In this document: positions 1-17,734 of the stretch, one piece after another
Position numbering within the stretch: position 1 is the first letter of the stretch
How the letters are laid out: every line of letters begins with the position of its first letter
From: a virus
Strand: one strand, 5' to 3'
Length of the DNA stretch: 17,734 bases
Virus genome (UHGV): UHGV-1681308
Position numbers and translations under genes: made by a program
Notes under the pieces: generated by a model
The model's database searches: none
Told to the model about the DNA's origin: nothing
Seen by the model: the letters and a program-made list of their open reading frames with translations, nothing else

Positions 1-119
1 ATGTTGCAACCGTGGGTCACACGGTAAGAGGCGCGGTGATGGTGCTTGTGACATTTGTCACAAGCACCAAGTGATCCGCGAAGACAATCCGGTGCAACGC
101 CGGATGAGATCATGACAGT
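1..119 (+). mobile_element. tnpB: 3' terminus of a TnpB/IStron-type element truncated by the window edge: last 8 codons of tnpB (MLQPWVTR, stop at 25..27) plus omega-RNA scaffold to the right-end boundary
   Basis: Positions 1..119 align to 10192..10310 (3' end of the intact tnpB at 9133..10218 and its downstream region) at roughly 90% identity. Similarity stops abruptly after 119/10310. A 28-nt hairpin at 41..68 differs in stem sequence from the second copy but keeps its pairing. Confidence 0.7.
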
Positions 120-140
120 ACTATTTAACAGGAGCACACA

Positions 141-617
141 ATGACAGAGCGAGAATTGCGGCTCCGGCTGAGGCGGCTCCTGGGTACGGACAGGGGACTG
201 CCGGTCGAGAAGCTCGCTGCAGAACTGACGACACACAAGGTGGACATATTGCCGTACATGACGTGGTTGTGGAAGACACATGGACAGAAGTTCAGAGTGC
301 TGCTGACAAAGAAAGTGGCAGACTACGCAAAAGCGGCGGAAAAGGAAAAACAGAGCCTTCCGCAGCTGATCGTAAATGCTGGCACAATTTTCTTGCGACT
401 CTCAGAAGGCTCGCTTGAATCCGACAGGACTATCGAGATACTCGGTGACATGTGCGAACCTTATGCACTGTACTTCTTATTTGCAGGCGTAGGATTGCCC
501 TGCGACAAGTACCGCGCAGCAGCCAAGGAATACGCAGCTATGTTTCCTGACGCAGTGCGTGCTCTGCCTGAACCGTATAAGAAACTCGGAGAGGCTATGA
601 CACATGATACCACTTGA
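141..617 (+). CDS. hypothetical protein (158 aa), first gene downstream of the element right end
   Basis: ATG at 141 preceded by AGGAG (131..135). Stop overlaps the start of the next gene. No motif recognised. Confidence 0.6.
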   Translation: MTERELRLRLRRLLGTDRGLPVEKLAAELTTHKVDILPYMTWLWKTHGQKFRVLLTKKVADYAKAAEKEKQSLPQLIVNAGTIFLRLSEGSLESDRTIEILGDMCEPYALYFLFAGVGLPCDKYRAAAKEYAAMFPDAVRALPEPYKKLGEAMTHDTT

Positions 618-3102
618 CAAGCATGACTTGACTATGCTGCATGTGCTCAGCTCAGAGAAACTGATGCTGAAGTCGCTGAAGGCTGCCAAGGCAGGGCAGG
701 AACTGTTTCCACCGAGACGTGTACCGCATCTTGATCTGCTGTGGCGACACTTCATACGTTTCGCCATACAATCCAAGAAAGAAGGGCACTGGCTGCAGTG
801 GGACAGACAGGCGTATGTAGCTGACTGCCTCGAAGAACTGAAGCAGCGTGACGACATCAGCGACGAATGCAAAGCGCGATTCCAGGCAATATGCGTACAG
901 TATATCGGCGCTGAGCCATTGGACGCCGAGGCAGGCGACAAGCTGCTGCTGGAAGCTGTCAACGAAGCTATCAGAGCACAGATCAGCAGAGCCGTGTACA
1001 ATTCCGAGGCTTTCGACGGCATCAGACAACTGGTCAATAAAGGCGTCGCGCTGAAGGAGTCGTTGGAGACAGCTGACGAGAAGCAGAAATTGTTTGTGAA
1101 TCCGCTGCTTGAAGTCGAGACTTACCTGCATGTGTTGCCTAAGATGCCTACAGGTGTTCGCTACTTCGACAGAGTCACCAACGGCGGCATGTCTGAGGGC
1201 GAGGTAGCTTTGATTGCTGGATTGATGGGCGGTGGAAAGTGTCTTGGGAAAGACACACCCGTTCTCATGTACGACGGAACTGTAAAGAAAGTTCAGGATG
1301 TACGTGTAGGTGATCAGCTTATTGGTATGGACTCTACACCAAGAACAGTAATGTCTTTAGGTAGAGGTCGCAGTGAAATGTATAAAGTCACACCAGTAAA
1401 AGGTGATCCATTTACAGTTAACAGGTATCATATTCTGACAATGATATGCAGTGGTCCTGTAATATGGAAAGGAGTCAGATATAAACCAGGTGATCTTATT
1501 GATATCTGCGTTGAGGATCTGTACAGGCAATCCGACAGCTTTAAGTCACTTCTTAAGGTTATCAGAACAGGAGTGAACTTTAAACCTAAGGAGGAGCCTG
1601 AGTTAGATCCTTATTTTGTAGGTTTGTATTTGGGAGATGGAACGAAAGGAAAAGCCCAGATCACAACTGGTGACACAGAAGTTGTCGACTACTGTGTTAA
1701 GTATATGCAAGGTTTAGGTTTTGCATGTAATGTATCCAAAGATACTAGACATAACTGCGTTTATGTCAGTATAAGTAGAGCCAGCAACAAAACCGAAGGT
1801 GCGTTAACTATAATTCGTAGGAATACGTTTATAGATGATGAGAAGCGAATTTTGGATGTGTATAAGACTGGAAGCAGAGAGATTCGCATGAAAATACTTG
1901 CGGGTCTAGTTGACTCTGATGGATACACGCACCATGGTTTCCATGAGATAGTTACGAAGTATAGTAATCTAGCAGATGATATATGCTTCGTAGCGCGATC
2001 ATTAGGGTATGCAGCATATGTTAAAAAGTGTGAGAAAAAATGCTATAATACAGGTGCTGCAGGTACGTACTATAAGGTCAGTATATCTGGAGATTTCTCA
2101 GACTTACCTGTTTTGTTACCTAGACATAAGTTGTCAAAACGTAAGCAAGTCAAATCTGTGCTGAGGACAGGATATACTATAACCAAATTACCCGAGGATG
2201 AGTATTATGGGTTTACCATAGATGGTGATCACAGATTTCTTCTGGGTGACTTTACAATTACACATAACACAGCAACAGCAATCCAACTGGTAGGCAGTCA
2301 ACTGCTTGTAGGCAATCCAGTAGCATGGTTCACATTCGAGCAGCCGTTCGATCAGGACCTGATGCAGCGTATGGTATCCTTCATCACAGGCTACAGCCTG
2401 GACATCATACGTGGACGGGAATTCAAGGATCTGCCCGAGGACATTCGGGCAAAGTTTCTCACATTGAGCAACCAAATGTCGGACAAACTGATAGCAGCAG
2501 ACTTCTCGAACAACAACATGCTTGACAAGAACGATCCCGAGGATGATGGCTCTGTTTACAGTCTGTGCAAACGACTTGACATATGGGCTGACCAAGGCAA
2601 AGTGCCAAGCTACATCATGTTCGACTGGGTAGGCGCGGCAGTGAAACGCCTAGCGGCTGTACGCAGCATAGACATCGGGCAGATCACCAACTACATTGCG
2701 CTTGCCAATGAGATCATCGACGGTCTCGTACAGCTTGCCAAGCAGTACCATACGCGTGTAATCTTCTTTCATCAGCTGGATCCGGCGATCAAGAAGTCGC
2801 CTCCGTCCAGGAAGCCTACGACTGTGGAGCTTCAGATGATGAAGACGATGTCGAACTACACGCAGTACGCAATGGCAATCGGCAAGCGTGACGAAAATCA
2901 GCGCTGTTGGTTCATCTGCGACAAGTGCCGTAACAGCTACCCGTCAGAATGCGTCATCGAGCTGGATGGTGCACACGCCAAGTTCAATCTTCTGGAAGGA
3001 TATGCACCAGGCCGCAACGGACAGTTCATAAATATCAACGAGCTGCAGGAGGAGCTCAACGACAACAGTGACACGGCAGACAGCTACCAGCCTATAATCT
3101 GA
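604..3102 (+). CDS. intein-containing P-loop ATPase, probably a DnaB-like (SF4) replicative helicase; extein about 489 aa plus intein 343 aa
   Basis: Walker A GLMGGGK is followed immediately by Cys, and the extein resumes with T after the intein (reconstituted GLMGGGKT). C-extein has a Walker B-like YIMFDWV and a DnaB H4-like RVIFFHQLD. Extein size and P-loop position fit DnaB; a terminase or other RecA-fold ATPase is not excluded. Confidence 0.7.
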   Translation: MIPLDKHDLTMLHVLSSEKLMLKSLKAAKAGQELFPPRRVPHLDLLWRHFIRFAIQSKKEGHWLQWDRQAYVADCLEELKQRDDISDECKARFQAICVQYIGAEPLDAEAGDKLLLEAVNEAIRAQISRAVYNSEAFDGIRQLVNKGVALKESLETADEKQKLFVNPLLEVETYLHVLPKMPTGVRYFDRVTNGGMSEGEVALIAGLMGGGKCLGKDTPVLMYDGTVKKVQDVRVGDQLIGMDSTPRTVMSLGRGRSEMYKVTPVKGDPFTVNRYHILTMICSGPVIWKGVRYKPGDLIDICVEDLYRQSDSFKSLLKVIRTGVNFKPKEEPELDPYFVGLYLGDGTKGKAQITTGDTEVVDYCVKYMQGLGFACNVSKDTRHNCVYVSISRASNKTEGALTIIRRNTFIDDEKRILDVYKTGSREIRMKILAGLVDSDGYTHHGFHEIVTKYSNLADDICFVARSLGYAAYVKKCEKKCYNTGAAGTYYKVSISGDFSDLPVLLPRHKLSKRKQVKSVLRTGYTITKLPEDEYYGFTIDGDHRFLLGDFTITHNTATAIQLVGSQLLVGNPVAWFTFEQPFDQDLMQRMVSFITGYSLDIIRGREFKDLPEDIRAKFLTLSNQMSDKLIAADFSNNNMLDKNDPEDDGSVYSLCKRLDIWADQGKVPSYIMFDWVGAAVKRLAAVRSIDIGQITNYIALANEIIDGLVQLAKQYHTRVIFFHQLDPAIKKSPPSRKPTTVELQMMKTMSNYTQYAMAIGKRDENQRCWFICDKCRNSYPSECVIELDGAHAKFNLLEGYAPGRNGQFININELQEELNDNSDTADSYQPII
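1240..2268 (+). mobile_element. intein (343 aa) with LAGLIDADG homing-endonuclease domain, inserted in the Walker A P-loop
   Basis: N-terminal splicing block CLGKDTPVLMYDGT begins with Cys at 1240. Two LAGLIDADG motifs: YFVGLYLGDGTKG and KILAGLVDSDGYTHH. C-terminal block GFTIDGDHRFLLGDFTITHN is followed by the +1 nucleophile Thr at 2269. The intein DNA looks visibly AT-richer than the flanking extein. Confidence 0.85.
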
Positions 3103-3155
3103 CTTGCATTTTGCTGAATCTGTGCTATATTACTGTCCCTAAAAAGGAGACAGAT

Positions 3156-3659
3156 ATGGACAGATTCAGCACAATATTGCAGACAGCCAAGGCAAACTAC
3201 AGCACAACACATGGCGTTATCCTTAACCTGAGAAGCTCGAACAAACGTATACCGATCACGTTATGCGTATCCACAAGGCGCAACAGAAGTAAGATTGTAC
3301 CTACAGACTGCATTGTCTGGAGTAAGGATCGCATACTGTATCAGGGAACATTGACTGGCAAGCGCCTCAGGAACCTTATAGAGAAGTCTGACTTGTGCTG
3401 CATAGAGGTGACGAATGCTGTGGACATGGATTATGGTCCTGGCAAGTATATATGTCTTAACGATAAAGGTACCTGCCAGTGTACATCATGTCTGTGCCAC
3501 AAGCAGGATGACATCAGCTCAGTCCAGTGCTCAGATGCTGTAGCGTACAGAACAAATGCACTGGATGAACTGTGGCAGCAGGGAATAAAAGAATCAAGAA
3601 AAATACTAAAAGCAAAAAGAAAGGAAGCATTGCGTTATGCAACTGCTTTTTCTGGCTGA
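3156..3659 (+). CDS. hypothetical Cys-rich protein
   Basis: ATG at 3156 with AAGGAG at 3144..3149. The longest ORF begins at 3111, but 3156 has the RBS. No motif recognised. Confidence 0.55.
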   Translation: MDRFSTILQTAKANYSTTHGVILNLRSSNKRIPITLCVSTRRNRSKIVPTDCIVWSKDRILYQGTLTGKRLRNLIEKSDLCCIEVTNAVDMDYGPGKYICLNDKGTCQCTSCLCHKQDDISSVQCSDAVAYRTNALDELWQQGIKESRKILKAKRKEALRYATAFSG

Positions 3660-3936
3660 TGCCGGATCAACAATACACGCCTTTAAGAGCCCTGAAGCAT
3701 GTGTCAACCACGTCTTCAGGGTTTTTGCTGACGCCGGTAAAGGGCCGCATATAGAGAAACAATTATTCAGCAACTCAGATGGACTTCATATGGTAACAGT
3801 GAAGTCGTTCGACAAGAAGAAGGTGCTAGAGTTCATCAAGCAGATGCACCTGCACGCCTCATTCATTGTCGTGCTGAGAAACAGAGAACTGGATACAGAG
3901 GAACGGTACACCATCCGTAAGTCGTACTTAATGTGA
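3637..3936 (+). CDS. hypothetical protein (99 aa)
   Basis: ATG at 3637 with AAGGAAG at 3621..3627. Overlaps the preceding gene by 23 nt. Confidence 0.45.
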   Translation: MQLLFLADAGSTIHAFKSPEACVNHVFRVFADAGKGPHIEKQLFSNSDGLHMVTVKSFDKKKVLEFIKQMHLHASFIVVLRNRELDTEERYTIRKSYLM

Positions 3937-3954
3937 ACAAAATAAGGAGTACTG

Positions 3955-5334
3955 ATGCAAAAAGACATTACAAGATCAACACAGACAACATCCTATGTGA
4001 GAACAAGTATAGTAGACAACGAAGCTGCAGGAACTGATTTCCAGCAGGTTTTCCCATATCAGAAGAAGCTGTTCGGTCGCATTCTGTGGCCCAGCAAGGA
4101 CAGCATCGTGCGTATTGTACCCGGCAATGATGGTACACATACATTCCCGCAGGTAATCAACGCAGATACATGGACCACAGACGGTGACCAGACAAATTAC
4201 CTGTCTGACACTTTCTACATGACATACACTCTCAGCGGTTTCGGTGACAGCAAATGCGATATCTGCAGCAACCTGAAGCCAGGCAGTGATGAAGCCGCTA
4301 TGTATCCTGAATCCCCGCTCAATTACTTCTGCAACAAGATACATCGTACCATGCGGTATGTCTTGCAGGGTAAGGGCACGAAAGTCAGGTACAATGACAA
4401 GTGGCGCATGTGGACAGGGCTGCAAGGTACATTGCCGTTCCCGAAACCTACACTCATGTTCCAGGCTATCTGTGTACATCTGTGCGGAAGGGACTGTCTT
4501 AAGGAGGGCGAGGGAACTGATCCGGCACCTTTGTATGGCGTGATAGGCATCAATAACAAGACATCCATTGGCGAGCTCGTCAAGGCGCTTGTCGCACCCA
4601 TGGACAGACGCAGACCCATCGGTACAAACAACAACACATATGGTGCACTTGCAGAGGCGGCAGGCAACGTACTGTATCTGAACAGCGTCATAGACACTCA
4701 AGAGCACAAGTATCTTCAGCCCAGCATTCAGAGTTCGTCTGCACCTGCAAACAGCTGGGAACCTCAGCAGTACGACCTGACAGAGGACCTGTGCAAGCAG
4801 CTGTGGGTTCCCTGGGATAGAGTGCTGAAATACTATACAGTAAAAGAGCAGCTCGAACTTATAGCGTCTGAGTTTGGCGCTGATACTGTGAATTACGTGT
4901 TCTCTCTGTCTCCGCAGTGGGAAGGTCTGCAGATTCCTGAGCGCATTGCCGCTGTAGGTATGGGGCAGTACGCAGAGAATGCTCAGAGAGCTCCTTCATA
5001 TAGTGCCTTTGGACAGAACGTGCAGAAACAGGCATTTGGCAGTGCTCCCAGACAGGCAGCGCCAGCTTCAACGGCAAGTGCTGTTCCTGGGCTCAGCAGG
5101 GCTGCTCAGCCGTCTTTTGCGCTGCCGAATACGACACCTTTAGCCGGTGGCACTGCAAGTCCTGCTGTAAGCATGGACAGCATCAAAGCAGAGCTGGCAA
5201 AGATCAGAGCGGCCGCCAATACTGCACCCAGTGGAGCGGGAGCATTGGCAAGTGCTATGTTGAACGATCTCGAACTGCCGCCTGATGATGACGTCTACGA
5301 AGCTACAGGTGAGGAAAGTCTGGGAATCGAATAA
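3955..5334 (+). CDS. hypothetical protein (459 aa) with a low-complexity Ala/Ser/Pro region and an acidic C-terminal tail; possibly an ssDNA-binding or other replication accessory protein
   Basis: Strong RBS AAGGAG at 3944..3949 and ATG at 3955. C-terminus ...LELPPDDDVYEATGEESLGIE follows a disordered A/S/P-rich segment. Function is guessed from the tail and the replication-gene neighbourhood only. Confidence 0.6.
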   Translation: MQKDITRSTQTTSYVRTSIVDNEAAGTDFQQVFPYQKKLFGRILWPSKDSIVRIVPGNDGTHTFPQVINADTWTTDGDQTNYLSDTFYMTYTLSGFGDSKCDICSNLKPGSDEAAMYPESPLNYFCNKIHRTMRYVLQGKGTKVRYNDKWRMWTGLQGTLPFPKPTLMFQAICVHLCGRDCLKEGEGTDPAPLYGVIGINNKTSIGELVKALVAPMDRRRPIGTNNNTYGALAEAAGNVLYLNSVIDTQEHKYLQPSIQSSSAPANSWEPQQYDLTEDLCKQLWVPWDRVLKYYTVKEQLELIASEFGADTVNYVFSLSPQWEGLQIPERIAAVGMGQYAENAQRAPSYSAFGQNVQKQAFGSAPRQAAPASTASAVPGLSRAAQPSFALPNTTPLAGGTASPAVSMDSIKAELAKIRAAANTAPSGAGALASAMLNDLELPPDDDVYEATGEESLGIE

Positions 5335-5346
5335 CTAAAACATTCA

Positions 5347-5368
5347 GCCGGGTACTTATGTGCCCGGC
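5347..5368 (+). promoter_or_regulatory. GC-rich stem-loop between the upstream stop and the RBS of the first pentapeptide-repeat gene
   Basis: gccgggta (5347..5354) pairs with tgcccggc (5361..5368) around a 6-nt loop. It lies 3 nt upstream of the AAGGA RBS at 5371..5375. No U-tract follows, so it is not a classic intrinsic terminator. Confidence 0.35.
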
Positions 5369-5383
5369 ATAAGGACAAACAAG

Positions 5384-6406
5384 ATGAAAACAAAAAGAGT
5401 ACTGAAGAAAAACGCAATCAAGGCTTACAAAGCCTTCAACAGTGACCTGACTTGCAAAGGCTTCCGGTATGAAGTCGGCAAGGAATACCACCATAAAGGC
5501 AAGCTTGAGCTGTGCGAGGCAGGCTTCCATGCCTGCCCCAAACTGACTGACTGCTTCAATTTTTACCCGTTCGATAAAACTGAAACCAGAGTGGCCGAGG
5601 TGCTCGTCTGGGGTAAAGTCGAGTACGAAGACATAGGTGACAAGCTCTGCGCCTCAAATATCAAGGTAGTCAGAGAACTTACATGGACAGAGGTGTTGTC
5701 TCTGTGTAACAGCGGCTGCCGTAACAGTGGCTACCGTAACAGCGGCTGCCGTAACAGTGGCAACGGTAACAGTGGCAACCGTAACAGTGGCAACCGTAAC
5801 AGTGGCAACCGTAACAGCGGCTACGGTAACAGCGGCGATTGTAACAGTGGCAACTGGAATAGCGGCAACAATAACAGCGGCAATGGTAACATCGGCCACC
5901 GTAACAGCGGCTGCCGTAACAGTGGCAGCTGGAACAGCGGCGACGGTAACAGTGGCTACTTAAATACTCCGGCACAAAAGTATAGCTTTATTTTTAACAA
6001 ACAAGTTGAAAAGTCAGTCTTGGCTCAGATTGAGTTTCCGGAGTTCATGTGCTTCACTTTGTCAAAATGGATACCTGACTTCATAATGTCACAGCAGGAG
6101 AAAAAGCAGCACCCTGAATACGTTACAACAGGCGGTTATCTCAAGAAGTACACATATAAGGAAGCCTTCAGGAAGTCCTTCGAGGAAGCCAGACGCAAAC
6201 CTGACTGGCCCGAACAGCTTGAGAAGCTGAAATCACTGCCTAACTTCGATGCCAAGGTATTCGAGGAGATATCAGGCATCAAATCAAACGCACTTGGAAT
6301 CAGCGCTAAGGAGCTGGCAGACAAGGCAAAGACAGCCATGGAAGTCACAATGGCGGACATAGAGAAGGTATTCGGTTGCAAAATCAAGATTGTAGAGGAG
6401 AAGTGA
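5384..6406 (+). CDS. pentapeptide-repeat protein (N-x-G-x-x type, about 17 pentads) with conserved Cys/His-containing N-terminal domain and conserved C-terminal domain; paralog 1
   Basis: ATG at 5384 with AAGGA at 5371..5375. Central region is NSGCR NSGYR NSGCR NSGNG NSGNR NSGNR NSGNR and so on. N-terminal VLKKNAIKAYKAFNSDLTCKGFRYEVGK...CEAGFHAC and C-terminal KQHPEYVTTGGY...PDWPEQL...LPNFD.KVFEEISGIK are shared with 10835..11797. Confidence 0.8.
   Translation: MKTKRVLKKNAIKAYKAFNSDLTCKGFRYEVGKEYHHKGKLELCEAGFHACPKLTDCFNFYPFDKTETRVAEVLVWGKVEYEDIGDKLCASNIKVVRELTWTEVLSLCNSGCRNSGYRNSGCRNSGNGNSGNRNSGNRNSGNRNSGYGNSGDCNSGNWNSGNNNSGNGNIGHRNSGCRNSGSWNSGDGNSGYLNTPAQKYSFIFNKQVEKSVLAQIEFPEFMCFTLSKWIPDFIMSQQEKKQHPEYVTTGGYLKKYTYKEAFRKSFEEARRKPDWPEQLEKLKSLPNFDAKVFEEISGIKSNALGISAKELADKAKTAMEVTMADIEKVFGCKIKIVEEK
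5706..5957 (+). repeat. about 17 tandem copies of a 15-bp unit (GTAACAGYGGCNNNN) encoding the pentapeptide repeats, including three consecutive identical units
   Basis: Direct reading: cgtaacagtggcaac occurs three times back-to-back around 5765..5815, flanked by near-identical units. The period of 15 nt (5 codons) keeps the frame. Confidence 0.85.
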
Positions 6407-6407
6407 T

Positions 6408-6806
6408 ATGTCAGCAAATGCTTTCTATCCGCACACAGAAAGGGAACAGTTAGCTCCTTTTGCAAACAAACGTGTGTTGGTAACCGGAAAAGTGCAGCAT
6501 ATTGCAGCGTGGATGTCTGGTAAAAGGTGGGGGTTGCGAGCTACGCTGAAGCAGTGCAGAGTCAAGCATGGTAATATTCAAGTAAGTGTCGACCATTTTA
6601 CAGTCAACGTTGGTAAGCAGTTTATTGCCGTTCAAGCTAAAAGGAACACAACAGTATCTTTCTATGCCACAGTTAAGGCGTACCAGCCTGACAAACAGCT
6701 GAAATATGTACCGGATGATGTCAAGATCGCTCTTGGTTTTACGCCAAGAGTACCATCATATGGTATCAAATGGCCTACAAGGGTCGAGGTGCTCCATCGA
6801 TGCTAG
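6408..6806 (+). CDS. hypothetical protein (132 aa)
   Basis: ATG at 6408 is 1 nt after the stop of the preceding gene, with GAGGAG at 6395..6400. No motif recognised. Confidence 0.6.
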   Translation: MSANAFYPHTEREQLAPFANKRVLVTGKVQHIAAWMSGKRWGLRATLKQCRVKHGNIQVSVDHFTVNVGKQFIAVQAKRNTTVSFYATVKAYQPDKQLKYVPDDVKIALGFTPRVPSYGIKWPTRVEVLHRC

Positions 6807-7288
6807 TACGTGTAATTCCAAGGTACCTTATGGTACAGCTGTATAACAAGCATGTAGAAACTGGCGATACGGATGTGTTTCTTGACGGAAACCACTTTAT
6901 TTCCATTTACAGCACCAGAGATATGTCACCTTTGCCGGATCATCCACACGTATTTAAATTGATGTGCGATGATCTGACACTTGCTGATATGCGCATGTTC
7001 ACAGAGGATGGCTGGAATCATGTTACACTGTTTGATGAGGACATGGCAGACAAGATCGCAGCTTTCATAAAGAGCATTCCTGATACATGCAACTCACTTA
7101 TAGTGCACTGTGATGCAGGTGTCTCAAGATCAGGTGCTATAGGAATACTTGCCAACAGATACTTTAACGATGAAGGCAGCGCTGACGACGAGAAGTTCCA
7201 GCATGATTCGATGCCTTGGCTATCGCCAAACTCGCACATATTGATGCTTCTCAGACCCAGACTGCAAAGAAAGGAAACAAATGTCTAA
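6800..7288 (+). CDS. dual-specificity / protein-tyrosine-type (CX5R) phosphatase
   Basis: Active-site signature VHCDAGVSRSGAIG matches the cysteine-phosphatase P-loop (V)HCxAGxxR(S/T)G. Start is uncertain: the longest ORF begins at 6770 without an RBS; ATG 6800 (GAGGTG upstream, overlaps the previous stop) is preferred; ATG 6830 is also possible. Confidence 0.7.
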   Translation: MLVRVIPRYLMVQLYNKHVETGDTDVFLDGNHFISIYSTRDMSPLPDHPHVFKLMCDDLTLADMRMFTEDGWNHVTLFDEDMADKIAAFIKSIPDTCNSLIVHCDAGVSRSGAIGILANRYFNDEGSADDEKFQHDSMPWLSPNSHILMLLRPRLQRKETNV

Positions 7289-8234
7289 CTTAATCAAAAT
7301 CGGACGCAACAACGAACTCAAGAGAGCCACATTGGAGCTGCCTAAATACGGGGAGCTCACGGACGAGCGCGTAGTACAGGAAATGCGCGGCGTATTTGAC
7401 GGATTCGAATACGACCCAGACACTCAGGTCGAGACTGTGTTCAAAACAGTCGAGCAGATCGAGACTTATGCAGCTGAAGTCAGTAAAGAGCTTGAACAGG
7501 CCGACAATGACTTCAAGATGGCAGCAATCACCAATGCCGGTGCCATTGCAGCCAAGCGCTGGCACTTCGGTTTCATGATCAGCAAGTGCCTCAAGGCTTC
7601 CAAGTATGGTGAAGGGGTCGCCAATAAGATTGCAGCCGCAGCCAACATCTCGCTGCCGTATCTTTATCAGTACAGAGCAGTCGGCGACAATCTCAGTATC
7701 AGAGACGCTTACATCCTTGGTATGTATGGCGCTGGCTGGGATTGTATTCGTCAGGTTGCTGCAGTAAATGATCCCGATACAAGACAGAACCTCATTCAGT
7801 ACTTTGTCCAGTCTATCACGGACTGGAACAACAGTGTCGCCAAAGAGCAGGCTAAAGAGGCACTCAAGTCAGCATTGTCCATGCTGAAGCATGGTCCAGC
7901 CGAACTTGATGTTTCCAGTCCGGCAAAGATTGAGACAGCTGTCAACTTTGAATCCGAAGCTCCTGAATTCATGGAAGCAAAGAAACAGCTGCAGAAGCTG
8001 ATGACAGCATGCAGAGGCATTGTCAAAGATAACAAGCTGTCGCCGATGCTGAAGTCCTTTGGCGACTGTTATCTTGCCGATAATGTCCCCGATGCCGAAG
8101 CGCACCTCGATACACTGCACGAAGATGCGACAGCAGCATTGGAGCTTCTGCAGCAGGTTGAGAGTGTGTTGCCGCAGCTCAAGGAAGAAGTCACAAGCTT
8201 GCAGAATATGGGGCTCAGCCATGCAGACAGTTAA
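7281..8234 (+). CDS. hypothetical protein (317 aa)
   Basis: ATG at 7281 with AAAGGA RBS. Protein-like composition, no motif recognised. Confidence 0.6.
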   Translation: MSNLIKIGRNNELKRATLELPKYGELTDERVVQEMRGVFDGFEYDPDTQVETVFKTVEQIETYAAEVSKELEQADNDFKMAAITNAGAIAAKRWHFGFMISKCLKASKYGEGVANKIAAAANISLPYLYQYRAVGDNLSIRDAYILGMYGAGWDCIRQVAAVNDPDTRQNLIQYFVQSITDWNNSVAKEQAKEALKSALSMLKHGPAELDVSSPAKIETAVNFESEAPEFMEAKKQLQKLMTACRGIVKDNKLSPMLKSFGDCYLADNVPDAEAHLDTLHEDATAALELLQQVESVLPQLKEEVTSLQNMGLSHADS

Positions 8235-8460
8235 TCTTGATGTAGATGTGTCGGACCTTATGTGTCCGCACTGCGGTTCTGTCGACAGTGTCAAGTTGAT
8301 CGACCTTGGACCCGAACGAGATGCAGAGGGCGAATACGGTAACGTCAGATGCACCTGCTATGAGTGCGGCTGGTCGACATGTGACATGGATACAGCAGAG
8401 GACGCAGTGTACGCTTTTATCATCGGTCTCGACTGTGATATCAGGCACGACATAATATGA
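8221..8460 (+). CDS. small zinc-ribbon protein (about 79 aa)
   Basis: CPHCG ... CTCYECG four-Cys pattern. The ORF is open from 8059, but that part overlaps the preceding gene, so the start is placed at ATG 8221. Stop overlaps the next start (ATGA). Confidence 0.45.
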   Translation: MQTVNLDVDVSDLMCPHCGSVDSVKLIDLGPERDAEGEYGNVRCTCYECGWSTCDMDTAEDAVYAFIIGLDCDIRHDII

Positions 8461-8657
8461 AACCGATAGGCTACGGGAAGCTCACCAAGTTCCTCAAAGC
8501 CACAGCACCGATATCAAAGCAGTTTGAGAACGAAGTTCTGCGGGATGAGCGTCTCGCAGAACTTTTTTCGTGTGTAGCTGAGGTTGTGCTGCCGAAAGCT
8601 ACAGAACCGCAGAGATGGGCGTTGTGGCAGTGTTTCAAGGGTCTGAAAGGCGTTTAA
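8457..8657 (+). CDS. hypothetical protein (66 aa)
   Basis: ATG at 8457 overlapping the upstream stop. Ends 27 nt before the IStron left end. Confidence 0.45.
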   Translation: MKPIGYGKLTKFLKATAPISKQFENEVLRDERLAELFSCVAEVVLPKATEPQRWALWQCFKGLKGV

Positions 8658-8683
8658 CAACGCCCTTTAACCAGTGATGGCTA

Positions 8684-9110
8684 TCGAACAAGAAAGTGAA
8701 TTGCTAATAGATCCCAAGAGCCTCACGACGCCTGTAACAAGGATCGAAAGAGAAAACAAAGAAGTGAGGATACCGCAAGGCGACAGTAAGCCTAAACGGG
8801 AGTGACAACGGACGTTTAGCAGCCGAGCCATGCGTTCGACAGAACGCCAGCGCATGGAAGGTTCATCGACTATCCCAGATGGGAGTACCCGAGTAGCCAT
8901 GCTGCGACAGCAGCAAAAGTAAGGGGAAGCACTCTGGCTCAGGAATGAGTCAATGATATAGTCAGTGCTTCATGGAAACATGAAGAGTGGTCTCCTATTG
9001 ACACGGAGAAACCTGCTGTTACCCTGGCAAGGTACAGTGAACAGAACCATGGTCTCATTAAATGCAACATTAATTTGACGTTTTGATTTTCTGTATAAGG
9101 ATGTATATTA
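8684..9110 (+). ncRNA. putative group I intron ribozyme core (IStron intron module)
   Basis: R-like element GTTCATCGACTATCC (8861..8875) and S-like element GATATAGTC (8955..8963) can form P7 (GACTA/TAGTC). Several hairpins lie between them and upstream (ctaaacg/cgtttag at 8792..8819, gcgttc-gaca-gaacgc at 8832..8847, gctgc-gaca-gcagc at 8901..8914). No ORF. Not verified by a covariance model. Confidence 0.5.
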
Positions 9111-9132
9111 TCTGTATACAATAAGGAGTGCC

Positions 9133-10218
9133 ATGTACAGAGCCCACAAGATACGCATAGATTGCACAAGAGAGCAGCACAGCCTGTTAATGCAGACTGC
9201 TGGCTGCGCTCGTTATGCGTACAATTGGGGACTCGATAAGTGGGGCAAGATGTACGAAGCCTGGAAGGCTGATGCCTCGCAGGAGAAACCGGACAGATAT
9301 TCTGTAGCCAGACAGTGGACACAGGAGAAACCAGAGTGGGCAAATAAGACATCCAGAAGTCCAGTTGACTACTCTTTTATCAACCTCGGCACCGCCTTCA
9401 AGAACTTCTCAAGGCGCAAAACAAAGTACCCGAAGAAGCACAAGAGGTCACAGGGAATCTCATTCCAAGTGGCACCTGACAAGGCAGCTATAGTTGACAA
9501 CCAACTTAGACTGCCTAACATAGACTACGTGAAGCTCCGAGAGACTCCACGCTTCCAGGGCAAGATAACAGGCTACACAGTTCAGTACATAGCTTCCCAC
9601 TGGTACGTTACAATCGCCTTCGACTGTCCAGACGTCCCAAAAGAAGCACCGGAGTCCGTCGTCGGTATCGACGTAGGACTCCAGCACCCTGCTGTAGCCT
9701 CCGATGGCACCAAACTAGAGCTCCCCATAGAGAAGCTCCAAAAGCTCGAAGTCAAGAAACGTAGAGCACAGCGAGCCCTCAGCAGGAGCAAGAGAAACTC
9801 CAATGCGCGAAAGCGCAAGCGTACCAAACTCCAGCGTATACAACAGAAGATTACCAACATCCGTCAGGATGCAGCCCACAAGTTTACAACTACGGTGAGC
9901 AAAAACCACGCCACTGTAGTCACAGAAGATCTGGACATAAGTGAGCTCCAAAAGAAGGCCCCCGCACGTTCAGTGCGCAGAGCATACAACAGCTCCCTTA
10001 TGGGAACCATTCTTTGGCAGATCTCGTACAAAGCGGTGCACCATATCAAGGCACCAAAGTACTTTCCGAGCACCAAGAGATGCTCAACTTGTGGACATGT
10101 GAAGGAGGCTATGCCTCCGAACGTCAGGACATATCATTGCGACCACTGCGGTACACATCTCGATAGAGATGAGAACGCAGCTCGCAACTTGATGTTGCAA
10201 CCGTGGGTCACACGGTAA
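9133..10218 (+). CDS. tnpB: TnpB (OrfB) RuvC-like RNA-guided nuclease, IS200/IS605 family
   Basis: 361 aa. N-terminus MYRAHKIRIDCTREQHSLL...RYAYNWGL. RuvC-I GIDVGL, RuvC-II VVTEDLD, zinc finger CSTCGH...CDHCG, RuvC-III DRDENAARNL. RBS AAGGAG at 9123..9128. Confidence 0.9.
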   Translation: MYRAHKIRIDCTREQHSLLMQTAGCARYAYNWGLDKWGKMYEAWKADASQEKPDRYSVARQWTQEKPEWANKTSRSPVDYSFINLGTAFKNFSRRKTKYPKKHKRSQGISFQVAPDKAAIVDNQLRLPNIDYVKLRETPRFQGKITGYTVQYIASHWYVTIAFDCPDVPKEAPESVVGIDVGLQHPAVASDGTKLELPIEKLQKLEVKKRRAQRALSRSKRNSNARKRKRTKLQRIQQKITNIRQDAAHKFTTTVSKNHATVVTEDLDISELQKKAPARSVRRAYNSSLMGTILWQISYKAVHHIKAPKYFPSTKRCSTCGHVKEAMPPNVRTYHCDHCGTHLDRDENAARNLMLQPWVTR

Positions 10219-10326
10219 GAGGCGCGGTGATGGTACAGGCAGCATTCGCTGCAGGTACCAGATGATCCGCGAAGACAATCCGGTGTAACGCCGGATGAGA
10301 TCATGACAGTGCGTGTAACACATCGA
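10120..10326 (+). ncRNA. putative TnpB omega RNA (reRNA) scaffold overlapping the tnpB 3' end, plus about 16 nt of flank as guide (gcgtgtaacacatcga)
   Basis: Scaffold conserved with the copy at 1..119, including a hairpin at 10232..10259 with compensatory stem changes and a second conserved hairpin atccggtg-taa-cgccggat. Conservation ends exactly at 10310. The 5' boundary is a guess. Confidence 0.5.
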
Positions 10327-10834
10327 CATATAGTGTCCTGTATCTGCAGAGCAGCAGCAAACCTGCACTACATCCACGAGGGTATCGCACCCTTCTATTG
10401 GGATGGCAACAGGGCAGCTGCTGTGATGAATTGTCTAGGTATAGAACAAGATGTAGCCGCTAAAGGAAAGCGCAGACTGCTAGTGCATTTGATGTGTCTG
10501 CTGGGTGAACCTGCCGGACTGATGTTCAAGGTATCTCTGAGCTGCAACATGCTGGAGTACTTGCTGGGCAAACATTTTGGCGTCTCTTTTCGAAAGTATA
10601 ATGCAGCGGCTGAAGAGATCGCCGGTTGTGTCTTCAAGTGCACAGTAAGTGAGGACACAGCAGGGGCCTATCTAGCGGATTTCAGCGCAACACAAGCTAT
10701 GAAAGACCACAACAGAAAGCTGGCAGAGATGCGCATAAACCCAAGAAAATGTAAAACACCTGCAATGCCATGTGCATCCTGTACTAAAACCAGGGCTCAG
10801 TGCATTTTGGCATGTAAAGTTAAGGACAAACAAA

Positions 10835-11797
10835 ATGAAAACAGAAAAAGTACTGAAGAAAAATGCAATCAAGGCCTATAAAGCCTTCAACAGCGACCTG
10901 ACCTGCAGAGGCTTCCAATATGAAGTCGGTAAGACCTACAGACATATATTCCTAATCCGCTGTTGCGAGTCAGGATTCCATGCTTGTGAAAGGCTGGTTG
11001 ACTGCTTTGGCTACTATGAACCAAACCAAGCAAAAACTCGAATTTGCGAGGTTCTGGTCTGGGGCGATATTCAGAGGCATGATAAAGACACCAAGTTATG
11101 CGCATCCAGAATCCATATTGTCAAAGAGTTGTCCTGGAACAAAGTATGTCGTCTATGCAATAATACCGGCATCGGCAATCAGGGCTTATATAACTCTGGG
11201 AATTATAACAGTGGAAACTCAAATTCCGGTAACTGGAATGCAGGCAATAACAACAAAGGTAAGTACAATTCAGGTGATTGTAACATTGGTTTAGGTAATG
11301 TAGGCACAGGCAATATAGGCAATAATAACTGTGGCCAATATAATTACGGTCATAGGAATTCCGGAAACAATAACATAGGATGCCGCAATGTAGGAAACTA
11401 CAATACGGGCTACTATAATGTCGGTAACTGGAACAAAGGGTCGTTTAATATCGGCTGCTTCAATACAGCAGATGCCATTGTACATATGTTTAACAAGCCT
11501 GTTGTCGGAATCAGTCCATTCGATATTTTAGTCCCAGGTTTCTGCATCTTTGATACGACAGAATGGGTGTCGGCCAGATGTATGACAGATGAAGAAAAGA
11601 AGCAGCACCCTGAGTACGTTACAACAGGAGGATACCAAAAACAATACGCCTACAAGGAAGCCTTCAGGAAGTCCTTCGAGAAGGCAAAGCGACTCCCAGA
11701 TTGGCCCGAACAGCTTAAGAGGCTAAAGGCGCTGCCGAATTTCGATGTAAAGGTATTTGAGGAGATATCAGGTATCAAGGAAGAGGAACTTATGTAA
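10835..11797 (+). CDS. pentapeptide-repeat protein (degenerate N-x-G-x-x repeats), paralog 2 of 5384..6406
   Basis: ATG at 10835 with AAGGA at 10822..10826; the RBS and first ~110 nt are roughly 90% identical to paralog 1. Repeat region GNYNSGNSNSGNWNAGNNNKGKYNSGDCNIGLGNVGTGNIGNNN... The conserved C-terminal domain ends ...FEEISGIKEEELM. Confidence 0.8.
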   Translation: MKTEKVLKKNAIKAYKAFNSDLTCRGFQYEVGKTYRHIFLIRCCESGFHACERLVDCFGYYEPNQAKTRICEVLVWGDIQRHDKDTKLCASRIHIVKELSWNKVCRLCNNTGIGNQGLYNSGNYNSGNSNSGNWNAGNNNKGKYNSGDCNIGLGNVGTGNIGNNNCGQYNYGHRNSGNNNIGCRNVGNYNTGYYNVGNWNKGSFNIGCFNTADAIVHMFNKPVVGISPFDILVPGFCIFDTTEWVSARCMTDEEKKQHPEYVTTGGYQKQYAYKEAFRKSFEKAKRLPDWPEQLKRLKALPNFDVKVFEEISGIKEEELM

Positions 11798-11807
11798 AGA
11801 AAGGAGC

Positions 11808-12149
11808 ATGAAAGTGCAAGTGACAGAACTTGAAACGAGAGAAGTAACAGTGACACGCTACATACTGACTGAGAAGGTCTTCCACCTTGAAGAGTGCCCT
11901 GATTGGGCTCAGTATGCAGCTGTGGATGATGATGGGACTGCCTATTTTTATATGTGTCCACCTAGTCCCAGTGTACATGGGTATAGGTCTGCCTCAGCGT
12001 GTATTCGGATAGACACCGGTTATTCGCTTTTCGACGCCACCGACTGGCAGCACAGCCTTATCGAGCGGCCAAAGAAGGTACTCGAGGTTACCATGTCGGA
12101 CATCGAGAAGAAATATGGATGCAAAGTCAAGATTGTACGGGAGGAGTGA
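11808..12149 (+). CDS. small CPDWA-motif protein carrying the C-terminal tail motif that is fused to paralog 1 (EVTM.DIEK..GCK.KIV.E)
   Basis: RBS AAGGAG at 11801..11806. ATG 11808 is only 1 nt from the RBS, so GTG 11814 may be the true start. Contains EECPDWAQYAAVDDDGTAYFY, similar to 12685..13287. Ends ...EVTMSDIEKKYGCKVKIVREE, compared with ...EVTMADIEKVFGCKIKIVEEK at the end of 5384..6406. Confidence 0.5.
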   Translation: MKVQVTELETREVTVTRYILTEKVFHLEECPDWAQYAAVDDDGTAYFYMCPPSPSVHGYRSASACIRIDTGYSLFDATDWQHSLIERPKKVLEVTMSDIEKKYGCKVKIVREE

Positions 12150-12151
12150 AA

Positions 12152-12688
12152 ATGACTACAAAAGCATTTGTTACAAAATATGGGACTCAGATTAGCGGTG
12201 ATTTGGTCGATGAGCTGTCGCATCATTCAGATGTTCGTAGTTTCGTTCACTGGCTGCTGCATGAATGCGGCTATCTCGAATCCTTGAAGTTTGACTGGCT
12301 GGTTCAGTTGCTCAGAACCAGAGATGCAGACAGCTTGAGGCCCTATGTTGCCGAAGCTGTACTCAAATCCTGGCAGCAGCCAGTGTCCATCGGTATTCCG
12401 TCATCACTGTCGCCTGAAGCTGAAGCCTTGCTTACGGCAATGATAAATGACCATGAACATACGCAAGATGTGTATGCGCATGCAGTGAACATGAAAGAGA
12501 TCTCTGTGCAGAATGTACAGGTAGCTTATTGCGCCTCACCAGATATCAAGCGTTTGCTGTGGCAAATCCTGCACGGTATTATTGTCTGGAAATCTCTTGA
12601 TTACCGGTTATCAGAAACGTATGTAACACAGCAGGTGCTCAAATATATGCAACCAGTTGTATCTTTGTTTGAGGAGGACCTGGAATGA
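12152..12688 (+). CDS. hypothetical protein (178 aa)
   Basis: ATG at 12152 with GAGGAG at 12141..12146. The longer ORF from 11999 lacks an RBS. Confidence 0.55.
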   Translation: MTTKAFVTKYGTQISGDLVDELSHHSDVRSFVHWLLHECGYLESLKFDWLVQLLRTRDADSLRPYVAEAVLKSWQQPVSIGIPSSLSPEAEALLTAMINDHEHTQDVYAHAVNMKEISVQNVQVAYCASPDIKRLLWQILHGIIVWKSLDYRLSETYVTQQVLKYMQPVVSLFEEDLE

Positions 12689-13287
12689 CTGTAGACGATT
12701 TGGTTATGTTCGATACCAAGAAGCTTCTTGACTTCTTTAAGATAGATCAGTGCCCTGACTGGGCAGAGTGGGTCGCTGTAGATAGTGATGGAACGGTCTG
12801 TTATTATTCTGCTGAACCTACTATACTTAATACTTATAAGGATGAATGGAGGTGTGAAACAGTTAGACATAACTTTCGACCTGTCAGGATAAATGGCAAT
12901 AATATTAAAATTACTGTCGAGGACTGGACAAAAGCGAAAGTCAAGAGGCCTCCTACAGGCAATGAAATGTTTCTTGGTAAGTGCAGAAACATTTATGTCC
13001 ACATGAAAGACTCTAAGTATGTAGTTGCTTTCGAGTGCCGCACAGAGGATACCTATGACAACGATAGCTATTATTTGGAATTGACAGTCGAATTGGCAGC
13101 AGAGATATTCTCGAGAGACTTAGGGCATATCATTGCTGAGTGGCTGGGTAAGGATGTGTCTGTAGAAACCGAAGGTTCACATATTCGCAGTGCTCTTCAG
13201 TCCAGTATACCTGAAGCTTTCTCAGCCGCAGTTACTGATGTTCGTCTGTCATCAGGGCCAGGCACGAAAGGTCTGTGCAAAATATGA
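12685..13287 (+). CDS. CPDWA-motif protein (200 aa), paralogous domain to 11808..12149
   Basis: ATG at 12685 with GAGGAGG at 12671..12677. Motif DQCPDWAEWVAVDSDGTVCYY near the N-terminus. AT-richer than its neighbours. Confidence 0.6.
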   Translation: MTVDDLVMFDTKKLLDFFKIDQCPDWAEWVAVDSDGTVCYYSAEPTILNTYKDEWRCETVRHNFRPVRINGNNIKITVEDWTKAKVKRPPTGNEMFLGKCRNIYVHMKDSKYVVAFECRTEDTYDNDSYYLELTVELAAEIFSRDLGHIIAEWLGKDVSVETEGSHIRSALQSSIPEAFSAAVTDVRLSSGPGTKGLCKI

Positions 13288-13324
13288 AAACACTCAAAGA
13301 TTAAAGTAACAGAGAGGAGAATGT

Positions 13325-14665
13325 ATGAAAAAAGGACTCGGAAACCTGCTGGATGCACTCAGTAAGGCAGACGGCGGCGTCAGTATGTCCATTACAGAAT
13401 TCAAAGAAGCCCAGTACGGCATTCCGCTTAAGCATTACTGTTTGCAGTATCTTTTCGGCAGCACCGGGCTCAGGTACGGCGGCTTTTATCTGCTTGCCGG
13501 TAAGCCGAAGTCGTGCAAATCGCCCTTTGCTTTCTTCCTTGCACATCTCAGCTGCGAGAATGATGGCATTGCATATGTGTACGAACTTGAAGGCAAGGCG
13601 TCACCGACGTTGCTGACCAGCATGTTTGCAGACAGGCCCGAATGGCGAGAGGATGGCGGCCCTTTCAAGCTCATCCGAGGACTGACATTGGACGGCGCCG
13701 AGAAGCACCTTACAAAGTCTGTGCTCAAACTTTTCAAGCAGTACGAGGTTTACGATACTCCGCTGCTGATCGACTGGGACTCCATCTCAGGAGCTGCGAT
13801 GTCAGATGTCGTGTCCAAGATCGAGAAGGAAGGCGTAGCCAGTAAAGGCTACTATGAAAAAGCGCACATCATGAAGCATCTGACAGAGAGCTGGGTCGCA
13901 CTTACCAACAACATGCCTGTCGTGTTCGTCGGCGTCTTGCAGGAAAAGGAAAAGGCTGCAGAGGGATGGGCACCTGCAGGCGGACCGCAGAAGTCGTATG
14001 GCGGTGGCGATTCGCAGTTGTTCAAGGCAGGTACATTACTGTCGTTCTCTCACAGCACGCTGCAGAACGGTGCTGGCAAGCTCGTTCGTATCAAGACTGC
14101 ACTGAACGGATTTGCAGACAGCAGAGGCATTGAAGTAAAGTTTGTCTGGGATCAGTTCGGCGACCTTGAGACCGATTCACAGGGGCACAAGTGGCTTTTC
14201 GCAGAGGCGACGGCAAAGTGCCTCGCACAGCCGAAGATCGTAGGCGAGCTCAGAGACATCATTGATGTGAAGATCAATGATTCCGGCGACAGAGTGACTT
14301 GCAAGACGTTCGGTCTTGACAAGGTTACAGCAACAGAGTTCGAGGAAGCCCTGTTTGCGCCTGAGAACGCCAAGGTACTGGAAGATCTGTACAGATACCA
14401 AAAGATAGAAAAGATCAAGCTGCCCTCAGAGTATGCAGCTTACGCCGAGAAAGCAGGAGACAAGGAAGCCGCATATAAAGAGGCGCAGAAGCAGGCACAG
14501 CTCGAAGAGCGTGAGGCCAAGGCTGCGGAAGCTGCCGCAAAGGAAGCAGCCAAGCAGGCAAAACGAGAGGCGAAAGTCAAGAAGTCAGCTGCGGCATCCA
14601 ATCCGTTAGCGGCTTTAGCAGACATGGCAAAGAAAGCTGAGGCATCAGATGCAAAAGCTGAATAA
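13325..14665 (+). CDS. RecA-family recombinase, UvsX-like, with a Lys/Ala/Glu-rich low-complexity C-terminal tail
   Basis: Variant Walker A LLAGKPKSCKS resembles the T4 UvsX GPSKSFKS type. Walker B-like PLLIDWDS. L2-like GGPQKSYGGGDSQLFKAG. YVYELEGKASPTLLTSMFADRPEW resembles the UvsX segment after Walker A. RBS GAGGAG at 13314..13319. Confidence 0.7.
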   Translation: MKKGLGNLLDALSKADGGVSMSITEFKEAQYGIPLKHYCLQYLFGSTGLRYGGFYLLAGKPKSCKSPFAFFLAHLSCENDGIAYVYELEGKASPTLLTSMFADRPEWREDGGPFKLIRGLTLDGAEKHLTKSVLKLFKQYEVYDTPLLIDWDSISGAAMSDVVSKIEKEGVASKGYYEKAHIMKHLTESWVALTNNMPVVFVGVLQEKEKAAEGWAPAGGPQKSYGGGDSQLFKAGTLLSFSHSTLQNGAGKLVRIKTALNGFADSRGIEVKFVWDQFGDLETDSQGHKWLFAEATAKCLAQPKIVGELRDIIDVKINDSGDRVTCKTFGLDKVTATEFEEALFAPENAKVLEDLYRYQKIEKIKLPSEYAAYAEKAGDKEAAYKEAQKQAQLEEREAKAAEAAAKEAAKQAKREAKVKKSAAASNPLAALADMAKKAEASDAKAE

Positions 14666-14990
14666 CAAGCGCGTGTTCTGTACACCTTACGACGATCAGC
14701 GTATCGTGACAGCAAAAATCAAGAACGAAAAACACTATGTACTGAAAGCATGTCCGTTCTGCGGACGCAAGCCGGTAATCGAGACAGTGGAGCCGATATT
14801 CCATGATGATAAAGTCCAGTACTTTGTCTCATGTGCGCACCACGGCTGCGACTGCTACACAAGAACCTATCGCAGCCCAGGTGAGGCAATCGCGAAATGG
14901 AACAGACGCATCAGTCCGCTCGATCGCATTGTCGCTTCTGACTTGAAACGCAGTCTTAAAGCAGCGCAGAAAGAGGCGACAAATGTGTGA
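14649..14990 (+). CDS. Lar-family restriction-alleviation-like small Cys protein (putative anti-restriction)
   Basis: CPFCG ... SCAHHGCDC ... EAIAKWNRR matches the pattern I recall for Lar-family proteins (CPFCG zinc motif, conserved AW-NRR near the C-terminus). The identification rests on recalled motifs, not a search. Confidence 0.5.
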   Translation: MQKLNNKRVFCTPYDDQRIVTAKIKNEKHYVLKACPFCGRKPVIETVEPIFHDDKVQYFVSCAHHGCDCYTRTYRSPGEAIAKWNRRISPLDRIVASDLKRSLKAAQKEATNV

Positions 14991-15684
14991 TACATCAGAG
15001 TGGCCCACTACAGCTCAGGCTGTCAAGGAAATGATGACCGAAGTCTGTGATAAGAACCTGTTCGATTCAGGCGGCGCTTACGGATACGCCTACGAGCGTA
15101 GGGCCAATTGTGACAAGGAACCTGAATTCAAGACACATTACGAGCTCCTCGACAACGGCAAGTTGTACATAGAGGCTACGAAAAGCATGTACTGGCATCT
15201 TGTGAACACTTGTCAGTACAGACACGACCTCACTGTTATGCTGGATGCATATGCGGATCTCAAAGACGAGCGCTACGGAACATGTCTTGGTGAGGACTTC
15301 TTCGCCTCGTTTGGTCTCAAGTCAGGGTCAGACAATACATGCAACACTGAGACTATGCTGGACGGTACGTTTCTGTTCACGCATGCATACATCAGCGATG
15401 AAGCGACAGACCTTTTCGTGATCAGCACACACAATGGCTGTGACGTCAGATCTGGTTACAGCAGCGCCAAAGTATTCGAGAGTCCGGACGCTGAAGTCCT
15501 GTACAGCTTGGACAGTGCAAATCTTATGTGTCACAGATGTGATATACAGTTCGACCTGTCATCCAGTGGTACACGGACACTTGATCCTGACCAGTTCAGA
15601 CTCGAAAAGAACGATGACTTGCCGTACTTTGTTGATGGTAAACTGTACTGCCCAAAGTGCCACAAGCCGCTGGAGGTGTCCTGA
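14983..15684 (+). CDS. hypothetical protein with C-terminal zinc-ribbon-like CxxC...CxxC
   Basis: ATG at 14983 with AAGAGG RBS. MCHRCD ... CPKCHKP at the C-terminus. Confidence 0.55.
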   Translation: MCDTSEWPTTAQAVKEMMTEVCDKNLFDSGGAYGYAYERRANCDKEPEFKTHYELLDNGKLYIEATKSMYWHLVNTCQYRHDLTVMLDAYADLKDERYGTCLGEDFFASFGLKSGSDNTCNTETMLDGTFLFTHAYISDEATDLFVISTHNGCDVRSGYSSAKVFESPDAEVLYSLDSANLMCHRCDIQFDLSSSGTRTLDPDQFRLEKNDDLPYFVDGKLYCPKCHKPLEVS

Positions 15685-16160
15685 TGCCGAATGCACAGCT
15701 TATGGCTGCGCTGCACGCAAGTACCAAAGCGTTGCGTGAAATGGCACGCGACGACGCCACATACGACTTCGTGTATGCGCACAAAAACATGTTCGTCGGC
15801 AACAGAGAAGCCTTCAAGTCTGCTGTAGCCGCGTGTCAGGAGCGCTCAGGCAGAGAGCTGCTTGACAAGCTGGATCTGCAAGAGATCTGCATCGAGAAAG
15901 TAACCGAAGCAGAACTGCTGCACAGCTGCTACTACTTTGTCGACAGTCCACTGTATAAGCGCTTCATTCAGCTCACCAGCAGGCATGGCGGCATAGGTAC
16001 GGCAATCTTCGTCGTCAACAAGCGAGGCGTTGTTGTCACTAATAAGTACAGTCTGGACGCCTACGTACGGGTCAAGCATGTACTTGGCAGCACCGGTAAG
16101 TTGCCTGACATCATGTGGGCGCCAATAGAAGACCTTAAAGGTTTCACGTTCTACAACTAA
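15684..16160 (+). CDS. hypothetical protein (158 aa)
   Basis: ATG at 15684 overlaps the upstream stop (TGATG), with GGAGGTG at 15672..15678. Confidence 0.55.
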   Translation: MPNAQLMAALHASTKALREMARDDATYDFVYAHKNMFVGNREAFKSAVAACQERSGRELLDKLDLQEICIEKVTEAELLHSCYYFVDSPLYKRFIQLTSRHGGIGTAIFVVNKRGVVVTNKYSLDAYVRVKHVLGSTGKLPDIMWAPIEDLKGFTFYN

Positions 16161-16169
16161 GGAGGTTGG

Positions 16170-17734
16170 ATGCTGGAAACAAAAGTCATGTTCAATGCCA
16201 CAGAGCTCACAATCAAAGTGTCTGTGTGGGCACGGGGCGACCCGTTCCCTGCTATTGGGCATGCTGTAGGTATAGACACAGAAACCGAACTTATTACGGA
16301 CGCCGAGCTTACGCCGCCATTGGTTGTACTCGGCGTTTTCAATCCTGCCGACATGACTTGCTACCAGATAGCATGGAGTGATGCACAGTACTTCATGCAG
16401 GAGCTGCTTAAGCGTGACTGCAAGCTGTACTTCGCCAATGCAGGGTTCGACTACTTCGAGCTGGAGAGTGATGAGCTTCGGGATGCGGTCAGCAATGACC
16501 GTCTCGTAGACTTGCTCATCAGAGCTCCGCTTAAAGAGATCGCCACTATAGGGTACATCAGAACGCACAGCCTGAAGGACGCCTGCCAATGGCATCTCAA
16601 TTACGAGATGGACAAACATGAGGACGAAGGCGACCAGGCAGCTCGTGTCACGTTCCGCAGGAACAAAGACATCACAGATGAGCAGCGCATTTACCTGGCA
16701 ATCGACTGCGCGGCTACTTATTACGGGTGCGAGGCGATTGGTCCTCAGGCGACAGAGTGTACACATACACGCGGTCAGATAGTCCTGTATCATATCAGCA
16801 AGAACGGTTTTCCGTACGACCCGTACATGTTCGACTACTGCGAGAAGCTGCTGCAGCAGCATATGGATCAGTATCGTGCAGAGCTCATCACGTACGGGTA
16901 TCCGGATCCGTACAAGAAAGATATGCCCACTGAAATCAAGCAGCTGCAGGACGGCTGGCCTATGTTCAGGGACGCCTGGTTCGCTGCGCATATCAAAGAA
17001 AAGTACCAGTTCGAGGACTCGCTGCCAGGCAAGAGCACAGTAAAGCGCATACTGCTGTACGGCACTGCGTATATGCAGCACGGTACAGATAAAGGCACTC
17101 TGGCGCGGGTGTTCGCAGCATTGCTGCTGCAGGACAAGAACCTGTCCAAAAAGGAACAGGCTGCATATGACCAGCTGGTGGAGGAGCACGACTTCCTGGA
17201 TGCCTGCAATGGTATCGGCAAGAAGGAGGTTTGGCCGACGCTGCTGGTCGCGTGGATGCGTGCCGAGATGGACGGCAAGGACATCGCTGGCATATGGCAG
17301 GCAGTGGACGATGCGGTGCAGGACCATCCGCAATGGTTCTGTACTGAGGAGCCTGTCAAGCCCAAGGCATTCATGCAGGACCACCTGCGGGAACTGCAGG
17401 AAAAGTACCCTGGACTGGAGTTCGACAAGACGCTTAAGTCAGGTGAGCTGAAGTGCTCAAAGAAGGACGCGTGGAAGCTGGCGGATGCGGGGGTGAACGA
17501 TCCGTTGCTGACCGCGTACGTGAACTTTGGTCATGTGCAAAAGTACAAGTCGTCGTTCACGAACAGGGAATACCTCAGGAGCGACGGCAGAGTAAGGTGC
17601 CGCTTTGGCATCGTGGAGAGCGGTCGGTTTGGCCGCTTCACACCGCGAGGTGTGTCGAACAAGAAAGTGAATTGCTGGAACACCTTAACGGGTAACGCCG
17701 AAGGCAATCAGCAGCCGAGCCTTGTATCGAGAGA
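16170..17734 (+). CDS. family-A DNA polymerase, N-terminal part (3'-5' exonuclease domain plus start of polymerase domain); runs off the window and is probably interrupted by an IStron from about 17655
   Basis: Strong RBS TAAGGAGG at 16158..16165. Exo I VGIDTETE, Exo II NAGFDYFEL, Exo III YLAIDCAATYY. The frame stays open to the window end; the track omits it only because it has no stop in the window. From 17655 the DNA matches the IStron 5' end, so sequence beyond about 17654 is probably intron, not exon. Confidence 0.65.
   Translation, partial: MLETKVMFNATELTIKVSVWARGDPFPAIGHAVGIDTETELITDAELTPPLVVLGVFNPADMTCYQIAWSDAQYFMQELLKRDCKLYFANAGFDYFELESDELRDAVSNDRLVDLLIRAPLKEIATIGYIRTHSLKDACQWHLNYEMDKHEDEGDQAARVTFRRNKDITDEQRIYLAIDCAATYYGCEAIGPQATECTHTRGQIVLYHISKNGFPYDPYMFDYCEKLLQQHMDQYRAELITYGYPDPYKKDMPTEIKQLQDGWPMFRDAWFAAHIKEKYQFEDSLPGKSTVKRILLYGTAYMQHGTDKGTLARVFAALLLQDKNLSKKEQAAYDQLVEEHDFLDACNGIGKKEVWPTLLVAWMRAEMDGKDIAGIWQAVDDAVQDHPQWFCTEEPVKPKAFMQDHLRELQEKYPGLEFDKTLKSGELKCSKKDAWKLADAGVNDPLLTAYVNFGHVQKYKSSFTNREYLRSDGRVRCRFGIVESGRFGRFTPRGVSNKKVNCWNTLTGNAEGNQQPSLVSR
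17655..17734 (+). mobile_element. 5' terminus of a second IStron-like element (group I intron module) inside the polymerase gene; truncated by the window edge
   Basis: 17655..17676 is identical (22/22) to the left end at 8684..8705. The downstream block agcagccgagcc and the taacggg segment are shared with 8792..8830. This copy lacks an ~85-nt segment present at 8706..8790. Confidence 0.5.

Follow-up and report, generated by a model that had tools for sequence, protein, structure and literature searches.

The stretches at 1-118 and 10192-10309 of the window, the 17,734-nt DNA analysed here, are likely the right ends of two copies of an IStron that lacks TnpA, in which the RNA at the 3′ end would have two fates. 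The observations behind this reading are a repeat with a characteristic fold, the covariation in that fold, its link to tnpB, a group I intron core, the boundaries of the insertions and the ORFs that they split. Where the omega RNA ends, the intron ends as well, at its predicted 3′ splice site, and the RNA thus probably serves two purposes. The original prediction was an omega-RNA scaffold followed by guides. The scaffold is backed by the fold, the covariation, the covariance model R1 described below and the link to tnpB, but the account was incomplete in that it missed the IStron context and placed the boundary one base too late. As far as can be judged from sequence, the window element would be a phage-borne addition to the known class of IStrons.

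The window is an entire assembled metagenome contig (ENA ERZ773229, NODE_1285) and holds three copies of one IStron, all on the plus strand: the tail of copy A (1-118), a complete copy B of 1657 nt (8653-10309) and the head of copy C (17624-17734), a third IStron that runs off the end of the contig after its 5′ part. Since the window is the whole contig, the contig start cuts copy A, which lacks its 5′ part and retains the last 118 nt of the element. Copy A is placed by an empty site in L002 and copy B by the empty-site alleles of L383, L384 and L385, while copy C is identified from the repeat and from the alignment of the intron 5′ end. The repeat, announced earlier as about 90% identical, is real: 1-119 and 10192-10310 align without gaps at a measured 87% identity. 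The 15 differing positions are 44, 46, 47, 49, 50, 51, 56, 58, 59, 60, 63, 65, 70, 71 and 95, and 12 of the 15 lie in the hairpin at 41-68. Copy A includes the last 27 nt of tnpB, with the stop codon at 25-27, and in copy B the scaffold repeat likewise starts within the last 27 nt of the tnpB frame (stop at 10216-10218).

Similarity between the two copies does stop at 119/10310, where the junction had been placed, but the T shared at this position probably belongs to the flanks, and the element itself ends one base earlier, at G118 and G10309. The empty-site alleles set the junctions between 118 and 119 for copy A and between 10309 and 10310 for copy B, the two boundaries of the latter carrying an uncertainty of 1 nt, since each is followed by a T. 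All 19 related 3′ ends finish in CAG and 17 of them in UGACAG, the exceptions being UGUCAG (L255) and UGAACAG (L008); the base that follows is T, A, G or C. The unoccupied copy A site in L002 reads GGCAAATTGGCG joined to TACTATCTCACAGGAGC, which matches the copy A flank at 14 of 16 positions, and was also read as GGCAAATTGGCG joined to TACTATCTCACAGG. A left junction was found in L006, where the copy A left flank is joined to an intron start. In the window copy B is framed as CTGAAAGGCG, the 1657 nt of the element and TGCGTGTAAC, and the corresponding empty alleles are CTGAAAGATG joined to TGCGTGTAAC (L383) and CTTAAAGGTG joined to TTCGTGTAAC (L384 and L385). Scans of the viral contigs returned chance matches only for the 15-mer TTGAAGCAGGAAGAT and no further copies for GGGTCACACGGTAAGA.

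The insertion of copy B can also be read at the protein level. Homologues of its host ORF were sought with the two flanking ORFs fused as the query, and the intact homologues of 241 aa (P0121, P0122 and P0124) read KGLK(G/D)VRVTHRH through the copy B junction. When 8652 is joined to 10310, the host ORF is whole again and reads exactly the GVRVTHRH of the intact homologues. By this comparison, copy B splits a conserved 241-aa ORF, with exon 1 at 8457-8652 (plus strand, ending in AAAGGCG), as set by the uninterrupted homologues, and exon 2 starting at 10310 (10310-10881, plus strand), as set by the empty alleles. Conversely, the window is itself the empty site for two IStrons of L384, whose sites correspond to window positions 8100 and about 10436. 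These two elements lie at 1015-2644 and 3322-4472 of L384, within 2.4 kb, in a locus that is syntenic with the window and without the copy B insertion; one encodes a TnpB of a clade about 55% identical to the window TnpB, and in the other tnpB is internally deleted. A left end at AAAGG for the L001a and L003 copies was considered and dropped, since the second L384 copy (L384b) puts about 50 nt further upstream inside the element.

Copy C appears to split a DNA polymerase ORF (start at 16170; PHROG 17 DNA polymerase, E = 1.7e-9) after the residues VESG. Its P1 can be drawn as GCGGU(C)/(G)GCCGC, with 17620-17625 paired to 17631-17636, and its P2 at 17640-17655; the 5′ splice site would follow either G17623 or U17624. 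None of the fetched loci contained the DNA polymerase exon expected beyond copy C.

A group I intron core, P1 to P9, was located on the 5′ side of the element, at 8642-8985 on the plus strand, by a permissive search with Rfam RF00028. The match scores 31.9 bits (E = 8.7e-6) over the full model length, which is below the gathering score of 50, and at gathering scores Rfam gave no match anywhere in the window. Relatives whose TnpB is about 84% identical give intron matches of 46.5, 43.2 and 40.2 bits at the homologous position, and those with 64%, 55% and 53% TnpB identity give 52.7 bits (L088, above gathering), 46.3, 42.6 and 26.1 bits. The ends of the element are the exon-intron junctions, as read from empty-site DNA and intact homologues, and an IS-derived ORF B follows the core at 9133-10218. 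These are three features by which an IStron is recognized.

In copy B the last exon bases GGCG (8649-8652) pair with the intron CGCC (8661-8664) to form P1. The same arrangement recurs with different letters: exon ends and intron pair as GGCG:CGCC, GGAG:CUCC, GAGG:CCUC, GGGA:UCCC and GCGG:CCGC, and the last four exon bases among the copies are GGCG, GGAG, GAGG, GGGA, GCGG and AAGG. Such variation sits awkwardly with a protein-read TAM, the short motif next to the target that is required by TnpB, unless the requirement is loose. The empty sites fix GGCG followed by UUUAAC for copy B (intron CGCC) and GAGG followed by CUUAAC for L384a (intron CCUC), and both of these copies, with a terminal G, need a 5′ splice position after G. 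A position after U is needed to keep the reading frame of the L252 dUTPase, whose conserved YRGPVG-V-ILFNAG is obtained only in this way, and of the ORF interrupted by L384b. A single 5′ splice-site rule for all copies was therefore abandoned, since the two kinds of cases conflict. A possible core dinucleotide of the serine-recombinase type was noted as GT at both copy B junctions and GC at both L384a junctions; other copies mismatch. If copy B is spliced, the predicted exon-exon join is GGCG^UGCGUG, that is CUGAAAGGCG^UGCGUGUAAC.

Upstream of the copy A site lies an ORF resembling formate/nitrite transporters (window 119-460; L002 6507-6850), which is open for about 100 codons and overlaps the gene at 141-617 in another frame. 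With one C of the intron start retained, it would stop at a TGA that overlaps the ATG at 141. This ORF gave ambiguous frames at copy A and was excluded as evidence on splice position. A different irregularity was seen in L087 at about 2070-2130, where an intron 5′ end carries a 21-nt direct duplication, AAAGGTCCCCTTGTCGCGTGA, over the P1 and P2 region.

The tnpB gene of copy B (9133-10218, plus strand) encodes 361 aa with the Pfam domains HTH_OrfB_IS605, OrfB_IS605 (72.5 bits) and Cas12f1-like_TNB. The RuvC residues D180, E265 and D346 and the zinc-finger cysteines C317, C320, C336 and C339 show no variation among 17 homologues. Neither the window nor the listed genes of the relatives consulted include a TnpA gene of the Y1 or the serine type. 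This is no bar to membership, because IStrons with ORF B only are on record, as in CsISt1 (PMC4227781). Against isolated phages, blastn gave no match and tblastn gave TnpB relatives at 33% identity or less only, and the representative bacterial and archaeal genomes held no TnpB above 36% identity to that of the window. One related contig comes from a human gut metagenome.

Both 118-nt stretches fold into three stem-loops. In copy A, the minimum free energy fold places SL1 at 10-14/20-24 with the loop GGUCA at 15-19, SL2 with an outer stem at 32-36/76-80 and an apical hairpin at 40-52/57-69, and SL3 at 87-94/98-105; UGAC at 113-116 is the pseudoknot partner and G118 is the terminal base. In copy B (scaffold and intron 3′ end at 10192-10309, from folds, covariation and the covariance-model match), the counterparts are SL1 at 10201-10205/10211-10215, SL2 with outer stem 10223-10227/10267-10271 and apical hairpin 10231-10243/10248-10260, SL3 at 10278-10285/10289-10296 and the pseudoknot GUCA 10207-10210 with UGAC 10304-10307, before the terminal G10309. 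All are on the plus strand. The pseudoknot joins the SL1 loop to the UGAC just before the element 3′ end. The hairpin picked out earlier is the apical helix of SL2, and its shapes were correctly described: the folds agree with a 12-bp stem and loop AUUU in copy A (13 bp counting U40-A69) and with a 5+5 bp stem and loop AUUC in copy B, where the stem is interrupted by a tandem A.G/G.A internal loop. The proposal to fold both copies also held up, with z = -5.3 for A and -4.6 for B and none of 200 shuffles as good, and the plus-strand fold is the more stable.

The same three stem-loops appear when 17 of 17 distinct 3′ ends, from elements with TnpB 42-100% identical, are folded singly. The common plan is an SL1 of 5 bp with loop GGUCA inside the tnpB frame, an SL2 in which an internal loop separates an outer stem of 4-5 bp from an apical hairpin of variable form, and an SL3 hairpin that also varies and shrinks to a 4-5-bp mini-hairpin in L091 and L008. 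The scaffold tail ends in AUCAUGACAG, and the copy B RNA in AUGACAG. An Rfam search (E ≤ 10) found no family match across 10192-10309.

It had been claimed that most stem positions differ between the two copies while pairing is kept. This goes too far: half of the 12 pairs are the same in both, and of the six that differ four stay paired (44-65 from G-C in A to A-U in B, 49-60 from U-A to C-G, 50-59 from G-C to A-U and 51-58 from A-U to G-C), but 46-63 and 47-62 are lost in copy B. The comparison of two copies is weak evidence by itself, because three adjacent pairs switch together and few events are involved. The suspected selection on RNA structure finds its real support in the wider family, where the alignment of homologues has compensatory changes widespread across relatives with TnpB 42-100% identical.

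Four alignments were used. A MAFFT alignment across both subfamilies (A3) misaligned SL2 and SL3 and was used for the SL1 and pseudoknot columns only; SL2 was tested on A4, A6 and the model-based A7, and SL3 is in register only in A4, so that across the wider family SL3 rests on single-sequence folds. In A3 (n = 16), 100% of the cells are paired, with changes on both sides in 4/5 pairs of SL1 and 1/4 of the pseudoknot. The close family with the full fold (A4, n = 10) has 96.7% of cells paired, 27 of them G.U, and 4/36 pairs changed on both sides; the hairpin triplet UGA/UCA changes to CAG/CUG as a block in 4 of the 10 sequences, which may represent one or two exchange events and not many independent substitutions. 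Among the distant members (A6, n = 8), 100% of the cells are paired, 16/21 pairs are changed on both sides and all seven SL2 apical pairs covary; 0/500 shuffles reach any of the five measures, and slid controls are 25-40% paired. In A7 (n = 33) the figures are 96% of cells and 16/17 pairs, counts that lean towards the model structure because this alignment was fitted to it. The pseudoknot GUCA:UGAC is paired in 16/16 sequences, with a compensatory GACA:UGUC in L255, and at distant loci it covaries to GCUA:UAGC (L009) and to GAAU:AUUC or GAAC:GUUC (L052, L079 and L056).

These counts bear directly on the weakest of the other explanations, that the repeat is inert, the tail of a decayed insertion sequence that recombination has copied, its palindrome having arisen by chance; truncated and internally deleted copies exist (L002, L004a and L384b) and copies do recombine with each other (L006), but 96-100% pairing across TnpB identities of about 30-100%, with nearly every pair compensated, and an intact tnpB with invariant catalytic residues make it hardly credible.

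The covariance model R1 was built from eight distant members only, with the window sequences excluded, and it recovers copy A at 40.3 bits and copy B at 36.9 bits. Among 155 loci with TnpB about 27-37% identical, about 60 have an R1 match immediately 3′ of tnpB, in every case on the same strand as the gene. A group I intron match (E ≤ 0.01) was found in 1 of the 18 best-scoring R1 loci checked, one of the 17 intron-negative loci containing only about 50 nt upstream of tnpB. Since these distant tnpB loci carry the fold and 17 of the 18 checked have no intron match, the fold goes with TnpB and not with the intron. Taken with the foregoing, the 3′ end has a structured RNA with compensatory changes that runs over and past the tnpB 3′ end, a pseudoknot from the nexus to the 3′ end, and a fold tied to tnpB rather than to other parts of the element, all of which characterize an omega RNA.

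Alternatively, the stem-loops could be a peripheral 3′ domain of the intron, of the P9.x type, which positions the 3′ splice site and has no guide role, TnpB being a passenger. The stretch is indeed the intron 3′ end with a terminal G, and splicing of the C. botulinum IStron needs the last stem-loop and about 20 nt (10.1101/2023.11.20.567912). The R1 loci speak against it, however, with the fold directly 3′ of many distant tnpB genes and 17 of the 18 best checked loci without an intron match, as does the location of SL1 inside the tnpB reading frame. A pseudoknot from loop to 3′ end is a feature described for TnpB and Cas12 guide RNAs, and L091 and L008 retain SL1, SL2 and the pseudoknot although their SL3 is a mini-hairpin. 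We consider this explanation unlikely. Even less probable is that the hairpins are single-stranded DNA signals at the transposon end for a tyrosine (HUH) transposase of the IS200/IS605 type, the covariation preserving DNA hairpins. Right ends of IS200/IS605 do carry subterminal hairpins that coincide with omega-RNA stems (10.1101/2023.11.20.567912), and the terminus ACAG resembles the TCAG of group A IStrons (PMC13565253). Nevertheless, the gene lists of the relatives looked up have no TnpA, the insertion sites are G-rich (GGCG, GGAG and GAGG) and not TTGAT-like, the long-range pseudoknot covaries, and the plus strand is the more stable, with many G.U pairs that would be A.C mismatches on the other strand.

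If the 3′ end is an omega RNA, as we favor, the guide would be the flank that follows it. As predicted, the 16 nt past the junction differ between copies A and B. In copy A the flank at 119-134 (plus strand), TACTATTTAACAGGAG, is the presumed guide or 3′ exon, as placed by the L002 allele, and it does contain GGAG at 131-134, ahead of the ATG at 141, where the guide had been said to overlap a ribosome-binding site. In copy B the flank at 10310-10325 (plus strand), TGCGTGTAACACATCG, would be the guide and also begins exon 2, as placed by the empty alleles, in which its equivalents are TGCGTGTAACACATAG (15/16, L383) and TTCGTGTAACACATAG (14/16, L384 and L385), after GATG or GGTG. Altogether the unoccupied targets in related phages match the flanks at 14/16, 15/16 and 14/16 positions, directly after GGCG, GATG or GGTG. 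The sequences past the junctions are ordinary flanking DNA, different for each insertion, and the presence of near-identical unoccupied targets is what a role in homing or retention would need.

We infer that the IStron of the window is transcribed and spliced, that TnpB binds its RNA and uses the guide, and that the element homes, and the steps can be proposed as follows. The element would be transcribed together with the interrupted gene, and the 3′-terminal 110 nt or so would have alternative fates. In one, the 3′ RNA folds into SL1, SL2 and SL3 with the pseudoknot, TnpB binds it, and the following 16 nt or so serve as guide; the complex would then cut unoccupied copies of the same site, for instance those of a related phage that infects the same cell or sites from which the element has been lost, and repair from the occupied allele would copy the element back in. 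In the other, the intron core would take the terminal G as the 3′ splice site and join the exons, which would restore the host ORF and sever the scaffold from the guide. UGAC sits two bases before the terminal G, and because it overlaps the bases beside the splice site the two fates should be mutually exclusive. The apical helix of SL2 would be free to vary in sequence as long as pairing is kept. To our knowledge, IStrons are the only known elements in which one and the same RNA must either act as a guide RNA or be spliced out as an intron. For the C. botulinum IStron, the bases for 3′ splice-site choice are overlapped by the downstream partner of the pseudoknot, the omega-RNA fold and TnpB each repress splicing, and the exclusion was shown experimentally (10.1101/2023.11.20.567912).

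Of the known systems, the window element appears closest to the group B (IS607-type) IStrons, by its G-rich targets and the exon-final G:C pair. Group B includes BcISt1 and CbISt/CboIStron (Clostridium botulinum, phage c-st) (PMC4227781; 10.1101/2023.11.20.567912), and in it the 5′ exon ends in a G that is paired with C (PMC4227781; PMC13565253). The omega RNA of CboIStron has three stem-loops, a pseudoknot from nexus to 3′ end and an overlap with the 3′ splice site, and the stem-loops and nexus pseudoknot are described for IS605/IS607 omega RNAs as well (10.1101/2023.11.20.567912). The window element has the same order of group I core, tnpB and omega RNA ending at the 3′ splice site, the same insertion after G-rich motifs with the exon-final G paired to an intron C, and the same scaffold of three stem-loops, the first of which forms a pseudoknot through its loop with the 3′ end beside the splice site; group B members are often without TnpA and also occur in phage genomes, as here. 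A GG-containing insertion motif with an exon-final G paired to C was found; the CGG terminus with matching GG core dinucleotides at both junctions was not, as 19 of 19 ends are CAG. Thus the window element ends in GACAG, unlike the CGG of group B, and its TnpB is only about 31% identical to that of the c-st copy. Furthermore, each copy here has its own exon-binding guide sequence and its own last four exon bases, in contrast to the fixed TGGG of group B, the listed genes of its relatives include no serine recombinase, and in some relatives splicing seems to occur after U.

Group A (IS200/IS605-type) IStrons such as CdISt1 of Clostridioides difficile also combine an intron, tnpB and a 3′ omega RNA, their terminus TCAG resembles the ACAG of the window, and copies without an intact TnpA are common. 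However, group A inserts after TTGAT-like pentanucleotides with a 5′ exon that ends in U, whereas copy B follows GGCG. With the intron-less IS605/IS607 TnpB elements of the ISDra2 type the window element shares a scaffold that overlaps the tnpB 3′ end and a pseudoknot of the nexus loop, and many distant tnpB genes of such elements have an R1 match at their 3′ end. In these elements, and presumably here, the sequence immediately beyond the right end acts as the guide; they differ from the window element in having no intron, so that a gene that they enter is not mended in its RNA.

Phage group I introns such as T4 td and those of Twort carry protein homing endonucleases and spread by cutting intron-less alleles in co-infection. 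The window element resembles them in having an intron of the self-splicing type, as predicted here, in phage replication genes (DNA polymerase and dUTPase), but its nuclease would be RNA-guided and retargeted automatically by the flank that follows. It is conceivable, though we hold this only tentatively, that the elements form a phage-restricted lineage of transposase-less IStrons in which TnpB and the omega RNA act as the homing endonuclease of a group I intron. Such a lineage would spread between co-infecting phages without a DNA transposase. Because the guide is whatever flank follows and the exon-binding sequence is, as we propose, re-tuned in each copy, many sites in phage replication genes could be colonized.

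The known picture of how IStrons work is unchanged by the window element. What the lineage offers is a natural and well-sampled series, with TnpB identities of 42-100% and several insertion sites with matching empty alleles, in which covariation can reveal the pseudoknot, the bases at the splice site and the exon-binding sequence. Its location in DNA polymerase and dUTPase genes would make RNA-guided homing in co-infection directly testable, and it supplies compact sets of TnpB, omega RNA and target for assays.

Several further arrangements were observed among the copies. At 9500-11200 of L006 the copy A left flank leads into an IStron that is followed by the copy B right flank, which implies that the approximately 8.5 kb between the window copies is missing from L006 and fits recombination between IStron copies. 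Three copies share one flank, TAAGGAGTGCTGGAACGTTTTATGCAG (L004 3287, L094 491 and L002 4178); the L004a and L002 copies are truncated at the 5′ end and the L094 copy is cut by its contig end. The right-end junctions of the L004, L094 and L002 copies lie 0, 19 and 21 nt into TAAGGAGTGCTGGAACGTTTTATGCAG, a spacing of about one guide length. These offsets could reflect independent insertions or deletions beside the right end, and losses of 19 and 21 nt could be scars of self-directed cutting.

The window carries other features. The 832-aa ORF at 604-3102 is a DnaB-like helicase/ATPase (PHROG) with a LAGLIDADG homing-endonuclease intein (Pfam Hom_end_hint, Hom_end and LAGLIDADG_3), another selfish element in the replication module. 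A UvsX-like recombinase (PHROG 97), of the function type that repair-mediated homing would need, is encoded at 13325-14665. Extended arrays of a 15-nt tandem repeat at 5676-6005 and 11198-11433 lie inside the paralogous ORFs 5384-6406 and 10835-11797, which have DUF7666 with a weak Pentapeptide_2 match and share blocks of 77-86% identity at both ends.

Follow-up and report, generated by a model that had tools for sequence, protein, structure and literature searches.

Phage group I introns that carry protein homing endonucleases, such as the T4 td intron with I-TevI, the SPO1 DNA polymerase intron with I-HmuI and the Twort orf142 introns, occupy conserved motifs of DNA-metabolism genes and move from phage to phage in co-infections by cutting alleles that lack the intron. 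IStrons are a known case of one RNA choosing between the roles of intron and nuclease guide, and the experimentally studied examples come from Clostridia and Bacillus. Their nuclease, TnpB, requires a short target-adjacent motif (TAM). Group B IStrons comprise BcISt1, CbISt1-4 (including copies in the Clostridium botulinum phages c-st and D-1873) and the outlier CsISt1 of C. sporogenes; they follow GG-ending sites (AGGG, TGGG or GAGG), with an exon that ends in G, a U as first intron base, a 3′ end of CGG, a long AU-rich closing stem and an IS607 serine recombinase as ORF A, and the outlier among them carries ORF B alone, sits after an AG site and has CAG as its 3′ end (Tourasse et al. 2014, PMC4227781). 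Group A IStrons insert after TTGAT, ATTAT or TTTAT, have a U-ending exon with the canonical U·G pair and a 3′ end of TCAG, and carry an IS200-type Y1 transposase as ORF A (PMC4227781). In CboIStron (serine TnpA; TAM, TGGG; scaffold end, UCGG), one transcript either splices or yields the TnpB guide RNA, and the signals for the 3′ splice site and the scaffold overlap at the right end (bioRxiv 10.1101/2023.11.20.567912; 10.64898/2026.03.11.711047).

The DNA analysed here (the window, 17,734 nt) is an entire SPAdes metagenome contig (ENA ERZ773229, NODE_1285) from an uncultured human-gut phage. We consider it probable that this phage genome has been colonised by one group I intron family, represented by two TnpA-less IStrons (copies 1 and 2) and a relative in the DNA polymerase gene polA that most probably lacks tnpB. 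The element type is already known; this variant is new. It has no transposase, a non-canonical G-ending splice site and a covarying 4-bp guide helix. The repeats all lie on the plus strand, which is the strand of every gene in the window, and are arranged with their host genes as follows.

1-118, plus strand: 3′ end of IStron copy 1, truncated at the left contig end and 87% identical to 10192-10309 (1-27, last tnpB codons and stop; 28-118, structured 3′ tail ending ...ATGAGATCATGACAG, with a terminal G)
119-617, plus strand: 3′ flank of copy 1, holding a ribosome-binding site and the next gene (141-617)
8457-8652, plus strand: exon 1 of a 255-aa phage gene with no function assigned, part of a single ORF after in silico splicing
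8653-10309, plus strand: IStron copy 2, complete, 1657 nt, delimited by empty alleles in L138, L139 and L140
8653-9058, plus strand: group I ribozyme of copy 2, from an Rfam Intron_gpI match and covariation
9083-9111, plus strand: weak promoter-like site upstream of tnpB (TTGATT, 17-nt spacer, TATTAT), from a consensus scan only, with 9 of 12 matches
9133-10218, plus strand: tnpB, intact, 361 aa, with Pfam and PDB matches
10150-10309, plus strand: structured 3′ tail, predicted omega-RNA scaffold (fold z-score -4.3)
10310-10881, plus strand: exon 2 of the 255-aa gene, from in silico splicing and junction-spanning homologues
16170-17624, plus strand: exon 1 of the family A DNA polymerase gene (polA), ending ...GAGAGCGGT, which encodes ...ESG
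17625-17734, plus strand: 5′ part of a group I intron of the same family, starting after ...AGCGGT and cut by the contig end

Because the window is a complete SPAdes contig, both of its ends are assembly breaks at repeats, and other assemblies stop at identical bases (L004 at the left end, L009 at the right). Repeat comparison within the window gives 87% identity between 1-119 and 10192-10310, and 78% between 8665-8705 and 17636-17676, of which the final 22 nt are exact. The gene blocks that separate the elements measure 8534 nt and 7315 nt. The original prediction read this layout as three co-oriented IStron copies or ends; the same-strand repeats are real and represent at least two distinct IStrons, but the third is most likely an intron without an ORF. 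Among the proposed termini (1..119, 8684..10310 and 17655 onward), the start given for copy 2 is 31 nt too late: the empty alleles place the end of the first element at 118 and the second at 8653-10309, and the third begins at 17625. The T at 119 and the T at 10310 are each the first base of an exon, so the elements end at 118 and 10309.

By its ribozyme and tnpB, copy 2 is a true IStron, with boundaries that coincide with the predicted splice sites and a host ORF that splicing would restore. Removing it in silico joins two ORFs in frame to give a 255-aa protein with the predicted junction ...AAAGGCG/TGCGTG..., and uninterrupted homologues cross this junction (P0121, P0123 and P0125; identities of 91-92%, for P0121, 52-53% and 44% among the homologues). 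Exon 1 accordingly ends in ...AAAGGCG, whose last 4 nt (8649-8652) are the P1 strand that pairs with the intron guide. Occupied and empty alleles reveal no target duplication at either insertion site. A 5′ splice site 3 nt inside copy 2 would likewise preserve the reading frame, and we infer both splicing and the exact splice sites from DNA alone.

The ribozyme of copy 2 matches Rfam Intron_gpI (RF00028) with 31.9 bits (E 8e-6), below the gathering score of 50 bits; at gathering thresholds Rfam gives no match in the window, and the intron appears below threshold only. Sub-threshold isrG and MIR7526 matches at 5675-5967 were rejected as noise from a 15-nt tandem repeat. The classical P, Q, R and S motifs are recognisable in the sequence of copy 2, and its helices are assigned as follows.

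8661-8664, plus strand: P1 guide, CGCC
8668-8683, plus strand: P2
8692-8707, plus strand: P3/J3-4/P4, followed by a large P5 extension
8816-8824, plus strand: Q element
8861-8872, plus strand: R/P7, with P7.1 and P7.2 present
8936-8951, plus strand: P8
8952-8963, plus strand: S/P7′
8968-8985, plus strand: P9, with P9.1 and P9.2 present
9048-9058 and 10295-10305, plus strand: 5′ and 3′ arms of the closing stem

Selection acts on RNA pairing across the ribozyme and the 3′ tail. When 48 ribozyme base pairs are followed through nine copies, 94.8% of the cells are paired, versus 27-37% with the partners slid, and compensatory changes occur at 27 of the 48; P1 and P2 are 98% paired and covary among the aligned copies. 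At 9-11 bp the closing stem is short; its composition is balanced, and it covaries between two subfamilies (CATGGTCTCAT/ATGAGATCATG versus CATGGACTT/AAGTTCATG). Four hairpins in the 3′ tail of copy 2 are 88% paired versus 27-44% when slid; this tail shares sequence with the closing stem, whose 3′ arm is 10295-10305, and with the 3′ splice site (G at 10309). Read by eye, the second subfamily has the same 3′-tail architecture, and the right end ...ATGAGATCATGACAG, with its 3′ ACAG, is kept in all ten subfamily-1 ends seen. The overall layout is probably IA2-like, with P7.1, P7.2 and a P9 extension, and with a terminal hairpin opened by tnpB and the right-end module.

What sets this variant apart is its P1, in which the final four bases of the exon (GGCG, GGAG or GAGG) pair with a guide that covaries with them (CGCC, CTCC or CCTC) to form a 4-bp helix. 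The 5′ exon ends in a G that is paired with C, P1 of these G-type copies contains no U·G pair, and their first intron base is C, U or A. Exon and guide are 100% paired in the six aligned G-type copies (five sites), and one position has three pair types.

The tnpB gene of copy 2 matches the Pfam families OrfB_IS605, HTH_OrfB_IS605 and Cas12f1-like_TNB, and its product matches the ISDra2 TnpB structures 8BF8 and 8H1J over the full length (E 1e-40). Residues D180, E265 and D346 align with D191, E278 and D361 of ISDra2, the CxxC...CxxC zinc finger is present, and the gene is predicted to encode an RNA-guided RuvC nuclease. It is under purifying selection, with a dN/dS of 0.14-0.22 between copies. 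No tnpA lies within the elements, where the gap from ribozyme to tnpB is only ~70 nt, and the called genes in the flanking DNA of the examined loci include no Y1-transposase or resolvase Pfam family. Lacking TnpA, the copies are not autonomous IS200/IS605 or IS607 elements.

Decay could also leave insertions of this kind, as relics that neither splice nor guide and whose tnpB is domesticated or an inert passenger. Some relatives do carry a truncated tnpB (L005, 275 aa; L139b, 153 aa), others retain tnpB yet have lost the ribozyme core by deletion (L136 and L011), and the absence of tnpA would fit as well. For the window we consider this very unlikely, as the ribozymes of both copies are complete and rich in compensatory changes, the intact tnpB retains its catalytic residues and has a dN/dS of 0.14, and copy 2 sits inside a conserved 255-aa ORF that it would otherwise split.

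Copy 1 is seen complete, with both flanks, in a sibling contig (L001:8321-9978), and its empty site in L006 reads ...TTGGCG/TACTAC. The two copies are 89% identical overall (ribozyme, tnpB and tail 85, 90 and 83%, respectively), with a tnpB dS of 0.36 and exact shared runs of up to 194 nt; between 1-118 and 10192-10309, 13% of positions differ, including a compensated hairpin. At the insertion site of copy 1 (site A), a formate/nitrite-transporter-like ORF stops after 5 codons when unspliced. Splicing, or the empty site, adds a 94-codon tail to this upstream ORF that overlaps the next gene out of frame, and splicing there is therefore not obviously 'restorative'. By analogy, the 3′ flank of copy 1 would supply an omega-RNA guide from position 119 onward.

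These data bear on the caveat raised with the original prediction, namely that a collapsed repeat might conceal a single copy. An assembly artefact of this sort, with collapsed or mis-joined copies of one element at the contig ends, would be in keeping with a whole-contig window that has both ends inside repeats and with the breaks of L004 and L009 at the same bases. It is nevertheless extremely improbable. Copies that differ by 11-13%, compensated hairpin included, cannot be one collapsed copy; L001 contains the whole of copy 1 between its two flanks, copy 2 lies within the contig and away from its ends, and other contigs supply a separate empty allele for each site, which excludes the single-copy scenario. 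We also rejected the possibility that the contig ends are one element on a circular contig, as polA must continue past the right end and in L001 a separate upstream flank precedes copy 1.

The third element interrupts polA at the ...SGR/TSASKPNL... motif, and the window holds the following parts of it.

17619-17637, plus strand: P1, with a U·G pair at the splice site
17639-17654, plus strand: P2
17663-17678, plus strand: P3/P4
17706-17716, plus strand: Q

The sibling contig L007 matches the final 1934 nt of the window at 100% identity; its polA has five introns, of which this one comes first, with 308 nt and no ORF. Joining the L007 exons gives a product that matches Pfam DNA_pol_A with 45.8 bits across all junctions; the exon 3/4 junction of this product is approximate (four candidate 3′ splice sites, one of them scored), and the glutamate canonical for motif A was not recovered in it. 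Because the L007 version is 308 nt without an ORF, the third element is probably not an IStron and would instead be a relative of the ribozyme family without the tnpB module. ORF-less sister introns are found in polA and in a tRNA gene.

Alternatively, the window might hold three tnpB-bearing IStrons that recently multiplied in the genome and matter chiefly as recombination substrates for deleting or duplicating the 7-8.5 kb blocks. The repeats are indeed real and co-oriented, with their exact runs of up to 194 nt, and over 76 nt the third element has a 5′ module with 96% identity to that of the tnpB-bearing copy L139b, so tnpB could lie past the contig end; the 110 nt of this element in the window would, taken by themselves, also suit a tnpB-bearing version. 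We regard this reading as improbable, given that L007 reads through an ORF-less intron, that copies 1 and 2 are 11% diverged with a dS of 0.36, and that neither block is deleted or duplicated in the contigs compared, four other contigs spanning most or all of the first block and two siblings for the second.

The intron family occupies at least ten different insertion sites in related phage contigs, and the comparison with related genomes that had been proposed from the sequence did find empty sites (in L006 for copy 1 and in L138, L139 and L140 for copy 2), so that both window sites have occupied and empty alleles. The same comparison yielded no variant lacking the intervening blocks, gene order being unchanged in the four first-block contigs and the two second-block siblings. 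Of the active proliferation within one genome that was originally predicted, mobility of the family on an evolutionary scale is supported; the 11% divergence and dS of 0.36 of the two copies do not point to a recent duplication within this genome. The repeats had also been proposed as substrates for recombination. An exact run of 194 nt is long enough for homologous recombination, and copies evidently do recombine, as shuffled helix cassettes show; recombination between the two copies of the window is possible, but no deletion or duplication of a block was observed. The first block holds a helicase-like gene, so a genome that lost this block might not be viable.

Each related contig has 2-4 copies with a tnpB. 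Contigs of relatives reach 95-195 kb, their loci were read within 10 kb of each match, and 41 full-length TnpB protein clusters (81-100% identity) were found on contigs of up to 195 kb. Outside this set, TnpB has no close relatives in GTDB representative genomes (only archaeal matches, 32-33%) or in GenBank phages (all matches below 60%, the best among those listed at most 33%), and no GenBank phage matched at the DNA level. A 34-nt left-end pattern found one IMG/VR copy only and a 19-nt right-end pattern five, and IMG/VR therefore holds few relatives. Scanning viral contigs with a 14-nt motif was too unspecific, with at least 120 matching stretches, and only a minority of the matches listed carry the intron family.

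Like group B IStrons, these elements combine a P7.1/P7.2 group I intron with a TnpB ORF B, a G-ending exon, G-rich targets and the lack of target duplication. ORF A, often missing in group B, is absent here, and IStrons were already known in phages. With CsISt1 they share the presence of ORF B only, insertion after an AG site and the CAG 3′ end. They differ from group B in their targets (GGCG, GGAG and GAGG, GG-ending only at the GAGG sites), in a 3′ end of ACAG rather than CGG, and in a first intron base of C, U or A, so that the shifted U-G pair of group B is absent. Their closing stem resembles that of group A, being short and balanced instead of long and AU-rich, their closest solved TnpB is that of ISDra2 (IS200/IS605; E 1e-40), and their host is an uncultured gut phage. 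Group A (CdISt1 of Clostridioides difficile, IS200/IS605 type) likewise has a ribozyme with TnpB, a short balanced closing stem, an ISDra2-like TnpB and a subterminal hairpin in the P1/P2 region, and its TCAG resembles the 3′ ACAG found here. However, the G-type copies follow GGCG, GGAG or GAGG and have no Y1 tnpA, and they do not class as group A. A transcript that splices or guides, and a TnpB predicted to cut the vacant site and thereby retain the element, would by analogy be shared with CboIStron and the IS607-family IStrons; the serine TnpA, the TGGG TAM and the UCGG scaffold end of CboIStron were not found here. The polA intron resembles phage homing introns in its position at a conserved motif. 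In contrast to the T4 td, SPO1 and Twort introns, the nuclease in this family would be an RNA-guided TnpB, and the polA intron itself has no ORF.

The covarying tetranucleotides admit a second explanation, in which an IS200/IS605 tyrosine transposase TnpA supplied in trans drives the spread to new sites and the 4-nt guide 5′ of P2 works on DNA as an IS608-type left-end guide, choosing the complementary target tetranucleotide, so that four bases would program both the insertion site and P1. The left end is built accordingly, from the target 4-mer, an 8-nt spacer, the complementary 4-mer, 3 nt and a subterminal hairpin; the 4-mers covary across six sites without target duplication, and the closest solved TnpB comes from an IS200/IS605 element, ISDra2. 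IS608 has reportedly been retargeted by altering its guide. On balance we think this unlikely: no locus carries a tnpA, an RNA P1 alone predicts equal covariation, and the U-type copies share the right end but have quite different left ends. The CAG 3′ terminus and G-ending targets moreover resemble the IS607-type group B outlier CsISt1.

For the TnpA-less IStrons, we propose a model by analogy to characterised elements, in which the IStron would be transcribed together with its host gene and the RNA would self-splice (Tourasse 2014; Zedaveinyte 2023/2024). Such self-removal would explain why the insertions are tolerated. In an alternative fate, TnpB would bind the 3′ part of the transcript as omega RNA, with the first ~16-20 nt of the 3′ exon as guide. 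At copy 2, the first ~16-20 nt of exon 2 (from 10310) are thus the predicted omega-RNA guide and target sequence, and the complex would cut intron-less alleles that join the 5′-flank motif to the 3′-exon sequence, here predicted as ...GGCG+TGCGTGTAACACATCG. In a phage, cutting could take place when two phages infect one cell or once the element has been excised; the occupied copy would then be the template for repair, and the element would be kept or spread, amounting to RNA-guided homing. Splicing and guide formation would compete for one 3′ sequence, with the 3′ arm of the closing stem (10295-10305) lying inside the predicted scaffold. Movement to new sites would need a factor not encoded here, whether TnpA in trans, reverse splicing or recombination. 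The 5′ flanks do not reveal a single TAM (copies whose TnpB is 84-85% identical to that of copy 2 follow GGCG, ...GTT, ...GCT or ...GGT), which weakens the case for homing. We advance only tentatively, as a possibility rather than an expectation, that TnpB replaces the protein homing endonuclease in this phage lineage and that TnpA-less IStrons persist, and pass among co-infecting phages, by RNA-guided cutting of alleles without the intron, with a G-ending, Watson-Crick 4-bp P1 whose guide may also set the insertion site.

By splitting phage genes, IStron-type insertions confuse gene callers; they also interrupt metagenome assemblies, which happened at either end of this contig. The finding adds a sizeable gut-phage family to the known IStrons, with 41 full-length TnpB clusters and 2-4 tnpB-bearing copies per related contig. 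Its occupied and empty alleles and the shuffling of its cassettes are natural material for studying the maintenance and movement of TnpB-bearing introns in viruses, and its G-ending sites make it possible to ask how a group I ribozyme recognises its 5′ splice site when the U·G pair is absent. If the tentative proposal is true, one tetranucleotide would program both where the element lands and its ability to splice there.

Two families of direct repeats link both ends of the window to an internal IStron, a chimera of a group I intron and a tnpB-bearing IS. In a repeat search of the window, positions 1-119 match 10192-10310 with 87% identity, and 8665-8705 match 17636-17676 with 78% identity, the final 22 nt being identical. 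These repeats and all genes lie on the + strand. The window is the entire contig ENA ERZ773229 NODE_1285_length_17734_cov_4.58 rather than a slice of a longer record, so both ends are assembly breaks within repeats, and two other assemblies break at the identical bases (L004 at the left end, L009 at the right). The right-end break is explained by an 83-nt repeat, 98.8% identical, shared by polA introns 1 and 3 in L007, a related contig that is 100% identical across the last 1934 nt of the window and extends beyond the break.

Genes in and near the window
604-3102, + strand: ATPase/helicase-like ORF of 832 aa, split by an intein
5384-6406 and about 10835-11797, + strand: two paralogues with DUF7666 and pentapeptide repeats
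9133-10218, + strand: tnpB ORF of the internal IStron, 361 aa, with Pfam HTH_OrfB_IS605, OrfB_IS605 and Cas12f1-like_TNB
14649-14990, + strand: Lar_restr_allev ORF (Pfam; restriction alleviation protein Lar)
16170-17734, + strand, continued by L007:6993-11048: polA, six exons and five same-family group I introns (308, 271, about 281, 528 and 256 nt)

With the intein, these 17.7 kb carry three kinds of selfish element; the interrupted ORF matches Pfam Hom_end_hint and Hom_end/LAGLIDADG, and the ATPase (KaiC) match stops where the Hint domain starts. A 15-nt tandem repeat at 5676-6005 codes for pentapeptide repeats and produces spurious sub-threshold Rfam matches to isrG and MIR7526. A further DUF7666/pentapeptide paralogue lies downstream of polA in L007, and a second Lar_restr_allev gene lies upstream in L001, a sibling contig from a different sample.

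The original prediction counted three same-orientation IStron copies or ends; two distinct IStrons on the same strand are borne out, while the third element is a related intron that is ORF-less in L007. The first 118 nt of the window (copy 1, at site A) match the last 118 nt of the internal element (copy 2, at site B) at 87%, and the hairpin arms of 1-118 are altered but complementary (GGTGCTTGTGAC and GTCACAAGCACC vs GGTACAGGCAGC and GCTGCAGGTACC). Copy 1 is whole in L001 (L001:8321-9978, 1658 nt), where it is followed by the window's first genes. Empty sites, sought by comparing relatives as had been proposed, were found for site B in three contigs and for site A in L006, a more distant relative with flanks 91-94% identical that reads ...AAATTGGCG/TACTACTTAACAGGAGC (a slash marks each junction). 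Identity between the two copies is 85% in the ribozyme, 90% in tnpB and 83% in the tail, with exact runs of up to 194 nt. By sequence, copies 1 and 2 are distinct IStrons and not a recent duplication. A single copy collapsed at the window ends is excluded, as copy 1 differs from copy 2, is intact in L001 and has its own empty site.

At site B, the empty alleles read ...CTGAAAGATG/TGCGTGTAAC... in L138 and ...AAAGGTG/TTCGTGTAAC... in L139 and L140, and the occupied window reads ...CTGAAAGGCG (1657 nt) TGCGTGTAAC... These alleles set copy 2 at 8653-10309 and move its left boundary, previously misplaced, 31 nt upstream. The element ends in G and has no target duplication. In silico removal joins 8457-8652 and 10310-10881 in frame into a 255-aa protein, and uninterrupted homologues with 91-92%, 52-53% and 44% identity to it cross the junction. 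Insertions are precise and duplication-free, and the host ORF at site B is restored on removal. The predicted splice junctions are ...CTGAAAGGCG/TGCGTGTAAC... at site B and ...AAATTGGCG/TACTATTTAAC... at site A. A TAA stop falls within the first 5 nt of copy 2 and of the element in L136.

Reading frames at site A were compared across window 119-400, L001:7811-8320 and L006:1650-2450. Unspliced, the upstream formate/nitrite-transporter-like ORF ends after 5 codons (LKNAL*); empty or spliced, it stays open through 94 codons and runs into the next gene (141-617) in a different frame. Splicing at site A would therefore not give this ORF a clearly conserved end but extend it by 94 out-of-frame codons, a weak point of the mechanism proposed below. 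The site B alleles without the IStron carry GATG (L138:~975-990) or GGTG (L139:~6195-6205) in place of the occupied-allele GGCG at window 8649-8652, the four bases that pair with the intron guide; the empty site A allele, unlike these, retains GGCG. The substitutions could reflect resistance, co-conversion or chance.

The copy 2 TnpB aligns end to end with the ISDra2 TnpB structures 8BF8, 8H1J and 8EX9 (E 1e-40), its D180, E265 and D346 corresponding to the RuvC residues D191, E278 and D361 of ISDra2, and it contains a CxxC...CxxC zinc finger. Between copies 1 and 2, tnpB has dN 0.049 and dS 0.36 (ratio 0.14). The protein is apparently catalytic and under constraint.

The Rfam group I intron model matches copy 2 at 8642-8985 with 31.9 bits (E 8e-6), below the gathering score of 50 bits, which is why a default scan is empty. 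The sequence of copy 2 shows the classical group I motifs: P (AAUUGC...), Q (...AGCAGCC), R (GUUCAUCGACUA) and S (AAUGAUAUAGUC). We aligned the ribozymes of nine tnpB-bearing copies from five contigs (window 8649-9135 and 8 others) and assessed 48 base pairs distributed over P6a, P7, P7.1, P7.2, P8, P9, P9.1 and P9.2. Pairing holds in 94.8% of cells, vs 27-37% after shifting the 3′ partners by 1-3 columns; both sides change in 27 of the 48 pairs, and a covariation score as high as that observed arose in 0 of 500 shuffles. Each of these helices except P7 occurs as 2-3 alternative self-complementary cassettes reassorted among copies, which argues for frequent recombination between intron copies. 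P1 and P2 of the window-type left end are 98% paired across six aligned copies at five distinct sites. In P1, a guide 8 nt downstream pairs with the four last exon bases, as GGCG:CGCC at three of six sites (counting L136), GGAG:CTCC at two and GAGG:CCTC at one, the last common to L073b and L139a. A closing stem of 9-11 bp (9048-9058 with 10295-10305) surrounds the tnpB insert; another IStron subfamily (L073a, L073b, L139a) differs from it by compensatory changes. The ORF-less polA intron has a plain hairpin at this position, which places the IS module in a terminal loop of the ribozyme. The 3′ tail folds with a z-score of -4.3, its four hairpins are 88% paired (27-44% when slid), and subfamily-1 right ends terminate in ...ATGAGATCATGACAG in 10/10 seen. 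Judged from these alignments, the RNA structure of the ribozyme and 3′ tail is under selection.

The + frame from 16170, open through the contig end, codes for the N-terminal region of a family A polymerase; this first exon alone has no Pfam DNA_pol_A match. The shared right-end sequence opens with a P2 hairpin, CACACC-GCGA-GGTGTG, preceded by AGCGGU/C-GGUUU-GGCCGCU, a canonical, U·G-containing P1 that sets the intron start at 17625. In L007, intron 1 is 308 nt long with no ORF; a 27-nt micro-exon (RTSASKPNL) comes next, and then four introns of 256-528 nt. The introns sit at conserved motifs (SGR/TSASKPNL/QQYP, DYS, RQRAKAV/ and NFVH/DE). The six joined exons give 803 aa, in which the position of the exon 3/4 junction is uncertain; Pfam DNA_pol_A matches above threshold (45.8 bits, residues 423-769), spanning all junctions. 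The predicted first junction is ...GAGAGCGGT/CGCACATCGG... On the basis of L007, the third element is most probably a related polA intron without tnpB, the window's own 110 intron nt being insufficient for this call and sharing 96% identity across 76 nt with the 5′ module of the tnpB-bearing L139b. A same-family intron also lies in a tRNA anticodon loop (Gln-CUG-like, by eye) adjoining a tRNA-Met gene on an IMG/VR contig (L100:2540-2870, - strand).

In the G-type copies, the 5′ exon closes with a G that forms a Watson-Crick pair with C; the intron begins with U, C or A, and P1 is free of U·G pairs. Published group B IStrons splice after G, begin with a U that pairs with G, are inserted at GG-ending sites and have a CGG 3′ end (Tourasse et al., PMC4227781). 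The group B outlier CsISt1, with ORF B only, inserted after AG and ending in CAG (PMC4227781), is by its published description the nearest to the present elements. Neither the TTGAT-type target nor the U-ending exon of group A is seen here, whereas a short balanced closing stem and an ISDra2-like TnpB, also traits of group A, are; with such mixed traits, the element fits neither group cleanly. Sister copies (L010a, L010b, L012, L139b) have TnpBs 84-85% identical, the same right end, ordinary U-ending exons and another P1; the boundaries of L139b are defined by an empty site-D allele in the window.

TnpB relatives form 41 full-length 90%-identity clusters (81-100% identity), all metagenomic, on contigs of up to 195 kb. 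GTDB representative genomes and GenBank phages contain no close TnpB relative, and for spliced PolA the GenBank phages yield a single distant match; this gut phage belongs to an uncultured lineage. At least 10 different insertion sites were seen. Four tnpB-bearing copies of two subfamilies share one 95-kb IMG/VR contig, two share a 192-kb contig, and L139 and L140 have an insertion at another position in the 255-aa gene. Decayed copies include truncated tnpB in L005 (L005:2-1349, 275 aa) and L139b, deletion of ribozyme P4′ to P9 in L136:9805-11176, which retains the left end, tnpB and right end, and absence of the whole ribozyme in L011:2936-4177. No tnpA was found inside any element or among the called genes of flanking DNA. 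In the 21 kb around the IStron in L136/L137 few genes are called, some gaps extend over several kb and many of the ORFs are very small, a pattern suggestive of additional introns or stop-codon reassignment in that region.

Direct repeats of this kind had also been proposed as substrates for deletion or duplication of the blocks between them. The copies share enough exact sequence, and related introns exchange cassettes, but no variant with altered block order appeared in four other contigs spanning most or all of the first block or in two sibling contigs for the second. Such recombination is reasonable in principle but was not observed; deletion of the first block may be lethal, since it holds the helicase-like gene.

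By analogy with characterised IStrons, the element would be co-transcribed with its host gene and its RNA would splice out, making insertion harmless. Alternatively, TnpB may capture the 3′ part of the RNA as omega RNA, with the start of the 3′ exon as guide. The complex would cut element-free alleles, into which the element would be copied during recombinational repair; co-infection would provide the occasion in phages, as with homing-endonuclease introns. The two fates would be mutually exclusive, since the scaffold contains both the 3′ splice site and the 3′ arm of the closing stem. A separate transcript for tnpB and omega RNA could start from a weak promoter-like site at 9083-9111. The predicted target for RNA-guided homing is a GGCG-type motif beside TGCGTGTAACACATCG; that no single TAM is evident is another weak point. 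Candidate routes to new sites are a trans-acting TnpA, reverse splicing and recombination between members of this large set of related introns. In its layout the left end is similar to the guide/target arrangement of IS608, but the RNA P1 alone would account equally for the covariation. The IStron type is already known, phages included; new here are the G-ending target with a covarying 4-bp P1 without U·G, the tnpB-only module, the gut-phage setting and the ORF-less sister introns.

Follow-up and report, generated by a model that had tools for sequence, protein, structure and literature searches.

A predicted PI-SceI-type homing intein in the Walker A loop of a human-gut phage helicase

How can a phage maintain a replication helicase whose Walker A loop is split between its lysine and its threonine by several hundred residues, and does the element that splits it still move between phages? 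The questions arise from the window, as we call the whole 17,734-nt stretch of viral DNA analysed here (UHGV virus genome UHGV-1681308), in which an open reading frame at 604..3102 translates into 832 aa, a helicase with an in-frame insertion. The host protein is the replication helicase of a ~190 kb human-gut phage, and all features of its gene given below lie on the + strand. An N-extein of 212 aa (604..1239), comprising a helical N-terminal domain, a linker and the start of a RecA-like core, ends in the Walker A sequence G-L-M-G-G-G-K (nt 1219..1239), and a C-extein of 277 aa plus stop occupies 2269..3102. An earlier note, made from the sequence alone, had placed a 343-aa insertion at 1240..2268. 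Translation and a codon check found this correct to the base, the insertion being exactly 343 codons long, in frame, and lying between the Walker A Lys and Thr. We read it, with a probability of about 0.9, as a self-splicing, homing-competent intein of the PI-SceI family at the classic P-loop site of a phage helicase.

The layout GLMGGGK/C...HN/T (slashes marking the junctions), with a Cys after the Walker A Lys and a His-Asn pair before the Thr, is as the earlier note had described it. Cys1 (block A; codon 213, TGT, 1240..1242) is the predicted nucleophile for the first splicing step, and of the 38 aligned relatives with a residue in this column, 36 have Cys. Block B, located by alignment, reads N-R-Y-H (Asn61...His64, 1420..1431), with His64 invariant in 41 sequences and Asn61 at least 90% conserved (alignment A2); it aligns with what we take to be the N-A-T-H of PI-SceI. 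The C-terminal Hint lobe (2140..2268), made up of block F (YYGFTIDGDHRFLL) and block G (ITHN), has zero non-synonymous differences between alleles. It closes with His342-Asn343 (codons 554-555, CAT AAC, nt 2263..2268), so that the intein C-terminus reads ...DGDHRFLLGDFTITHN before the Thr, and this terminal HN is kept in 38 of 40 relatives. The first C-extein residue, Thr +1 (ACA, nt 2269..2271), probably doubles as splicing nucleophile and as the Thr of the GKT Walker A motif, and the +1 position is Thr or Ser in 39/40 relatives. The set of splicing residues is thus complete (C1, N61/H64, H331, H342-N343 and T+1), as in a canonical intein with class 1 type residues, for which splicing itself is predicted.

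Family and fold comparisons uphold the identification of the insertion as an intein in a helicase Walker A loop. Pfam Hom_end_hint matched it with E=8e-23 and 82 bits (cut-off 32.1), Hom_end with E=3e-11 and 43.8 bits (cut-off 21.1) and LAGLIDADG_3 with 25.7 bits (cut-off 22.5); since these scores exceed the cut-offs, the resemblance to intein models is not due to chance. The closest solved protein by sequence was PI-SceI (3.6e-23, phmmer against the PDB). An AF2 model of the intein (pLDDT 94.6) was matched by Foldseek to PI-SceI (E 7e-26, TM 0.79) as well as to the TliVMA intein and Prp8 inteins, showing a Hint fold. By Pfam, phmmer, AF2 and Foldseek together, 1240..2268 encodes a 343-aa intein of PI-SceI type in which the Hint domain is split by a LAGLIDADG endonuclease. 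An NCBIfam scan at E <= 0.01 matched no generic intein model and gave two weak partial matches (~21 bits) to intein-containing radical-SAM models; because the PI-SceI-type Pfam models pass, we read this miss as low sensitivity of the NCBIfam models for PI-SceI-type Hint domains. With PHROG terminase families that contain inteins, the window intein gave matches of 1e-8 to 1e-11. The nearest relatives outside the phage group are 36-47% identical over the full intein, most of them found in AT-rich viral contigs, and of 38 related inteins, at 30-47% identity, all but one interrupt the Walker A loop of some other NTPase, after the Lys in 25 cases and three residues before that point in 12. Since this search listed no protein longer than ~600 aa, the 832-aa alleles themselves being absent, the host range it shows is probably biased to small hosts.

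The assignment of the host as a DnaB/gp41-type helicase whose Walker A loop holds the intein is likewise supported. With the intein removed, the joined exteins scored 31.2 bits with Pfam DnaB_C (cut-off 27), 37.8 bits with the Pfam KaiC-type ATPase and 8e-22 with PHROG 19, the DnaB-like replicative helicases; the RecA-like C-terminal ATPase domain with its Walker A motif is present (Pfam DnaB_C, PHROG 19). The AF2 model of the spliced extein (pLDDT 85) has a two-domain architecture of N-terminal helical domain, linker helix and RecA core. Foldseek matched it to full-length DnaB, gp41 and G40P proteins over ~480 columns with E from 1e-13 to 6e-17, including DnaB of E. coli and G. stearothermophilus, T4 gp41 and SPP1 G40P. 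Curated equivalog models gave scores far too low for orthology, NCBIfam DnaB (TIGR00665) giving 27.7 bits against a cut-off of 385 and phage_DnaB (TIGR03600) 23.3 bits against 499. The host is therefore DnaB-like at the level of fold only and is no DnaB orthologue, its assignment as a helicase combining fold with weak family scores. Purifying selection on both exteins is very strong (omega 0.02). A megablast search of the whole window against GenBank phages gave no match; with the spliced helicase as query tblastn returned nothing beyond remote partial matches, and with a recombinase-like protein no match at all.

The conserved residues and the fold suggest how the helicase would be restored. 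Translation would give a 93.9-kDa precursor, in which Cys1 would attack the Lys212-Cys1 bond and the acyl group would then move to the Thr+1 side chain. Cyclisation of Asn343 would free a 38.6-kDa intein, and an O-to-N shift would leave a 55.4-kDa helicase with a whole GLMGGGKT loop and a junction peptide reading ...GLMGGGKTATAIQ... We infer that the helicase ATPase needs splicing for activity, since 343 residues part the Lys of GKT from its Thr and since there is a precedent in RadA, where a P-loop intein is reported to abolish ATPase activity (PMC6195587).

The LAGLIDADG homing endonuclease domain spans approximately intein aa 118-300 (1591..2139; Pfam Hom_end and LAGLIDADG_3, Foldseek), and both of the LAGLIDADG motifs claimed from the sequence were found. 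Motif 1, YFVGLYLGDG (1612..1641), with acidic Asp133, was aligned by HMMER to GLWIGDG of PI-SceI; G128 and G132 are invariant and D133 is at least 90% conserved (alignment A2). Motif 2, ILAGLVDSDG (1894..1923), with acidic Asp227, was aligned to LAGLIDSDG of PI-SceI, and in the same alignment G222, D225, D227 and G228 are invariant. In the AF2 model the domain runs alpha-beta-beta-alpha-beta-beta-alpha twice, a pseudo-dimeric fold, and Foldseek matched its core to I-DmoI and to the endonuclease domain of PI-SceI. Omega (NG86) is 0.17 for the endonuclease domain and 0.09 for the Hint parts, which, with the intact residues, suggests that intein function is retained, cleavage being predicted. The freed double-motif endonuclease would most likely cut the uninterrupted allele during co-infection, at a site where ...GGCGGTGGAAAA runs directly into ACAGCAACAGC..., and repair off the intein-bearing genome would copy the intein together with a very short flank.

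While cleavage is in this way a predicted step, the signature of lateral transfer is a population-genetic observation, made up of low intein divergence, sharp flanks, a marker codon and an interleaved tree. The intein copies differ from one another 5-16 times less than do the surrounding exteins. Between alleles L003 and L006 the intein has a dS of 0.027 (11 mismatches in 1029 nt) and the extein 0.43, and outside the intein mismatches restart 19 nt before the upstream junction and 21 nt past the downstream one; between the window and L029 the p-distance is 0.009 for the intein and 0.045 for the extein. The Lys codon beside the intein (1237..1239; junction table), a synonymous marker, is AAG in all four intein-bearing alleles and AAA in all 13 intein-less ones (Fisher exact p = 4e-4). 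This marker gives the minimum length of flank converted along with the intein, and the co-conversion tract falls between 1 and ~20 nt. By its extein, intein-bearing L006 is nearest to the empty allele L002, and the three site states are interleaved in the extein tree, one unbootstrapped NJ tree of a gene that undergoes recombination itself. One metagenome (3300045988) holds both L006 and the empty allele L019. Judged from such comparisons, the intein is probably still spreading among phage variants. The transfers could in principle occur by ordinary homologous recombination of co-infecting phages, with no initiation by an endonuclease; the abruptness of the boundaries at both junctions speaks for homing without proving it.

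The same data bear on the best of the competing explanations, that splicing is intact but the endonuclease dead, the intein passing by vertical descent with occasional general recombination and no homing. Such an end state does exist in a relative: protein P0028 (L004/L005) has at the same site a 262-aa intein with an 81-residue deletion, in which both catalytic Asp are replaced (LGSG, VDAVG) and the splice residues are kept. The window copy, however, retains both acidic residues and both motifs, and its endonuclease domain shows purifying selection. The lower intein divergence and the breakpoints ~20 nt from both junctions, moreover, are seen in independent pairs, a pattern unexpected from random recombination. 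We therefore consider a dead endonuclease in the window intein improbable.

Far less probable still is that the helicase keeps the segment for good, as a domain that does not splice out, or that the contig carries a dead pseudogene. Splicing here is deduced rather than directly seen, and coverage of the window contig is low (4.6x, from the contig name), but the segment parts the Walker A Lys from its Thr, every residue required for splicing is present and the omega of the exteins is unlike that of a dead gene. Nor is the segment an integral domain of homologous helicases, the outcome that would have told against the earlier note, since 26 homologues lack it precisely. One of these, the 489-aa P0001/L002 allele (97% identical), equals the N-extein plus the C-extein and so the predicted spliced product, and 25 further homologues are of 476-491 aa, at 52-65% and 30% identity; empty alleles read GGGK-TATAIQ at the junction. 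The in-frame arrangement with the intein recurs, by comparison, in four independent assemblies (the window, L003, L006 and L029). That the AT-rich block is an assembly chimera of unrelated reads inside the helicase gene, as a metagenomic contig with an abrupt shift of composition at both ends might suggest, can be dismissed, for both junctions keep the reading frame and coincide with codon boundaries, restoring GK/T, and the same insertion was assembled independently, with variable sequence, in ERZ773229, SRR6907988, IMG 3300045988 and ERZ13405068.

Retained function is suggested also by the size of the protein clusters, of which the intein-bearing one is the largest, with 269 members, against 69 for the empty form and 72+57 for an intron-bearing form described below. 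A scan of IMG/VR with the helicase alignment returned 4 loci, too few for a census. A metagenome scan with an 18-nt N-extein anchor returned at least 119 loci, 112 of those listed being chance matches; it added at least 2 empty and at least 5 intron alleles, with no intein allele among the matches listed, and gives no frequency estimate. One further protein, P0029, which joins an ATP-grasp N-terminus to the helicase C-terminus, was discarded as a probable chimeric assembly.

As the earlier note had stated, the insertion is AT-richer than the extein. We measured a GC of 0.39 against 0.52 and a GC3 of 0.33 against 0.64. In full, its GC is 0.393 and its GC3 0.329, compared with 0.530/0.514 and 0.627/0.647 for the two extein parts, and it is the lowest-GC 1029-nt stretch in the whole contig, the next-lowest elsewhere having 0.423. 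From this composition a recent horizontal acquisition had been proposed, of which the horizontal part stands and the recent part does not. Horizontal movement is strongly supported by the divergence statistics rather than by composition, and the intein has deep sub-lineages. In a central segment of aa 69-188 (1444..1803; mismatch map) the window intein differs by ~18% of nucleotides from that of L003/L006, compared with ~3% in the remaining intein, which makes it a mosaic of two sub-lineages. The corresponding dS (NG86) is 0.64-0.85 in the central segment, where omega is 0.11-0.13, and 0.07-0.22 elsewhere. A central dS of 0.64-0.85 between intein sub-lineages equals the depth of the helicase alleles, which argues that the intein has long been resident in the phage population and yet is still AT-rich. 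AT-richness as a clock for recent entry was accordingly rejected.

Other alleles of the same phage have a 310-nt group I intron 6 nt upstream of the intein site; the intein would be removed at the protein level, the intron at the RNA level. None of 17 complete alleles is doubly occupied, where ~1.9 would be expected under independence, a difference that is not significant. We raise as a tentative and rather doubtful proposal that the Walker A codons are a site contested by two unrelated parasites, the intein and an ORF-less group I intron from the phage's own TnpB-carrying IStron family. If the intron splits the recognition sequence of the endonuclease, it would act as immunity to the intein, and the intein would in turn keep the intron out; were this true, the uncultured gut phage would offer a natural system for competition between protein-level and RNA-level splicing elements.

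Elsewhere in the window, 8653..10309 has a group I ribozyme at its 5' end, joined to TnpB, and interrupts a gene, and is a putative self-splicing IStron. The ribozyme scored 31.9 bits (E 1e-5) with Rfam RF00028, under the gathering score, and TnpB 219 bits with NCBIfam guided_TnpB (cut-off 100). In L024 the interrupted gene is whole, at 239 aa, which shows the empty site, and no TnpA was seen. Rfam matches to isrG and to microRNAs in a pentapeptide-repeat gene lay far below the gathering scores and were rejected as repeat artefacts.

The helicase locus offers a natural example of a still-moving intein. Alleles in which the site is empty, occupied or filled by a degenerate copy all occur within a single lineage of abundant human-gut phages, and donor and recipient sequences are known for the transfer. 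The compact 343-aa intein, with its predicted Lys/Thr splicing and the target given above, is a possible new splicing module and rare-cutting endonuclease. Annotation that overlooks the intein and the alternative intron will wrongly render the helicase of this phage group either as a pair of ORFs or as a protein that is too long.

The biology of helicase P-loop inteins is already established and the Lys/Thr site has already been described. DnaB site b is the P-loop site, with the P-loop Ser as +1 (PMC4760082, PMC6195587), and in phage terminases insertion between Lys and Thr has been termed the 'classic' P-loop insertion (PMC5050341), a definition that the window site fits (GLMGGGK/C...HN/TATAIQ). 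Like the window intein, the DnaB site b inteins, such as M. smegmatis DnaBi1 (Novikova et al. 2016, PMC4760082; Kelley et al. 2018, PMC6195587), reside in the Walker A loop of a DnaB-type hexameric host and use the P-loop hydroxyl as +1 nucleophile, and both precursors would be expected to be ATPase-dead. Msm DnaBi1, however, is a class 3 mini-intein with +1 Ser and lacking an endonuclease, whereas the window intein begins with Cys1, is followed by Thr at +1, contains a complete LAGLIDADG domain, falls within the PI-SceI structural family and sits in a host only distantly DnaB-like. In the mycobacteriophage TerL1-a inteins (Kelley et al. 2016, PMC5050341) phages are likewise vehicles of intein spread, but there the host protein is a terminase, in another phage group and another bacterial host. 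For exclusivity between intein and intron a precedent comes from the haloarchaeal MCM helicase, where neighbouring inteins compete for sites lying close together in the ATPase domain and can hinder each other's homing (PMC10643990). There both competitors are inteins, whereas in the window phage an intein and a group I intron lie 6 nt apart and interference between them would be by analogy.

PI-SceI, the S. cerevisiae VMA1 intein (PDB 1vde, 1lws, 1ef0), shares with the window intein the Pfam families Hom_end_hint and Hom_end, the N-x-x-H block B, the two LAGLIDADG motifs with aligned acidic residues, and a C-terminal ...DHxFLL...HN. The two are ~22% identical and of 454 and 343 aa, the window intein being shorter because it lacks most of the additional insert by which the N-terminal lobe of PI-SceI recognises DNA, and they differ in the +1 residue (Cys in PI-SceI, Thr here) and in the host, a yeast vacuolar ATPase subunit A as opposed to a phage helicase. 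The inteins gp41-1 to gp41-8, from metagenomic phage gp41 helicases, are naturally split mini-inteins, and their endonuclease gene stands by itself between the two fragments of the split gene. Among the Foldseek matches of the window intein, the gp41-1 structure (6qaz) ranks 47th. The gp41 inteins and the window intein are known only from metagenomes and occupy a phage helicase of the DnaB/gp41 family, but the window intein, unlike its split counterparts, is contiguous and has its endonuclease embedded within it.

Codon-level reading of the helicase precursor ORF (604..3102, + strand, 832 aa) places an insertion of exactly 343 codons at 1240..2268, as the earlier note had proposed. The insertion begins with a Cys codon (TGT, 1240-1242, +) directly after GLMGGGK, whose final Lys212 is encoded at 1237-1239 (+), and ends in His-Asn (CAT AAC, 2263-2268, +); a Thr codon (ACA, 2269-2271, +) and then ...ATAIQLVG follow. 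The suspicion that the inserted DNA is AT-richer than the extein was well founded: its GC is 0.393 and its GC3 0.329, compared to GC of 0.530 and 0.514 and GC3 of 0.627 and 0.647 in the two extein-coding parts on either side. No other stretch of 1029 nt in the contig (a complete metagenomic contig of 17,734 bp, ENA ERZ773229 NODE_1285) is as low in GC as 1240..2268, and the GC3 of the insertion lies below that of every gene in the contig. Homologous helicases do not carry the segment as an integral domain; rather, the outcome was the opposite of the one that, by the earlier note, would refute an intein. A search with the spliced extein identified the homologue P0001 (489 aa), which matches the product expected from splicing at 97% identity and reads ...GLMGGGKTATAIQ... 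across the empty site, and 25 more homologues without the insertion (476-491 aa; 52-65% and 30% identical). In the empty allele of the related contig L002, the DNA at the site runs ...ATGGGCGGTGGAAAA directly into ACAGCAACAGC....

Family and structure evidence are concordant in assigning the insertion to the PI-SceI-type intein families. Pfam Hom_end_hint (82 bits, E 8e-23), Hom_end (43.8 bits, E 3e-11) and LAGLIDADG_3 (25.7 bits) all match above their curated cut-offs, and the nearest solved protein by sequence is PI-SceI (E 3.6e-23), with fungal Prp8 inteins next. An NCBIfam scan gave only weak partial matches to two intein-containing radical-SAM models, which we attribute to model sensitivity. 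The AlphaFold2 model of the intein, built with 40 homologues as input, is confident (mean pLDDT 94.6, pTM 0.92). It superposes on all PI-SceI entries (best E 7e-26, TM 0.79 relative to the query) and then on the Thermococcus VMA intein, and the central domain of the model matches I-DmoI. All intein-defining residues are found in the window copy: Cys1 of block A (Cys in 36 of the 38 relatives with a residue at that column), Asn61-x-x-His64 of block B (His64 invariant and Asn61 at least 90% among relatives), DGDHRFLL with His331 in block F, His342-Asn343 of block G (HN in 38/40) and Thr at +1 (Thr or Ser in 39/40). The two LAGLIDADG helices recognised earlier, YFVGLYLGD133G and ILAGLVDSD227G, align with the PI-SceI motifs GLWIGDG and LAGLIDSDG, and both acidic residues are kept. 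The canonical layout that had been read from the sequence is borne out, and the anatomy, fold and precise empty site of the intein are shown.

The spliced extein (residues 1-212 joined to 556-832, 489 aa) scores 31.2 bits with Pfam DnaB_C, above the cut-off of 27, also passes the KaiC-type ATPase model of Pfam, and has a match at 8e-22 to PHROG 19, 'DnaB-like replicative helicase'. It scores far under the cut-offs of the NCBIfam DnaB equivalogs, and in a PDB sequence search the P-loop region alone was recognisable, with KaiC as top match. When modelled with AF2 (pLDDT 85), the spliced extein matches full-length DnaB from E. coli, Vibrio and Geobacillus, T4 gp41 and SPP1 G40P over ~480 columns, N-terminal helical domain included (E 6e-17 to 1e-13). 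The modelled structure thus supports the proposed DnaB/gp41-type host as regards fold and architecture; the protein is not a close orthologue of DnaB. By canonical intein chemistry, an N-to-S acyl shift at Lys212-Cys1 would be followed by trans-esterification onto Thr+1, cyclisation of Asn343 and an O-to-N shift restoring GGGK-T. The unspliced precursor would be expected to lack ATPase activity, in line with the RadA P-loop intein, which is reported to disrupt ATPase function, the same being assumed for DnaBi1 (PMC6195587).

We compared 17 complete helicase alleles from independent metagenome assemblies. Four carry the intein (the window, L003, L006 and L029), five are empty (L002, L019, L033, L058 and L140) and eight hold another insertion, a group I intron. 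Here the population signature of lateral transfer of the intein is shown by the allele comparisons. Between L003 and L006 intein dS is 0.027 and extein dS 0.43; the two inteins have just 11 mismatches in 1029 nt, and beyond the junctions the first mismatches lie 19 nt away on the upstream side and 21 nt away on the downstream side. The window and L029 differ by a p-distance of 0.009 in the intein and 0.045 in the extein, and for the window against L003/L006 the corresponding dS values are about 0.30 and 0.57-0.59. The inteins form two sub-lineages, window/L029 and L003/L006, whose divergence is ~18% within a central segment (intein aa 69-188; 1444..1803 of the window; dS 0.64-0.85) and ~3% outside it, so the window intein is a mosaic. 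In a single extein neighbour-joining tree, without bootstrap and of a recombining gene, alleles with the intein, with the intron and with neither intermingle, with intein-bearing L006 nearest empty L002 and intein-bearing L003 nearest intron-bearing L001. The Lys codon adjoining the intein is AAG in 4/4 intein alleles and AAA in 13/13 others (Fisher p = 4e-4), a linkage that sets the co-converted flank at 1 nt or more but below about 20 nt. One metagenome (IMG 3300045988) holds both intein-bearing and empty alleles. As is usual for the LAGLIDADG family, the endonuclease would cut an empty allele during co-infection, and the intein would then be copied in via double-strand-break repair. Both intein parts are under purifying selection, weaker than that on the helicase (omega 0.09 for the Hint parts, 0.17 for the endonuclease and 0.02 for the helicase). 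P0028, a 69%-identical helicase from contigs L004/L005, shows the cycle at a later point. The intein of this protein occupies the same site (59% identical, only 262 aa) but has lost 81 residues, and both catalytic Asp are substituted (LGSG, VDAVG); the splice residues are intact and the GC deficit is smaller (0.43 against 0.46-0.49).

The intron of the eight other alleles (L001, about 6631..6940, L030, L031, L032, L034, L035, L041 and L103, all outside the window) lacks an ORF, measures 308-314 nt and separates GGT from GGA at a point 6 nt before the intein site. Its match to the Rfam group I intron model is full-length, at 41.1 bits (E 5.7e-9), under the gathering score of 50. Read by eye, the 5' exon ends in a U able to pair with a G of the adjoining guide sequence; the last nucleotide of the insert is G. 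The ribozyme core and terminal ...GACAG are common to this intron and a longer TnpB-carrying element of the same phage. The intron is no less diverse than the exteins (p-distance 0.016-0.123 and 0.04-0.08, respectively), and it behaves as an older resident, in contrast to the intein. That the two elements compete or confer mutual immunity is a tentative and rather doubtful idea: none of the 17 alleles has both, where ~1.9 would be expected under independence, a difference that is not statistically significant.

An IStron-like composite element splits a gene at window 8653..10309 (+; junction ambiguous by 2 nt). A group I ribozyme (8642..8985; Rfam RF00028, 31.9 bits, E 1e-5, under the gathering score) comes first; an RBS-containing spacer then leads to the gene for TnpB (9133..10218; guided_TnpB model of NCBIfam, 219 bits), and a tail of ~90 nt terminates in ...GATCATGACAG. 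No TnpA was seen. The split gene, of 239 aa, is present as two halves, ORFs 8457..8657 and 10303..10881; it is whole in L024 (6177..6896), which defines the empty site. Copies lie at differing places in related contigs (L019, L001, L023, L028/L030, L034 and L038), each with a 5' guide-like sequence complementary to its own upstream exon. The contig starts inside a second copy, whose 3' end (1..118, +) is 87% identical to 10192..10310, with terminal GATCATGACAG at 108..118; this repeat probably explains the assembly break. The helicase gene of L004 (3..2345) and L005 contains two elements, the degenerate intein and a TnpB-element 3' end inside the N-terminal/linker coding region, the exon restarting at ...KESLQAKADKTLFVNPLK.

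The gene directly upstream of the helicase varies between contigs: in the window (141..617, just downstream of the second TnpB-element copy) and some others it encodes an unannotated 158-aa protein, and in L001 (5000..5815), L030, L033 and L035 a protein of 271 aa that includes a formate/nitrite transporter domain (PF01226), an unusual domain for a phage. The window also encodes a RecA/UvsX-like recombinase (13325..14665, +; PHROG 97, 3e-13), for which tblastn against GenBank phages gave zero matches, followed by a Lar-type restriction-alleviation protein (14649..14990, +; PF14354). Paralogous genes at 5384..6406 and 10835..11797 (+) combine DUF7666 with pentapeptide repeats; their 5' ends are about 81% identical in nucleotides, and both the length and the copy number of these genes vary among related contigs. 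Inside the pentapeptide-repeat region Rfam gave weak isrG and microRNA matches (5675..5967, -) that look like artefacts. The longest minus-strand ORF (15846..17384, -, 512 aa) is probably a shadow ORF, because the overlapping plus-strand gene (16170..17732, running past the contig end) is called, at 521-561 aa, in all related contigs. In P0029 (465 aa, from a 4-kb ENA contig) an N-terminal half of ATP-grasp type is followed by the C-terminal ~225 residues of the helicase (97% identical), probably through chimeric assembly. Related contigs measure 158-192 kb (L103: 191,643 bp, 58x coverage per its name); the data suggest a human gut phage with a genome of about 190 kb and without cultured relative.

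The finding of a helicase P-loop intein is correct and ordinary in kind; its support is unusually strong, since alleles that are empty, that carry the intein intact or degenerate, and that carry the other element instead were all recovered. Full-length IMG/VR relatives outside this phage group are 36-40% identical, lie in AT-rich viral contigs, some labelled giant-virus MAGs, and all sit at Walker A motifs of other NTPases. A large protein database search gave 220 relatives (30-47% identical in 40 aligned), whose hosts carry ResIII helicase, thymidine kinase, KaiC/DnaB-like, AAA, terminase, PhoH or deoxynucleoside kinase domains; the list lacks proteins above ~600 aa and is therefore probably biased to small hosts. 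Insertion follows the Walker A Lys in 25 of 38 aligned relatives and the Gly three residues earlier in 12. The window intein therefore belongs to a lineage of inteins that seek out P-loops. P-loop ATPases are strongly enriched for inteins, and the commonest bacterial intein host is DnaB, whose 'site b' lies within the P-loop (PMC4760082); there the +1 nucleophile is the P-loop Ser (PMC6195587). The window intein shares position and kind of host with the DnaB site b inteins, but is of the PI-SceI structural family instead of the mycobacterial-type mini-inteins.

Follow-up and report, generated by a model that had tools for sequence, protein, structure and literature searches.

Gene A and gene B, at 5384..6406 and 10835..11797 of the 17,734-nucleotide stretch of viral DNA analysed here (the window), are anciently diverged paralogs and members of a large phage protein family. 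In the A lineage, whole pentads of the pentapeptide-repeat array are lost, gained or duplicated in frame between unchanged flanks; the B-lineage array has degenerate codons and a fixed length and evolves under purifying selection. Our best reading, held with slightly less than even confidence, is that both are early accessory proteins with a fast-evolving binding rod, which would engage a host component. The features concerned are as follows.

5347..5368, + strand: GC hairpin 5' of gene A (GCCGGG, 10-nt loop, CCCGGC), read from the sequence.
5370..5382, + strand: ribosome-binding region of gene A, TAAGGACAAACAA, same as that of gene B.
5384..6406, + strand: gene A, 340 aa, pI 9.1 (9.08); DUF7666, 17 NxGxx pentads, C-domain and tail.
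5384..5707, + strand: DUF7666 domain at the N-terminus of gene A (codons 1-108); C44-x2-G-F-H49-x-C51 motif and Y61.
5708..5968, + strand: repeats of gene A, an array of 17 N-S-G-x-x pentads with a cap; 55% GC, net charge +6.
5969..6280, + strand: gene A linker and C-terminal domain, FNK ... TTGGYLK ... LPNFD ... EEISGI.
6281..6406, + strand: gene A C-terminal extension, about 40 residues without counterpart in B; EVTMADIEKVFGCKIKIV motif in the last 30 aa.
10821..10833, + strand: ribosome-binding region of gene B, TAAGGACAAACAA.
10835..11797, + strand: gene B, 320 aa, pI 8.8 (8.84); DUF7666, about 20 degenerate NxGxx pentads and C-domain.
10835..11158, + strand: gene B N-terminal DUF7666 domain; ADP-ribosyltransferase-like fold in the model.
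11159..11464, + strand: repeats of gene B, an array of some 20 N-x-G-x-x pentads in mixed codons; net charge +4, 39% GC.
11465..11797, + strand: gene B linker and C-terminal domain, a conserved domain; AlphaFold pLDDT 79-88 over the domain proper.
11814..12149, + strand: gene 3' of B, 111 aa; its C-terminal 30 aa correspond to the tail motif at the end of gene A.

Both proteins scored well above the Pfam thresholds for DUF7666 (PF24703; 105.8 bits for A and 116.6 for B, threshold 27 bits) and Pentapeptide_2 (PF01469; 48.1 and 64.4 bits, gathering threshold 26.4 bits), and the invariant DUF7666 residues C44, G47, F48, H49 and Y61 were all present (5/5) in each. Gene A belongs to phrog_14105; for A and B no function is assigned in PHROGs, and searches of PADLOC, NCBIfam and PDB sequences were empty. 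The 40 nt 5' of gene A were identical before the A-type copies at loci L006, L007, L008 and L009; among the upstream 40-mers compared, this segment with its hairpin was absent before B-type copies.

The A and B proteins were 56% identical over 324 aa (BLASTP, E=3e-118), and BLASTN aligned two segments of their genes (5370-5556 versus 10821-11007, 79%, E=9e-39; 6098-6282 versus 11594-11778, 80%, E=1e-42). The open reading frames lie where the original prediction had placed them and their relatedness was borne out, but the 85-90% nucleotide identity proposed for the ribosome-binding site and both terminal domains was wrong for the domains. It applies to the ribosome-binding site and codons 1-30 (about 89%, 88-90%), where the 13 nt preceding the ATG (TAAGGACAAACAA) showed no difference, but not to codons 31-108 of the N-domain (about 56%, 48-60%) or to the C-domain (about 80%, 73-81%); identity in the linker was about 40%. 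For the central repeats, the proposed lack of DNA similarity and difference in composition were confirmed: no BLASTN match was obtained between the arrays, that of A being a regular 15-bp repeat with 55% GC, written almost only in the codons AAC, AGY and GGC, and that of B having 39% GC and mixed codons. The last 30 residues of gene A resemble the C-terminus of gene 11814..12149 (BLASTP, 57% over 30 aa), with 79% identity over 66 nt between 6341-6406 and 12084-12149 (BLASTN).

In the A lineage, TRF called the 15-bp tandem repeat at 5706-5956, with 16.7 copies and an 80% match. Between A and its ortholog the array was 53-80% identical, and most of the flanking sequence 80-100%. Among pairs whose flanks were at least 97% identical (n = 92), mean array identity was 64% and the number of pentads differed in 66. 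Pentad maps revealed unit deletions, insertions and block duplications, for instance 24, 18, 12 and 6 units between flanks that were identical or nearly so; the nearest relative of A (P0001) equals A with two pentads fewer. Copy-number differences between near-identical alleles, as in VNTR-type genes, were found for gene A and not for gene B. Since all A length changes are multiples of 15 bp, the length and surface of the rod would be varied, and expression would not be switched on and off. Such turnover could also be a neutral result of repetitive DNA.

The B lineage behaved differently. An identical gene B protein was found on 7 contigs and all B orthologs were 320 aa long; the array, with 93-100% nucleotide identity between orthologs, was the most conserved stretch of the gene and was not called as a tandem array by TRF. 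The dN/dS ratio was 0.13-0.37 for gene B and 0.2-0.37 within the array. The expectation that variation would be limited to the central region thus fits the A lineage but not B. No diversification whatever was seen in the B lineage.

Genes A and B occupied matching syntenic slots in a 194-kb contig, and an A-type and a B-type gene stood together on one locus of a 192-kb contig. Identity in codons 31-108 of the N-domain was 55-60% between types, 81-92% between positional orthologs and 74-98% within the A type; the 5' segment was 80-100% identical whatever the type. In two A-type copies of one 192-kb contig, the 5' end and 40 upstream nt were 100% identical and the remaining N-domain 81%. These comparisons indicate old paralogs kept at fixed positions in related human-gut phages of about 190 kb. 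The paralogs exchange the 5' end and the C-domain with one another, and the genes are mosaic as a result. The original interpretation was sound as to paralogs and a mosaic family, but neither of its other two elements, cassette exchange and DNA mimicry, was supported: A and B keep fixed syntenic slots, and A arrays vary as 15-bp units are added, lost or duplicated in frame, not through the exchange of a cassette. The pair lies in the early DNA-metabolism region of such a phage, near genes for a helicase, a UvsX-like recombinase, an SNF2 protein and a Lar-like restriction-alleviation protein; the homologs in cultured phages are likewise in early or accessory regions. No structural genes were found across the 17.7 kb or in related loci, and no rIIA partner gene was recognised within the window.

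Searches returned 6702 full-protein homologs and 609 C-domain representative clusters. Of the C-domain carriers (n = 91), 81 had Pentapeptide_2 and 30 had DUF7666; many consist of repeats and C-domain alone, such as CRP-811_20 of a Roseobacter phage, and a protein of C. difficile phage AR1086-1 has the matching three-part layout. The DUF7666 part alone occurs in many further phages. The C-domain (about 100 aa), for which no match was found in Pfam, NCBIfam or PDB, thus appears as the constant partner of NxGxx arrays, with DUF7666 optional.

Within the pentads of more than 100 arrays, N1 and G3 were near-invariant (variability of N1, 0.03 bits), and positions 4 (2.5 bits) and 5 (3.3 bits) were rich in W, Y, R, D, N, H and C. 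For PF01469 a β-solenoid with 10-residue coils has been predicted (PMC9663297); four prediction methods concur on a solenoid, and AlphaFold2 over-predicts solenoids when repeats are near-perfect (bioRxiv 10.1101/2024.10.30.621056). In the gene B model, a β-bridge residue recurred every 5 residues, one per pentad, at pLDDT 46-74; array A gave no confident structure (pLDDT about 30).

In gene A the DUF7666 head was modelled with block-mean pLDDT mostly 62-86 and lower values at residues 1-10 and 81-90. In a Foldseek search of BFVD, at least 6 RIIB proteins were matched, with E values from 3e-3 to 3e-2; hhalign, run between the alignments of DUF7666 and RIIB, gave E=0.0019 and a probability of 14.6% over 85 columns with CxxG[FL]HxC aligned, and PF24703 matched 4 of 36 RIIB homologs (best E=0.0021). 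On these weak statistics, DUF7666 may share remote ancestry with the T4 RIIB C-terminal domain, whose motif reads T-C-S-x-G-L-H-V-C. RIIB is required to overcome RexAB, and its mechanism is still described as unclear. The alignment spans RIIB residues 209-306 only, and A and B show no homology to RIIB over its full length.

In our preferred reading, the array would fold as a thin β-solenoid, each coil built from two pentads, with core and turns made by the invariant Asn and Gly and the surface lined by positions 4 and 5. The rod would act both as a binding surface and as a spacer joining the head and tail domains, and the host component engaged by A and B would most plausibly serve defence or exclusion. 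This target is suggested by the remote homology of DUF7666 to T4 RIIB, which counteracts RexAB, and by the arms-race-like turnover of the A array. Array charge ranges from -10 to +6 across the family and is not conserved, and so does not point to one type of ligand.

Another account, rather unlikely in our view, is that the array is a mere flexible or rigid spacer, the A variation being neutral slippage and unequal recombination in a 15-bp repeat, with neither diversifying selection nor a role in binding. Variation does follow the repetitiveness of the DNA (A is 80% self-similar and variable, B codon-degenerate and stable), the A changes are whole-unit indels and duplications, array A has no confident AlphaFold structure, and DUF7666 proteins elsewhere bear quite different simple repeats, e.g. 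ATGxxGASS and GNGYG. Against it, N1 and G3 hardly vary across more than 100 arrays, and W, Y, R, D and H, which are not typical of linkers, are enriched at positions 4 and 5; purifying selection acts on array B as a particular sequence, and repeats plus C-domain form a conserved module in distant phages.

A bolder view, which we consider unlikely, takes the NxGxx array and C-domain as a novel phage binding scaffold that diversifies without a dedicated mutator, with the RIIB-like DUF7666 head, of ADP-ribosyltransferase fold, as effector. In-frame recombination of 15-bp units and exchange among paralogs would yield new rod lengths and new surface ladders of Trp, Tyr, Arg and Asp, and a 'frozen' copy B with one or more 'evolving' A copies would serve to counter variable host proteins of defence or exclusion.

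It is improbable that DUF7666 is an active NAD+-dependent ADP-ribosyltransferase (ART) directed to a host target by the repeats and C-domain, which would make the protein an enzyme of host takeover or anti-defence (compare AcrF11 and T4 Alt/Mod). The gene B N-domain model had an ART-like fold, including the split β-sheet; among candidates for the catalytic H-Y-E or R-S-E triad of ARTs, H49 and Y61 were invariant, E72 was present in 39 of 60 sequences, and the position of E74 was Leu in A and B.

We give very little weight to a virion or host-recognition component in which array variation tunes receptor binding. Tail fibres and spikes often contain β-solenoids, which is the ground for this reading; against it, the neighbours are helicase, recombinase, SNF2 and Lar-like genes, no structural genes were seen in the 17.7 kb or the related loci, the cultured-phage homologs lie in early or accessory regions, and the proteins are small, with no recognisable anchor domain.

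In Qnr, MfpA and AlbG the consensus is A(D/N)LXX, the core is hydrophobic, each coil of the right-handed quadrilateral β-helix takes four pentads, and the dimer is acidic and has the size of DNA. A quadrilateral β-helix of this class, mimicking DNA against restriction enzymes or gyrase poisons and diversified by cassette exchange, had been suggested for A and B; it is now largely refuted and highly improbable. Five-residue repeats, an early region with a Lar-like gene nearby, and acidic arrays in some family members (to -10) are in keeping with it. The repeats of A and B, however, read N-[ST/x]-G-x-x instead of A(D/N)LXX and belong to PF01469 rather than PF00805; hmmscan at E<=1 gave only PF01469 and DUF7666, and no PF00805. 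Instead of an acidic, DNA-like surface, the arrays carry +6 (A) and +4 (B); since both whole proteins are basic (net charge +13 and +10; pI 9.1 and 8.8), DNA mimicry is not supported. As for a β-helix, AlphaFold gave the repeats pLDDT 46-74 in B and about 30 in A.

To take the array for a variable region belonging to a diversity-generating retroelement would almost certainly be wrong: AAC (Asn) codons are plentiful and N, D, Y, S and H at position 4 are all reachable from AAC, but the position-1 AAC is invariant, Trp (TGG) is most frequent at position 5, alleles differ by whole-unit indels and duplications, and within the window no open reading frame has a reverse transcriptase domain and no template-repeat copy of the array is present.

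The family is large, with members in cultured Clostridioides and Roseobacter phages, and a 'pentapeptide repeat' label on such phage proteins does not amount to Qnr-like DNA mimicry. A stable and a hypervariable paralog in one genome suggest a simple, mutator-free diversification of a binding surface. The remote tie between DUF7666 and the C-terminal domain of RIIB, with the ART-like fold, might supply a lead on RIIB that can be tested, and would be the first structural and functional handle on that domain if the scaffold view is true.

Among known systems, T4 RIIB, named as a protector from prophage-induced early lysis, is remotely similar to A and B: DUF7666 can be aligned over its entire length with RIIB residues of about 209-306, in its C-terminal domain, the shared features being C-x-x-G-[FL]-H-x-C, G-K and a conserved Lys, and all are early phage proteins. 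Unlike RIIB, A and B lack the N-terminal HTH (no Pfam HTH match, whereas RIIB has one) and the middle region, and carry the shared domain N-terminally, followed by repeats. ART-fold proteins (BC2332/2aua, PARPs, KptA/Tpt1, Arr, AcrF11, DarT) differ from A and B in having no sequence similarity to them; DUF7666 does not conserve the catalytic acid and has its motifs much closer together. With Qnr/MfpA/AlbG (PF00805), A and B share the five-residue periodicity and an expected β-solenoid, but they have the consensus NxGxx and a basic character, and neither HMMs nor structures gave a match.

The mycobacterial PPE-MPTR proteins (PF01469) share with A and B the N-x-G-x-x repeat type, membership of multigene families with variable arrays and, presumably, the predicted thin β-solenoid in which each coil takes up two pentads (PMC9663297). 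They are secreted, whereas A and B would be cytoplasmic products of phage early genes without a PPE domain, in which the repeats are flanked by DUF7666 and the new C-domain and, in the A lineage, encoded by a near-perfect 15-bp DNA array. Gene A shares with VNTR-type proteins a copy-number polymorphism of short in-frame units between otherwise identical alleles; unlike them, it is accompanied in the same genome by a stable, codon-degenerate paralog, gene B.

Genes A (5384-6406) and B (10835-11797) encode proteins of 340 and 320 aa, respectively, and are true paralogs, as the original prediction held (56% identity by BLASTP, E = 3e-118). Each protein consists of an N-terminal DUF7666 domain (PF24703; 106 bits in A and 117 bits in B), a central array of N-x-G-x-x pentads matched by Pentapeptide_2 (PF01469; 48 and 64 bits, respectively), and a separate conserved domain formed by the final ~110 residues (C-domain). 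BLASTN aligned the two genes in two segments of ~80% identity each (E near 1e-40), and the 13 nt preceding the ATG were identical, in agreement with the proposed common ribosome-binding site. Identity along the genes was resolved by a codon-wise scan.

Nucleotide identity between A and B (codon-wise scan)
Codons 1-30: 88-90% (third positions, 75-80%)
Remaining N-domain: 48-60%
Arrays: 48-69%
Linker: ~40%
C-domain: 73-81%

The 85-90% identity initially claimed for both terminal domains was thus found in codons 1-30, but neither in the remaining N-domain nor in the C-domain. The arrays had no mutual BLASTN match and differed in composition as described: that of A was GC-rich and regular (55% GC; AAC, AGY and GGC codons; called by TRF as 16.7 tandem copies of a 15-bp unit), whereas that of B was AT-rich and degenerate (39% GC, mixed codons, not called as an array by TRF). 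In both genes, the K-A-Y-K-A-F codons located 36 nt into the gene (5420-5436 and 10871-10887) form a palindrome, AAGGCTT-ACA-AAGCCTT, with a 7-bp stem; it lies inside a 5' stretch with unusually conserved synonymous sites, and a constraint at the RNA level is possible in this region. The genes downstream of A and B (6408-6806 and 11814-12149) are unrelated, which rejects a duplicated two-gene cassette.

A search at E <= 0.001 retrieved 6702 homologs, with several copies possible per contig; the lengths of those listed mostly differed by multiples of five residues. Both proteins fall in phrog_14105, labelled as of function unknown in PHROGs. The C-domain follows the pattern FNK ... W ... M-T-x-x-E-K ... 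T-G-G-Y-L-K ... Y-K-E-A-F ... L-P-N-F-D ... E-I-S-G-I and had no relative in Pfam, NCBIfam or PDB. The NCBIfam search returned nothing; PDB sequence searches gave no match for the B protein or the C-domain profile and a single chance-level match for the DUF7666 profile (E = 6.6), and Foldseek found no PDB structure at E <= 0.001. An exhaustive C-domain search yielded 609 representative clusters. Among 91 C-domain proteins scanned, Pentapeptide_2 was present in 81, DUF7666 in 30 and YopX in one, and many proteins consisted of repeats (NSGxx, NTGxx or xSTGx) and a C-domain, with nothing else. Cultured examples include gp20 of Roseobacter phage CRP-811 (175 aa; repeats and C-domain, encoded between recombination and lysis genes) and, from C. 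difficile phage AR1086-1, a protein of 315 aa in which all three parts are present. On the basis of this Pfam content and of these cultured examples, the core module is the NxGxx array plus C-domain, with DUF7666 as an optional head that is frequently present. Other simple repeats were carried by stand-alone DUF7666 proteins, which were encoded among small early genes. In BFVD, DUF7666-like domains were matched in proteins of giant viruses (Hyperionvirus, Sylvanvirus, Marseillevirus and Megavirus), with DUF4116 or ankyrin repeats as fusion partners; the layout of DUF7666 plus a repeat array may therefore be general across viruses. Literature searches gave no match for DUF7666 or for Pentapeptide_2 combined with phage; the family is uncharacterised, yet widespread in phages. 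In IMG/VR, a 21-nt motif representing the conserved 5' end had 0 matches, a count uninformative on abundance, as the motif has TTC where a related locus from that database has TTT (one copy checked).

Gene A carries a C-terminal extension; the gene located 3' of B (11814-12149; 111 aa) has a C-terminus that matches the final 30 residues of this extension. Forms with and without this tail, long and short, were both common across the family. A motif of ~25 aa, EVTM-x-DIEK-x-x-GCK-x-KIV, ends both A (6341-6406) and the otherwise unrelated 111-aa gene (12084-12149), and the long form looks like a fusion with this tail. Comparable short extensions terminate other family members.

The window is an entire contig (17,734 bp; NODE_1285) of ENA metagenome assembly ERZ773229, and the label of a related contig is human gut. 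Nearly all of its genes lie on the + strand and together form an early DNA-metabolism module, which includes:

604-3102, ATPase/helicase with intein and homing endonuclease
6800-7288, phosphatase-like ORF (phrog_5614; weak, sub-threshold match to dual-specificity/tyrosine phosphatase domains, E = 4e-5)
9133-10218, TnpB gene
13325-14665, UvsX-like recombinase
14649-14990, Lar-like restriction-alleviation gene

The whole window had 0 megablast matches in the phage collection, and no cultured phage was close in DNA; the syntenic relatives are contigs of 192-194 kb with ~90% identity. PADLOC matched neither A nor B and only one of eight neighbouring ORFs, a marginal DpdD (12152-12688, E = 0.004). 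Rfam and tRNA scans found none, and a scan of 5000-12200 for promoter and terminator consensus sites gave no more sites than shuffled sequence. Lar-like genes occur a few kb 3' of B (14649-14990) and at 4135-4506 in another related locus (L003), and one relative has two. The intein of the KaiC/RecA-like ATPase (604-3102) comprises a Hint domain and a LAGLIDADG homing endonuclease, with an insert at ~1234-2265; this stretch had no match in the ortholog of the 194-kb relative, which was called at only 246 aa. Compared with the same contig, the window has a cleanly inserted 1655-bp TnpB-only element of IS200/IS605 type (8654-10308); ORFs 8457-8657 and 10303-10881 are the two parts of a 239-aa gene that it interrupts. 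A stretch with 87% identity to the right end of the element (10192-10310) lies at 1-119, so that a second copy ends at the contig start; more copies of the element ends were present in the 194-kb contig, and no Rfam RNA family was found at the element. Scattered across this region is a second small family of paralogs (phrog_1972 / phrog_21375, labelled function unknown), observed at 11814-12149 and 12685-13287, and at 543-1307 and 2814-3182 in the 194-kb contig.

A and B have the same syntenic positions in the window and in the 194-kb contig. In N-domain codons 31-108, A-type and B-type copies are deeply split, with 55-60% identity between types versus 81-92% between positional orthologs and 74-98% within the whole A-type. 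The variation expected to be confined to the central region was found in one lineage only. B orthologs were all 320 aa long, with the array as the best-conserved part (93-100% nucleotide identity), and an identical B protein occurred on seven contigs. The whole gene is under purifying selection (dN/dS of 0.13-0.37), and positive selection on the array was ruled out (dN/dS of 0.2-0.37). In the same ortholog pairs, dS was ~0.21-0.23 in the B array (11159-11464) versus ~0.6 in the N-domain and 0.3-0.4 in the C-domain; the low array value may reflect constraint on codons or recent phage-to-phage exchange.

In A orthologs (340, 340 and 415 aa), the array was the most divergent part, showing indels of whole pentads and a nucleotide identity of 53-80%; the flanks were mostly 80-100% identical, with a dip to ~62% at codons 261-275. 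Across 92 pairs sharing at least 97% identity in the flanks, the arrays were on average 64% identical and pentad number differed in 66. Pentad maps revealed block duplications, insertions of one unit and internal deletions (from 24 units to 18, 12 or 6), and the closest relative matches A but for two missing pentads. Array variation in A is thus produced by unequal recombination or slippage among 15-bp units, always in frame, and not by the cassette exchange between A and B first proposed. The family is also mosaic beyond the arrays, at the gene ends: the 5' segment was 80-100% identical whatever the type, two A-type copies on one 192-kb contig shared 100% identity in the 5' end and 40 upstream nt but 81% in the remaining N-domain, and the nearest neighbour of a gene differed between N-domain and C-domain. 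Conversion among A-type copies is supported; recent A-B conversion within a genome is not supported, as 5'-end identity between A and B was no higher within than between genomes.

Family-wide, N1 and G3 of the pentad are nearly invariant, position 4 is N, D, Y, S or H, and variability peaks at position 5 (26% W, followed by G, R, Y, C and H). This profile is consistent with Asn ladders and Gly turns making up the core and two ladders being exposed. The B model shows one β-bridge residue per five array residues, at pLDDT 46-74.

Block-mean pLDDT of the predicted models
B: N-domain mostly 82-93, with dips to 70-73; array 46-74; C-domain 79-88
A: N-domain mostly 62-86, lower at both ends of some blocks; array ~30; C-domain 54-83

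Four prediction methods agree on a solenoid of 10-residue coils for PF01469, and AlphaFold2 over-predicts solenoids for near-perfect repeats (bioRxiv 10.1101/2024.10.30.621056). The array would form a thin solenoid rod, which may act as both binding surface and spacer, and A and B would serve host takeover or anti-defence. The main alternative, to which we give roughly one chance in four, is that the A array is a spacer whose turnover reflects neutral slippage.

For the head of the putative rod-bearing protein, three weak but concordant results connect DUF7666 with the T4 RIIB C-terminal domain: among viral models, Foldseek matched at least six RIIB proteins (E of 3e-3 to 3e-2); profile-profile comparison gave E = 0.0019 over 85 columns, aligning C-x-x-G-[FL]-H-x-C, a conserved Lys and G-K; and PF24703 matched 4 of 36 RIIB homologs (best E = 0.0021). 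RIIB is needed against RexAB and sets off a bacterial gasdermin system (bioRxiv 10.1101/2023.05.28.542683). The similarity to RIIB is an interesting lead. The head might be an active ADP-ribosyltransferase. In DUF7666, C44, G47, F48, H49 and Y61 are invariant and K16, C24, G26-E30, G32-K33, C51 and K87 nearly so, but conservation is lacking for the candidate acidic residue (E72 in 39 of 60 sequences; E74 in 50 of 60, with Leu in A and B), which renders enzymatic activity uncertain.

A DNA mimic of the Qnr/MfpA class, the function originally suggested, is not supported: the repeats are of PF01469 type only, no Qnr-type model matched A or B at E <= 1, and the positive arrays (net charge +6 in A and +4 in B, within a family-wide range of -10 to +6) and basic pI (9.1 and 8.8) argue against mimicry for these two proteins. 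Nor is a diversity-generating retroelement supported, as there is no reverse transcriptase or template repeat and variation consists of unit indels. The initial observation was therefore partly confirmed and its interpretation partly supported. The A/B family is a variant of the Pentapeptide_2 solenoids and of variable genes built on in-frame tandem repeats.

Follow-up and report, generated by a model that had tools for sequence, protein, structure and literature searches.

In a gene carried by a gut-phage contig, 17 units of 15 nt follow each other head to tail, and this array is, with a probability of about 85%, an in-frame variable-number tandem repeat within a phage gene. That the coding tandem-repeat polymorphism is real is well supported; the type of locus is familiar, and the protein family in which it occurs is undescribed. 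The gene, termed gene A in the following, lies in the window, i.e. the whole stretch of 17,734 nt that was analysed (UHGV-1681308), where it encodes a protein of 340 aa (5384..6406, plus strand; ORF 5360..6406 with the ATG at 5384), in agreement with the ORF list and with the identical gene call in the ENA record. A phage origin of the window is supported by its relatives in IMG/VR and by PHROG matches. The array sits in a replication/recombination module, downstream of the gene for a DnaB-like helicase and upstream of a RecA-like gene (13325..14665).

The repeat array and the protein it encodes

Tandem Repeats Finder, which had been suggested as a check on the first-pass annotation, detects a single array of period 15 in the gene (5706..5956; 16.7 copies, 80% matches, 0% indels, score 257), and the other arrays in the 17.7-kb window comprise at most 3.1 copies each. 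Read in the frame of the ORF, these are 17 units (5705..5959, plus strand), each of the form x-N-S-G-x, as given by the repeat finder, the unit listing and the uniformity of the codons, which agrees well with the about 17 head-to-tail units that had been claimed for 5706-5957. Also the three identical units in a row that had been described are found, at 5768..5812 on the plus strand (AACAGTGGCAACCGT three times), both in the unit listing and in the longest exact self-match of the array, which has 37 nt at an offset of 15 and starts from 5766. The C-terminal border of the array is fixed and formed by a degenerate 18th and last unit, LNTPA (5960..5974, plus strand), whose conserved form in homologs is YLNT[SP][AT]Q. 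Three further ORFs overlap the array and had been regarded as artifacts of its periodicity, namely antisense ORFs of 81 aa (5654..5899, minus strand) and 98 aa (5679..5975, minus strand) with periodic VTVAT and CYGCH/CYRSR translations, and an alternate-frame ORF of 78 aa on the plus strand that lies wholly within the array (5727..5963) and again reads as periodic VTVAT. Their coordinates are correct, the consensus unit is stop-free in five of the six frames, and the periodic strings are confined to the array, all of which bears out that assessment.

The likeness of the units at the DNA level exceeds what the encoded peptide demands. All 17 Gly codons of the array are GGC, as compared to 36% GGC in all remaining genes of the window (p ~3e-8), all seven Arg codons are CGT (16% in the background), and all 16 Ser codons are AGY, with mixed usage in the background. 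Variable bases are mostly found at the first and second positions of NAC and NGT codons, and the third positions are nearly constant. Unit codons are given here as plain counts, and a per-codon pN/pS among units was dropped because saturation renders it uninformative at two-fold codons.

Gene A combines a DUF7666 domain (Pfam, E=1.7e-30), Pentapeptide_2 repeats (E=1.1e-12) and a conserved C-terminal domain, and its protein matches phrog_14105 (E=5e-81). With 48.1 bits at a gathering cut-off of 26.4, the Pentapeptide_2 score (PF01469) substantiates the earlier claim that the units encode pentapeptides; the product of a second gene in the window, gene B, scores 64.4 bits. Among 193 proteins of the family, X-N-X-G-X recurs at a strict period of five residues, with 99.7% of the units having the N, 97.8% the G, and N-[ST]-G-[NDYS]-x as the family consensus; at x4, only N, D, Y, S, H and C occur family-wide. 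At the two variable positions of each unit, W, Y, H, D, N and R are frequent, and the diversity found within one array equals that of the whole family. The C-terminal domain (5975..6403, plus strand) has a fixed length, which is 142 aa here and 107-108 aa in some homologs (120 homologs compared), and gave no family match in Pfam, NCBIfam, PADLOC or PDB sequences.

The N-terminal DUF7666 domain (aa 1-107; 5384..5704, plus strand) is predicted to adopt an ADP-ribosyltransferase (ART)-like fold, a link that is made through the fold alone: the structural model is confident, and its fold matches are almost exclusively ADP-ribosyltransferases. At the level of sequence profiles, Pfam reports DUF7666 alone and no profile of a known ART family, and a profile of 26 diverse N-domains found no ART among PDB sequences. 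ART catalytic signatures are H-Y-E or R-S-E; the DUF7666 domain has an invariant H49, an E72 conserved in at least 90% of cases and, commonly, a Tyr near position 61, residues that are named here by conservation and not by residue-level superposition on ARTs. In the full-length AF2 model the repeat part has a pLDDT of only 30-60, and because of this low confidence it is just from family membership that a beta-solenoid is predicted. If only whole coils were tolerated, a parity or modulo-4 preference would be expected in the number of units; no such preference is apparent, and indels of one unit occur. Searches for clues to the function in NCBIfam, PADLOC, PDB sequences and Rfam gave none, and in a literature search DUF7666 was mentioned in no paper.

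Unit number among contigs, homologs and paralogs

That whole units are gained or lost with the frame being kept, as had been proposed, is seen directly between contigs. Two independent gut-metagenome contigs from two other samples, L048 (ERZ914739) and L049 (ERZ27262565), have zero SNPs relative to positions 1..8422 of the window, and their sole difference is a gap of 30 nt in the array. According to the pairwise alignment, the segment missing from both corresponds to two units of the window (5706..5735, plus strand), and the indel is flanked by an exact direct repeat of 26 nt (5706..5731 and 5736..5761, offset 30). In a search for more alleles of this very gene, a 26-nt word taken from the left flank had zero exact matches in JGI metagenomes and IMG/VR.

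The family to which gene A belongs is large, with 6,701 relatives at E up to 1e-5 in one search. Close relatives are encoded on contigs of uncultivated gut phages of about 190 kb, distant ones on smaller phages and in Clostridia MAGs, and there are two or more paralogs per genome. Close relatives were also sought among cultured phages: megablast of the gene and of the entire window against INPHARED gave zero matches, in tblastn against cultured phages the N-domain alone was matched (below 60% identity), and tblastn with the RecA-like protein gave zero matches. At syntenic loci with about 90% flank identity, gene A has 7 units (L004), 15 units (L048 and L049), 17 units (the window) or 33 units (L001). 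In the top 120 homologs the N-terminal part is fixed at 108 aa and the C-terminal part is fixed as well, with 7-41 units in between and steps that are always 5 aa. Within clusters at 90% identity, 21 of 83 alleles deviate from the modal unit number, again always by multiples of 5 aa, in a sample that is biased by this clustering and whose cluster members are not independent. Even alleles with 100% identical flanks differ by one or two units, in some cases because one member of a pair of identical neighboring units has been lost. In some lineages the number is constant, with 24 units in 11 of 12 members and 25 units in 10 of 13, at flanks that have diverged by 5-15%. The arrays are thus unstable on an evolutionary time scale and not necessarily in each generation, which means that either the rate is moderate or the length is under stabilising selection. 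All these unit counts derive from short-read assemblies, and as the sequence breaks off within an array at 11 or more of 47 IMG/VR loci, some counts elsewhere in the family may be wrong. In two contigs the gene is split, with its halves lying at the two contig ends, and many partial proteins of the family stop within the repeats.

The first-pass annotation would have been contradicted by a fixed unit number in populations together with homologs that lack periodicity in their DNA, but all 34 homologous loci tested have a period of 15 nt or a multiple thereof. The arrays use their own sets of codons, such as AAC-TCC-GGC (35 times), AAT-AGC-GGT (29 times) or AAC-AGC-GGA (29 times), and the synonymous third-position diversity is 0.12-0.21 within arrays as compared to 0.29-0.64 between them. 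Codons that are uniform within an array and different between arrays indicate concerted evolution.

An internal control is provided by paralog B (10835..11797, plus strand), which encodes 320 aa in the same architecture as gene A, judged from translation and Pfam, with a degenerate array of fixed length at about 11162..11461. The codons of this array are mixed, and Tandem Repeats Finder recognizes just 1.9 copies. Its length is equal in 32 of 32 relatives, and also at the syntenic loci L001 and L004, where gene A has 33 and 7 units, the protein has 320 aa. Non-modal lengths thus occur in 21 of 83 alleles of the A type versus 0 of 32 of the B type (Fisher p=0.0008, calculated for samples that are not independent). 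In paralog B the peptide motif has been kept although the codons are scrambled, so that units with this motif need not be identical in DNA. The instability depends on the DNA identity of the units.

Slippage, recombination and other explanations

Turnover could be thought to result mainly from homologous recombination between arrays, be it of paralogs in one genome or of co-infecting relatives, in which blocks of units are swapped and slippage within an array is minor. This is a possibility that we hold only tentatively. Alleles that share part of the array and have an unrelated block elsewhere (P0134 vs P0009; P0191 and P0193 vs P0004) would fit such an exchange, there are two or more paralogs per genome, a RecA/UvsX-like protein is encoded in the window, and contractions of the 15/18-bp repeats of E. 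coli tolA are RecA-dependent (PMC3477136). What separates the window from L048, however, is a clean deletion flanked by 26-nt direct repeats, the flanks not being exchanged and the 8.4 kb containing 0 SNPs, and losses of single units in runs of identical units are typical of slippage. Probably both slippage and recombination operate. A very unlikely view is that the periodicity is a mere footprint of the peptide motif, with a stable DNA array and with unit numbers that differ by ancient divergence. The N-S/T-G core is indeed strongly constrained in the protein, as the high frequencies of N and G show, and the unit number is constant in some lineages, but the codon uniformity is far above the demands of the peptide, paralog B has the motif with scrambled codons, synonymous diversity is much lower within than between arrays, and the window differs by two units from contigs to which it has no SNP in 8.4 kb.

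It also has to be considered that short-read assembly could have produced the differing unit number, or even the whole array, as an artefact. The window is a metagenome contig with a coverage of just 4.6x, and arrays of this family often break assemblies, as is seen from the loci that end inside them, from the two contigs with a split gene, and from the many partial proteins that end in repeats. Nevertheless, all exact repeats in the array have at most 37 nt and are shorter than the k of the assemblers (119-127 according to the contig names of L048 and L049, and an assumed k=55 for the SPAdes-style contig of the window), the long allele contains a junction, AGTGGCTACCGT, that is unique within the array and that the k-mers of the short allele could not yield, the short allele is identical in two independent assemblies, and the array is in frame with 0 indels. 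An artefact is hardly to be expected in view of the repeats below k, the unique junction and the two concordant assemblies, and this explanation was rejected. Equally rejected was the idea, which we regard as highly improbable, that the diversity at the x positions stems from targeted mutation of AAC-like codons, by a diversity-generating retroelement or some other mutator. It is suggested by the variable bases, most of which are the first or second bases of NAC and NGT codons, and by the x4 codons, which look like variants of AAC (TAC, GAC, CAC, AGC, TGC). However, no reverse transcriptase was found among the ORFs of the window, nor a second copy of the array that could serve as template in the window, which is part of a genome of about 190 kb. 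In addition, the invariant Asn and Ser codons show no variation at their adenines. The family-wide restriction of x4 to six residues rather indicates selection. As the array lies in a replication/recombination module, its repeats might finally be protein-binding iterons of an origin of replication embedded in a gene, as is the lambda ori in gene O; this is extremely improbable and was rejected, since homologous arrays conserve the peptide motif and not the DNA sequence, there are several arrays per genome with 7-41 copies, and the family is present also in small unrelated phages and MAGs.

A possibly tunable repeat domain in a phage protein

We thus favor the variable-number tandem repeat, and explain its turnover as follows. 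With exact tracts of 26-37 nt, the units resemble each other closely enough in DNA for misalignment to remove or add whole units, be it through slippage during replication or through recombination at short homologies, inside one array or from one array to another. The unit of 15 nt is divisible by three, which leaves the frame and the two flanking domains intact, and nothing but the number of N-S-G-x-x pentapeptides is altered. Repeated turnover keeps the units of one array uniform, in concerted evolution, with the two x positions remaining diverse. For Pentapeptide_2 units a narrow beta-solenoid is predicted, each coil being made of two units; in that case the number of units would determine how long the rod is, and how large its variable surface, between DUF7666 and the C-terminal domain. 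It may be speculated that the protein is a phage factor for host takeover or anti-defence, with the array tuning its reach or its binding surface.

Arrays of Pentapeptide_2 repeats also occur in mycobacterial PE/PPE_MPTR proteins, in which long head-to-tail runs have been expanded and rearranged in evolution (PMC4858275), and for this family a beta-solenoid with a 10-residue coil of two units has been predicted with AlphaFold2, the structure being unsolved (PMC9663297; bioRxiv 10.1101/2024.10.30.621056). Gene A shares with them the five-residue motif X-N-X-G-X, an HMM score above the gathering threshold and the long runs, but it is a phage gene, its repeats are combined with DUF7666 and a novel C-terminal domain and not with a PE or PPE domain, its units are far more uniform in DNA, and unit numbers differ between genomes that are identical across 8.4 kb. 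In its genetics the locus resembles E. coli tolA, whose imperfect coding repeats of 15/18 bp are present in 8-16 copies among isolates and form a connector between two functional domains, with contraction measured at 6.9e-5 and a phenotype that depends on copy number (PMC3477136). Both have in-frame intragenic repeats of variable copy number between two domains, but tolA encodes a Lys/Ala-rich alpha-helix of a cellular envelope protein, whereas the Asn/Ser/Gly units of the phage protein probably form a solenoid, and the range here is wider (7-41 units, known from sequences alone). From the classical pentapeptide-repeat proteins of the PF00805 type (Qnr, MfpA; four-sided beta-helix) gene A is distinct: the HMM gives no match up to E=1, the units follow N-[ST]-G-x-x and not A-[DN]-L-x-x, the central hydrophobic residue is absent, and the predicted coil has 10 and not 20 residues. 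To ADP-ribosyltransferases (BC2332-like, PARP, Tpt1/KptA, Arr; phage or anti-CRISPR members such as AcrF11) no sequence-profile similarity was detected; the DUF7666 domain has just about 100 residues with three conserved cysteines (C24, C44, C51), and its ART likeness is that of a predicted fold.

A further-reaching idea, which we consider improbable, is that the arrays are an evolvability device of undescribed multi-copy phage effectors, in which an ART-like head sits on a solenoid, rapid turnover of units resets the length of this solenoid and, with the diverse exposed positions, retargets the protein in an arms race against host defences, and one paralog per genome is frozen as a stable version. 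The two variable positions per unit are predicted in that case to be exposed on the solenoid. If this were true, it would be a repeat-based counterpart to diversity-generating retroelements or variable lymphocyte receptors.

As the arrays break short-read assemblies, gene calls and unit counts in the gene A family have to be treated with care. The polymorphism itself is a natural case of a coding repeat that evolves faster than all its surroundings, being the sole difference in 8.4 kb between phages of different people, and the control is built into the same genome in form of a sister gene whose DNA repeats have decayed and whose length is frozen. A large family without assigned function thereby gains a testable handle, with a predicted ART fold and a unit number that sets the length of the repeat domain.

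The repeat array of gene A

Gene A (5384..6406, + strand, with the start at ATG 5384 as in the public record's gene call) encodes a 340-aa protein that belongs to phrog_14105, a PHROG without assigned function. The protein consists of a DUF7666 domain (aa 12-106, E=1.7e-30), Pentapeptide_2 repeats (PF01469, 48.1 bits; cut-off 26.4), and a C-terminal domain of ~142 aa for which no family match was found in Pfam, NCBIfam, PADLOC or the PDB sequences. Tandem Repeats Finder, proposed as a check by the first-pass annotation, detects a single period-15 array in the window, at 5706..5956 (16.7 copies, 80% matches, 0 indels, score 257), and no other array above 3.1 copies. In the frame of the ORF (5360..6406), these are 17 units at 5705..5959 that encode x-N-S-G-x, directly followed by a degenerate 18th unit (LNTPA, 5960..5974). 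The about 17 head-to-tail units encoding pentapeptides that had been noticed from the sequence are thus confirmed, as are the three identical units in a row, which lie at 5768..5812 in the register AACAGTGGCAACCGT; the longest exact self-match of the array is 37 nt.

The units are more alike in DNA than the peptide requires. The Gly codon is GGC in 17/17 units, as compared to 36% in the window's other genes (p ~3e-8), the Arg codon is CGT in 7/7 units against a background of 16%, and Ser is encoded by AGC or AGT in 16/16 units. Variation between units is almost confined to codon positions 1 and 2 of the two x residues and to a single synonymous site in the Ser codon. The consensus unit GTAACAGCGGCAACC is free of stop codons in five of its six frames, and the three antisense or alternate-frame ORFs in or around the array give periodic VTVAT or CYGCH strings on translation; they are by-products of the periodicity, as had been proposed.

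Gain and loss of whole units

Two contigs from other samples, L048 (human-gut metagenome) and L049, are 99.5% identical to the window over 1..9077/9109. Within 1..8422 there is no SNP, and the sole difference is a clean 30-nt gap of two units at 5706..5735, with an exact direct repeat of 26 nt at its borders. The junction AGTGGCTACCGT of the long allele, which is that of the window, is found nowhere else in the array. Since lengthening the short allele would take both a duplication and a substitution, the most parsimonious history is a deletion in the lineage of L048 and L049.

The other differences to these contigs, 12-13 SNPs and one 1-nt indel, are all at or beyond 8423, in or near an IS200/IS605-type element whose only product is a TnpB-like protein (element 8654..10310, TnpB ORF 9133..10218; PHROG transposase E=6e-87, OrfB_IS605 and Cas12f1-like_TNB). 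The element is an insertion. The syntenic site in the homologous locus L001 is empty, and since related copies are found just upstream of gene A in the locus L004 and at 3074..4736 in L048 (89% identical), it appears to be mobile among these phages. Eleven of the SNPs and the indel cluster at 8803..8920, inside the left end of the element, shortly before both contigs end; the others are at 8423 and, only in L049, at 9106. The cluster may come from another copy of the element occupying this site, or from cross-talk among copies in assembly.

In L001 and L004, with flanks ~90% identical to the window, the syntenic gene A has 33 units (415 aa) and 7 units (285 aa), respectively. The best 120 homologs share an N part of constant length (108 aa) and a C part that is likewise constant, at 142 or 107-108 aa; the number of units separating the two ranges from 7 to 41. 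Among the 83 assembled alleles of ten clusters formed at 90% identity, 21 deviate from the modal unit number, always by whole units. Examples in which the flanks are 100% identical are a pair of adjacent NSGDC units that has become a single one, a reduction of NTGDY from three copies to two, and a 2-unit loss. The 2-unit gap between samples and the 5-aa steps in homologs bear out the expectation that whole units are gained and lost with the frame kept and the domain length changed. Certain lineages hold 24 or 25 units despite 5-15% flank divergence, which suggests a moderate rate or selection on length.

Assemblies often break in arrays of this family. Of the 47 IMG/VR loci, at least 11 stop within the array (broken arrays in L022, L029, L035-L038, L041-L046), in two contigs (37,407 and 32,151 bp) the halves of the gene lie at the two ends, and many database entries are fragments that break off in the repeats after 120-190 aa, so that unit counts from short-read assemblies need care. 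A contig of 8,443 bp has a nearly identical gene A copy that is recorded as two fragments (P0121 and P0122, in the cluster of P0001), the N-terminal one ending after CNSGCRNSG and the C-terminal one beginning at an internal Met, which could be due to a frameshift or a mis-assembly within the array.

Concerted evolution and competing explanations

Homologs lacking periodicity at the DNA level would have spoken against unit turnover, but a period of 15 nt or a multiple was found in 34/34 homologous loci (74-95% matches). The codon set is nearly uniform within each array and differs from array to array, examples being AAC-TCC-GGC (35 times), AAT-AGC-GGT (29), AAC-AGC-GGA (29) and AAC-TCT-GGT (22). 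Synonymous third-position diversity is 0.12-0.21 within and 0.29-0.64 between arrays, and at the first bases of the two x codons the diversity within arrays (0.56 and 0.48) equals that between arrays (0.56 and 0.52). By these comparisons, the arrays of the gene A family show concerted evolution. Paralog B (10835..11797, + strand), which has the same architecture, retains the peptide motif with scrambled codons, and Tandem Repeats Finder detects only 1.9 copies. Its product has 320 aa also in L001 and L004, and its array length is constant in 32/32 relatives that are up to 11% divergent, with length differences resulting solely from start-codon calls (Fisher p=0.0008 against the variable A type, with members that are not independent). 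As length is constant in paralog B and variable in the A type, instability follows the identity of the units at the DNA level, as expected of a mechanism based on misalignment.

It is very improbable that peptide constraint alone explains the array and that its DNA is stable, as this is contradicted by the codon uniformity, by paralog B, and by the 2-unit indel. An assembly artefact is just as improbable, because all exact repeats in the array are ≤37 nt and thus shorter than the k of the assemblers, which is 119-127 in the contig names of L048 and L049 and which we assume to be 55 for the SPAdes-style contig of the window. A diversity-generating retroelement that writes the array diversity is still less credible, as the window contains neither a reverse transcriptase nor a template copy and the Asn and Ser codons show no variation at their adenines, and least credible are iterons of a replication origin, since the arrays retain the peptide motif and not the DNA sequence. 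Turnover of units could be driven mainly by recombination rather than slippage, a tenable though less favoured reading: in certain alleles one array part is common and the remainder is an unrelated block, which points to exchange between arrays, and contraction of the 15/18-bp repeat of tolA in E. coli is RecA-dependent, at 6.9e-5 (PMC3477136). By sequence comparison, the locus is an in-frame coding tandem-repeat polymorphism.

Genomic setting and possible role of the protein family

The window (ENA contig ERZ773229 NODE_1285, 4.6x coverage) has a phage-like replication and recombination module with a DnaB-like helicase, a RecA/UvsX-like protein, a Lar-like protein and the TnpB element. No close relatives were found among the cultured phages of INPHARED, and relatives are numerous among uncultivated viral contigs, several of ~190 kb. 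The DnaB-like helicase/ATPase gene (ORF 604..3102) contains an intein with a LAGLIDADG homing endonuclease at ~1239..2265 (Hom_end_hint E=8e-22, Hom_end E=3e-10), and this segment of ~1,027 bp is precisely missing from the syntenic L004 gene. Two genes downstream of gene A, a small ORF (6800..7288) weakly matches dual-specificity/tyrosine phosphatases (DSPc E=3.5e-5, under the Pfam cut-off), and at 14649..14990 a Lar-like restriction-alleviation protein is encoded (phrog_599 E=1e-10; annotated with Pfam Lar_restr_allev by the public record). The two genes would be in keeping with a neighbourhood for host takeover or anti-defence. Distant relatives of the same architecture (L051-L057, 37-48% identity) occur in MAGs of Clostridia, Lachnospiraceae, Thermoclostridium, Treponema and Mycoplasmataceae, which may indicate prophages and, for parts of the family, hosts among the Firmicutes.

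The DUF7666 model is confident (pLDDT 88.6, pTM 0.81, from a diverse 89-sequence alignment) and matches BC2332 (2aua; 7.6), PARP15 (6.5), Tpt1 (6.1), PARP13 (6.1), Arr (5.9), Rhs ADP-ribosyltransferase (ART) toxins (5.1), diphtheria toxin (4.9), pertussis toxin (4.8), AcrF11 (4.8) and, further down the list, DarT. SCOP places BC2332 in its ADP-ribosylation superfamily, and the protein matches templates of toxin active sites (PMC3000352, PMC3024214). In DUF7666, H49 is invariant, E72 is almost invariant, and C24, C44 and C51 are conserved. Neither Pfam nor a profile search of the PDB sequences connected the domain with an ART family at the sequence-profile level, and the predicted structure makes an ART-like fold fairly likely.

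To our knowledge, there is no solved structure of Pentapeptide_2. The full-length model of gene A has low confidence in the repeats (pLDDT 30-60) and matches assorted solenoids weakly. The usual rise of a solenoid is 4.8 Å per coil, and if the solenoid reading is right, each unit would add ~2.4 Å and 7-41 units would span ~17-100 Å between the two end domains. A preference for even unit numbers was not seen among the unit counts of the family. The x positions favour N/D/Y/S and W/G/R/H/Y/C, a composition that would be typical of binding surfaces. A solenoid role of the array in the protein is inferred from the Pentapeptide_2 fold predicted by AlphaFold2, a narrow beta-solenoid with two units per coil (PMC9663297), on which other predictors concur (bioRxiv 10.1101/2024.10.30.621056).

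This kind of locus is known, but the phage protein family is new and large, and its internal control is unusually clean. As a rather long shot, the arrays might serve as a repeat-based diversification device for an ART-like phage effector family.

Follow-up and report, generated by a model that had tools for sequence, protein, structure and literature searches.

A probable DSP-type cysteine phosphatase in the replication module of a human-gut phage and a tentative link of its family to polynucleotide end healing

The virus genome UHGV-1681308 carries, within the stretch of 17,734 nucleotides analysed here (called the window below), a gene whose product is probably an active, stand-alone cysteine phosphatase with a dual-specificity phosphatase (DSP) fold, as judged from its sequence and from a predicted structure. 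Sequence comparison places this product in phrog_5614, a phage family of the type of 201phi2-1 gp62 and PhiPA3 gp286. In some lineages of this family the phosphatase gene lies directly beside genes of RNA repair, and from these neighbourhoods we tentatively propose that the enzyme may be a 3'/2'-phosphomonoesterase healing polynucleotide ends, a reading that we hold with low confidence. The features on which the analysis relies are collected in Table 1.

Table 1. Features of the phosphatase gene and of its surroundings, numbered along the window.
Feature	Position	Strand	Remarks
Cysteine phosphatase gene	6800..7288	+	162 aa; stop TAA 7286-7288; ORF confirmed
Shine-Dalgarno-like GAGG	6786..6789	+	10 nt upstream of ATG 6800; read from the sequence
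P-loop signature VHCDAGVSRSGAIG	7103..7144	+	aa 102-115; family consensus (H)CxAG(I/V)SRSGA(V/I)G
Cys104 codon TGT	7109..7111	+	predicted catalytic nucleophile; kept in 143/143 relatives
Arg110 codon AGA	7127..7129	+	predicted phosphate-binding arginine; 143/143
Asp58 codon GAT, F-D-D motif	6971..6973	+	142/143; putative DSP general-acid position, from topology
Pro143-Asn144	7226..7231	+	138/143 and 140/143; by alignment, counterpart of the (I)SPN motif conserved in classical DSPs
Upstream orphan gene	6408..6806	+	132 aa; stop overlaps the phosphatase start (ATGCTAG)
Downstream orphan gene	7281..8234	+	317 aa; start overlaps the phosphatase stop (ATGTCTAA); AAGGA Shine-Dalgarno sequence ahead
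DnaB-like helicase with Hint/LAGLIDADG intein	604-3102
UvsX-like recombinase	13325-14665
PolA-like polymerase	16170 onwards

The phosphatase open reading frame is a real gene under strong purifying selection. Comparison with the 93%-identical copies found in two IMG/VR contigs (L008 and L009) gives a dN/dS of 0.065-0.08, and near-identical copies of the window, a metagenome contig listed as ENA ERZ773229 NODE_1285, are present in human-gut metagenome assemblies. When the whole window was compared with isolated phages, no DNA similarity was detected. An in-frame ATG at 6770 would lengthen the protein by 10 residues, but the start at 6800 is preferred because it was chosen by independent gene calls on six contigs, because a GAGG lies upstream of it and because the resulting Met1 aligns with the starts of the homologues in 141 of 143 cases. 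The protein is acidic, with a pI of 5.2, the median of the family being 6.0.

A DSP/PTP-type P-loop had been recognised in this protein by an earlier note made from the DNA letters, and our analyses agree with that recognition. The extended motif HCxAGxxR[ST] occurs once in the six frames of the window, against 0.005 occurrences expected, and the bare CX5R[ST] is uninformative since it gives 27 six-frame matches versus 15.6 in shuffled sequences. The stretch VHCDAGVSRS, an HCX5R(S/T) signature, spans residues 102-111 and is placed by the structural model between a strand (99-104) and a helix (109-123). Conservation was counted in an alignment of 143 of the 534 family representatives described below. 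Cys104, Gly107, Arg110 and Ser111 are invariant in this alignment, and at least 90% conservation is observed for Ile34, Ser35, Phe56, Asp58, Ala83, Phe89, His103, Ala106, Ser109, Ala113, Pro143 and Asn144. The signature of the family can thus be written as ISI...FDD...(H)CxAG(I/V)SRSGA(V/I)G...PN, every position of which is present in the window protein, and the stretch IVHCDAGVSRSGAIG is unchanged even in relatives that are just 31-37% identical. Asp58 is located on a loop directly after the strand 51-55, and the profile alignment to VHR begins downstream of it, so that its role as the putative general acid is proposed from topology only. In profile comparison, Pro143 and Asn144 fall on the (I)SPN motif of MKPs.

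These counts bear on the possibility that the protein is a dead pseudo-phosphatase, or that the motif arose by chance in a non-functional reading frame, both of which we consider highly improbable. Invariance or near-invariance holds for the catalytic Cys, the Arg, the Gly and Ser of the P-loop and the candidate acid Asp, whereas STYX is without the Cys, and a pseudophosphatase was rejected on this ground. A motif of this extent being expected only 0.005 times, chance was likewise rejected, and the dN/dS of about 0.07 and the existence of 534 relatives argue in the same direction.

Profile searches against the DSP and PTP families, which the earlier note had named as a check, direct the protein to DSPc and Y_phosphatase, in both cases below threshold. 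The score for Pfam DSPc (PF00782) is 23.9-24.1 bits for a gathering cut-off of 33.5 bits and covers residues 69-114 only, and the Y_phosphatase match is located around the P-loop. Among the relatives, 139 of 143 match DSPc at E<=0.01, the best at 2.7e-10. At the level of sequence, the family is a branch that has diverged from other DSPs and keeps the complete catalytic set, and the window protein falls below the curated Pfam threshold. NCBIfam profiles gave no match for the phosphatase or for its neighbours, and in a sequence search of the PDB the P-loop half was matched to CDC14B and MKPs. A model predicted by AF2 with seven homologues in the alignment (pLDDT 83, pTM 0.81) has a DSP-like order of elements, with strand 51-55, an acidic loop, helix 80-91, strand 99-104, the P-loop and helix 109-123. 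Foldseek aligned this model to DUSP8 and DUSP16 with a TM of about 0.5-0.6, and a fold search in a library of viral structures returned phage and giant-virus DSPs, among them 201phi2-1 gp62 (B3FK37). The predicted model thus shows the alpha-beta fold of the DSP/PTP enzymes, and the objection that the fold might not be of the PTP type, raised beforehand, does not apply to it.

Other classes of cysteine phosphatase were considered. The LMW-PTP/ArsC and Cdc25/rhodanese CX5R classes were rejected, as neither an N-terminal CX5R with a Rossmann-like fold nor a rhodanese fold was found. An RNA 5'-triphosphatase of the BVP/PIR1 type was also rejected, this group being neither the best match in fold or sequence nor compatible with the Asp of the window protein. 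BVP, PIR1/DUSP11 and the metazoan capping enzyme score clearly below the DSPs. BVP/PIR1-type RNA 5'-triphosphatases have no general-acid Asp and act on 5' ends, whereas Asp58 is kept in the phage family. A 5'-phosphatase role is moreover disfavoured because it would work against ATP-dependent ligation. A search with the PADLOC defence models produced a single P-loop match of 16.6 bits, which is meaningless.

Compared with the classical DSPs of the DSPc type (DUSP8/10/16, DUSP15, vaccinia/variola VH1/H1 and baculovirus PTP-2), the similarity is limited to the P-loop half, the aligned region corresponding to profile positions 82-146 with hhalign and to about 85-148 when profiles were searched against the PDB. 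The spacer between the Asp and the Cys is longer in the window protein (46 residues), neither MAPK-docking nor other accessory domains are present, and the classical enzymes have as their known substrates eukaryotic signalling proteins, which bacteria do not possess. This relationship nevertheless leads to a first alternative, in which the product would be a protein phosphatase (Tyr and/or Ser/Thr), made early or delivered by the virion, and acting on host or phage proteins; examples of possible targets are signalling by host Tyr or Hanks-type kinases, abortive-infection defences that depend on kinases, and capsule BY-kinases. Its nearest relatives, DUSP8/10/16, DUSP15, STYX, poxvirus H1/VH1 and baculovirus PTP-2, are in agreement with this alternative, as are the joint presence of the HCxAGxSRS P-loop, the upstream Asp and the (I)SPN, and the acidic pI. 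The near-invariance of the extended P-loop across unrelated hosts is, on the other hand, unexpected for a host-specific protein target. With the evidence from gene neighbourhoods given below, we hold a protein phosphatase, the main rival reading, with low confidence, only slightly lower than that in end healing.

The assignment to phrog_5614 comes from a match at E=5e-17 over residues 37-165 of the 172-aa form of the protein, and the PHROGs database labels this family 'unknown function'. An exhaustive HMMER scan at E<=1e-3 delimited a family of 534 representatives (clusters at 50% identity), nearly all of which are stand-alone proteins of 145-190 aa. In IMG/VR, one strict peptide pattern gave 110 confirmed stretches; many of these are on contigs of 100-440 kb, and some genomes have two copies. 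Large and jumbo phages carry the family repeatedly, and for the most part it is restricted to large phages. In bacterial genomes the strict pattern IVHCDAGV was found at four loci only, a pattern too narrow to judge the cellular distribution. By tblastn, PhiPA3 gp286 (3e-6), other phiKZ-like Pseudomonas phages and a Lysinibacillus phage were matched. The record of 201phi2-1 gp62 reads 'virion structural protein; similar to phiKZ gp40 and dual specificity phosphatases', and the genome record of PhiPA3 gp286 also notes the similarity to phiKZ gp40. The DSP likeness of the family is consequently already on record in the annotation of the 201phi2-1 genome, and the 'virion structural protein' label of gp62 would fit the injected host-takeover factor that the protein-phosphatase alternative supposes. 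The statement of the earlier note that phage CX5R phosphatases are uncommon was overstated in view of the 534 representatives, the 110 IMG/VR stretches and this existing annotation of gp62. Our search of the literature for a functional study of the phrog_5614-type family found none. In the annotated regions of PS119XW and of Lysinibacillus phage LC76P1, nearly all the genes are labelled 'hypothetical'.

The window protein shares with 201phi2-1 gp62 and PhiPA3 gp286 the size range of about 145-190 aa, the extended P-loop and the FDD and PN motifs, whereas the identity between them is just about 30-40%. The phages differ as well, the window belonging to a phage of the human gut whose relatives are found on contigs of 95-192 kb (the 192-kb one being IMGVR_UViG_3300045988_176357), while 201phi2-1 and PhiPA3 are Pseudomonas chimalliviruses.

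In its own genome, the phosphatase gene is located in a tightly packed string of genes on the same strand (6408-8657). The overlap ATGCTAG between the stop of the 132-aa gene and the start of the phosphatase makes translational coupling of these two genes likely. The 132-aa protein matched no family and no PDB sequence, and its single-sequence AF2 model (pLDDT 49) is unusable; PDB, Pfam and PHROG searches with the 317-aa protein were without match. The flanking proteins of 132, 317, 79, 66 and 459 aa recur in the same phage group only and are found beside no other members of the family, so that no conserved operon partner can be named. The window is a module of DNA replication and recombination, in line with the phage replication module named by the earlier note, and the DnaB-like helicase with its intein, the UvsX-like recombinase and the PolA-like polymerase are its landmarks. 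Two DUF7666/pentapeptide-repeat paralogues, a TnpB and a Lar-like protein are also encoded. Overlapping contigs extend the view by about 10 kb past each end of the window, where SbcC/SMC-like, SNF2/ResIII helicase and NrdD genes and a further DUF7666 paralogue are found. No recognisable RNA ligase or polynucleotide kinase lies within about 17 kb on either side of the phosphatase, the RNA-repair linkage is absent in the close relatives L008-L010 too, and tRNA and Rfam scans of the window returned nothing.

To describe the neighbourhoods of relatives, open reading frames were called and clustered in 75 viral loci centred on the PTP, and the genes on its two sides were scanned against Pfam. The families encountered most often were RNA_lig_T4_1 (7), HD (6), MethyltransfD12 (4), Metallophos (3), AAA_33 (2), RNA_ligase PF09414 (1) and HAD_SAK_2 (1). 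The 25 commonest Pfam families in the flanking genes of these 75 loci include no family of protein kinases, which counts against the protein-phosphatase alternative. The order Rnl1, DSP, HD is maintained in a deep clade of 10 loci, in which the Rnl1 proteins are 40-89% and the DSPs 31-92% identical. Other arrangements are a DSP followed by an Rnl2-type ligase, an Rnl1 and an Rnl2 (L036), a DSP followed by a PNK-like AAA_33 kinase (L028 and L085, the latter also with a metallophosphoesterase) and a DSP followed by SAK-HAD (L034). In PhiPA3, gp286 is three genes upstream of the RNA ligase gp289.

When loci having at least two common flanking gene families were merged, 45 lineages were obtained. 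An RNA-repair gene (Rnl1, Rnl2-type ligase, AAA_33 kinase or SAK-HAD) is directly adjacent to the phosphatase in 5/45 lineages and within 3 kb in 6/45, the sixth being an RNA ligase; nearby RNA-repair genes were not found in the 39 other viral lineages. Eight lineages have such a gene within 6 kb, and in five of these eight it is adjacent, where a uniform spread would give about 10%; a rough binomial estimate would put the probability at about 4e-4. Among seven other family members looked up in metagenome and genome assemblies, an RNA-repair gene is near in two, one with an adjacent Rnl1 (from the same Rnl1, DSP, HD clade) and the other with a HAD_SAK_2 at a distance of 1.5 kb; none was found nearby in the five others. 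One of these five is located among genes for a 5'-3' exonuclease, an RNase T-like exonuclease and a HIRAN domain protein. The adjacency signal is real and is confined to a minority of lineages. The repeated proximity of RNA ligases and PNK-like kinases is left unexplained by a protein phosphatase. In the window and in L101, the phosphatase gene is found among DNA-end enzymes, a setting that speaks for a nucleic-acid end as substrate. The ligase-linked copies, about 30-38% identical to the window protein, are only putative orthologues of it, a point that weighs against end healing.

A second alternative is a small-molecule phosphatase, whose substrate could be a phosphate derived from nucleotides or from NAD/ADP-ribose (3'-nucleotides, pAp, ADP-ribose-1''-phosphate, NADP), a nucleotide that signals in defence, or the phosphate of a lipid or sugar. 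Weak matches of 35 of the 143 relatives to Pfam PTP-NADK, the PARP, NADAR, YpsA, NAPRTase and PRTase ComF-like genes near some loci and the nucleotide metabolism gene (NrdD) in the wider region around the window would all be consistent with it. These associations are scattered, mostly non-adjacent and individually weak, the PTP-NADK-type matches depend on generic P-loop similarity, and no conserved partner enzyme was found; we therefore judge this explanation unlikely.

For the healing of polynucleotide ends, the leading reading, the substrate is suggested by the gene neighbourhoods of the relatives. By analogy with the enzymology of the PTP superfamily, the thiolate of Cys104 would attack a phosphomonoester bound through Arg110 and the amides of the P-loop, Asp58 would protonate the leaving oxygen, and the cysteinyl-phosphate intermediate would then be hydrolysed. 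The substrate would be a phosphate left at the 3' (or 2') terminus of broken RNA, possibly also DNA 3'-phosphate ends, the RNA breaks being made by host anticodon nucleases or by other metal-independent nucleases. Removal of the phosphate would restore a hydroxyl end usable by an ATP-dependent ligase or by a polymerase. In such a pathway the enzyme could act after a cyclic-phosphodiesterase (the HD and metallophosphoesterase neighbours), alongside a 5'-kinase and before ligation, and would fill, without being orthologous, the role that the HAD phosphatase has in T4 Pnkp. The near-invariance of the extended P-loop across phages of very different hosts would argue for a universal substrate of this kind.

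The likeness to T4 Pnkp and to other RNA end-healing phosphatases, of the HAD, HD-Pnk and metallophosphoesterase Pnkp kinds, would be functional only, through the Rnl1/Rnl2 ligases and PNK-like kinases that adjoin the homologues; fold and chemistry differ from those of T4 Pnkp. The phosphatase of T4 Pnkp uses a HAD aspartyl-phosphate mechanism. A DSP-type domain is already listed by Pfam in 'Swiss Army Knife' RNA-repair proteins (PTP-SAK, with HAD_SAK alongside), so that a DSP domain in RNA repair is an existing idea. The window protein has no match to PTP-SAK (PF22784) at E<=0.01, and 12 of the 143 relatives match it weakly, the best at 2.1e-4. Some loci already have a SAK-HAD, HD or metallophosphoesterase able to do 3'-end healing.

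Several observations keep our confidence in end healing low. This phage and most lineages are without the linkage, the protein is acidic where an RNA binder would be expected to be otherwise, some cassettes already possess a HAD or HD phosphatase, and the nearest characterised relatives (MKPs and atypical DUSPs) are protein phosphatases. The retention of Asp58, typical of protein-type DSPs, and the annotation of 201phi2-1 gp62 as a virion protein count against it as well. The suggestion of the earlier note that nucleic-acid end processing might be the role is hence partly supported for the family, by comparative context, and receives no support specific to this phage. The wider proposal is slightly more doubtful than end healing by the phosphatase itself: that the family as a whole could be an unrecognised PTP-fold polynucleotide 3'/2'-phosphatase, partnering Rnl1/Rnl2 ligases and stand-alone PNK-like kinases against host defence nucleases, and that the gut-phage copy could do the same job from a replication module.

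The gene itself is ordinary, a divergent yet recognisable DSP-type phosphatase of a family already flagged in jumbo-phage annotations. Its value lies in giving entry into a large phage family (at least 534 clusters at 50% identity), in which the adjacency to RNA ligases, PNK-like kinases and SAK-HAD leads to a concrete hypothesis, the healing of RNA or DNA 3' ends by a cysteine phosphatase. A review of RNA repair in jumbo phages lists HAD, calcineurin-like and HD phosphatases and names no PTP-fold enzyme (PMC7824862). If end healing is true, the family would add a fourth enzyme fold to phage counter-defence against tRNA-cleaving immunity, and might yield an end-repair enzyme that is small and needs no metal. 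If instead the product is a protein phosphatase, the family would point to phages interfering, in many hosts, with the phospho-signalling of bacteria.

The DnaB-like replicative helicase gene of the window is interrupted by a 343-aa intein, whose insertion site is the Walker A motif itself (GGGK/C...HN/T, slashes marking the junctions). When the intein is taken out, the motif GLMGGGKT and a helicase of 489 aa are regained.

Several other genes of the window and its flanks occur in more than one copy. The genes combining DUF7666 with NSGN-type pentapeptide repeats form two paralogues in the window, with a third just downstream on the related contig L104. The length of such a gene changes from strain to strain (340 versus 330 aa) and in the assembly L004 it is broken up; the repeat tract may be hypervariable, or prone to assembly errors. 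A second copy of the Lar-like restriction-alleviation gene is found approximately 10 kb upstream of the window on the related contig L102, and two small paralogous genes of the window share the motif CPDWA..AVD.DGT. Downstream of the window, the anaerobic ribonucleotide reductase NrdD seems to be encoded by two ORFs in L104, a split that a frameshift or an inserted intron or intein could explain. Two antisense ORFs, one of 512 aa opposite the PolA-like gene and the other Cys/Tyr/His-rich and opposite the pentapeptide repeats, both look more like by-products of the coding strand than like genes.

Features of the window, of related contigs and of other viral loci carrying DSP homologues
Feature	Sequence	Position	Remark
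DnaB-like helicase gene	window	604-3102	intein-interrupted
Intein	window	about 1240-2268	Hint and LAGLIDADG homing endonuclease
DUF7666/pentapeptide-repeat paralogue 1	window	5360-6406	
DUF7666/pentapeptide-repeat paralogue 2	window	10772-11797	
DUF7666/pentapeptide-repeat paralogue 3	L104	11350-12300	
Antisense ORF, Cys/Tyr/His-rich	window	5679-5975 (-)	
Antisense ORF, 512 aa	window	15846-17384 (-)	
Non-coding gap	window	8658-9132	475 nt
TnpB gene	window	9133-10218	IS605 OrfB / Cas12f-like TNB
TnpB gene	L102	8802-9887	
Small paralogous pair	window	11814-12149, 12685-13287	phrog_1972/phrog_21375 matches
Lar-like protein	window	14649-14990	PF14354; overlaps end of UvsX-like recombinase gene
Lar-like protein, second copy	L102	4638-5009	PF14354
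NrdD ORFs	L104	15550-16497, 16817 onwards	
HD-domain protein	L014	6355-8727	791 aa
Three RNA ligases	L036	5902-11024	PF09414-type; Rnl1 (PF09511); Rnl2 with T4_Rnl2_C
RNaseH_like protein	L015	3751-4227	PF04308
RNaseH_like protein	L033	3965-4438	PF04308
RNaseH_like protein	L069	1471-1974	PF04308

Among the other viral loci carrying DSP homologues, the Rnl1-DSP locus L014 encodes downstream an HD-domain protein that carries a long array of ankyrin repeats at its N-terminus, an uncommon fusion in a phage, and the single viral contig L036 carries three RNA ligases less than 5 kb downstream of its DSP gene. An RNaseH_like protein of 160-185 aa is encoded 0-4 kb from the DSP gene in 18 viral loci, which amount to two lineages when loci with at least two common flanking gene families are joined; in one of these (L013, L015-L017 and L033), no recognisable RNA ligase was found near the DSP gene. 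The DSP gene is also near TnpB genes in the unrelated loci L094 and L096.

In the window, the TnpB gene lies within the phage module and is preceded by a non-coding gap. On the related contig L102, a TnpB gene whose product matches in length (361 aa) and in its set of Pfam domains occupies a different site, just upstream of a 158-aa gene. The presence of this matching TnpB at another site suggests that TnpB is a mobile element within the phage lineage of the window.

Follow-up and report, generated by a model that had tools for sequence, protein, structure and literature searches.

Apart from IStrons, no system is known to us in which a single transcript has to choose between acting as a ribozyme and as a nuclease guide, and the few elements that we know to have been described or tested all come from Firmicutes and two C. 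botulinum phages.

Group B or IS607 IStrons comprise BcISt1, CboIStron of C. botulinum, and CbISt3/4 in phages c-st and D-1873, and a G rather than a U at the exon end has already been published for this group (PMC4227781). Group A is represented by CdISt1 of C. difficile. CsISt1 of Clostridium sporogenes, a chromosomal element of 2,369 nt, has been filed under IS607-type group B (Tourasse et al, 2014; PMC4227781). Here, we analysed a window of 17,734 bp that corresponds to an entire metagenome contig (ERZ773229 NODE-1285). We estimate at about 85% the probability that its segment 8653..10309 is an IStron, i.e., a group I (IA2-like) intron that carries tnpB, a promoter-like site, and a guide-RNA scaffold in its last hairpin. 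A preliminary description had proposed such a fusion of a group I intron with tnpB and omega-RNA, in which the 3′ splice site coincides with the scaffold/guide junction, and this view is supported by intron-less alleles, covariation, and conserved stem-loops. It had also called the arrangement rare and its multi-copy presence in a phage unusual; the arrangement is uncommon, but there are published precedents in phages c-st and D-1873, in the copies of CdISt1, and in CsISt1 (PMC4227781).

Borders of the element and the interrupted gene

The element occupies 1,657 nt of the plus strand, starting with TTTAACAA and finishing with TCATGACAG (Table 1). Both borders are fixed to the base by two independent intron-less alleles in related phage contigs. 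An intron-less allele in contig L009 sets the junction of the window element by colinearity, and the comparison of L007 with L018 sets the junction independently at a second site. The L009 homologue (L009:1914-2678) is colinear with the rejoined ORF over 255 aa at 92% identity. Deletion of 8653..10309 brings the two exons in frame and restores a conserved ORF of 255 codons, with ...CTGAAAGGCG and TGCGTGTAACAC abutting at the predicted ligated exon junction 8652/10310. The previously proposed borders, 8684..10310, have to be corrected: the start lay 31 nt too far in, thereby missing the 3′ strand of P1 and the whole of P2, and the end 1 nt too far out.

Moreover, presence of the element is polymorphic, as L009 lacks it at the window site and the window, at position 5321, lacks the element that L003 carries there. 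At the right end, the terminal TCATGACAG is conserved and followed by T, A, or C depending on the copy. All copies of the three variants, as well as TnpB relatives of 42% identity, share G10309, whereas the next base is variable.

Purifying selection acts on both exons (dN/dS of 0.115 for exon 1 and 0.094 for exon 2). In the unspliced RNA, the exon-1 ORF halts at TAA 8655-8657 within the P1 loop, and an in-frame ATG at 10303, inside the right end, could start exon 2; judged by these codons, the two halves of the host gene could be expressed separately from unspliced RNA. As regards annotation, ORFs split in this way in such phages (66 aa and 192 aa in the window) represent single genes.

Table 1. 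Features of the window, with coordinates, strand, and basis or details.
Feature	Position	Strand	Basis or details
Ribozyme, P1 to P9.2	8649..9037	+	Rfam RF00028 match and family covariation
P1	8649..8664	+	exon GGCG 8649-8652; loop UUUAACAA 8653-8660; guide sequence CGCC 8661-8664
P2 hairpin	8669..8682	+	AACCA-GUGA-UGGCU, GNRA loop
Core and periphery	8685..9037	+	P3, P4, P5 extension of ~107 nt (8708-8814), P6 8827-8857
P7 region		+	P7 8868-8872/8959-8963; P7.1 8873-8884; P7.2 8888-8925
P3 3′ strand, P8		+	P3 3′ strand 8929-8935; P8 8936-8951
P9 domain		+	P9 8968-8985; P9.1 8991-9009; P9.2 9016-9037
5′ exon	8457..8652	+	65 codons and 1 nt of the interrupted gene
3′ exon	10310..10881	+	in frame with exon 1 once 8653..10309 is removed
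Enclosing helix, 5′ strand	9048..9057	+	CAUGGUCUCA; pairs 10/10 with 10296-10305
Promoter-like site	9083..9111	+	TTGATT, 17 nt, TATTAT; consensus scan only, 9/12 matches; weak
Ribosome-binding site	9123-9128	+	AAGGAG, upstream of tnpB
tnpB	9133..10218	+	361 aa, intact; matches to Pfam, NCBIfam, and solved structures
Omega-RNA scaffold	10196..10309	+	three predicted stem-loops and a proposed pseudoknot
Omega-RNA stem-loops			SL1 10201-10215 (loop GGUCA); SL2 10232-10259, outer stem CGCGG/CCGCG; SL3 10280-10294
Proposed pseudoknot	10208-10211 with 10304-10307	+	GUCA with UGAC, by analogy with published architecture
Enclosing helix, 3′ strand	10296..10305	+	UGAGAUCAUG; overlaps the pseudoknot strand at 10304-10305 (read from the sequence)
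Terminal G (omega-G)	10309	+	3′ splice site, element right end, and scaffold/guide junction
Copy A	1..118	+	last 27 nt of another tnpB, omega-RNA, and right end; contig start cuts off the rest
Related group I intron, 5′ part	17625..17734	+	in a family A DNA polymerase gene; exon 1 16170..17624

The element ends had been reported to recur at both window ends, and related sequences are indeed found there (1..119 and 17636..17676). Window 1..119 is 87% identical to 10192..10310, the SL2 of copy A being kept by compensatory changes, and a complete element occupies the copy A site in L164 (5′ flank ...GCGGCG, TnpB 89% identical). At the other end, 17636..17676 resembles 8665..8705; this sequence is the start of the DNA polymerase intron and need not indicate a third IStron. 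In the sibling intron at 17625, U17624 precedes a canonical 5′ splice site and forms a U-G pair in P1. At the same DNA polymerase site, L006:3177-3532 harbors an ORF-less intron of 356 nt, whose removal rebuilds ...ESG/RTSASKPNLQQYP.

The 4.6x coverage of the contig, together with the position of both its ends in repeated intron/IStron sequence, would fit a chimera assembled from repeats. Such an artefact has a negligible probability, as the window copy is complete in the contig interior and the same order of intron, tnpB, and right end recurs over 1,654-1,678 nt in numerous separate assemblies and samples, among them contigs of 95-192 kb. The window ends probably lie in repeats because the assembly broke there.

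Ribozyme core and 5′ splice site

The group I-like R and S elements noted in the preliminary description are present, R (GTTCATCGACTAT) at 8861-8873 and S (GATATAGTC) at 8955-8963, and form P7 by pairing GACUA 8868-8872 with UAGUC 8959-8963. An Rfam scan, suggested there as a check, gives a mixed answer. In a permissive search, RF00028 matches 8642..8985 over the full model (1-253) with 31.9 bits (E=9e-6), below its gathering score of 50 bits; at the gathering threshold, the window has no match to Rfam. The lack of a group I model match, which had been named as a ground for rejection, is thus nearly what the window copy displays at the Rfam threshold, and it is the family evidence alone that rescues the ribozyme. 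Relatives reach 54-70 bits on the same model (54.1 for L012:9121-9417, 65.3 for L086, and 69.7 for L108), and these three lie above the curated threshold. In the model alignment, the low score of the window copy goes along with large insertions, both in P5 and between P7 and the 3′ strand of P3.

Covariation of the core was assessed by RNAalifold and pair counts. Of 911 alignment cells, 98% are paired, and two-sided changes occur in 35 of the 72 pairs. Slid controls reach only 33-41% pairing with 2-9 two-sided pairs, and none of 500 shuffles matches the observed values. P3 and P7 are invariant, and therefore neither contributes covariation evidence. Further, the P2 stem is kept by compensatory changes, as other copies read GAGGA-GUGA-UCCUC, GGCGC-GUGA-GCGCC, or CACACC-GCGA-GGUGUG. 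P1, P2, and P4 were compared by anchored extraction, since the MAFFT alignment of the 5′ part mis-registers across the P5 insertion. A minimum free energy fold of the ribozyme alone did not recover the group I topology, and the family alignment was used instead. The upstream segment had been described as free of ORFs. This holds for the plus strand, which has no ORF of at least 50 aa from 8658 to 9132; the minus strand contains two ORFs (8667..8900 and 8939..9352), neither with a Pfam match. From the helices and their conservation, we infer a group I, IA2-like, self-splicing ribozyme.

The 5′ splice site follows G8652, which forms a G-C pair with C8661 in place of the canonical U-G wobble, and the P1 loop contains no G able to form a wobble. 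Splice sites after U8653 or U8655, considered on the assumption of a canonical U, are ruled out by the intron-less alleles. By inspection, no conserved P10 pairing connects the P1 loop with the 3′ exons. Among the observations that run against the IStron interpretation are the sub-threshold 31.9 bits, the missing U-G wobble in P1, and the lack of a convincing P10, and also the codons that would allow split expression.

It could be argued from the first two of these observations that the ribozyme is a relic and that the element is a plain tnpB-only insertion sequence which splits the host gene, its halves being expressed separately or not at all. The stop codon three bases past the junction and the in-frame ATG inside the right end would suit this interpretation, as would L002, which contains a tnpB cassette without a ribozyme. 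A relic should nevertheless not retain core helices that are 98% paired with 35 two-sided changes, nor an exon that complements the guide sequence across ~24 sites, nor a dN/dS of ~0.1 in both exons. In addition, sibling introns lie in active-site motifs of DNA polymerase, at positions where the phage should not survive a loss of splicing, and the group I model scores relatives at 54-70 bits. We therefore consider a relic very unlikely.

The tnpB cassette and the helix that encloses it

The tnpB gene was described as intact with all RuvC and zinc-finger residues, and profile and structure comparisons bear this out. Pfam scores are 50.7 bits for HTH_OrfB_IS605, 72.5 bits for OrfB_IS605 (RuvC), and 50.3 bits for Cas12f1-like TNB (cut-offs of 21, 30.5, and 26.3 bits, respectively), and the NCBIfam model guided_TnpB gives 219 bits against a cut-off of 100. 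Of two further NCBIfam models, the one for IS200/IS605 gives the protein a better score (228 bits) than the one for IS607 (179 bits). The proposed comparison with TnpB structures led to ISDra2 TnpB (8bf8, 8exa, 8h1j), to which residues 4-356 align with E=9e-41. In this alignment, the RuvC triad D180, E265, and D346 corresponds to D191, E278, and D361 of ISDra2, while C317, C320, C336, and C339 make up the zinc finger (CxxC...CxxC). Isolate phage genomes contain no DNA match, and the TnpB relatives found in them are at most 33% identical.

Upstream of tnpB, the promoter-like site can alternatively be read as TTGATT, a 15-nt spacer, and an extended -10 element TGTATATT. The variant-2 tnpB in L007 and L014 is preceded by the same promoter-like layout. 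At the other end of the gene, the omega-RNA folds with a minimum free energy of -49.3 kcal/mol (z=-4.97), which is equaled by none of 200 shuffles, and compensatory changes that distinguish the tnpB variants preserve the stems of SL1-SL3. The GUCA/UGAC pseudoknot is proposed by analogy with the published architecture, with which it is consistent; its bases are invariant and hence add no covariation support. The omega-RNA region matches no Rfam family at gathering or permissive settings, so that the suggested covariance search finds a counterpart for the intron only. Following the published logic of IS605/IS607 TnpB, the first ~16-20 nt of the 3′ exon (TGCGTGTAACACATCG...) are the predicted TnpB guide. 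The same TnpB (>91% identical) adjoins both GGAG and GAGG, and the candidate TAM is apparently G-rich and degenerate. The family thus adds compact (361 aa) TnpB/omega-RNA pairs to those available.

A 10-bp helix encloses the promoter-like site, tnpB, and the omega-RNA stem-loops. This helix covaries, with compensatory changes in tnpB variants 2 and 3, and in ORF-less relatives it forms a simple hairpin with a 5-nt loop and no cassette. In the predicted fold, the last hairpin of the intron bears the tnpB cassette in its terminal loop.

For the mechanism, we draw on Zedaveinyte et al (preprint), Mortman and Sternberg (2026), and Tourasse et al (2014; PMC4227781). In the host-gene transcript, exon GGCG and CGCC would form P1, and the helix 9048-9057/10296-10305 would bring ACAG(10309) to the core; the intron would then splice out and the phage gene stay functional. 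In other transcripts, either started at the internal promoter-like site or left unspliced, the last ~114 nt would fold into SL1-SL3 and the GUCA/UGAC pseudoknot, and this guide RNA would associate with TnpB while retaining downstream exon bases as its guide. Since the strands of helix and pseudoknot share 10304-10305, the splicing and guide-RNA fates would exclude each other, equivalent to the published antagonism between intron and guide RNA. TnpB and its RNA would cut intron-less alleles (a G-ending purine-rich motif followed by TGCGTGTAACACA) in co-infecting relatives, and repair from IStron-bearing genomes would copy the element in, so that TnpB would serve as a homing endonuclease guided by RNA. 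A UvsX-like recombinase encoded by the phage itself (13325..14665) could power this repair.

Target sites, spread, and relation to known systems

Among 26 distinct junctions across the family, whose hosts are ~190-kb phages in human-gut and herbivore-gut metagenome assemblies, 25 have a P1 exon tetranucleotide that is the exact reverse complement of the guide sequence, and the remaining one pairs through G-U. Four covarying target/guide classes (GAGG, GGCG, GGAG, and GAAG) are distributed over ~24 insertion sites and coexist with nearly identical TnpB and omega-RNA. The sites are unrelated beyond the 4-nt motif, their 3′ flanks are variable, and there is no target duplication. tnpB is present in all type-B introns for which enough sequence is available. 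A 16-mer scan of contigs contributed little to this set, as nhmmer or tblastn confirmed 6 of 120 loci (L070, L084-L086, L107, and L108) and most matches were due to chance.

No tnpA is found in the window or inside any copy, the stretch between ribozyme and tnpB contains no tnpA fragment either, and in phage c-st and RCS47 no tnpA adjoins TnpB. Absence of tnpA from window and copies would fit an ordinary phage group I intron that was never a transposon, homes to the same site only, and uses TnpB in place of a protein homing endonuclease, its IS200/IS605/IS607-like ends being incidental. The location of the cassette in a terminal loop, as known for homing endonuclease genes, and the existence of ORF-less siblings point in the same direction. 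So do two features of the ends: the P2 hairpin is unlike SL3, making it less plausible that a single Y1 transposase binds both ends, and targets end in GG, CG, or AG although the right end is invariably AG, a poor fit to the core dinucleotide of a serine recombinase. Same-site homing, however, cannot yield ~24 unrelated sites that have only a 4-nt motif in common, a transposon-like distribution. Additionally, the cassette also occurs without the ribozyme (L002), and one lineage brings 46 extra 5′-side bases into three different contexts. We give a purely homing intron a minor though appreciable probability, well below that of an IStron.

A serine-recombinase core dinucleotide was considered in its own right and judged unlikely for the same mismatch between GG/CG/AG target ends and the constant AG right end. 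The left end resembles IS608 in its layout of target, complementary tetranucleotide, and hairpin, which would suit a Y1 transposase; against this idea, the P2 hairpin has little in common with SL3 and differs from copy to copy.

With still less confidence, the IStrons of gut phages may be seen as a third IStron lineage that spreads without a transposase of its own. The 4-nt guide sequence would be the target selector, a change of which retargets the element, and TnpB would serve only as an RNA-guided homing and exclusion nuclease in phage-versus-phage competition. Movement might then proceed by reverse splicing, with the 4-nt sequence as guide, or at the DNA level by a mechanism that recognises these four bases. 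We offer this speculatively and deem it rather improbable.

Taken as an IStron, the element belongs to a natural series that includes dozens of copies as well as siblings without an ORF and a cassette without the ribozyme. It makes a structural conflict explicit, with a cassette in the loop of the last hairpin and helix and pseudoknot strands that overlap by two bases. Its four guide/target classes represent natural retargeting and bear on how group I introns colonise new sites.

As in phage group I introns (T4 td/nrdB/sunY, Twort, SPO1 DNA polymerase; in part after PMC4227781), an IA-like ribozyme is situated in phage DNA-metabolism genes with an ORF in a peripheral loop, and intron-plus and intron-less alleles occur among related phages. 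In those introns, a protein reads a long DNA site, whereas here an RNA-guided TnpB would use the 3′ exon as guide. ISDra2 shares a TnpB with catalytic triad and zinc finger and a guide-RNA scaffold that extends over both the ORF 3′ end and the right end; it differs by its Y1 TnpA, a TTGAT TAM, and the absence of an intron.

The general features of IStrons are all present, i.e., a 5′ group I intron, a downstream ORF, borders that equal the exon junction, a complementary target, and an enclosing stem. As in group A, the ORF region is enclosed by a short stem (6-10 bp) of balanced composition, the ribozyme is of IA2 type, and the 3′ end is ...CAG (TCAG in CdISt1, ACAG in the window element). Further, many copies lack a full tnpA, and freestanding introns and intron-less IS elements occur in one genome. 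CdISt1, however, inserts after T-rich TTGAT with a canonical U-G, while the window family inserts after G-ending tetranucleotides without the wobble. Its targets GGCG, GGAG, GAGG, and GAAG are not T-rich with U at -1, and no Y1 TnpA or remnant is found between ribozyme and tnpB.

Group B shares a purine-rich, G-ending target that pairs with the guide sequence, a 5′ splice site after G, an omega-RNA with three stem-loops and a pseudoknot (for the window element, the stem-loops are predicted and the pseudoknot is proposed), and a 3′ splice site that equals right end and guide junction. In published elements of this group, splicing competes with guide-RNA folding, and phage-borne copies exist. 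In contrast to the serine-recombinase TnpA, GG core (TGGG TAM), and CGG end of group B, the window element has no tnpA and an ACAG end. Its helix has 10 bp of mixed composition, compared with stems of 15-34 bp and >80% AU, and intron +1 (U or C) faces A, while U at +1 is predicted to pair with G in group B. The TnpB of phage c-st is 31% identical to that of the window. Judged by group B definitions, GG is found at the end of the GAGG class alone; the element terminates in CAG, has a mixed stem of 10 bp, and lacks tnpA.

The published outlier CsISt1 fits better than group B proper, with its AG target, CAG end, and ORF B only. CsISt1 (Tourasse et al, 2014; PMC4227781) likewise carries only ORF B (tnpB), and its site ending in AG, its CAG terminus, and its last exon base, G rather than U, correspond to those seen here (PMC4227781). 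Unlike the chromosomal CsISt1, the window element is phage-borne, and its family has four target classes, a comparison made with CsISt1 by its description only. IStrons, non-U splice sites, and phage-borne copies have all been published, and the window element is a further IStron, closest to CsISt1.

Element borders and the interrupted gene

Deletion of 8653..10309 joins two ORFs of 66 and 192 aa into one 255-codon frame, and an uninterrupted homologue in a related locus (L009:1914-2678) is 92% identical across all 255 residues. At the empty site, L009 reads ...CTGAACGGCG TGCGTGTAACACA..., and the window reads ...CTGAAAGGCG[TTTAACAA......TCATGACAG]TGCGTGTAACACA... at the same position. A second, independent pair follows the same border rule: the related locus L007 reads ...ACAGGAG[CTTAACAA......TCATGACAG]AGTACACAG..., and its site is vacant in L018:5720-5800. 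The right end is TCATGACAG in all copies, followed by T, A, or C. Thus, the two empty alleles and the constant end place the first intron base at 8653 and the last at G10309. The preliminary description had set the start at 8684, 31 nt inside the element, and the end at 10310, one base too far out. Its observation that the bounding sequences recur at the window ends holds (1-119 matches 10192-10310 (87%), and 17636-17676 resembles 8665-8705), but not with 8684/10310 as the outer borders. The window covers the full length of a metagenome contig (ERZ773229 NODE-1285, 17,734 bp, 4.6x coverage), which ends inside repeats probably because the assembly broke there. Nothing similar to it was found among isolate phage genomes.

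Comparison of the interrupted with the uninterrupted allele gives a dN/dS of 0.10 (exon 1, 0.115; exon 2, 0.094; dS 0.35), and thus both gene halves remain under purifying selection. In unspliced RNA, exon 1 stops at a TAA (8655-8657) in the P1 loop, three bases past the splice site, while the conserved right end (ATGACAG) contains an ATG (10303-10305) in the reading frame of exon 2. This arrangement also occurs in L007 and is absent at other sites; it may be a coincidence or allow split expression.

The genes flanking the element constitute a phage replication and recombination module (Table). The helicase ORF encodes an 832-aa DnaB-like helicase/ATPase with an intein, as seen by a Pfam Hint domain at residues 213-278 plus a second stretch, a LAGLIDADG homing endonuclease at ~426-497 (Pfam), and a PHROG DnaB-like helicase match in the C-terminal part. 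The contig thus has an intein besides introns and IStrons. Further, a paralogous gene pair (DUF7666 and pentapeptide repeats; DNA segments 75-86% identical) is located ~5.4 kb apart at 5360..6406, which holds a 15-nt tandem array (5676-6005), and at 10772..11797, which overlaps the end of the IStron-interrupted gene. A 512-aa minus-strand ORF (15846..17384) overlapping the DNA polymerase gene is almost certainly spurious; the opposite plus-strand frame contains an exonuclease-like GIDTET motif and an ...ESG motif, continued by RTSASKPNLQQYP in the related locus L006.

Table. Predicted features of the element and its gene neighbourhood.
Feature	Position	Evidence
Promoter-like site	9083-9111	weak evidence
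SL1	10201-10215	predicted fold
SL2	10232-10259	predicted fold
SL3	10280-10294	predicted fold
DnaB-like helicase interrupted by intein	604..3102	
UvsX-like recombinase	13325..14665	
Lar-like protein	14649..14990	
Family A DNA polymerase	start at 16170	

Group I ribozyme and P1 pairing

The plus strand contains no ORF of >=50 aa from 8658 to 9132, in line with the ORF-free segment first described upstream of tnpB, and the group I core-like R and S elements reported there are present at 8861-8873 (GTTCATCGACTAT) and 8955-8963 (GATATAGTC). An Rfam scan, as suggested in the preliminary description, gave no match in the whole window at curated thresholds. In a permissive search, the entire group I model (1-253) aligns to 8642..8985 with 31.9 bits (E=9e-6), a full-length match below the gathering score of 50 bits. 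The window copy has large insertions, in P5 and also between P7 and P3', that coincide with its lower score, while three relatives exceed the gathering score (L012:9121-9417, 54.1 bits; L086, 65.3; L108, 69.7).

More than 40 related introns were gathered by pattern, protein, and profile searches, and 13 distinct sequences yield an RNAalifold consensus of 72 pairs. Within the consensus helices, 98% of cells are paired compared to 33-41% with partners slid by 1-3 columns, although these cell counts imply more independent events than there are, since whole helices appear to be swapped between intron copies. Two-sided changes occur in 35 consensus pairs versus 2-9 in the slid controls, and the covariation score is 0.433 versus at most 0.064 in controls, with 0/500 shuffles reaching the observed values. 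Covariation is found in P6, P7.1, P7.2, P8, P9, P9.1, and P9.2, while P3 and P7 are invariant among the aligned introns. Introns of subgroup IA characteristically have helices between P7 and P3', as P7.1 and P7.2 are here. In the literature, IStron ribozymes are typed as IA2.

The 5' exon ends in GGCG (8649-8652), which pairs with the guide sequence CGCC (8661-8664), with UUUAACAA as the loop between them. This intron type was compared at 26 distinct junctions from ~24 different sites: the final four bases of the flank and the guide sequence are exact reverse complements in 25, and the 26th pairs via G-U. Four flank/guide classes are present (GAGG/CCTC, GGCG/CGCC, GGAG/CTCC, and GAAG/CTTC), while flanks beyond four bases are unrelated among sites, both upstream and downstream, and the insertion sites display no target duplication. 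Complementarity of exon and guide with variable flanks is the target pattern described for IStrons. Judged from the junction sequences, this shows the P1 pairing to be under selection. The last exon base, G8652, sits in a G-C pair, and the P1 loop offers no G for a U-G wobble. In this respect, the element differs from nearly all group I introns. For group B IStrons, an exon end G has been reported, and splicing after G was demonstrated by experiment.

In contrast to the wobble-free P1, the canonical U-G is present in a sibling intron at the 3' end of the window (start at 17625, within the polymerase gene). At the same site, L006:3177-3532 carries a 356-nt ORF-less intron, whose deletion rebuilds ...ESG/RTSASKPNLQQYP. 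The ORF-less siblings end with a small hairpin, CUUGGUGU-GUACA-ACAUCAAG, followed by CCUG or ACAG. The DNA polymerase gene of relatives (L006:3100-6400, L015:2500-6200; exon 1 corresponds to window 16170..17624) contains at least two introns 120 nt apart, placed at the TGR motif and within motif A (VDYS). More related ribozyme cores follow downstream, and a long AT-rich stretch after the second intron in L006/L015 may encode another ORF.

TnpB, omega-RNA, and proposed mobility

The tnpB gene is intact, as initially described: the ORF (9133..10218) exceeds the Pfam cut-offs for HTH_OrfB_IS605, OrfB_IS605, and Cas12f1-like TNB, scores 219 bits with NCBIfam guided_TnpB, and matches PHROG 506 (E=6e-87). 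The comparison with TnpB structures proposed at that stage aligns residues 4-356 to the solved ISDra2 TnpB (E=9e-41). All RuvC and zinc-finger residues are present, with D180/E265/D346 aligned to the catalytic D191/E278/D361 and CxxC pairs at 317/320 and 336/339.

The counterpart of the siblings' terminal helix is formed by CAUGGUCUCA (9048-9057), pairing 10/10 with UGAGAUCAUG (10296-10305). Its 1,238-nt loop encloses the promoter-like site, tnpB, and three stem-loops. The helix covaries in the other two tnpB variants (CAUGGACUUC/UAAGUUCAUG and CAUGGUAGUU/GACUAUCAUG). The three stem-loops are predicted in the last 114 nt (MFE -49.3 kcal/mol, z=-4.97), and compensatory changes between variants keep the stems of SL1, SL2, and SL3. 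Even where TnpB is 42% identical, no change occurs in the SL1 loop (GGUCA) or the tail UGAC (10304-10307). By analogy, this matches the published omega-RNA architecture of three stem-loops and a nexus pseudoknot, but such constant bases provide no covariation support. The helix strand and the proposed pseudoknot strand overlap at 10304-10305, four bases away from the splice site; this overlap could explain in structural terms why splicing and guide-RNA formation are antagonistic in published IStrons.

Most likely, the element works in three steps. Transcripts reading through from the host gene would form P1 together with the enclosing helix, splice out 8653..10309, and thereby restore the mRNA. 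In other transcripts, the omega-RNA would fold and bind TnpB, with the first ~16-20 nt of the 3' exon as guide. The complex would then cut intron-less alleles of co-infecting relatives, and recombinational repair would copy the element in. Presence/absence polymorphism occurs in both directions at ~90% nucleotide identity: the window's insertion site is vacant in L009, and a site occupied in L003 (right end L003:4177) is vacant in the window (5291..5341; junction near 5320/5321), where ORF 3955..5334 ends. At 5321, the window shares an identical 21-nt stretch with the 3' flank of the element in L003, TGGGAATCGAATAACTAAAAC, which would match the predicted guide of its TnpB. The same TnpB (>91% identical) is found next to GGAG as well as GAGG, and variant 1 next to GGCG as well as GAGG, so that the TAM is likely a degenerate G-ending motif.

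No tnpA was found in the window or within any copy. A serine recombinase fits poorly, as its core dinucleotide is at odds with the variable last two target bases, and so does a Y1 transposase, given how little the hairpins P2 and SL3 resemble each other.

Members of one intron lineage share an identical leader of 46-47 nt, TTCAACGTGTGCCGCATGTGTTTCACATGCTGACCAGCACACAAAGG, ahead of the intron (L001:1052-1097, L003:2586-2631, L011:9074-9119, and L016) in three differing upstream contexts (...GCCG, ...AGAG, and ...TTAG). This leader lengthens the host protein by 15 in-frame codons relative to the empty allele of the window. In this lineage, the unit of mobile DNA seems larger than the intron. The right end of copy A, the partial element at 1..118, is followed by TACTATTTAA, AGGAG, and the ATG of ORF 141..617 (window 118-141). 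In one frame, the gene upstream would stop three codons past the junction, and thus this IStron appears to sit just before a stop codon; L164 holds the full element at this site. Elsewhere, L002:2900-4177 carries, between two genes, a variant-1 tnpB cassette whose upstream leader, omega-RNA, and TCATGACAG end are the same but which lacks the 5' part of the ribozyme, and a truncated remnant is found at L004:3001-3286. This cassette represents either a freestanding tnpB element or an IStron whose ribozyme has been lost.

Relatives and comparison with known IStrons

Close TnpB relatives (81-91% identity) are found on many contigs of 186-195 kb and on IMG/VR contigs of 95 and 192 kb; some contigs matching type-B junctions are labelled human-gut metagenome. 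More distant TnpB relatives (42% identity) stem from goat, yak, and rabbit gut assemblies. Among genome contigs, distant IStron relatives (L085, L086, L108, and L070; TnpB 41-43% identical, ribozymes 65-70 bits) lie on contigs of goat, rabbit, and yak gut MAGs binned as Kiritimatiellae, Oscillospiraceae, and Spirochaetia. The 184-kb 'Kiritimatiellae' contig with at least three IStron copies may be a mis-binned phage.

IStrons were described in 2000; a survey appeared in 2014 (PMC4227781), and mechanistic dissection followed in 2023-2026. The assignment of the element to this arrangement stands. Its location in a phage replication module is also correct, but it is less unusual than proposed, as phage-borne IStrons are already published, as are tnpA-less copies and splicing after G. 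The IStron literature compared holds no account of four coexisting guide/target classes, of a P1 entirely without wobble, or of a single 192-kb contig (loci L012-L018) holding ten or more group I introns.

The element fits neither IStron subgroup in full. As in group A, its stem is short and balanced and its end is ...CAG, but it lacks the T-rich, U-ending target. With group B it shares a G-ending target, whereas the GG target, CGG end, long AU-rich stem, and serine recombinase are all absent. The closest description is CsISt1, a published outlier with ORF B only, an AG target, and a CAG end. Given this resemblance and its agreement with the general IStron definition, the element is read as a further member of the known IStrons.

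Follow-up and report, generated by a model that had tools for sequence, protein, structure and literature searches.

The 192-codon open frame that stands without a start of its own behind an IStron in virus genome UHGV-1681308 is, with a probability of about 0.88, the downstream part of an interrupted phage gene: positions 10310 to 10881 form the 3′ exon, the 5′ exon lies at 8457 to 8652, and the IStron at 8653 to 10309 separates the two. The window, by which we mean the whole 17,734-nucleotide stretch of DNA that was analyzed, is a complete metagenomic contig (ENA ERZ773229 NODE_1285), and both exons, the element with all of its parts, and the gene that follows lie on its plus strand. The 5′ exon opens with an ATG at 8457 that overlaps the stop of an upstream 79-amino-acid (aa) gene as ATGA, and its last four bases, GGCG (8649 to 8652), are the target of the element and the 5′ strand of the P1 helix; the 3′ exon runs to a stop at 10879 to 10881, and its first ~16 to 20 nt may also be a guide/target segment for TnpB. 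The spliced coding sequence would have 768 nt, that is, 255 codons plus the stop, with the junction (marked here and below by a slash) AAA GGC G/TG CGT GTA (K G V R V). In DNA, this predicted junction reads ...CTGAAAGGCG/TGCGTGTAACAC..., and the peptide across it reads ...FKGLKGVRVTHR....

An open frame without a start

Frame 1 is open from 10303 to 10881 (192 codons), an event with a chance probability of ~1.2e-5 per frame given the local base composition, and the remaining five frames hold 3 to 15 stops each in 10310 to 10834. The original prediction drew attention to this frame and to its missing start, and the observation is real except in one detail. No RBS-led start is present: 15 in-frame ATG, GTG, and TTG codons lie in 10303 to 10881, none of them with a convincing and properly spaced Shine-Dalgarno motif, the sole partial exception being TTG 10561, with GGAG 7 nt upstream. 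The detail that fails is that the only ATG would lie inside the conserved element end; in-frame ATGs are also found at 10426, 10492, 10522, 10549, 10699, 10729, and 10765. The conserved right end stops at 10309/10310, and ATG 10303 is a chance codon within it. Gene callers report a 66-aa ORF (stop TAA at 8655 to 8657, inside the intron) and a 192-aa ORF from ATG 10303; neither is a real protein, and the real product has 255 aa. We propose that the frame is open for 192 codons without its own start or RBS because it is a 3′ exon that is joined by splicing to a 5′ exon. Among the three readings that had been offered (a decaying or noncanonically initiated gene, a 3′ exon with its 5′ exon elsewhere, and noncoding RNA), the second is the correct one: the 5′ exon is found in the 66-codon ORF 8457 to 8657 just 5′ of the IStron, and uninterrupted homologues cover both parts.

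The arrangement originally described for another IStron copy, at the start of the window, is as stated, with a right end that stops at G118 and an AGGAG-led ATG at 141 (gene 141 to 617, 158 aa). The 22 nt after G118 are readable as a short 3′ exon, TA CTA TTT AAC AGG AGC ACA CAA TGA, whose stop would overlap the start of that gene as ATGA. This first copy may split a gene near its end, with the remainder of the gene off the contig.

Uninterrupted homologues

As a query for homologues, ORF 8457 to 8654 (66 codons) was fused to the open frame and searched in a collection of 5.8 billion proteins. P0001 (241 aa, 335 member sequences) is 92% identical to the fused translation at 93% query coverage, and P0003 and P0004 (238 aa each) are 53% and 47% identical. 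The homologue alignment crosses the junction gap-free as ...FKGLKG(D)V/RVTHRH..., with P0001 reading KDV/RVTHR. An exhaustive HMMER search with P0001 returned 67 clusters (at 50% identity), almost all of 230 to 250 aa and with both exon parts covered; the matches span from near residue 1 to ~234, at identities down to 22%. Since uninterrupted homologues extend over both parts, the region is the downstream part of the gene begun at 8457 to 8652. Intron-less alleles read aaagatgtg/cgtgtaac in L001, the contig that encodes P0001, and aaaggtgtt/cgtgtaac in L002 and L003.

At the far end of the exon, where the window reads GTT AAG GAC AAA CAA AAT GAA, L002 has TGA in place of CAA, and L001 has another frame ending in ATGA. 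Relative to L002, the product is therefore 14 codons longer and overlaps the next gene by 47 nt (region 10818 to 10881). The displaced stop lies past the last conserved residues (C..LA), and the same sequence is present in a contig from a second sample (L097).

Element boundaries and target pairing

The element is an IStron of 1657 nt, a group I intron carrying tnpB, at 8653 to 10309; it starts with TTTAACAA and the internal guide sequence CGCC (8661 to 8664) and ends in ...CATGACAG, the terminal G being 10309. Its boundaries were set from three empty sites (L001, L002, and L003), 16 right ends, and nine type I left ends, with other copies taken from IMG/VR contigs and related ENA contigs. The 16 right-end sequences belong to two sequence classes and have 15 distinct 3′ flanks; all of them end in ...CATGACAG, and the bases that follow vary. 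At all nine sites, the type I left ends begin (C/T)TTAA(C/A)AA and continue with a 4-nt guide, with which the 4-nt 5′ flank pairs every time (GAGG/CCUC at four sites, GGAG/CUCC at three, and GGCG/CGCC at two, the window and L097). There is no target duplication, and the 3′ flanks are variable across the 15 distinct sites. Under the same boundary rule, the fused flanks of six complete elements are open across every junction, with 71 to 99 open codons upstream of it in five of the six and 19 in the remaining one (L021b). Based on these shared ends, the element is therefore 8653 to 10309, with G8652 as the last base of the 5′ exon and T10310 as the first base of the 3′ exon.

Two other placements were considered. 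The canonical boundaries 8654/10311 (U8654, G10311; GTT/CGT) fit the empty sites equally well, match L002, and give the same protein; they are ruled out only by comparison across copies, given that right ends differ in the dinucleotide that follows ACAG (tg, ta, aa, at, cg, ag, cc, ac) and that the copies at nine different sites share (C/T)T as the first two bases of the element. A 5′ splice site after T8655 was dropped because the extra Leu would be a one-residue insertion in the homologue alignment. With the boundaries adopted here, P1 lacks a U-G wobble where cleavage would occur, G8652 being paired with C8661 and U8653, the first base of the intron, lying opposite A8660; the chemistry of 5′ splice-site choice would thus be atypical. 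A P10 pairing with the 3′ exon was sought, and none that was convincing was found.

Parts of the intron

The group I ribozyme core, P1 to P9, occupies 8642 to 8985, with the P2 hairpin at 8671 to 8680 and P7 strands GACUA/UAGUC. It matches Rfam RF00028 over the full model at 31.9 bits (E 1.1e-5), a score under the gathering threshold of 50, which is why the default search gave no hit. When 20 related ribozymes are aligned, compensatory changes are seen in 31 of 46 consensus pairs, with no variation in the P7 strands. Downstream of the core, the 5′ strand of a long-range helix, CATGGTCTCAT (9048 to 9058), pairs at 11 of 11 positions with 10295 to 10305, which loops out tnpB and brings the end of the helix to four bases 5′ of the 3′ splice site. 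The right-end classes differ compensatorily at two positions of this helix (GTCTC/GAGAT versus GACTT/AAGTT). RNA duplexfold over long segments gave sprawling, uninformative duplexes, and a targeted helix test was used instead, in which 11 pairs were reached in 8 of 2000 shuffles.

The looped-out tnpB (9133 to 10218) encodes 361 aa with the Pfam domains OrfB_IS605, HTH_OrfB_IS605, and Cas12f1-like_TNB. It matches ISDra2 TnpB (structures 8bf8 and 8exa) over its full length (E 9e-41), and the RuvC D/E/D motifs (GIDVG, TED, DRDENA) are kept. A tnpA of either type was found neither in the element nor elsewhere in the window; with tnpB alone, the element is an ORF B-only, nonautonomous IStron, as described for CsISt1.

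The structured right end (10192 to 10309), an omega-RNA-like scaffold, contains a terminal hairpin at 10278 to 10296 and the 3′ strand of the long-range helix. Positions 10192 to 10310 are 87% identical to window positions 1 to 119, the right end of another copy. The consensus fold of eight copies has conserved hairpins and covariation in the central hairpin, as expected of a TnpB guide-RNA scaffold. The last hairpin and the long-range helix share two bases. In CboIStron, splicing competes with guide-RNA formation (10.1101/2023.11.20.567912), and by analogy the two-base overlap would fit such a competition here.

A model for splicing and guide formation

Given the split-gene architecture, boundaries placed to the nucleotide, conserved ribozyme and exons, and an intact TnpB, we infer that the gene is restored by splicing. 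In this model, the gene would be transcribed together with its upstream neighbors and translated from ATG 8457, at the ATGA overlap with the stop of the preceding gene. The ribozyme would fold in the pre-mRNA, with GGCG (8649 to 8652) and the internal guide CGCC (8661 to 8664) forming P1, and the 11-bp helix 9048-9058/10295-10305 would loop out tnpB and carry the terminal ...ACAG (G10309) to the catalytic core. Two transesterifications would then join G8652 to U10310, giving the junction AAA GGC G/UG CGU GUA and an ORF of 255 codons. In unspliced transcripts, the right end and the first ~16 to 20 nt of the exon would form a TnpB guide RNA directed against intron-less alleles. In TnpB systems, the ~16 to 20 nt past the right end serve as the guide (10.1101/2023.11.20.567912), and we infer the guide role of 10310 to ~10329 from that analogy.

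Alternative readings

Could the insertion have inactivated the gene, with splicing lost and the 3′ part left as a pseudogene too young to have acquired stops? Splicing is itself a prediction here, the Rfam score is sub-threshold, and several related elements carry a truncated tnpB of 231 to 242 aa, which indicates that decay occurs in the family. However, the ribozyme core is conserved across copies with compensatory changes, the long-range helix is intact, and in all six complete type I elements the host frame remains open. Both exons are open in the occupied allele, which three samples carry at ~99% identity; ERZ773229 and its relatives ERZ27262565 and ERZ19666096 contain only DNA. The PolA-like gene on this contig harbors a related intron, which the phage could hardly tolerate there without splicing. 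Compared with the intron-less allele L001, exon 2 has 33 synonymous and 12 nonsynonymous codon changes (14, 2, and 34 differences at codon positions 1, 2, and 3), and exon 1 has 8 synonymous versus 5 nonsynonymous changes. The suggestion of a decaying gene is not supported, given an intact frame, substitutions that are mostly synonymous, and the retention of all conserved family positions, including the C-terminal Cys4 motif. We regard inactivation as unlikely.

Is the region instead a stand-alone gene of ~150 aa with an internal start, for example at GTG 10423 or ATG 10426, and is the upstream 66-aa ORF then a separate gene? In-frame ATG and GTG codons are available, and the 158-aa protein of gene 141 to 617 is of similar size, with a weak local match (KY.AAA.E, E 0.04). 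However, the internal starts have no convincing Shine-Dalgarno motif, and the 67 homologous clusters, almost all of ~230 to 250 aa, match the upstream ORF contiguously with their N-terminal ~66 residues. Moreover, codons 10310 to 10425 are conserved at the protein level (H86, I88, E90, G91, W97, G99), and residues 1 to 100 belong to the one compact fold seen in the AlphaFold2 (AF2) model. An ordinary gene with an internal GTG or ATG start, which the original prediction had named as the finding that would overturn it, was looked for and not found, and we consider this reading very improbable.

That the region is mainly noncoding RNA, such as a TnpB guide RNA with a long 3′ extension or the leader of the next gene, is scarcely credible: it does lie directly 3′ of the omega-RNA-like right end, and its first ~16 to 20 nt may be guide by analogy with TnpB systems (10.1101/2023.11.20.567912), which is the most that this suggestion may retain, but the rest is contradicted by the coding signal. 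Rfam gives a single chance-level match within 10310 to 10834 (E 8.8) and no other, substitutions are most frequent at third codon positions, homologous proteins are found down to 22% identity, and no promoter or terminator pattern was found inside the region.

The predicted product and its neighborhood

Pfam, PHROGs, and a PDB sequence profile gave no family for the exon or for the spliced protein. The AlphaFold2 model, built on a 54-sequence alignment, has a pLDDT of 96.2 and a pTM of 0.91 and consists of helices at residues 6 to 88, a beta barrel with one helix at 101 to 191, and a long helix at 194 to 208, followed by a C-terminal stretch with conserved Cys213, 220, 223, and 230 (the Cys4 motif). 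The model is confident and places a helical domain at the N terminus, an OB-like barrel after it, and the Cys4 motif at the C terminus. Foldseek against the PDB gave weak matches alone (E about 0.02), mostly to OB-fold single-strand-binding proteins (PrgE, RPA70N, RMI1/2, PriB, Rim1, and LEF-3 are among the weak matches). Based on these fold matches and on the neighborhood, the product is possibly a single-strand-binding protein of a replication/recombination module. For annotation, this means that the 255-aa product belongs to an uncharacterized family of ~240 aa, with at least 67 clusters at 50% identity, in phage replication/recombination modules.

The contig carries a phage-like replication module, with an 832-aa primase/helicase-like protein, a UvsX-like recombinase, and a PolA-like ORF, identified by eye, that runs past the contig end. 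A blastn search of 8300 to 11000 against the GenBank phage collection gave no match. Three IStron-type elements lie within the 17.7 kb of the contig, one of them in the DNA polymerase gene. This third intron is represented by a type II left end at 17620 to 17734, which splits the PolA-like ORF at ...VESGR(F) and has a P1 of GCGGUC/GGCCGC with a U-G pair and a P2 of CACC-GCGA-GGUG. The same PolA site is also occupied in IMG/VR loci L030, L056, and L092; in all three, CATGACAG was searched for within 3 kb as the right end of this intron and was not found.

The gene that follows the 3′ exon (10835 to 11797) encodes DUF7666 and pentapeptide repeats and has AAGGA 8 nt 5′ of its ATG at 10835. It is one of two paralogues, the other lying at 5360 to 6406, 5.4 kb apart and with blocks that are 77 to 86% identical. 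The first paralogue has a 15-nt tandem periodicity over 5676 to 6005 that encodes GN-rich repeats.

Related elements in sister phages

The gene with the OB-like fold is intact at the window's site in L002 and L003, and another IStron lies ~120 nt downstream of that site (L002 6303 to 7472 and L003 1074 to 2243, equivalent to window 10428/10438), with a type II left end, a class alpha right end, and a tnpB reduced to a 153-aa fragment. A truncated gene call, P0005, ends in translated intron sequence (SAIEQESELL). L002 also carries a type I IStron with target GAGG at 3979 to 5644 (window 8098/8099), which splits the homologue of the 317-aa gene 7281 to 8234; the equivalent site is empty in the window and in L001, where it reads gaagcg/cacctc.

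L097 is contig k119_88059 (ERZ27262565), of which 2400 to 7086 aligns with window 8649 to 13218. In it, a formate/nitrite-transporter-like gene ending ...TTGGCG is joined to the IStron; its mismatches to the window cluster in the ribozyme half (62 in 8653 to 9183), five more lie at 9978 to 10005, close to the tnpB 3′ end, and from 10006 the two are 100% identical over 3.2 kb. The same sample holds a second contig that carries the true 5′ exon and ends inside the IStron. The join is most likely an assembly join through the repeat, and, although it would place the 3′ exon after another 5′ flank, we did not count it as evidence; genuine recombination between copies is less likely.

In L021 (10871 to 12540), L069 (8615 to 10283), and L076 (2616 to 4284), tnpB is shortened, with longest ORFs of 231 to 242 aa, and the ribozyme and ends are conserved; the intron seems to outlive the nuclease in these sister IStrons. 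On the minus strand of L027 (~2500 to 2870), an ORF-less type II intron apparently lies in a tRNA-like anticodon loop, the 5′ half ending ...GCGGACUCUG/ and the 3′ half having a T arm and GCCA; it comes directly after an ARAGORN tRNA-Met at 2871 to 2946.

Across the copies, type I or type II left ends occur with right-end class alpha, and type I left ends occur with class beta. Is this lineage of IStrons retargetable and modular, with its ribozyme and TnpB-guide halves shuffled, its 4-nt target and guide switched together, and the OB-fold gene invaded independently twice in sister phages? We offer this as a tentative and rather doubtful idea. Should one TnpB lineage indeed serve several targets, its target-adjacent motif would have to be relaxed or evolve fast; otherwise, the element would reach new sites by a route other than TnpA/TnpB, for example by reverse splicing or by recombination between copies. 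The relatives provide natural pairs of occupied and empty sites, together with target/guide covariation, that could serve to examine how introns with TnpB select their targets and switch between them. Target/guide switching and module shuffling are the sole aspects of the system that might repay more work.

Comparison with known systems

IStrons are group I introns fused to IS200/IS605- or IS607-type elements, and C. botulinum phages are also listed among their hosts (PMC4227781). In that scheme, group A is defined by T-rich pentanucleotide targets, a canonical U-G pair, and the 3′ end TCAG, and group B is defined by GG-ending targets (AGGG, TGGG, GAGG), a 5′ exon ending in G, and the 3′ end CGG; splicing after G has been proven experimentally for BcISt1, and the closing stem of group B is a long AU-rich IR of 15 to 34 bp (PMC4227781).

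We compared the element with the group B IStrons (BcISt1 of Bacillus cereus and CboIStron/CbISt1-4 of Clostridium botulinum, including phages c-st and D-1873) as published (PMC4227781, 10.1101/2023.11.20.567912). Like them, it has a group I ribozyme at the 5′ side, tnpB (ORF B) in a 3′ loop, and a structured right end; it uses a short GG-containing target (GAGG is on the published list) that pairs with the internal guide; and its 5′ exon ends in G, not U. Further shared features are the absence of target duplication, variable 3′ flanks, intron boundaries that coincide with the element boundaries so that splicing would restore the ORF, and members in phages. Unlike group B, it ends in ...CATGACAG (ACAG) rather than ...CGG, has no tnpA, and closes with a compositionally balanced helix of 11 bp; its first intron base is U (C in most sister copies), a P1 U-G pair cannot be drawn, and the window target GGCG is absent from the published targets. 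Among solved structures, its TnpB is closest to that of the IS605-type ISDra2.

The resemblance to group A (CdISt1 of Clostridioides difficile) lies in the architecture, in the ...CAG terminus (TCAG in group A), and in the short, balanced 'IR' stem of 6 to 10 bp that encloses the ORF, which is comparable to the 11-bp helix here. In contrast, group A has T-rich pentanucleotide targets (TTGAT, ATTAT, TTTAT), the canonical U-G pair, and an IS200-type tnpA, and the 5′ flank here is GGCG. By description, the closest published end pattern is that of CsISt1 of Clostridium sporogenes, which is ORF B-only, inserts after AG, a site ending in G, and ends in CAG (PMC4227781); CsISt1 is known from a bacterial chromosome, whereas the element described here is phage-borne. 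The element thus follows the group B rule on its 5′ side and the CsISt1/group A pattern (...CAG) on its 3′ side.

Finally, the arrangement recalls the classical phage group I introns (T4 td and nrdB, Twort orf142, and the SPO1 DNA polymerase intron), self-splicing introns that also split genes of replication or nucleotide metabolism and leave a start-less downstream ORF, but the passenger gene of the present element encodes TnpB, a nuclease guided by RNA, and theirs encode protein-guided homing endonucleases. In total, this is an ordinary IStron, at most an intermediate variant, that agrees with the published IStron model, and an open frame lacking a start is what one would expect to find behind such an element.

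What the first reader, a model, noticed from the sequence alone, without database searches (positions are those of the whole stretch)
11808..13287. Module shuffling: CPDWA-motif proteins and a tail motif shared with paralog 1
The last ~21 residues of 5384..6406 (EVTMADIEKVFGCKIKIVEEK) are nearly identical to the C-terminus of the separate small ORF 11808..12149 (EVTMSDIEKKYGCKVKIVREE), which follows paralog 2. That small ORF and 12685..13287 both contain ECPDWA-(Q/E)-(Y/W)-(A/V)-AVD-(D/S)-DGT. This suggests a gene fusion/fission event and a small family of interchangeable domains next to the repeat genes.
Basis: seen in the sequence. Interest (0 to 1): 0.55.

Follow-up and report, generated by a model that had tools for sequence, protein, structure and literature searches.

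The report
Shuffled domains in phage accessory genes
Two undescribed protein modules, a 21-30 residue C-terminal tail and a ~73-residue "CPDWA" repeat domain, are really shared between neighbouring genes of an uncultured large phage and are shuffled among many small phage proteins, but this is ordinary phage domain shuffling and their function remains unknown.

Summary
The tail of 5384..6406 matches the tail of 11808..12149 (17/30 identical, E=4e-10; 79% DNA identity over 66 nt up to the stop). ORFs 11808..12149 and 12685..13287 share a ~70-residue domain (E=1e-11; both hit phrog_1972 and phrog_21375).

The fusion/shuffling interpretation holds, but it is lineage-wide, not local.
- Among the 120 closest pentapeptide-protein clusters, 57 carry linker plus tail, 60 lack it, and 3 have another C-terminus.
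- In every locus checked, the untailed form is followed by stop, Shine-Dalgarno site and a CPDWA-tail gene. Spacers fall in all three frame relations, so this is neither a sequencing error nor a frameshift.
- The tailed form looks like the pair minus ~250 nt.
- The tail ends at least six unrelated small-protein families in uncultured phages, a Clostridium phage and a Ruminococcus genome. It is under protein-level selection (pN/pS 0.16).
- CPDWA is a repeat domain with 870 cluster representatives and 1-10 tandem copies, once fused to a deaminase.

No Pfam, PDB or literature match exists for either module. My best guess, which is inference, is that the tail is an autonomous docking or oligomerisation handle and CPDWA a variable binding domain. 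Interest is moderate to low.

The parts
5384..6406 (+). Paralogue 1 (340 aa): DUF7666, pentapeptide repeats, helical C-body, linker and tail (the fused form).
   Evidence: Pfam DUF7666 E=1.7e-30 and Pentapeptide_2 E=1.1e-12. phrog_14105 E=5e-81. 56% identical to paralogue 2 over 324 aa. AF2 mean pLDDT 71.
6284..6340 (+). Linker SNALGISAKELADKAKTAM, found only in the fused form.
   Evidence: Low AF2 confidence at residues 313-318. The same linker pattern (G[IV]Sx[KE][ED]LAxK...) appears in all fused homologues listed.
6341..6406 (+). Tail module of paralogue 1 (EVTMADIEKVFGCKIKIVEEK plus stop). Its last codons, GAGGAG, lie 7 nt before the ATG of the next gene at 6408.
   Evidence: AF2 predicts a helix at 323-330 followed by an extended segment, with pLDDT about 80.
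10835..11797 (+). Paralogue 2 (320 aa from ATG 10835): DUF7666, pentapeptide repeats and C-body, ending ...FEEISGIKEEELM with no tail.
11798..11813 (+). Intergenic spacer with a conserved Shine-Dalgarno site (AAAGGAG, GGAG at 11803-11806) between paralogue 2 and the small ORF.
   Evidence: Eight spacers in seven loci begin TAA-N-AGAAAGGAG, with lengths of 10, 11, 15 and 16 nt.
11808..12149 (+). Small ORF (113 aa; 111 aa if it starts at GTG 11814): N-terminal strand-like leader, CPDWA domain and tail.
   Evidence: 141 homologous clusters, conserved over the full length at about 118 aa. phrog_1972 E=2.8e-6.
11865..12074 (+). CPDWA domain of the small ORF (residues ~20-89, ...KVFHLEECPDWAQYAAVDDDGTAYFY...FDATDWQHSLIERP).
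   Evidence: AF2 pLDDT 74-86 for residues 30-80.
12084..12149 (+). Tail module of the small ORF (EVTMSDIEKKYGCKVKIVREE plus stop). Its GGAGGAG serves as the Shine-Dalgarno site for the ATG at 12152.
12152..12688 (+). 178-aa ORF between the two CPDWA genes. It has no family and is not part of either module.
   Evidence: No significant Pfam, PHROG or NCBIfam hit. Its stop overlaps the next gene's start (ATGA at 12685-12688).
12685..13287 (+). 200-aa ORF: one N-terminal CPDWA domain (residues 18-89, nt 12736-12951) followed by an unrelated 108-residue C-terminal part with no tail.
   Evidence: The C-terminal part matches only one cluster representative, P0384.

Best explanation
The window comes from an uncultured large phage. 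Related contigs are 190-197 kb, and the host is probably a gut Clostridia species.

Shown:
- Its accessory-gene region holds repeated cassettes made of three parts. These are a DUF7666-pentapeptide-repeat protein, a ~73-residue CPDWA repeat domain, and a 21-30 residue C-terminal tail.
- The usual layout is two coupled genes: an untailed pentapeptide gene, then a stop, a Shine-Dalgarno site and a small CPDWA-tail gene.
- Paralogue 1 is a derived, conserved variant in which the tail is joined directly to the pentapeptide protein by a linker.
- Both modules are portable. The tail ends many unrelated small phage proteins and is held by protein-level selection. CPDWA occurs as 1-10 tandem copies, with or without other domains.

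Inferred:
- An in-frame deletion of about 250 nt removed the stop, the ribosome-binding site and most of the CPDWA domain to create the fused form.
- This junction arose once, and recombination among paralogues then spread it.
- The tail is an autonomous helix-plus-strand handle on a flexible linker. It either self-associates or docks on a common partner.
- CPDWA, whose central stretch varies most between family members, is the variable binding part.
- The pentapeptide helix may be a DNA-mimic effector like Qnr/MfpA-type proteins. That last point rests on established knowledge of those families, not on any test here.
For: Homology and junction:
- Statistics.
- Homology between the two copies starts about 14 nt before the pentapeptide ATG and stops exactly at the tail's stop codon. 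The genes downstream of the two tails are unrelated.
- MAFFT places the fused form as the split form minus the stop, Shine-Dalgarno site and CPDWA core.

Conservation of both layouts:
- Of 120 clusters, 57 are tailed, 60 untailed and 3 carry another C-terminus.
- Tailed genes sit at the matching position upstream of an untailed pentapeptide/CPDWA-tail pair in L002 and L005, suggesting orthologues.
- Split pairs appear in 8 related loci, each with a conserved Shine-Dalgarno site.
- One 192-kb contig carries at least 8 tails and 10 CPDWA ORFs.

Single origin plus recombination:
- All fused forms share the same linker pattern.
- On an NJ tree of protein bodies, the C-terminal state needs 20 changes, against 42 when states are shuffled.

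Tail portability:
- It ends an SH3-like 122-aa family, phrog_7488-like proteins and several others. It also sits internally before a DUF551 domain or before a second CPDWA domain.
- It occurs in Clostridium phage Amboise and in a Ruminococcus genome.

Tail selection and structure:
- Selection acts on the protein: pN/pS 0.16, codon-position entropy 0.45/0.18/1.25.
- AF2 gives a low-confidence linker and a locally confident tail with helix 323-330.

CPDWA as a repeat domain:
- 870 cluster representatives, up to 10 tandem copies, and one protein with 7 copies plus a deaminase domain.
Against: - No experiment or co-folding supports any binding partner or self-association.
- AF2 confidence is modest (mean pLDDT 63 and 71, pTM 0.46 and 0.37). 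Whether the tail packs on its own protein is therefore not excluded.
- Direction is not proven. The only directional clue is weak similarity between LADKAK in the linker and LIERPK at the end of the CPDWA domain. A similar LWER motif also precedes tails in families that lack CPDWA.
- The tail state is not monophyletic on the body tree. This could reflect repeated independent events or a poorly resolved tree rather than recombination.
- The DNA-mimic role of the pentapeptide part is by analogy only. Fold matches to Qnr, AlbG and MfpA were not significant (E>1).
Confidence: 0.6

Rival explanations
1. The shared motifs are chance or low-complexity matches with no common ancestry.
For: The tail is short (21 residues) and rich in K, E and V. 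The CPDWA proteins are only 27% identical.
Against: - Pairwise E-values are 4e-10 and 1e-11.
- DNA identity is 79% over 66 nt, ending at both stop codons.
- The tail HMM hits only the two ORFs (E=1e-14 or better) and nothing else in the six-frame translation.
- Both CPDWA proteins hit the same two PHROGs.
- Hundreds of homologues conserve the same columns.
Confidence: 0.01
2. The stop at 11795 is a sequencing or assembly error, or is bypassed by a programmed frameshift or readthrough. Paralogue 2 and the small ORF would then make one fused pentapeptide-CPDWA-tail protein.
For: - The gap is only 10-16 nt.
- The small ORF's frame stays open for 45 nt upstream of the stop.
- Some gene callers produced N-terminally extended versions such as P0022.
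Against: - The stop, AAAGGAG and start arrangement recurs in at least 8 independent loci.
- Spacers of 10, 11, 15 and 16 nt put the two genes in all three frame relations.
- No slippery site is conserved.
- No pentapeptide-CPDWA-tail fusion was found among the 120 closest clusters or in the loci.
Confidence: 0.03
3. Fission rather than fusion. The tailed pentapeptide protein is ancestral. A segment carrying a stop, a ribosome-binding site and a CPDWA domain was inserted between body and tail to create the two-gene form.
For: - Both forms are about equally frequent.
- Fitch reconstruction on the midpoint-rooted NJ tree gave 'tailed' at the root.
- The tail is a self-standing module that joins many other domains.
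Against: - CPDWA-tail proteins also occur away from pentapeptide genes (L006, L007, L009, L010). They form a tight full-length family, so they are an independent unit.
- DUF7666 matches in cultured phages cover only the first ~110 residues of the query, not the tail.
- Inserting a precisely placed stop, Shine-Dalgarno site, start and domain is less parsimonious than a single deletion.
- The NJ root is unreliable.
Confidence: 0.2
4. The tail is conserved for a DNA- or RNA-level reason, not as a peptide. Candidates are a recombination linker at module boundaries, a terminator, or a translation-initiation region for the downstream gene.
For: - The duplicated unit ends exactly at the tail's stop codon.
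- The last codons (GAGGAG, GGAGGAG) lie 5-8 nt before the downstream ATGs at 6408 and 12152.
Against: - Across 36 distinct tail sequences, third codon positions vary freely while second positions barely vary (entropy 1.25 against 0.18; pN/pS 0.16).
- The final residues, where the Shine-Dalgarno site lies, are the least conserved part of the tail.
- The tail also occurs inside proteins (L018 and L006).
Confidence: 0.05
5. The tail is not autonomous. It is the last structural element of whatever domain precedes it, completing that fold, and carries no common function.
For: - In many carriers the tail follows a conserved LWER or LIERP motif directly.
- AF2 confidence for the tail in the small ORF is low (pLDDT 55-66).
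Against: - It follows at least six unrelated N-terminal families.
- In the pentapeptide proteins, a low-confidence linker of about 19 residues separates it from the body.
- CPDWA domains occur without it, both in tandem arrays and in the 200-aa ORF.
Confidence: 0.15

Closest known systems
Pfam DUF7666 (PF24703) + Pentapeptide_2 (PF01469) phage proteins, phrog_14105 / phrog_4433 (for example Enterobacteria phage ES18 gp53)
   Same: Both paralogues match these models strongly. The DUF7666 N-terminal domain is found in 181 cultured-phage records.
   Different: Matches in cultured phages cover only the first ~110 residues. The helical C-body, linker and tail belong to the uncultured lineage. No function is known for any member, and no paper mentions DUF7666.
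phrog_1972 / phrog_21375 (phage proteins of unknown function)
   Same: Both CPDWA proteins in the window match them (E from 2.8e-6 to 5e-9). Distant copies occur in Pseudomonas, Xanthomonas, Salmonella, Agrobacterium and Klebsiella phages, all annotated as hypothetical.
   Different: Here the domain is amplified (at least 10 ORFs in one 192-kb genome), occurs in tandem arrays of up to 10 copies, and is combined with the tail. No Pfam model exists.
Rosetta-stone gene fusion/fission pairs (Marcotte/Enright principle; from general knowledge)
   Same: A segment is encoded by a separate adjacent gene in one copy and fused to the upstream protein in another.
   Different: Only the tail of the downstream gene survives in the fusion. 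The CPDWA domain is lost, so the fusion does not by itself argue that the pentapeptide and CPDWA parts interact.
DUF551 (PF04448) and similar small promiscuous domains of phage accessory proteins
   Same: Short modules recombined among many otherwise unrelated small phage proteins. One tail carrier has the tail followed by DUF551 (E=1.6e-11).
   Different: The tail is much shorter (about 21-30 residues), is nearly always C-terminal, and is not modelled in Pfam, PHROGs or NCBIfam.
Pentapeptide-repeat DNA mimics (Qnr, MfpA, AlbG)
   Same: Repeat type, and a predicted beta-helix with a strand every five residues.
   Different: Structural matches are not significant (E>1). The repeats belong to the Pentapeptide_2 (N/G-rich) class. 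No gyrase or DNA-mimic evidence exists here.

Membership tests
DUF7666 + Pentapeptide_2 phage proteins (the two paralogues) | Pfam matches above the gathering score for both domains | tested here: met
   DUF7666 scores 105.8 and 116.6 bits against a cut-off of 27. Pentapeptide_2 scores 48.1 and 64.4 bits against 26.4.
phrog_1972 / phrog_21375 (CPDWA domain) | Significant profile match over the domain in both window proteins | tested here: met
   Small ORF: E=2.8e-6 and 4.1e-4. 200-aa ORF: E=1.2e-8 and 5.2e-9.
CPDWA as a tandem-repeat domain | The same unit is found head-to-tail several times within one protein | tested here: met
   10 copies in P0290, 7 in P0291 and P0298, and 3 in L010 565-1422.
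Gene fusion by deletion (split pair versus fused gene) | Collinear DNA homology on both sides of a gap that removes the stop, ribosome-binding site and start | tested here: met
   6098-6282 matches 11594-11778 (80%) and 6341-6406 matches 12084-12149 (79%). The stretch between is 58 nt in one copy and 305 nt in the other.
Gene fusion by deletion (split pair versus fused gene) | Direction: the split form is ancestral | tested here: inconclusive
   The NJ/Fitch analysis does not resolve it. CPDWA-tail genes exist as independent units.
Programmed ribosomal frameshift or readthrough fusion | Conserved frame relation and slippery or readthrough context between the two ORFs | tested here: not met
   Spacers of 10, 11, 15 and 16 nt give all three frame relations. 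Each has its own Shine-Dalgarno site.
DNA-level recombination linker or regulatory element | Nucleotide conservation independent of codon position | tested here: not met
   Entropy by codon position is 0.45/0.18/1.25 and pN/pS is 0.16.
Known small folds for the tail (KH, HTH, RHH) | Significant profile or structure match | tested here: not met
   KH_1 gives E=0.043, below its cut-off. The best PDB sequence hit is E=0.05, to a family-B polymerase segment. hhalign of the tail against the start of the CPDWA unit gives probability 0.1.
C-terminal degradation tag | Conserved extreme C-terminal residues | tested here: not met
   The endings vary: KE, KEK, KDR, REE, GS, NDD, and extensions of up to 6 residues.
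Docking or oligomerisation handle (working model for the tail) | Physical self-association or binding to a common partner | not testable with these tools
   No multimer prediction or experiment was available. There is only indirect support from the flexible linker, the amphipathic helix plus strand, and the many carrier families.
Anti-phage defence or known anti-defence families | Match to PADLOC or NCBIfam models | tested here: not met
   No significant hit for any of the seven proteins. The only listed match is DpdD at E=0.004 and 13 bits on the 178-aa ORF.

The most novel reading that the evidence does not exclude
The tail is a universal docking tag of gut Clostridia phages. All tail-bearing proteins of a phage (at least 8 in one 192-kb genome) would co-assemble through it, or plug into one common phage or host partner. 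The phage could then mount interchangeable effector or binding domains (pentapeptide helices, CPDWA units, SH3-like domains, DUF551) on a single scaffold, a cohesin-dockerin-like system for phage accessory proteins.
Probability: 0.2. Interest if true: 0.65.

Novelty: new member of a known kind. Interest (0 to 1): 0.35.

Why it matters
The analysis defines two protein modules that no current family library models. One is a ~73-residue repeat domain with 870 cluster representatives. The other is a C-terminal tail of 21-30 residues shared by many unrelated small proteins of uncultured phages. Both sit in the large unannotated fraction of phage accessory genes. If the tail proves to be a common docking or oligomerisation handle, it would tie many orphan proteins to one partner and could be used as bait to find that partner. 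As it stands, the finding is a clear but ordinary case of domain shuffling and gene fusion in a phage, with no function shown.

Tried and rejected
- Source and cultured relatives: megablast of 10700-13400 against cultured phages found nothing. tblastn of the UvsX-like protein found nothing. The lineage has no cultured relative in that collection.
- An exact-sequence look-up of the small ORF was not on record.
The 46-residue version returned only proteins under 85 aa, which looks like a bias of the word-index step, so it does not measure how common the tail is.
- Idea that the tail is a relic of the first strand of a following CPDWA repeat (KLTAEVF...DC against EVTMADIEKKFGC): hhalign probability 0.1, rejected.
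- Structure and sequence searches:
  - PDB sequence search with the CPDWA profile gave 0 hits.
  - PDB sequence search with the tail profile gave only E>=0.05.
  - Foldseek against BFVD gave only uncharacterised phage proteins at E>=7e-3.
  - Foldseek against PDB for paralogue 1 gave E>1.
  - The afdb50 library was unavailable.
- NCBIfam and PADLOC gave nothing significant.
- The first scan of bacterial genomes, using small-ORF patterns, found no relatives.
- Literature: no paper mentions DUF7666. A search for pentapeptide repeat, phage and anti-defense gave nothing relevant.
- The genes downstream of the two tails were compared in case the duplication extended further. They are unrelated.
- A single monophyletic origin of tailed pentapeptide proteins is not supported by the body tree (20 state changes).
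Full report
**1. Setting**

All convincing genes in the 17.7-kb window lie on the + strand. The gene content points to a phage replication and accessory region:
- an ATPase interrupted by an intein with a LAGLIDADG homing endonuclease (604-3102);
- a TnpB/IS605 OrfB gene (9133-10218);
- a Lar-type restriction-alleviation protein (14649-14990);
- a UvsX-like recombinase (13325-14665).

No cultured phage is close at the DNA or protein level. Homologous proteins come from metagenomic contigs of 190-197 kb.

**2.

- Paralogues 5384..6406 and 10835..11797 are 56% identical over 324 residues (E=2e-119). Both consist of DUF7666 plus Pentapeptide_2 repeats.
- The last 30 residues of paralogue 1 align with the last 30 of the small ORF 11808..12149 (17 identical, E=4e-10).
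- At the DNA level, 6341-6406 matches 12084-12149 at 79%, ending exactly at both stop codons.
- A tail HMM finds only these two ORFs in the six-frame translation of the window.
- The small ORF and 12685..13287 share a ~70-residue domain (E=1e-11) and hit the same PHROGs, phrog_1972 and phrog_21375.
- Small corrections apply. The second protein reads QCPDWA. The tails share 15 of 21 residues. The small ORF probably starts at GTG 11814, because GGAG (11803-11806) lies only 1 nt before ATG 11808 and the closest homologue begins MQVTEL.

**3. Anatomy of the fusion**

- Homology between the two copies starts about 14 nt before the pentapeptide ATG. It runs to ...FEEISGIK (6282 / 11778) and resumes 58 nt later in copy 1 but 305 nt later in copy 2.
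- A multiple alignment of three fused and six split junctions shows the fused form lacks the stop codon, the AAAGGAG Shine-Dalgarno site, the start codon and about the first 80 codons of the small gene. It carries instead a short linker, G[IV]Sx[KE][ED]LAxK...M.
- The genes downstream of the two tails are unrelated. The repeated unit is therefore a cassette that ends at the tail's stop.

**4. Not an error and not a frameshift**

The stop-AAAGGAG-start junction recurs in eight related loci. Spacers are 10, 11, 15 or 16 nt, so the two genes fall in all three frame relations. No pentapeptide-CPDWA-tail fusion protein was seen.

**5. Both layouts are conserved across the lineage**

- Of the 120 closest database clusters of the pentapeptide protein, 57 carry linker plus tail, 60 stop after ...EELV or ...ELGL, and 3 have a lysine-rich alternative end.
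- Tailed genes sit at the corresponding position upstream of an untailed pentapeptide/CPDWA-tail pair in L002 and L005.
- All fused forms share the same linker pattern, which argues for one origin of the junction.
- On an NJ tree of the protein bodies, however, the C-terminal state needs 20 changes, against 42 when states are shuffled. I read this as recombination among paralogues. A poorly resolved tree is an alternative.
- The direction, deletion-fusion rather than insertion-fission, is inferred from parsimony. CPDWA-tail genes form a tight full-length family of 141 clusters and also occur away from pentapeptide genes.

**6. The tail is a portable module**

- A scan of viral contigs found the motif ...KEVTMxE[VI]EEKFGCKVKIV... 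at the C-terminus of several unrelated small proteins:
  - a 122-aa SH3-like family present in many 100-250 kb contigs;
  - phrog_7488-like proteins;
  - several orphan proteins.
- It also occurs internally, followed by DUF551 or by a second CPDWA domain.
- Further carriers appear among short metagenomic proteins.
- Clostridium phage Amboise has a variant ending ...EMTLDEIEEALGYKVKIVGS. A Ruminococcus sp. genome carries another copy.
- Among 36 distinct coding sequences of the tail, pN/pS is 0.16. Entropy by codon position is 0.45/0.18/1.25. The constraint therefore acts on the peptide, not on the DNA.
- The extreme C-terminus varies, which argues against a terminal degradation tag.
- AF2 of paralogue 1 gives a low-confidence linker (313-318) and a locally confident tail (pLDDT about 80), with a helix at 323-330 followed by an extended CKIKIV segment.
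- No Pfam, PHROG, NCBIfam or PDB match exists.

**7. CPDWA is a repeat domain**

- A profile search over 1.84 billion cluster representatives found 870 proteins at E<=1e-3. The domain (profile positions 22-98) is present one to ten times in tandem.
- The unit consensus is KLPKLTAEVFDRPDCPEWAKYAAVDKDGKAYFYEEKP...W...FDASDWQNSLIERP.
- A common layout is a 50-80 residue N-terminal part, one or more CPDWA units, and a 120-135 residue C-terminal part. One protein joins seven units to a cytidine/dCMP deaminase domain.
- Within the lineage there are CPDWA-tail, CPDWA-tail-CPDWA, triple CPDWA, X-CPDWA-tail and CPDWA-X proteins, the last being the window's 200-aa ORF. One 192-kb contig has at least 10 CPDWA ORFs and 8 tails.
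- The middle of the domain is the most variable part of the family alignment.
- AF2 gives a small beta-rich core (pLDDT 74-86). It has no significant structural neighbour.

**8. Mechanism**

Shown: the modular architecture, the junction, its conservation, and protein-level selection on the tail.

Inferred:
- The tail is an autonomous helix-strand handle that self-associates or docks on a common partner. It works on many unrelated carriers and can sit on a flexible linker.
- CPDWA is a variable binding unit.
- The pentapeptide helix may act as a DNA mimic by analogy with Qnr and MfpA. No test here supports that, and fold matches gave E>1.

None of these functional steps could be tested with the available tools.

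**9. Verdict**

This is a well-documented case of domain shuffling and gene fusion among uncharacterised phage accessory proteins. It is useful for defining two unmodelled modules but is not surprising in kind.

Noticed in passing
window 604-3102: An ATPase gene (weak KaiC/RecA-like match at residues 182-214) is interrupted by an intein with Hint and LAGLIDADG homing-endonuclease domains at residues ~213-497 and beyond.
   Followed up: partly
window 9133-10218: A TnpB / IS605 OrfB (Cas12f-like) gene lies between the two pentapeptide paralogues. The interval between paralogues is about 4.4 kb here, against about 2.8 kb in the syntenic loci L002 and L005. TnpB therefore looks like an insertion specific to this genome. 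Another TnpB lies in L001.
   Followed up: partly
L001 14614-18894 (ERZ24658943 NODE_12, 194 kb relative): The related phage encodes a reverse transcriptase (RVT_1). It is followed by genes with Prok-E2_D (weak), Prok-JAB (faint) and ThiF hits, an E1/E2/JAB ubiquitin-like set, a few kb downstream of its pentapeptide/CPDWA arrays.
   Followed up: no
window 11808-11870 and homologues (L004 5914-, L010 6004-): The N-terminal leader of the small CPDWA-tail proteins contains short repeats that vary in copy number between homologues (VTVT, VTRTEKR, RTETRTETR, NVNVNVNVKVKV). AF2 predicts this region with pLDDT below 50.
   Followed up: no
window 6770-7288: A 172-aa protein has a weak dual-specificity phosphatase signature (DSPc E=3.9e-5, below the cut-off; phrog_5614 E=5e-17).
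   Followed up: no
window 14649-14990: A Lar-type restriction-alleviation protein (PF14354, E=1.9e-10) lies just downstream of the UvsX-like gene. The same gene order occurs in L001.
   Followed up: no
window 15846-17384 (- strand) versus 16.1 kb to the window end (+ strand): The 512-aa minus-strand ORF is probably a shadow of a plus-strand gene. That gene stays open for 524 codons up to the window end and matches the position of a 556-aa gene in L001.
   Followed up: partly
L001 7180-8064, L004 3005-3910, L008 3115-3996: Some pentapeptide paralogues lack the DUF7666 N-terminal domain. They directly follow a paralogue with the lysine-rich end ...TGSTVEKLTTKPKRKREKSTKGA, which gives tandem pentapeptide genes.
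   Followed up: no
P0298 (679 aa, metagenomic cluster representative): Seven CPDWA repeats are fused to a C-terminal cytidine/dCMP deaminase domain (PF00383, E=1.5e-23). It was the only significant known-domain match among the ten CPDWA-containing representatives scanned.
   Followed up: partly

Follow-up and report, generated by a model that had tools for sequence, protein, structure and literature searches.

The open reading frame (ORF) at positions 14649 to 14990 of the window, by which we mean the whole 17,734-nt stretch of the virus genome UHGV-1681308 analysed here, is a real, selectively maintained gene, and the small protein that it encodes very probably belongs to the Lar family (PF14354). 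The gene is an accessory occupant of a slot in the phage replication region, conserved where it is present. An anti-restriction role, proposed by homology only, is our preferred explanation of its function, and we hold it as possible rather than probable.

The gene lies on the plus strand, opens with ATG, closes with TGA and encodes a protein of 113 residues, MQKLNNKRVFCTPYDDQRIVTAKIKNEKHYVLKACPFCGRKPVIETVEPIFHDDKVQYFVSCAHHGCDCYTRTYRSPGEAIAKWNRRISPLDRIVASDLKRSLKAAQKEATNV. Both ends of the ORF overlap adjacent coding sequence (Table 1), and a consensus scan of positions 13300-16400 returned neither a sigma-70-like promoter nor an intrinsic terminator. Taken together, these observations make the recombinase candidate, the Lar-like gene, the genes for proteins of 233 and 167 residues and the DNA polymerase (PolA) gene look like a single rightward operon, translationally coupled at both ends of the Lar-like gene. 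A preliminary description, made from the sequence of the window, had reported an overlap with the recombinase stop codon, which proved to be 17 nt long, and had placed the gene between the recombinase and the polymerase; this placement holds only loosely, since two further genes separate the ORF from the PolA gene.

Table 1. Coordinates of the Lar-like gene, its parts and its neighbours, in positions of the window.
Feature	Position	Strand	Evidence
UvsX/RecA-like recombinase candidate, 446 aa, upstream neighbour	13325..14665	+	PHROG 97 'UvsX-like recombinase' only, E = 3e-13
GAGG motif, Shine-Dalgarno-like, 6 nt 5' of the Lar-like ATG	14639..14642	+	Sequence reading; putative role
Very probable Lar-family zinc-ribbon gene, 113 aa, stop codon included	14649..14990	+	PF14354, PHROG 599, dN/dS ~0.09
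17-nt overlap of the Lar-like start (ATG at 14649) with the 3' end of the upstream 446-aa ORF (TAA at 14663-14665)	14649..14665	+	Sequence reading
Lineage-specific N-terminal extension, residues 1-31, containing C11; residues 1-14 predicted disordered	14649..14741	+	P0003, AF2
Lar_restr_allev core, residues 32-89: CPFCG knuckle, beta-hairpin, C62-x4-C67, helix, WNRR	14742..14915	+	Pfam/NCBIfam ranges, invariant columns
C-terminal tail, residues 90-113, predicted single long basic helix	14916..14987	+	AF2 helix 90-112, pLDDT ~83-92
8-nt overlap ATGTGTGA of the Lar-like TGA (14988-14990) with the ATG (14983) of the 233-aa gene	14983..14990	+	
Conserved 233-aa protein, downstream neighbour	14983..15684	+	PHROG 11344 (function unknown)
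167-aa ORF	15657..16160	+	Syntenic in L006 (36% identity) and L011 (29% identity)
Family-A DNA polymerase (PolA), first part	16173..17614	+	Translation; PHROG 17; 61% identical to L006 PolA (PF00476)

Among the neighbours, the recombinase candidate drew nothing from Pfam, NCBIfam or a PDB sequence search. The deeply conserved 233-residue protein carries the invariant motifs DSGGAYGY and THNGCDxRxGY, the motif DNTYN and a C-terminal CxxC...CxxC pattern, and its confident AF2 model gave no relative and no functional clue in a structure and fold search. The PolA reading frame is interrupted from about position 17615 by group I intron sequence, a position that was mapped from the related contig L003, where two tandem group I intron matches lie at the interruption.

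The selective maintenance of the gene is evident from its natural variants. Four relatives, 96-99% identical, were found on a Logan contig (L001) and on three IMG/VR contigs (L003, L004 and L005), the longest of the IMG/VR contigs measuring 95 kb (IMGVR_UViG_3300045988_177579) and 192 kb. The alleles of the window and of L001 differ by 19 synonymous and 3 non-synonymous codon changes, and the differences among all five alleles are overwhelmingly synonymous, with a mean dN/dS (Nei-Gojobori, five natural variants) of 0.089 in the annotated frame, whereas values for the +1 frame exceed 1 or are undefined. The 90%-identity cluster of the protein comprises 245 member sequences, and a full-length relative of 104 residues (P0003), 41-45% identical to the window protein, also keeps the N-terminal extension. 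A short ORF overlapping both neighbours could in principle be spurious or decaying, a chance open frame arising from its overlap with real genes on either side, and one metagenomic variant (P0002) does depart from the family sequence past about residue 50 in a frameshift-like manner. The size of the cluster argues against this, and the Pfam match (E = 1.9e-10), the opposite dN/dS values of the two frames and the conservation of the full-length protein in another lineage effectively refute it.

The preliminary description had called the ORF a Lar-like restriction-alleviation gene and had suggested a search with Lar-family profiles. In that search the protein matched Pfam PF14354 (Lar_restr_allev) at 41.3 bits (gathering score 28.6), with residues 32-87 aligned to profile positions 3-57 of 58, and PHROG 599 ('Lar-like restriction alleviation protein') at E = 1e-10 and 43.2 bits over residues 28-99. 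It narrowly missed the NCBIfam model TIGR03655 (anti_R_Lar; 37.8 bits, cutoff 39.6, E = 1.8e-9) and fell far short of the RalR toxin equivalog NF007260 (15.7 against 113 bits), whereas RalR itself reaches 53.5 bits with PF14354 and 55.3 bits with TIGR03655. The two misses point to a divergent, Pfam-level member of the family and not to an orthologue of RalR. Aligned by BLASTP with Lar/RalR of E. coli K-12 (from NC_000913), the window protein is 36% identical over 58 residues. The family call is, as judged by sequence comparison, correct, and amounts to a routine assignment by homology to a domain that is very common in phages.

Residue-level conservation agrees with the profile matches. An exhaustive HMMER search of 1.84 billion representative proteins yielded 238 matches with E <= 1e-3, almost all covering residues ~32-89 only. 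When 52 and 66 short homologs were aligned, seven columns proved invariant (C35, P36, C38, C62, C67, W84 and R87), and all seven residues occur in the window protein, as do F37, G39, A80 and N85, which are at least 90% conserved among these homologs. The protein accordingly displays the four-cysteine arrangement CPxCG ... C-x(2-4)-C, with C35, C38, C62 and C67 as putative zinc ligands, and the helix signature A-x3-W-N-[RK]-R (A80, W84, N85, R86 and R87). The motifs singled out in the preliminary description are thus all in place, CPFCG at residues 35-39, HHGCDC at 64-69 and AKWNRR at 82-87. Each of the 57 longer homologs scanned also contains a PF14354 match, and when the AF2 model of the window protein was compared with predicted viral structures, the closest were almost all annotated 'restriction alleviation protein'. 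Three proteins among the HMMER matches (P0004, P0020 and P0046) were rejected as Lar members, being instead giant LRR/HYR surface proteins with Cys-rich repeats.

On these features, the product is a small, basic (pI 9.4) zinc-ribbon protein of the C4 type, with putative zinc binding. Its AF2 model (pLDDT 79) has zinc-ribbon topology and consists of a disordered N-terminus, a short helix at residues 16-24, a beta-hairpin formed by residues 42-47 and 57-62, a further helix spanning 77-84 and a long one spanning 90-112. The N-terminal extension is confined to the protein's own small clade (two 50%-identity clusters); nearly all of the 238 homologs lack it, and a comparable C-terminal tail occurs in a minority of homologs only. 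The C-x4-C form of the second knuckle recurs in other homologs.

Comparison of phage lineages showed that the Lar-like gene is accessory. The order in the window lineage is recombinase, Lar-like gene, 233-aa gene, 167-aa gene and PolA. In a second lineage, represented by contigs L006-L010, the order is DUF7666, DUF7666, Lar-like gene, 233-aa gene, 159-aa gene and PolA, so that DUF7666 genes adjoin the Lar gene. A third lineage (L011/L012) has recombinase, 237-aa gene, 156-aa gene, YopX and PolA; it lacks any Lar-like ORF, and its recombinase gene is followed directly by the 237-aa gene. Between the window and L006, identities are 41% for the Lar-like protein, 44% for the 233-aa protein, 36% for the 167-aa protein and 61% for PolA, and L006 retains the 8-nt overlap at the downstream end (genes 3139-3453 and 3446-4147). 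The divergence of the Lar-like gene is comparable to that of its neighbours, which argues for vertical inheritance together with them, and recent mobility in the manner of a free-standing homing nuclease is ruled out by the same identities. Between the window and L011/L012, the recombinases are 66% identical, and the 237-aa protein, the homolog of the 233-aa protein, is 40% identical to its counterpart. Since L011 and L012 keep the module without the Lar-like gene, the gene is dispensable for the module. A conserved adjacency of recombinase and Lar genes was also ruled out, because L006 has the DUF7666 genes upstream instead.

Beyond these contigs, 50,697 GenBank phages gave no match to the region by megablast, nor to the Lar-like, PolA fragment or recombinase proteins by tblastn. 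A tblastn search of these phages with RalR recovered no more than 7 copies, near-identical and of the Rac type. Around four diverse family members, mostly on very short contigs, no recurrent partner gene was seen; their neighbours included RusA, MazG, terminase and DUF559.

Several other elements were observed elsewhere in the window. A 1657-nt insertion at approximately 8653..10309 carries a TnpB gene (9133..10218; OrfB_IS605 and Cas12f-like TNB) and is absent from the same site in L003 and L005. At its start lies a full-length group I intron match (8642..8985, E = 8.7e-6, 31.9 bits, which is below the gathering score of 50). The insertion splits a 239-aa gene into two parts (8457..8657 and 10303..10881) that are joined in the intact gene of L003 (...CFKGLNGV|RVTQRHIV...). 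It is IStron-like, matching a known class of element, here inside a phage gene. In addition, a helicase-like ORF (604..3102) contains an intein with a LAGLIDADG homing endonuclease, and two paralogs combining DUF7666 with pentapeptide repeats are present at 5360..6406 and 10772..11797.

Under the anti-restriction explanation, the Lar-like protein would be a zinc-ribbon binder without enzymatic activity that weakens the restriction of unmodified phage DNA by the host, in the role of the founder Lar. Type I restriction-modification (R-M) is the documented target of Lar, through restriction alleviation and enhanced modification; other restriction nucleases are possible targets. Given the operon and the translational coupling, the protein would be made alongside the replication and recombination proteins, presumably at the time when phage DNA is replicating and still unmodified. 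The retention of the gene in L006 and its absence from L011/L012 form the accessory pattern expected of a counter-defence gene. The profile matches and family residues, the identity to RalR, the AF2 model and its nearest viral models, the low dN/dS and the operon organisation also speak for this explanation, as do the place of lar just 3' of recT in Rac and the published work on Lar and on its Bas63 homolog. In addition, T71, K83, N85 and R86 of the window protein align with RalR positions 37, 49, 51 and 52, at which mutation abolishes RalR activity. The function would nevertheless be carried over from one characterised protein, across the 58 residues of 36% identity given above, to a protein that narrowly misses the TIGR03655 cutoff and is not a RalR equivalog, and the molecular activity of the family is itself unsettled, since the founder has also been reported as a Mg/Ca-dependent DNase toxin. 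Moreover, the very diverse contexts in which family members occur, together with their tandem repeats, suggest a generic binding module with varied targets.

The replication-module setting and the coupling to the conserved 233-aa gene would fit equally well with a replication or recombination accessory factor that binds DNA or a partner, such as the recombinase, the 233-aa protein or PolA, that has no anti-restriction role, and for which 'Lar' is the name of a fold or family only. We consider such a factor unlikely, if by no means far-fetched. The gene is embedded in the block of recombinase, 233-aa, 167-aa and PolA genes and coupled to it, at 41-44% identity the gene order is kept and so is its 8-nt overlap with the 233-aa gene, its product is basic and bears a weak structural and profile likeness to the zinc ribbons of Elf1, TFIIB, Ogr/Delta and primases, and lar of Rac likewise lies 3' of recT. 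However, L011/L012 have the recombinase, the 233-aa homolog, the 156-aa gene and PolA without any Lar-like gene, family members elsewhere have unrelated surroundings, such as a neighbouring terminase gene or a group of nin-like small genes, and the binding of DNA or of a partner is only putative. A more specific arrangement, in which the Lar-like and 233-aa proteins act as a two-protein unit and the Lar domain serves as an optional adaptor connecting the 233-aa protein, as a replication-module enzyme, with a host or phage target, strikes us as very doubtful: the 8-nt overlap and the gene order kept at 41-44% identity are compatible with it, as is the position of the Rac lar gene after a recombinase gene, but L011 has the 233-aa homolog without a Lar gene. 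If such a unit did exist, it would suggest for the Lar family a role in recombination-coupled protection of replicating DNA and not in simple inhibition of Type I R-M.

It is also improbable, in our assessment, that the protein is a RalR-type DNase, that is, a small, metal-dependent, non-specific endonuclease that harms host DNA as a toxin or host-takeover nuclease, with restriction relief arising, if at all, indirectly through damage-induced alleviation. According to one report, RalR (= Lar) is a toxin with non-specific DNase activity that cuts methylated and unmethylated DNA with Mg2+ or Ca2+, is inactivated by K52Q, is neutralised by the sRNA RalA, and requires positions 14, 37, 39, 49, 51 and 52 for toxicity (PMC4041452). 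The window protein keeps the equivalent of WN[KR]R and, at four of the six positions needed for toxicity, has the same residue or a conservative substitute; in the BLASTP alignment, positions 37, 49, 51 and 52 correspond to T71, K83, N85 and R86, so the functional surface around WN[KR]R is retained. Against a nuclease stand the lack of any acidic or His residue conserved across the family (E79 is found in 34 of 66 sequences), the score on the RalR equivalog, the failure to find a nuclease fold, and the failure to find a RalA-like antisense partner or complementary stretch. Furthermore, the gene is co-translated with phage replication genes, and a non-specific DNase would endanger the phage's own DNA. 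The confidence that is left falls to functions outside the explanations ranked here.

Should the protein indeed alleviate restriction, it would be one more candidate counter-defence gene, in an uncultivated lineage of large phages, apparently of ~95 kb, that has no relatives even at the protein level among the GenBank phages searched. The Lar annotation, which very many phage genomes carry, goes back to a single genetic study from 1995, and the two descriptions of the founder, as a modulator of Type I R-M and as a DNase toxin, are in conflict. The window gene does not settle them, but it offers a divergent, extended variant for the much-needed biochemistry of the Lar family. Its practical value is modest, in that it marks an accessory slot in a replication operon that is filled in two sub-lineages and empty in a third.

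The closest reference point among known systems is Lar/RalR itself (b1348, 64 aa), encoded by the Rac prophage of E. coli K-12 and the founding member of both PF14354 and TIGR03655. RalR and the window protein have in common the CPFCG first knuckle, a second Cys pair and a helix with a terminal WN[KR]R, and each of the two genes directly follows a recombinase gene that points the same way (recT-ralR for Rac, UvsX-like/Lar-like for the window), a parallel that is suggestive, not diagnostic. The window protein is much larger (113 versus 64 aa), owing to its 31-aa N-terminal extension and 24-aa C-terminal helix, and in place of the C-x2-C second knuckle of RalR it has C-x4-C, with HH inserted and one more cysteine (Cys69). 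Whereas RalR resides in a lambdoid prophage beside RecT, the window gene belongs to the replication operon of a large uncultivated phage (95 and 192 kb contigs) and neighbours a RecA/UvsX-like recombinase candidate. The antitoxin RNA RalA is part of the RalR system; for the window gene, the longest stretch complementary to the ORF was 13 nt at 92% identity, 2.1 kb away, no Rfam family was matched in the window, and no minus-strand promoter consensus was found near the ORF; a novel sRNA is nonetheless conceivable.

Within the family, many members contain two or three tandem copies of the domain (for example three in P0006, two in each of P0007 to P0011) or a fusion to an HTH domain (P0035). PF14354 is common to these and to the window protein, which differs in being a single-domain protein with non-repeat extensions of its own, no second copy and no HTH. 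Elf1, TFIIS and TFIIB zinc ribbons have only the Cys knuckles in common with it, at scores below significance, a generic resemblance that does not amount to membership.

With respect to phenotype, the nearest functional analogue of Lar is Ral of phage lambda, for which the same effect is proposed, the analogy being one of function only. King and Murray are said to have described Lar, in 1995, as Ral-like in function. Ral and Lar are not known to be homologous in sequence. Ral alleviates Type IA restriction by faster methylation of unmodified DNA (review, PMC12707154), and Lar, as its original study is cited in later papers, relieves restriction by EcoKI and boosts modification (King & Murray 1995, cited by PMC4041452 and PMC11482910). 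Elsewhere in the family, a Lar homolog of phage Bas63 was reported to be conditionally important, depending on the restriction repertoire of the host (PhageMaP preprint, PMC11482910).

We identified a 1657-nt insertion in the window at a site that is empty in L003 and L005, two IMG/VR contigs with close relatives of the Lar-like gene. The insertion opens with a full-length match to the group I intron family (Rfam RF00028, E = 8.7e-6; 31.9 bits, under the gathering score of 50), followed by a coding sequence for TnpB with OrfB_IS605 and Cas12f-like TNB domains, and it interrupts, in frame, a 239-aa gene, the L003 copy of which is intact (5198..5917). The combination of intron match, TnpB and in-frame split marks the insertion as IStron-like, lodged within a protein-coding gene of the phage. 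A second copy of the element was found at a different place (732-2226) in L004, another contig of this lineage.

Features of the window and related contigs (window coordinates unless stated)
Feature	Position	Strand	Remarks
Primase/helicase-like ORF, intein-bearing	604-3102	+	832 aa; PHROG DnaB-like helicase, KaiC-type ATPase
DUF7666 + pentapeptide-repeat paralogs (two)	5360-6406; 10772-11797	+	
172-aa ORF	6770-7288	+	weak dual-specificity phosphatase match
Zinc-ribbon ORF	8221-8460	+	~79 aa; CPHCG ... CTCYEC ... AEDAVYAF
IStron-like element	8642-10309		TnpB ORF 9133..10218; host gene split into 8457..8657 and 10303..10881
Group I intron sequence in PolA	~17615-17734 (window 3' end)		L003 equivalent 12967-13741
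DUF7666 genes (two)	L006 804-2018; 2034-3071		

The family-A DNA polymerase gene (PolA) is also broken by group I intron sequence. At the site equivalent to window ~17615, L003 matches Intron_gpI twice in tandem, at 40.9 bits (E = 2e-8) and 37 bits (E = 3e-7). The final ~40 codons of the window's PolA frame probably represent read-through into the intron. PolA is unbroken (823 aa) in L006, a related lineage, and appears to be split in L011, a lineage without the Lar-like gene. Separately, the helicase-like ORF contains an intein, with Hom_end_hint (E = 8e-22) and LAGLIDADG homing endonuclease domains that together cover roughly residues 213-497.

The L003 and L004 source contigs are 192,052 bp and 95,043 bp long, respectively, and this ratio of ~2 suggests a ~95-kb genome that was assembled as a concatemer in the 192-kb contig. 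Searches of GenBank phages, including tblastn with PolA or the recombinase, yielded no match to the lineage.

P0002, a metagenomic homolog of the Lar-like protein (ENA contig, 99 aa), is identical to it over ~50 residues and diverges completely thereafter, consistent with a frameshift, which could stem from misassembly or mark a pseudogenised copy. The zinc-ribbon ORF, which overlaps the stop of ORF 7281..8234 and is kept in both L003 and L004, matched the Lar-family profile built in this analysis weakly (E = 7e-5); it lacks WNxR and gives no match to Pfam Lar. The 172-aa ORF matches the dual-specificity phosphatase catalytic domain (DSPc) weakly, below threshold (E = 3.9e-5, 23.9 bits; cutoff 33.5).

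DUF7666 forms the N-terminal part of both window paralogs, which contain pentapeptide repeats besides, and two DUF7666 genes directly precede the Lar-like gene of the L006 lineage upstream. Since pentapeptide-repeat proteins are known DNA mimics, the DUF7666 paralogs could be additional counter-defence candidates.
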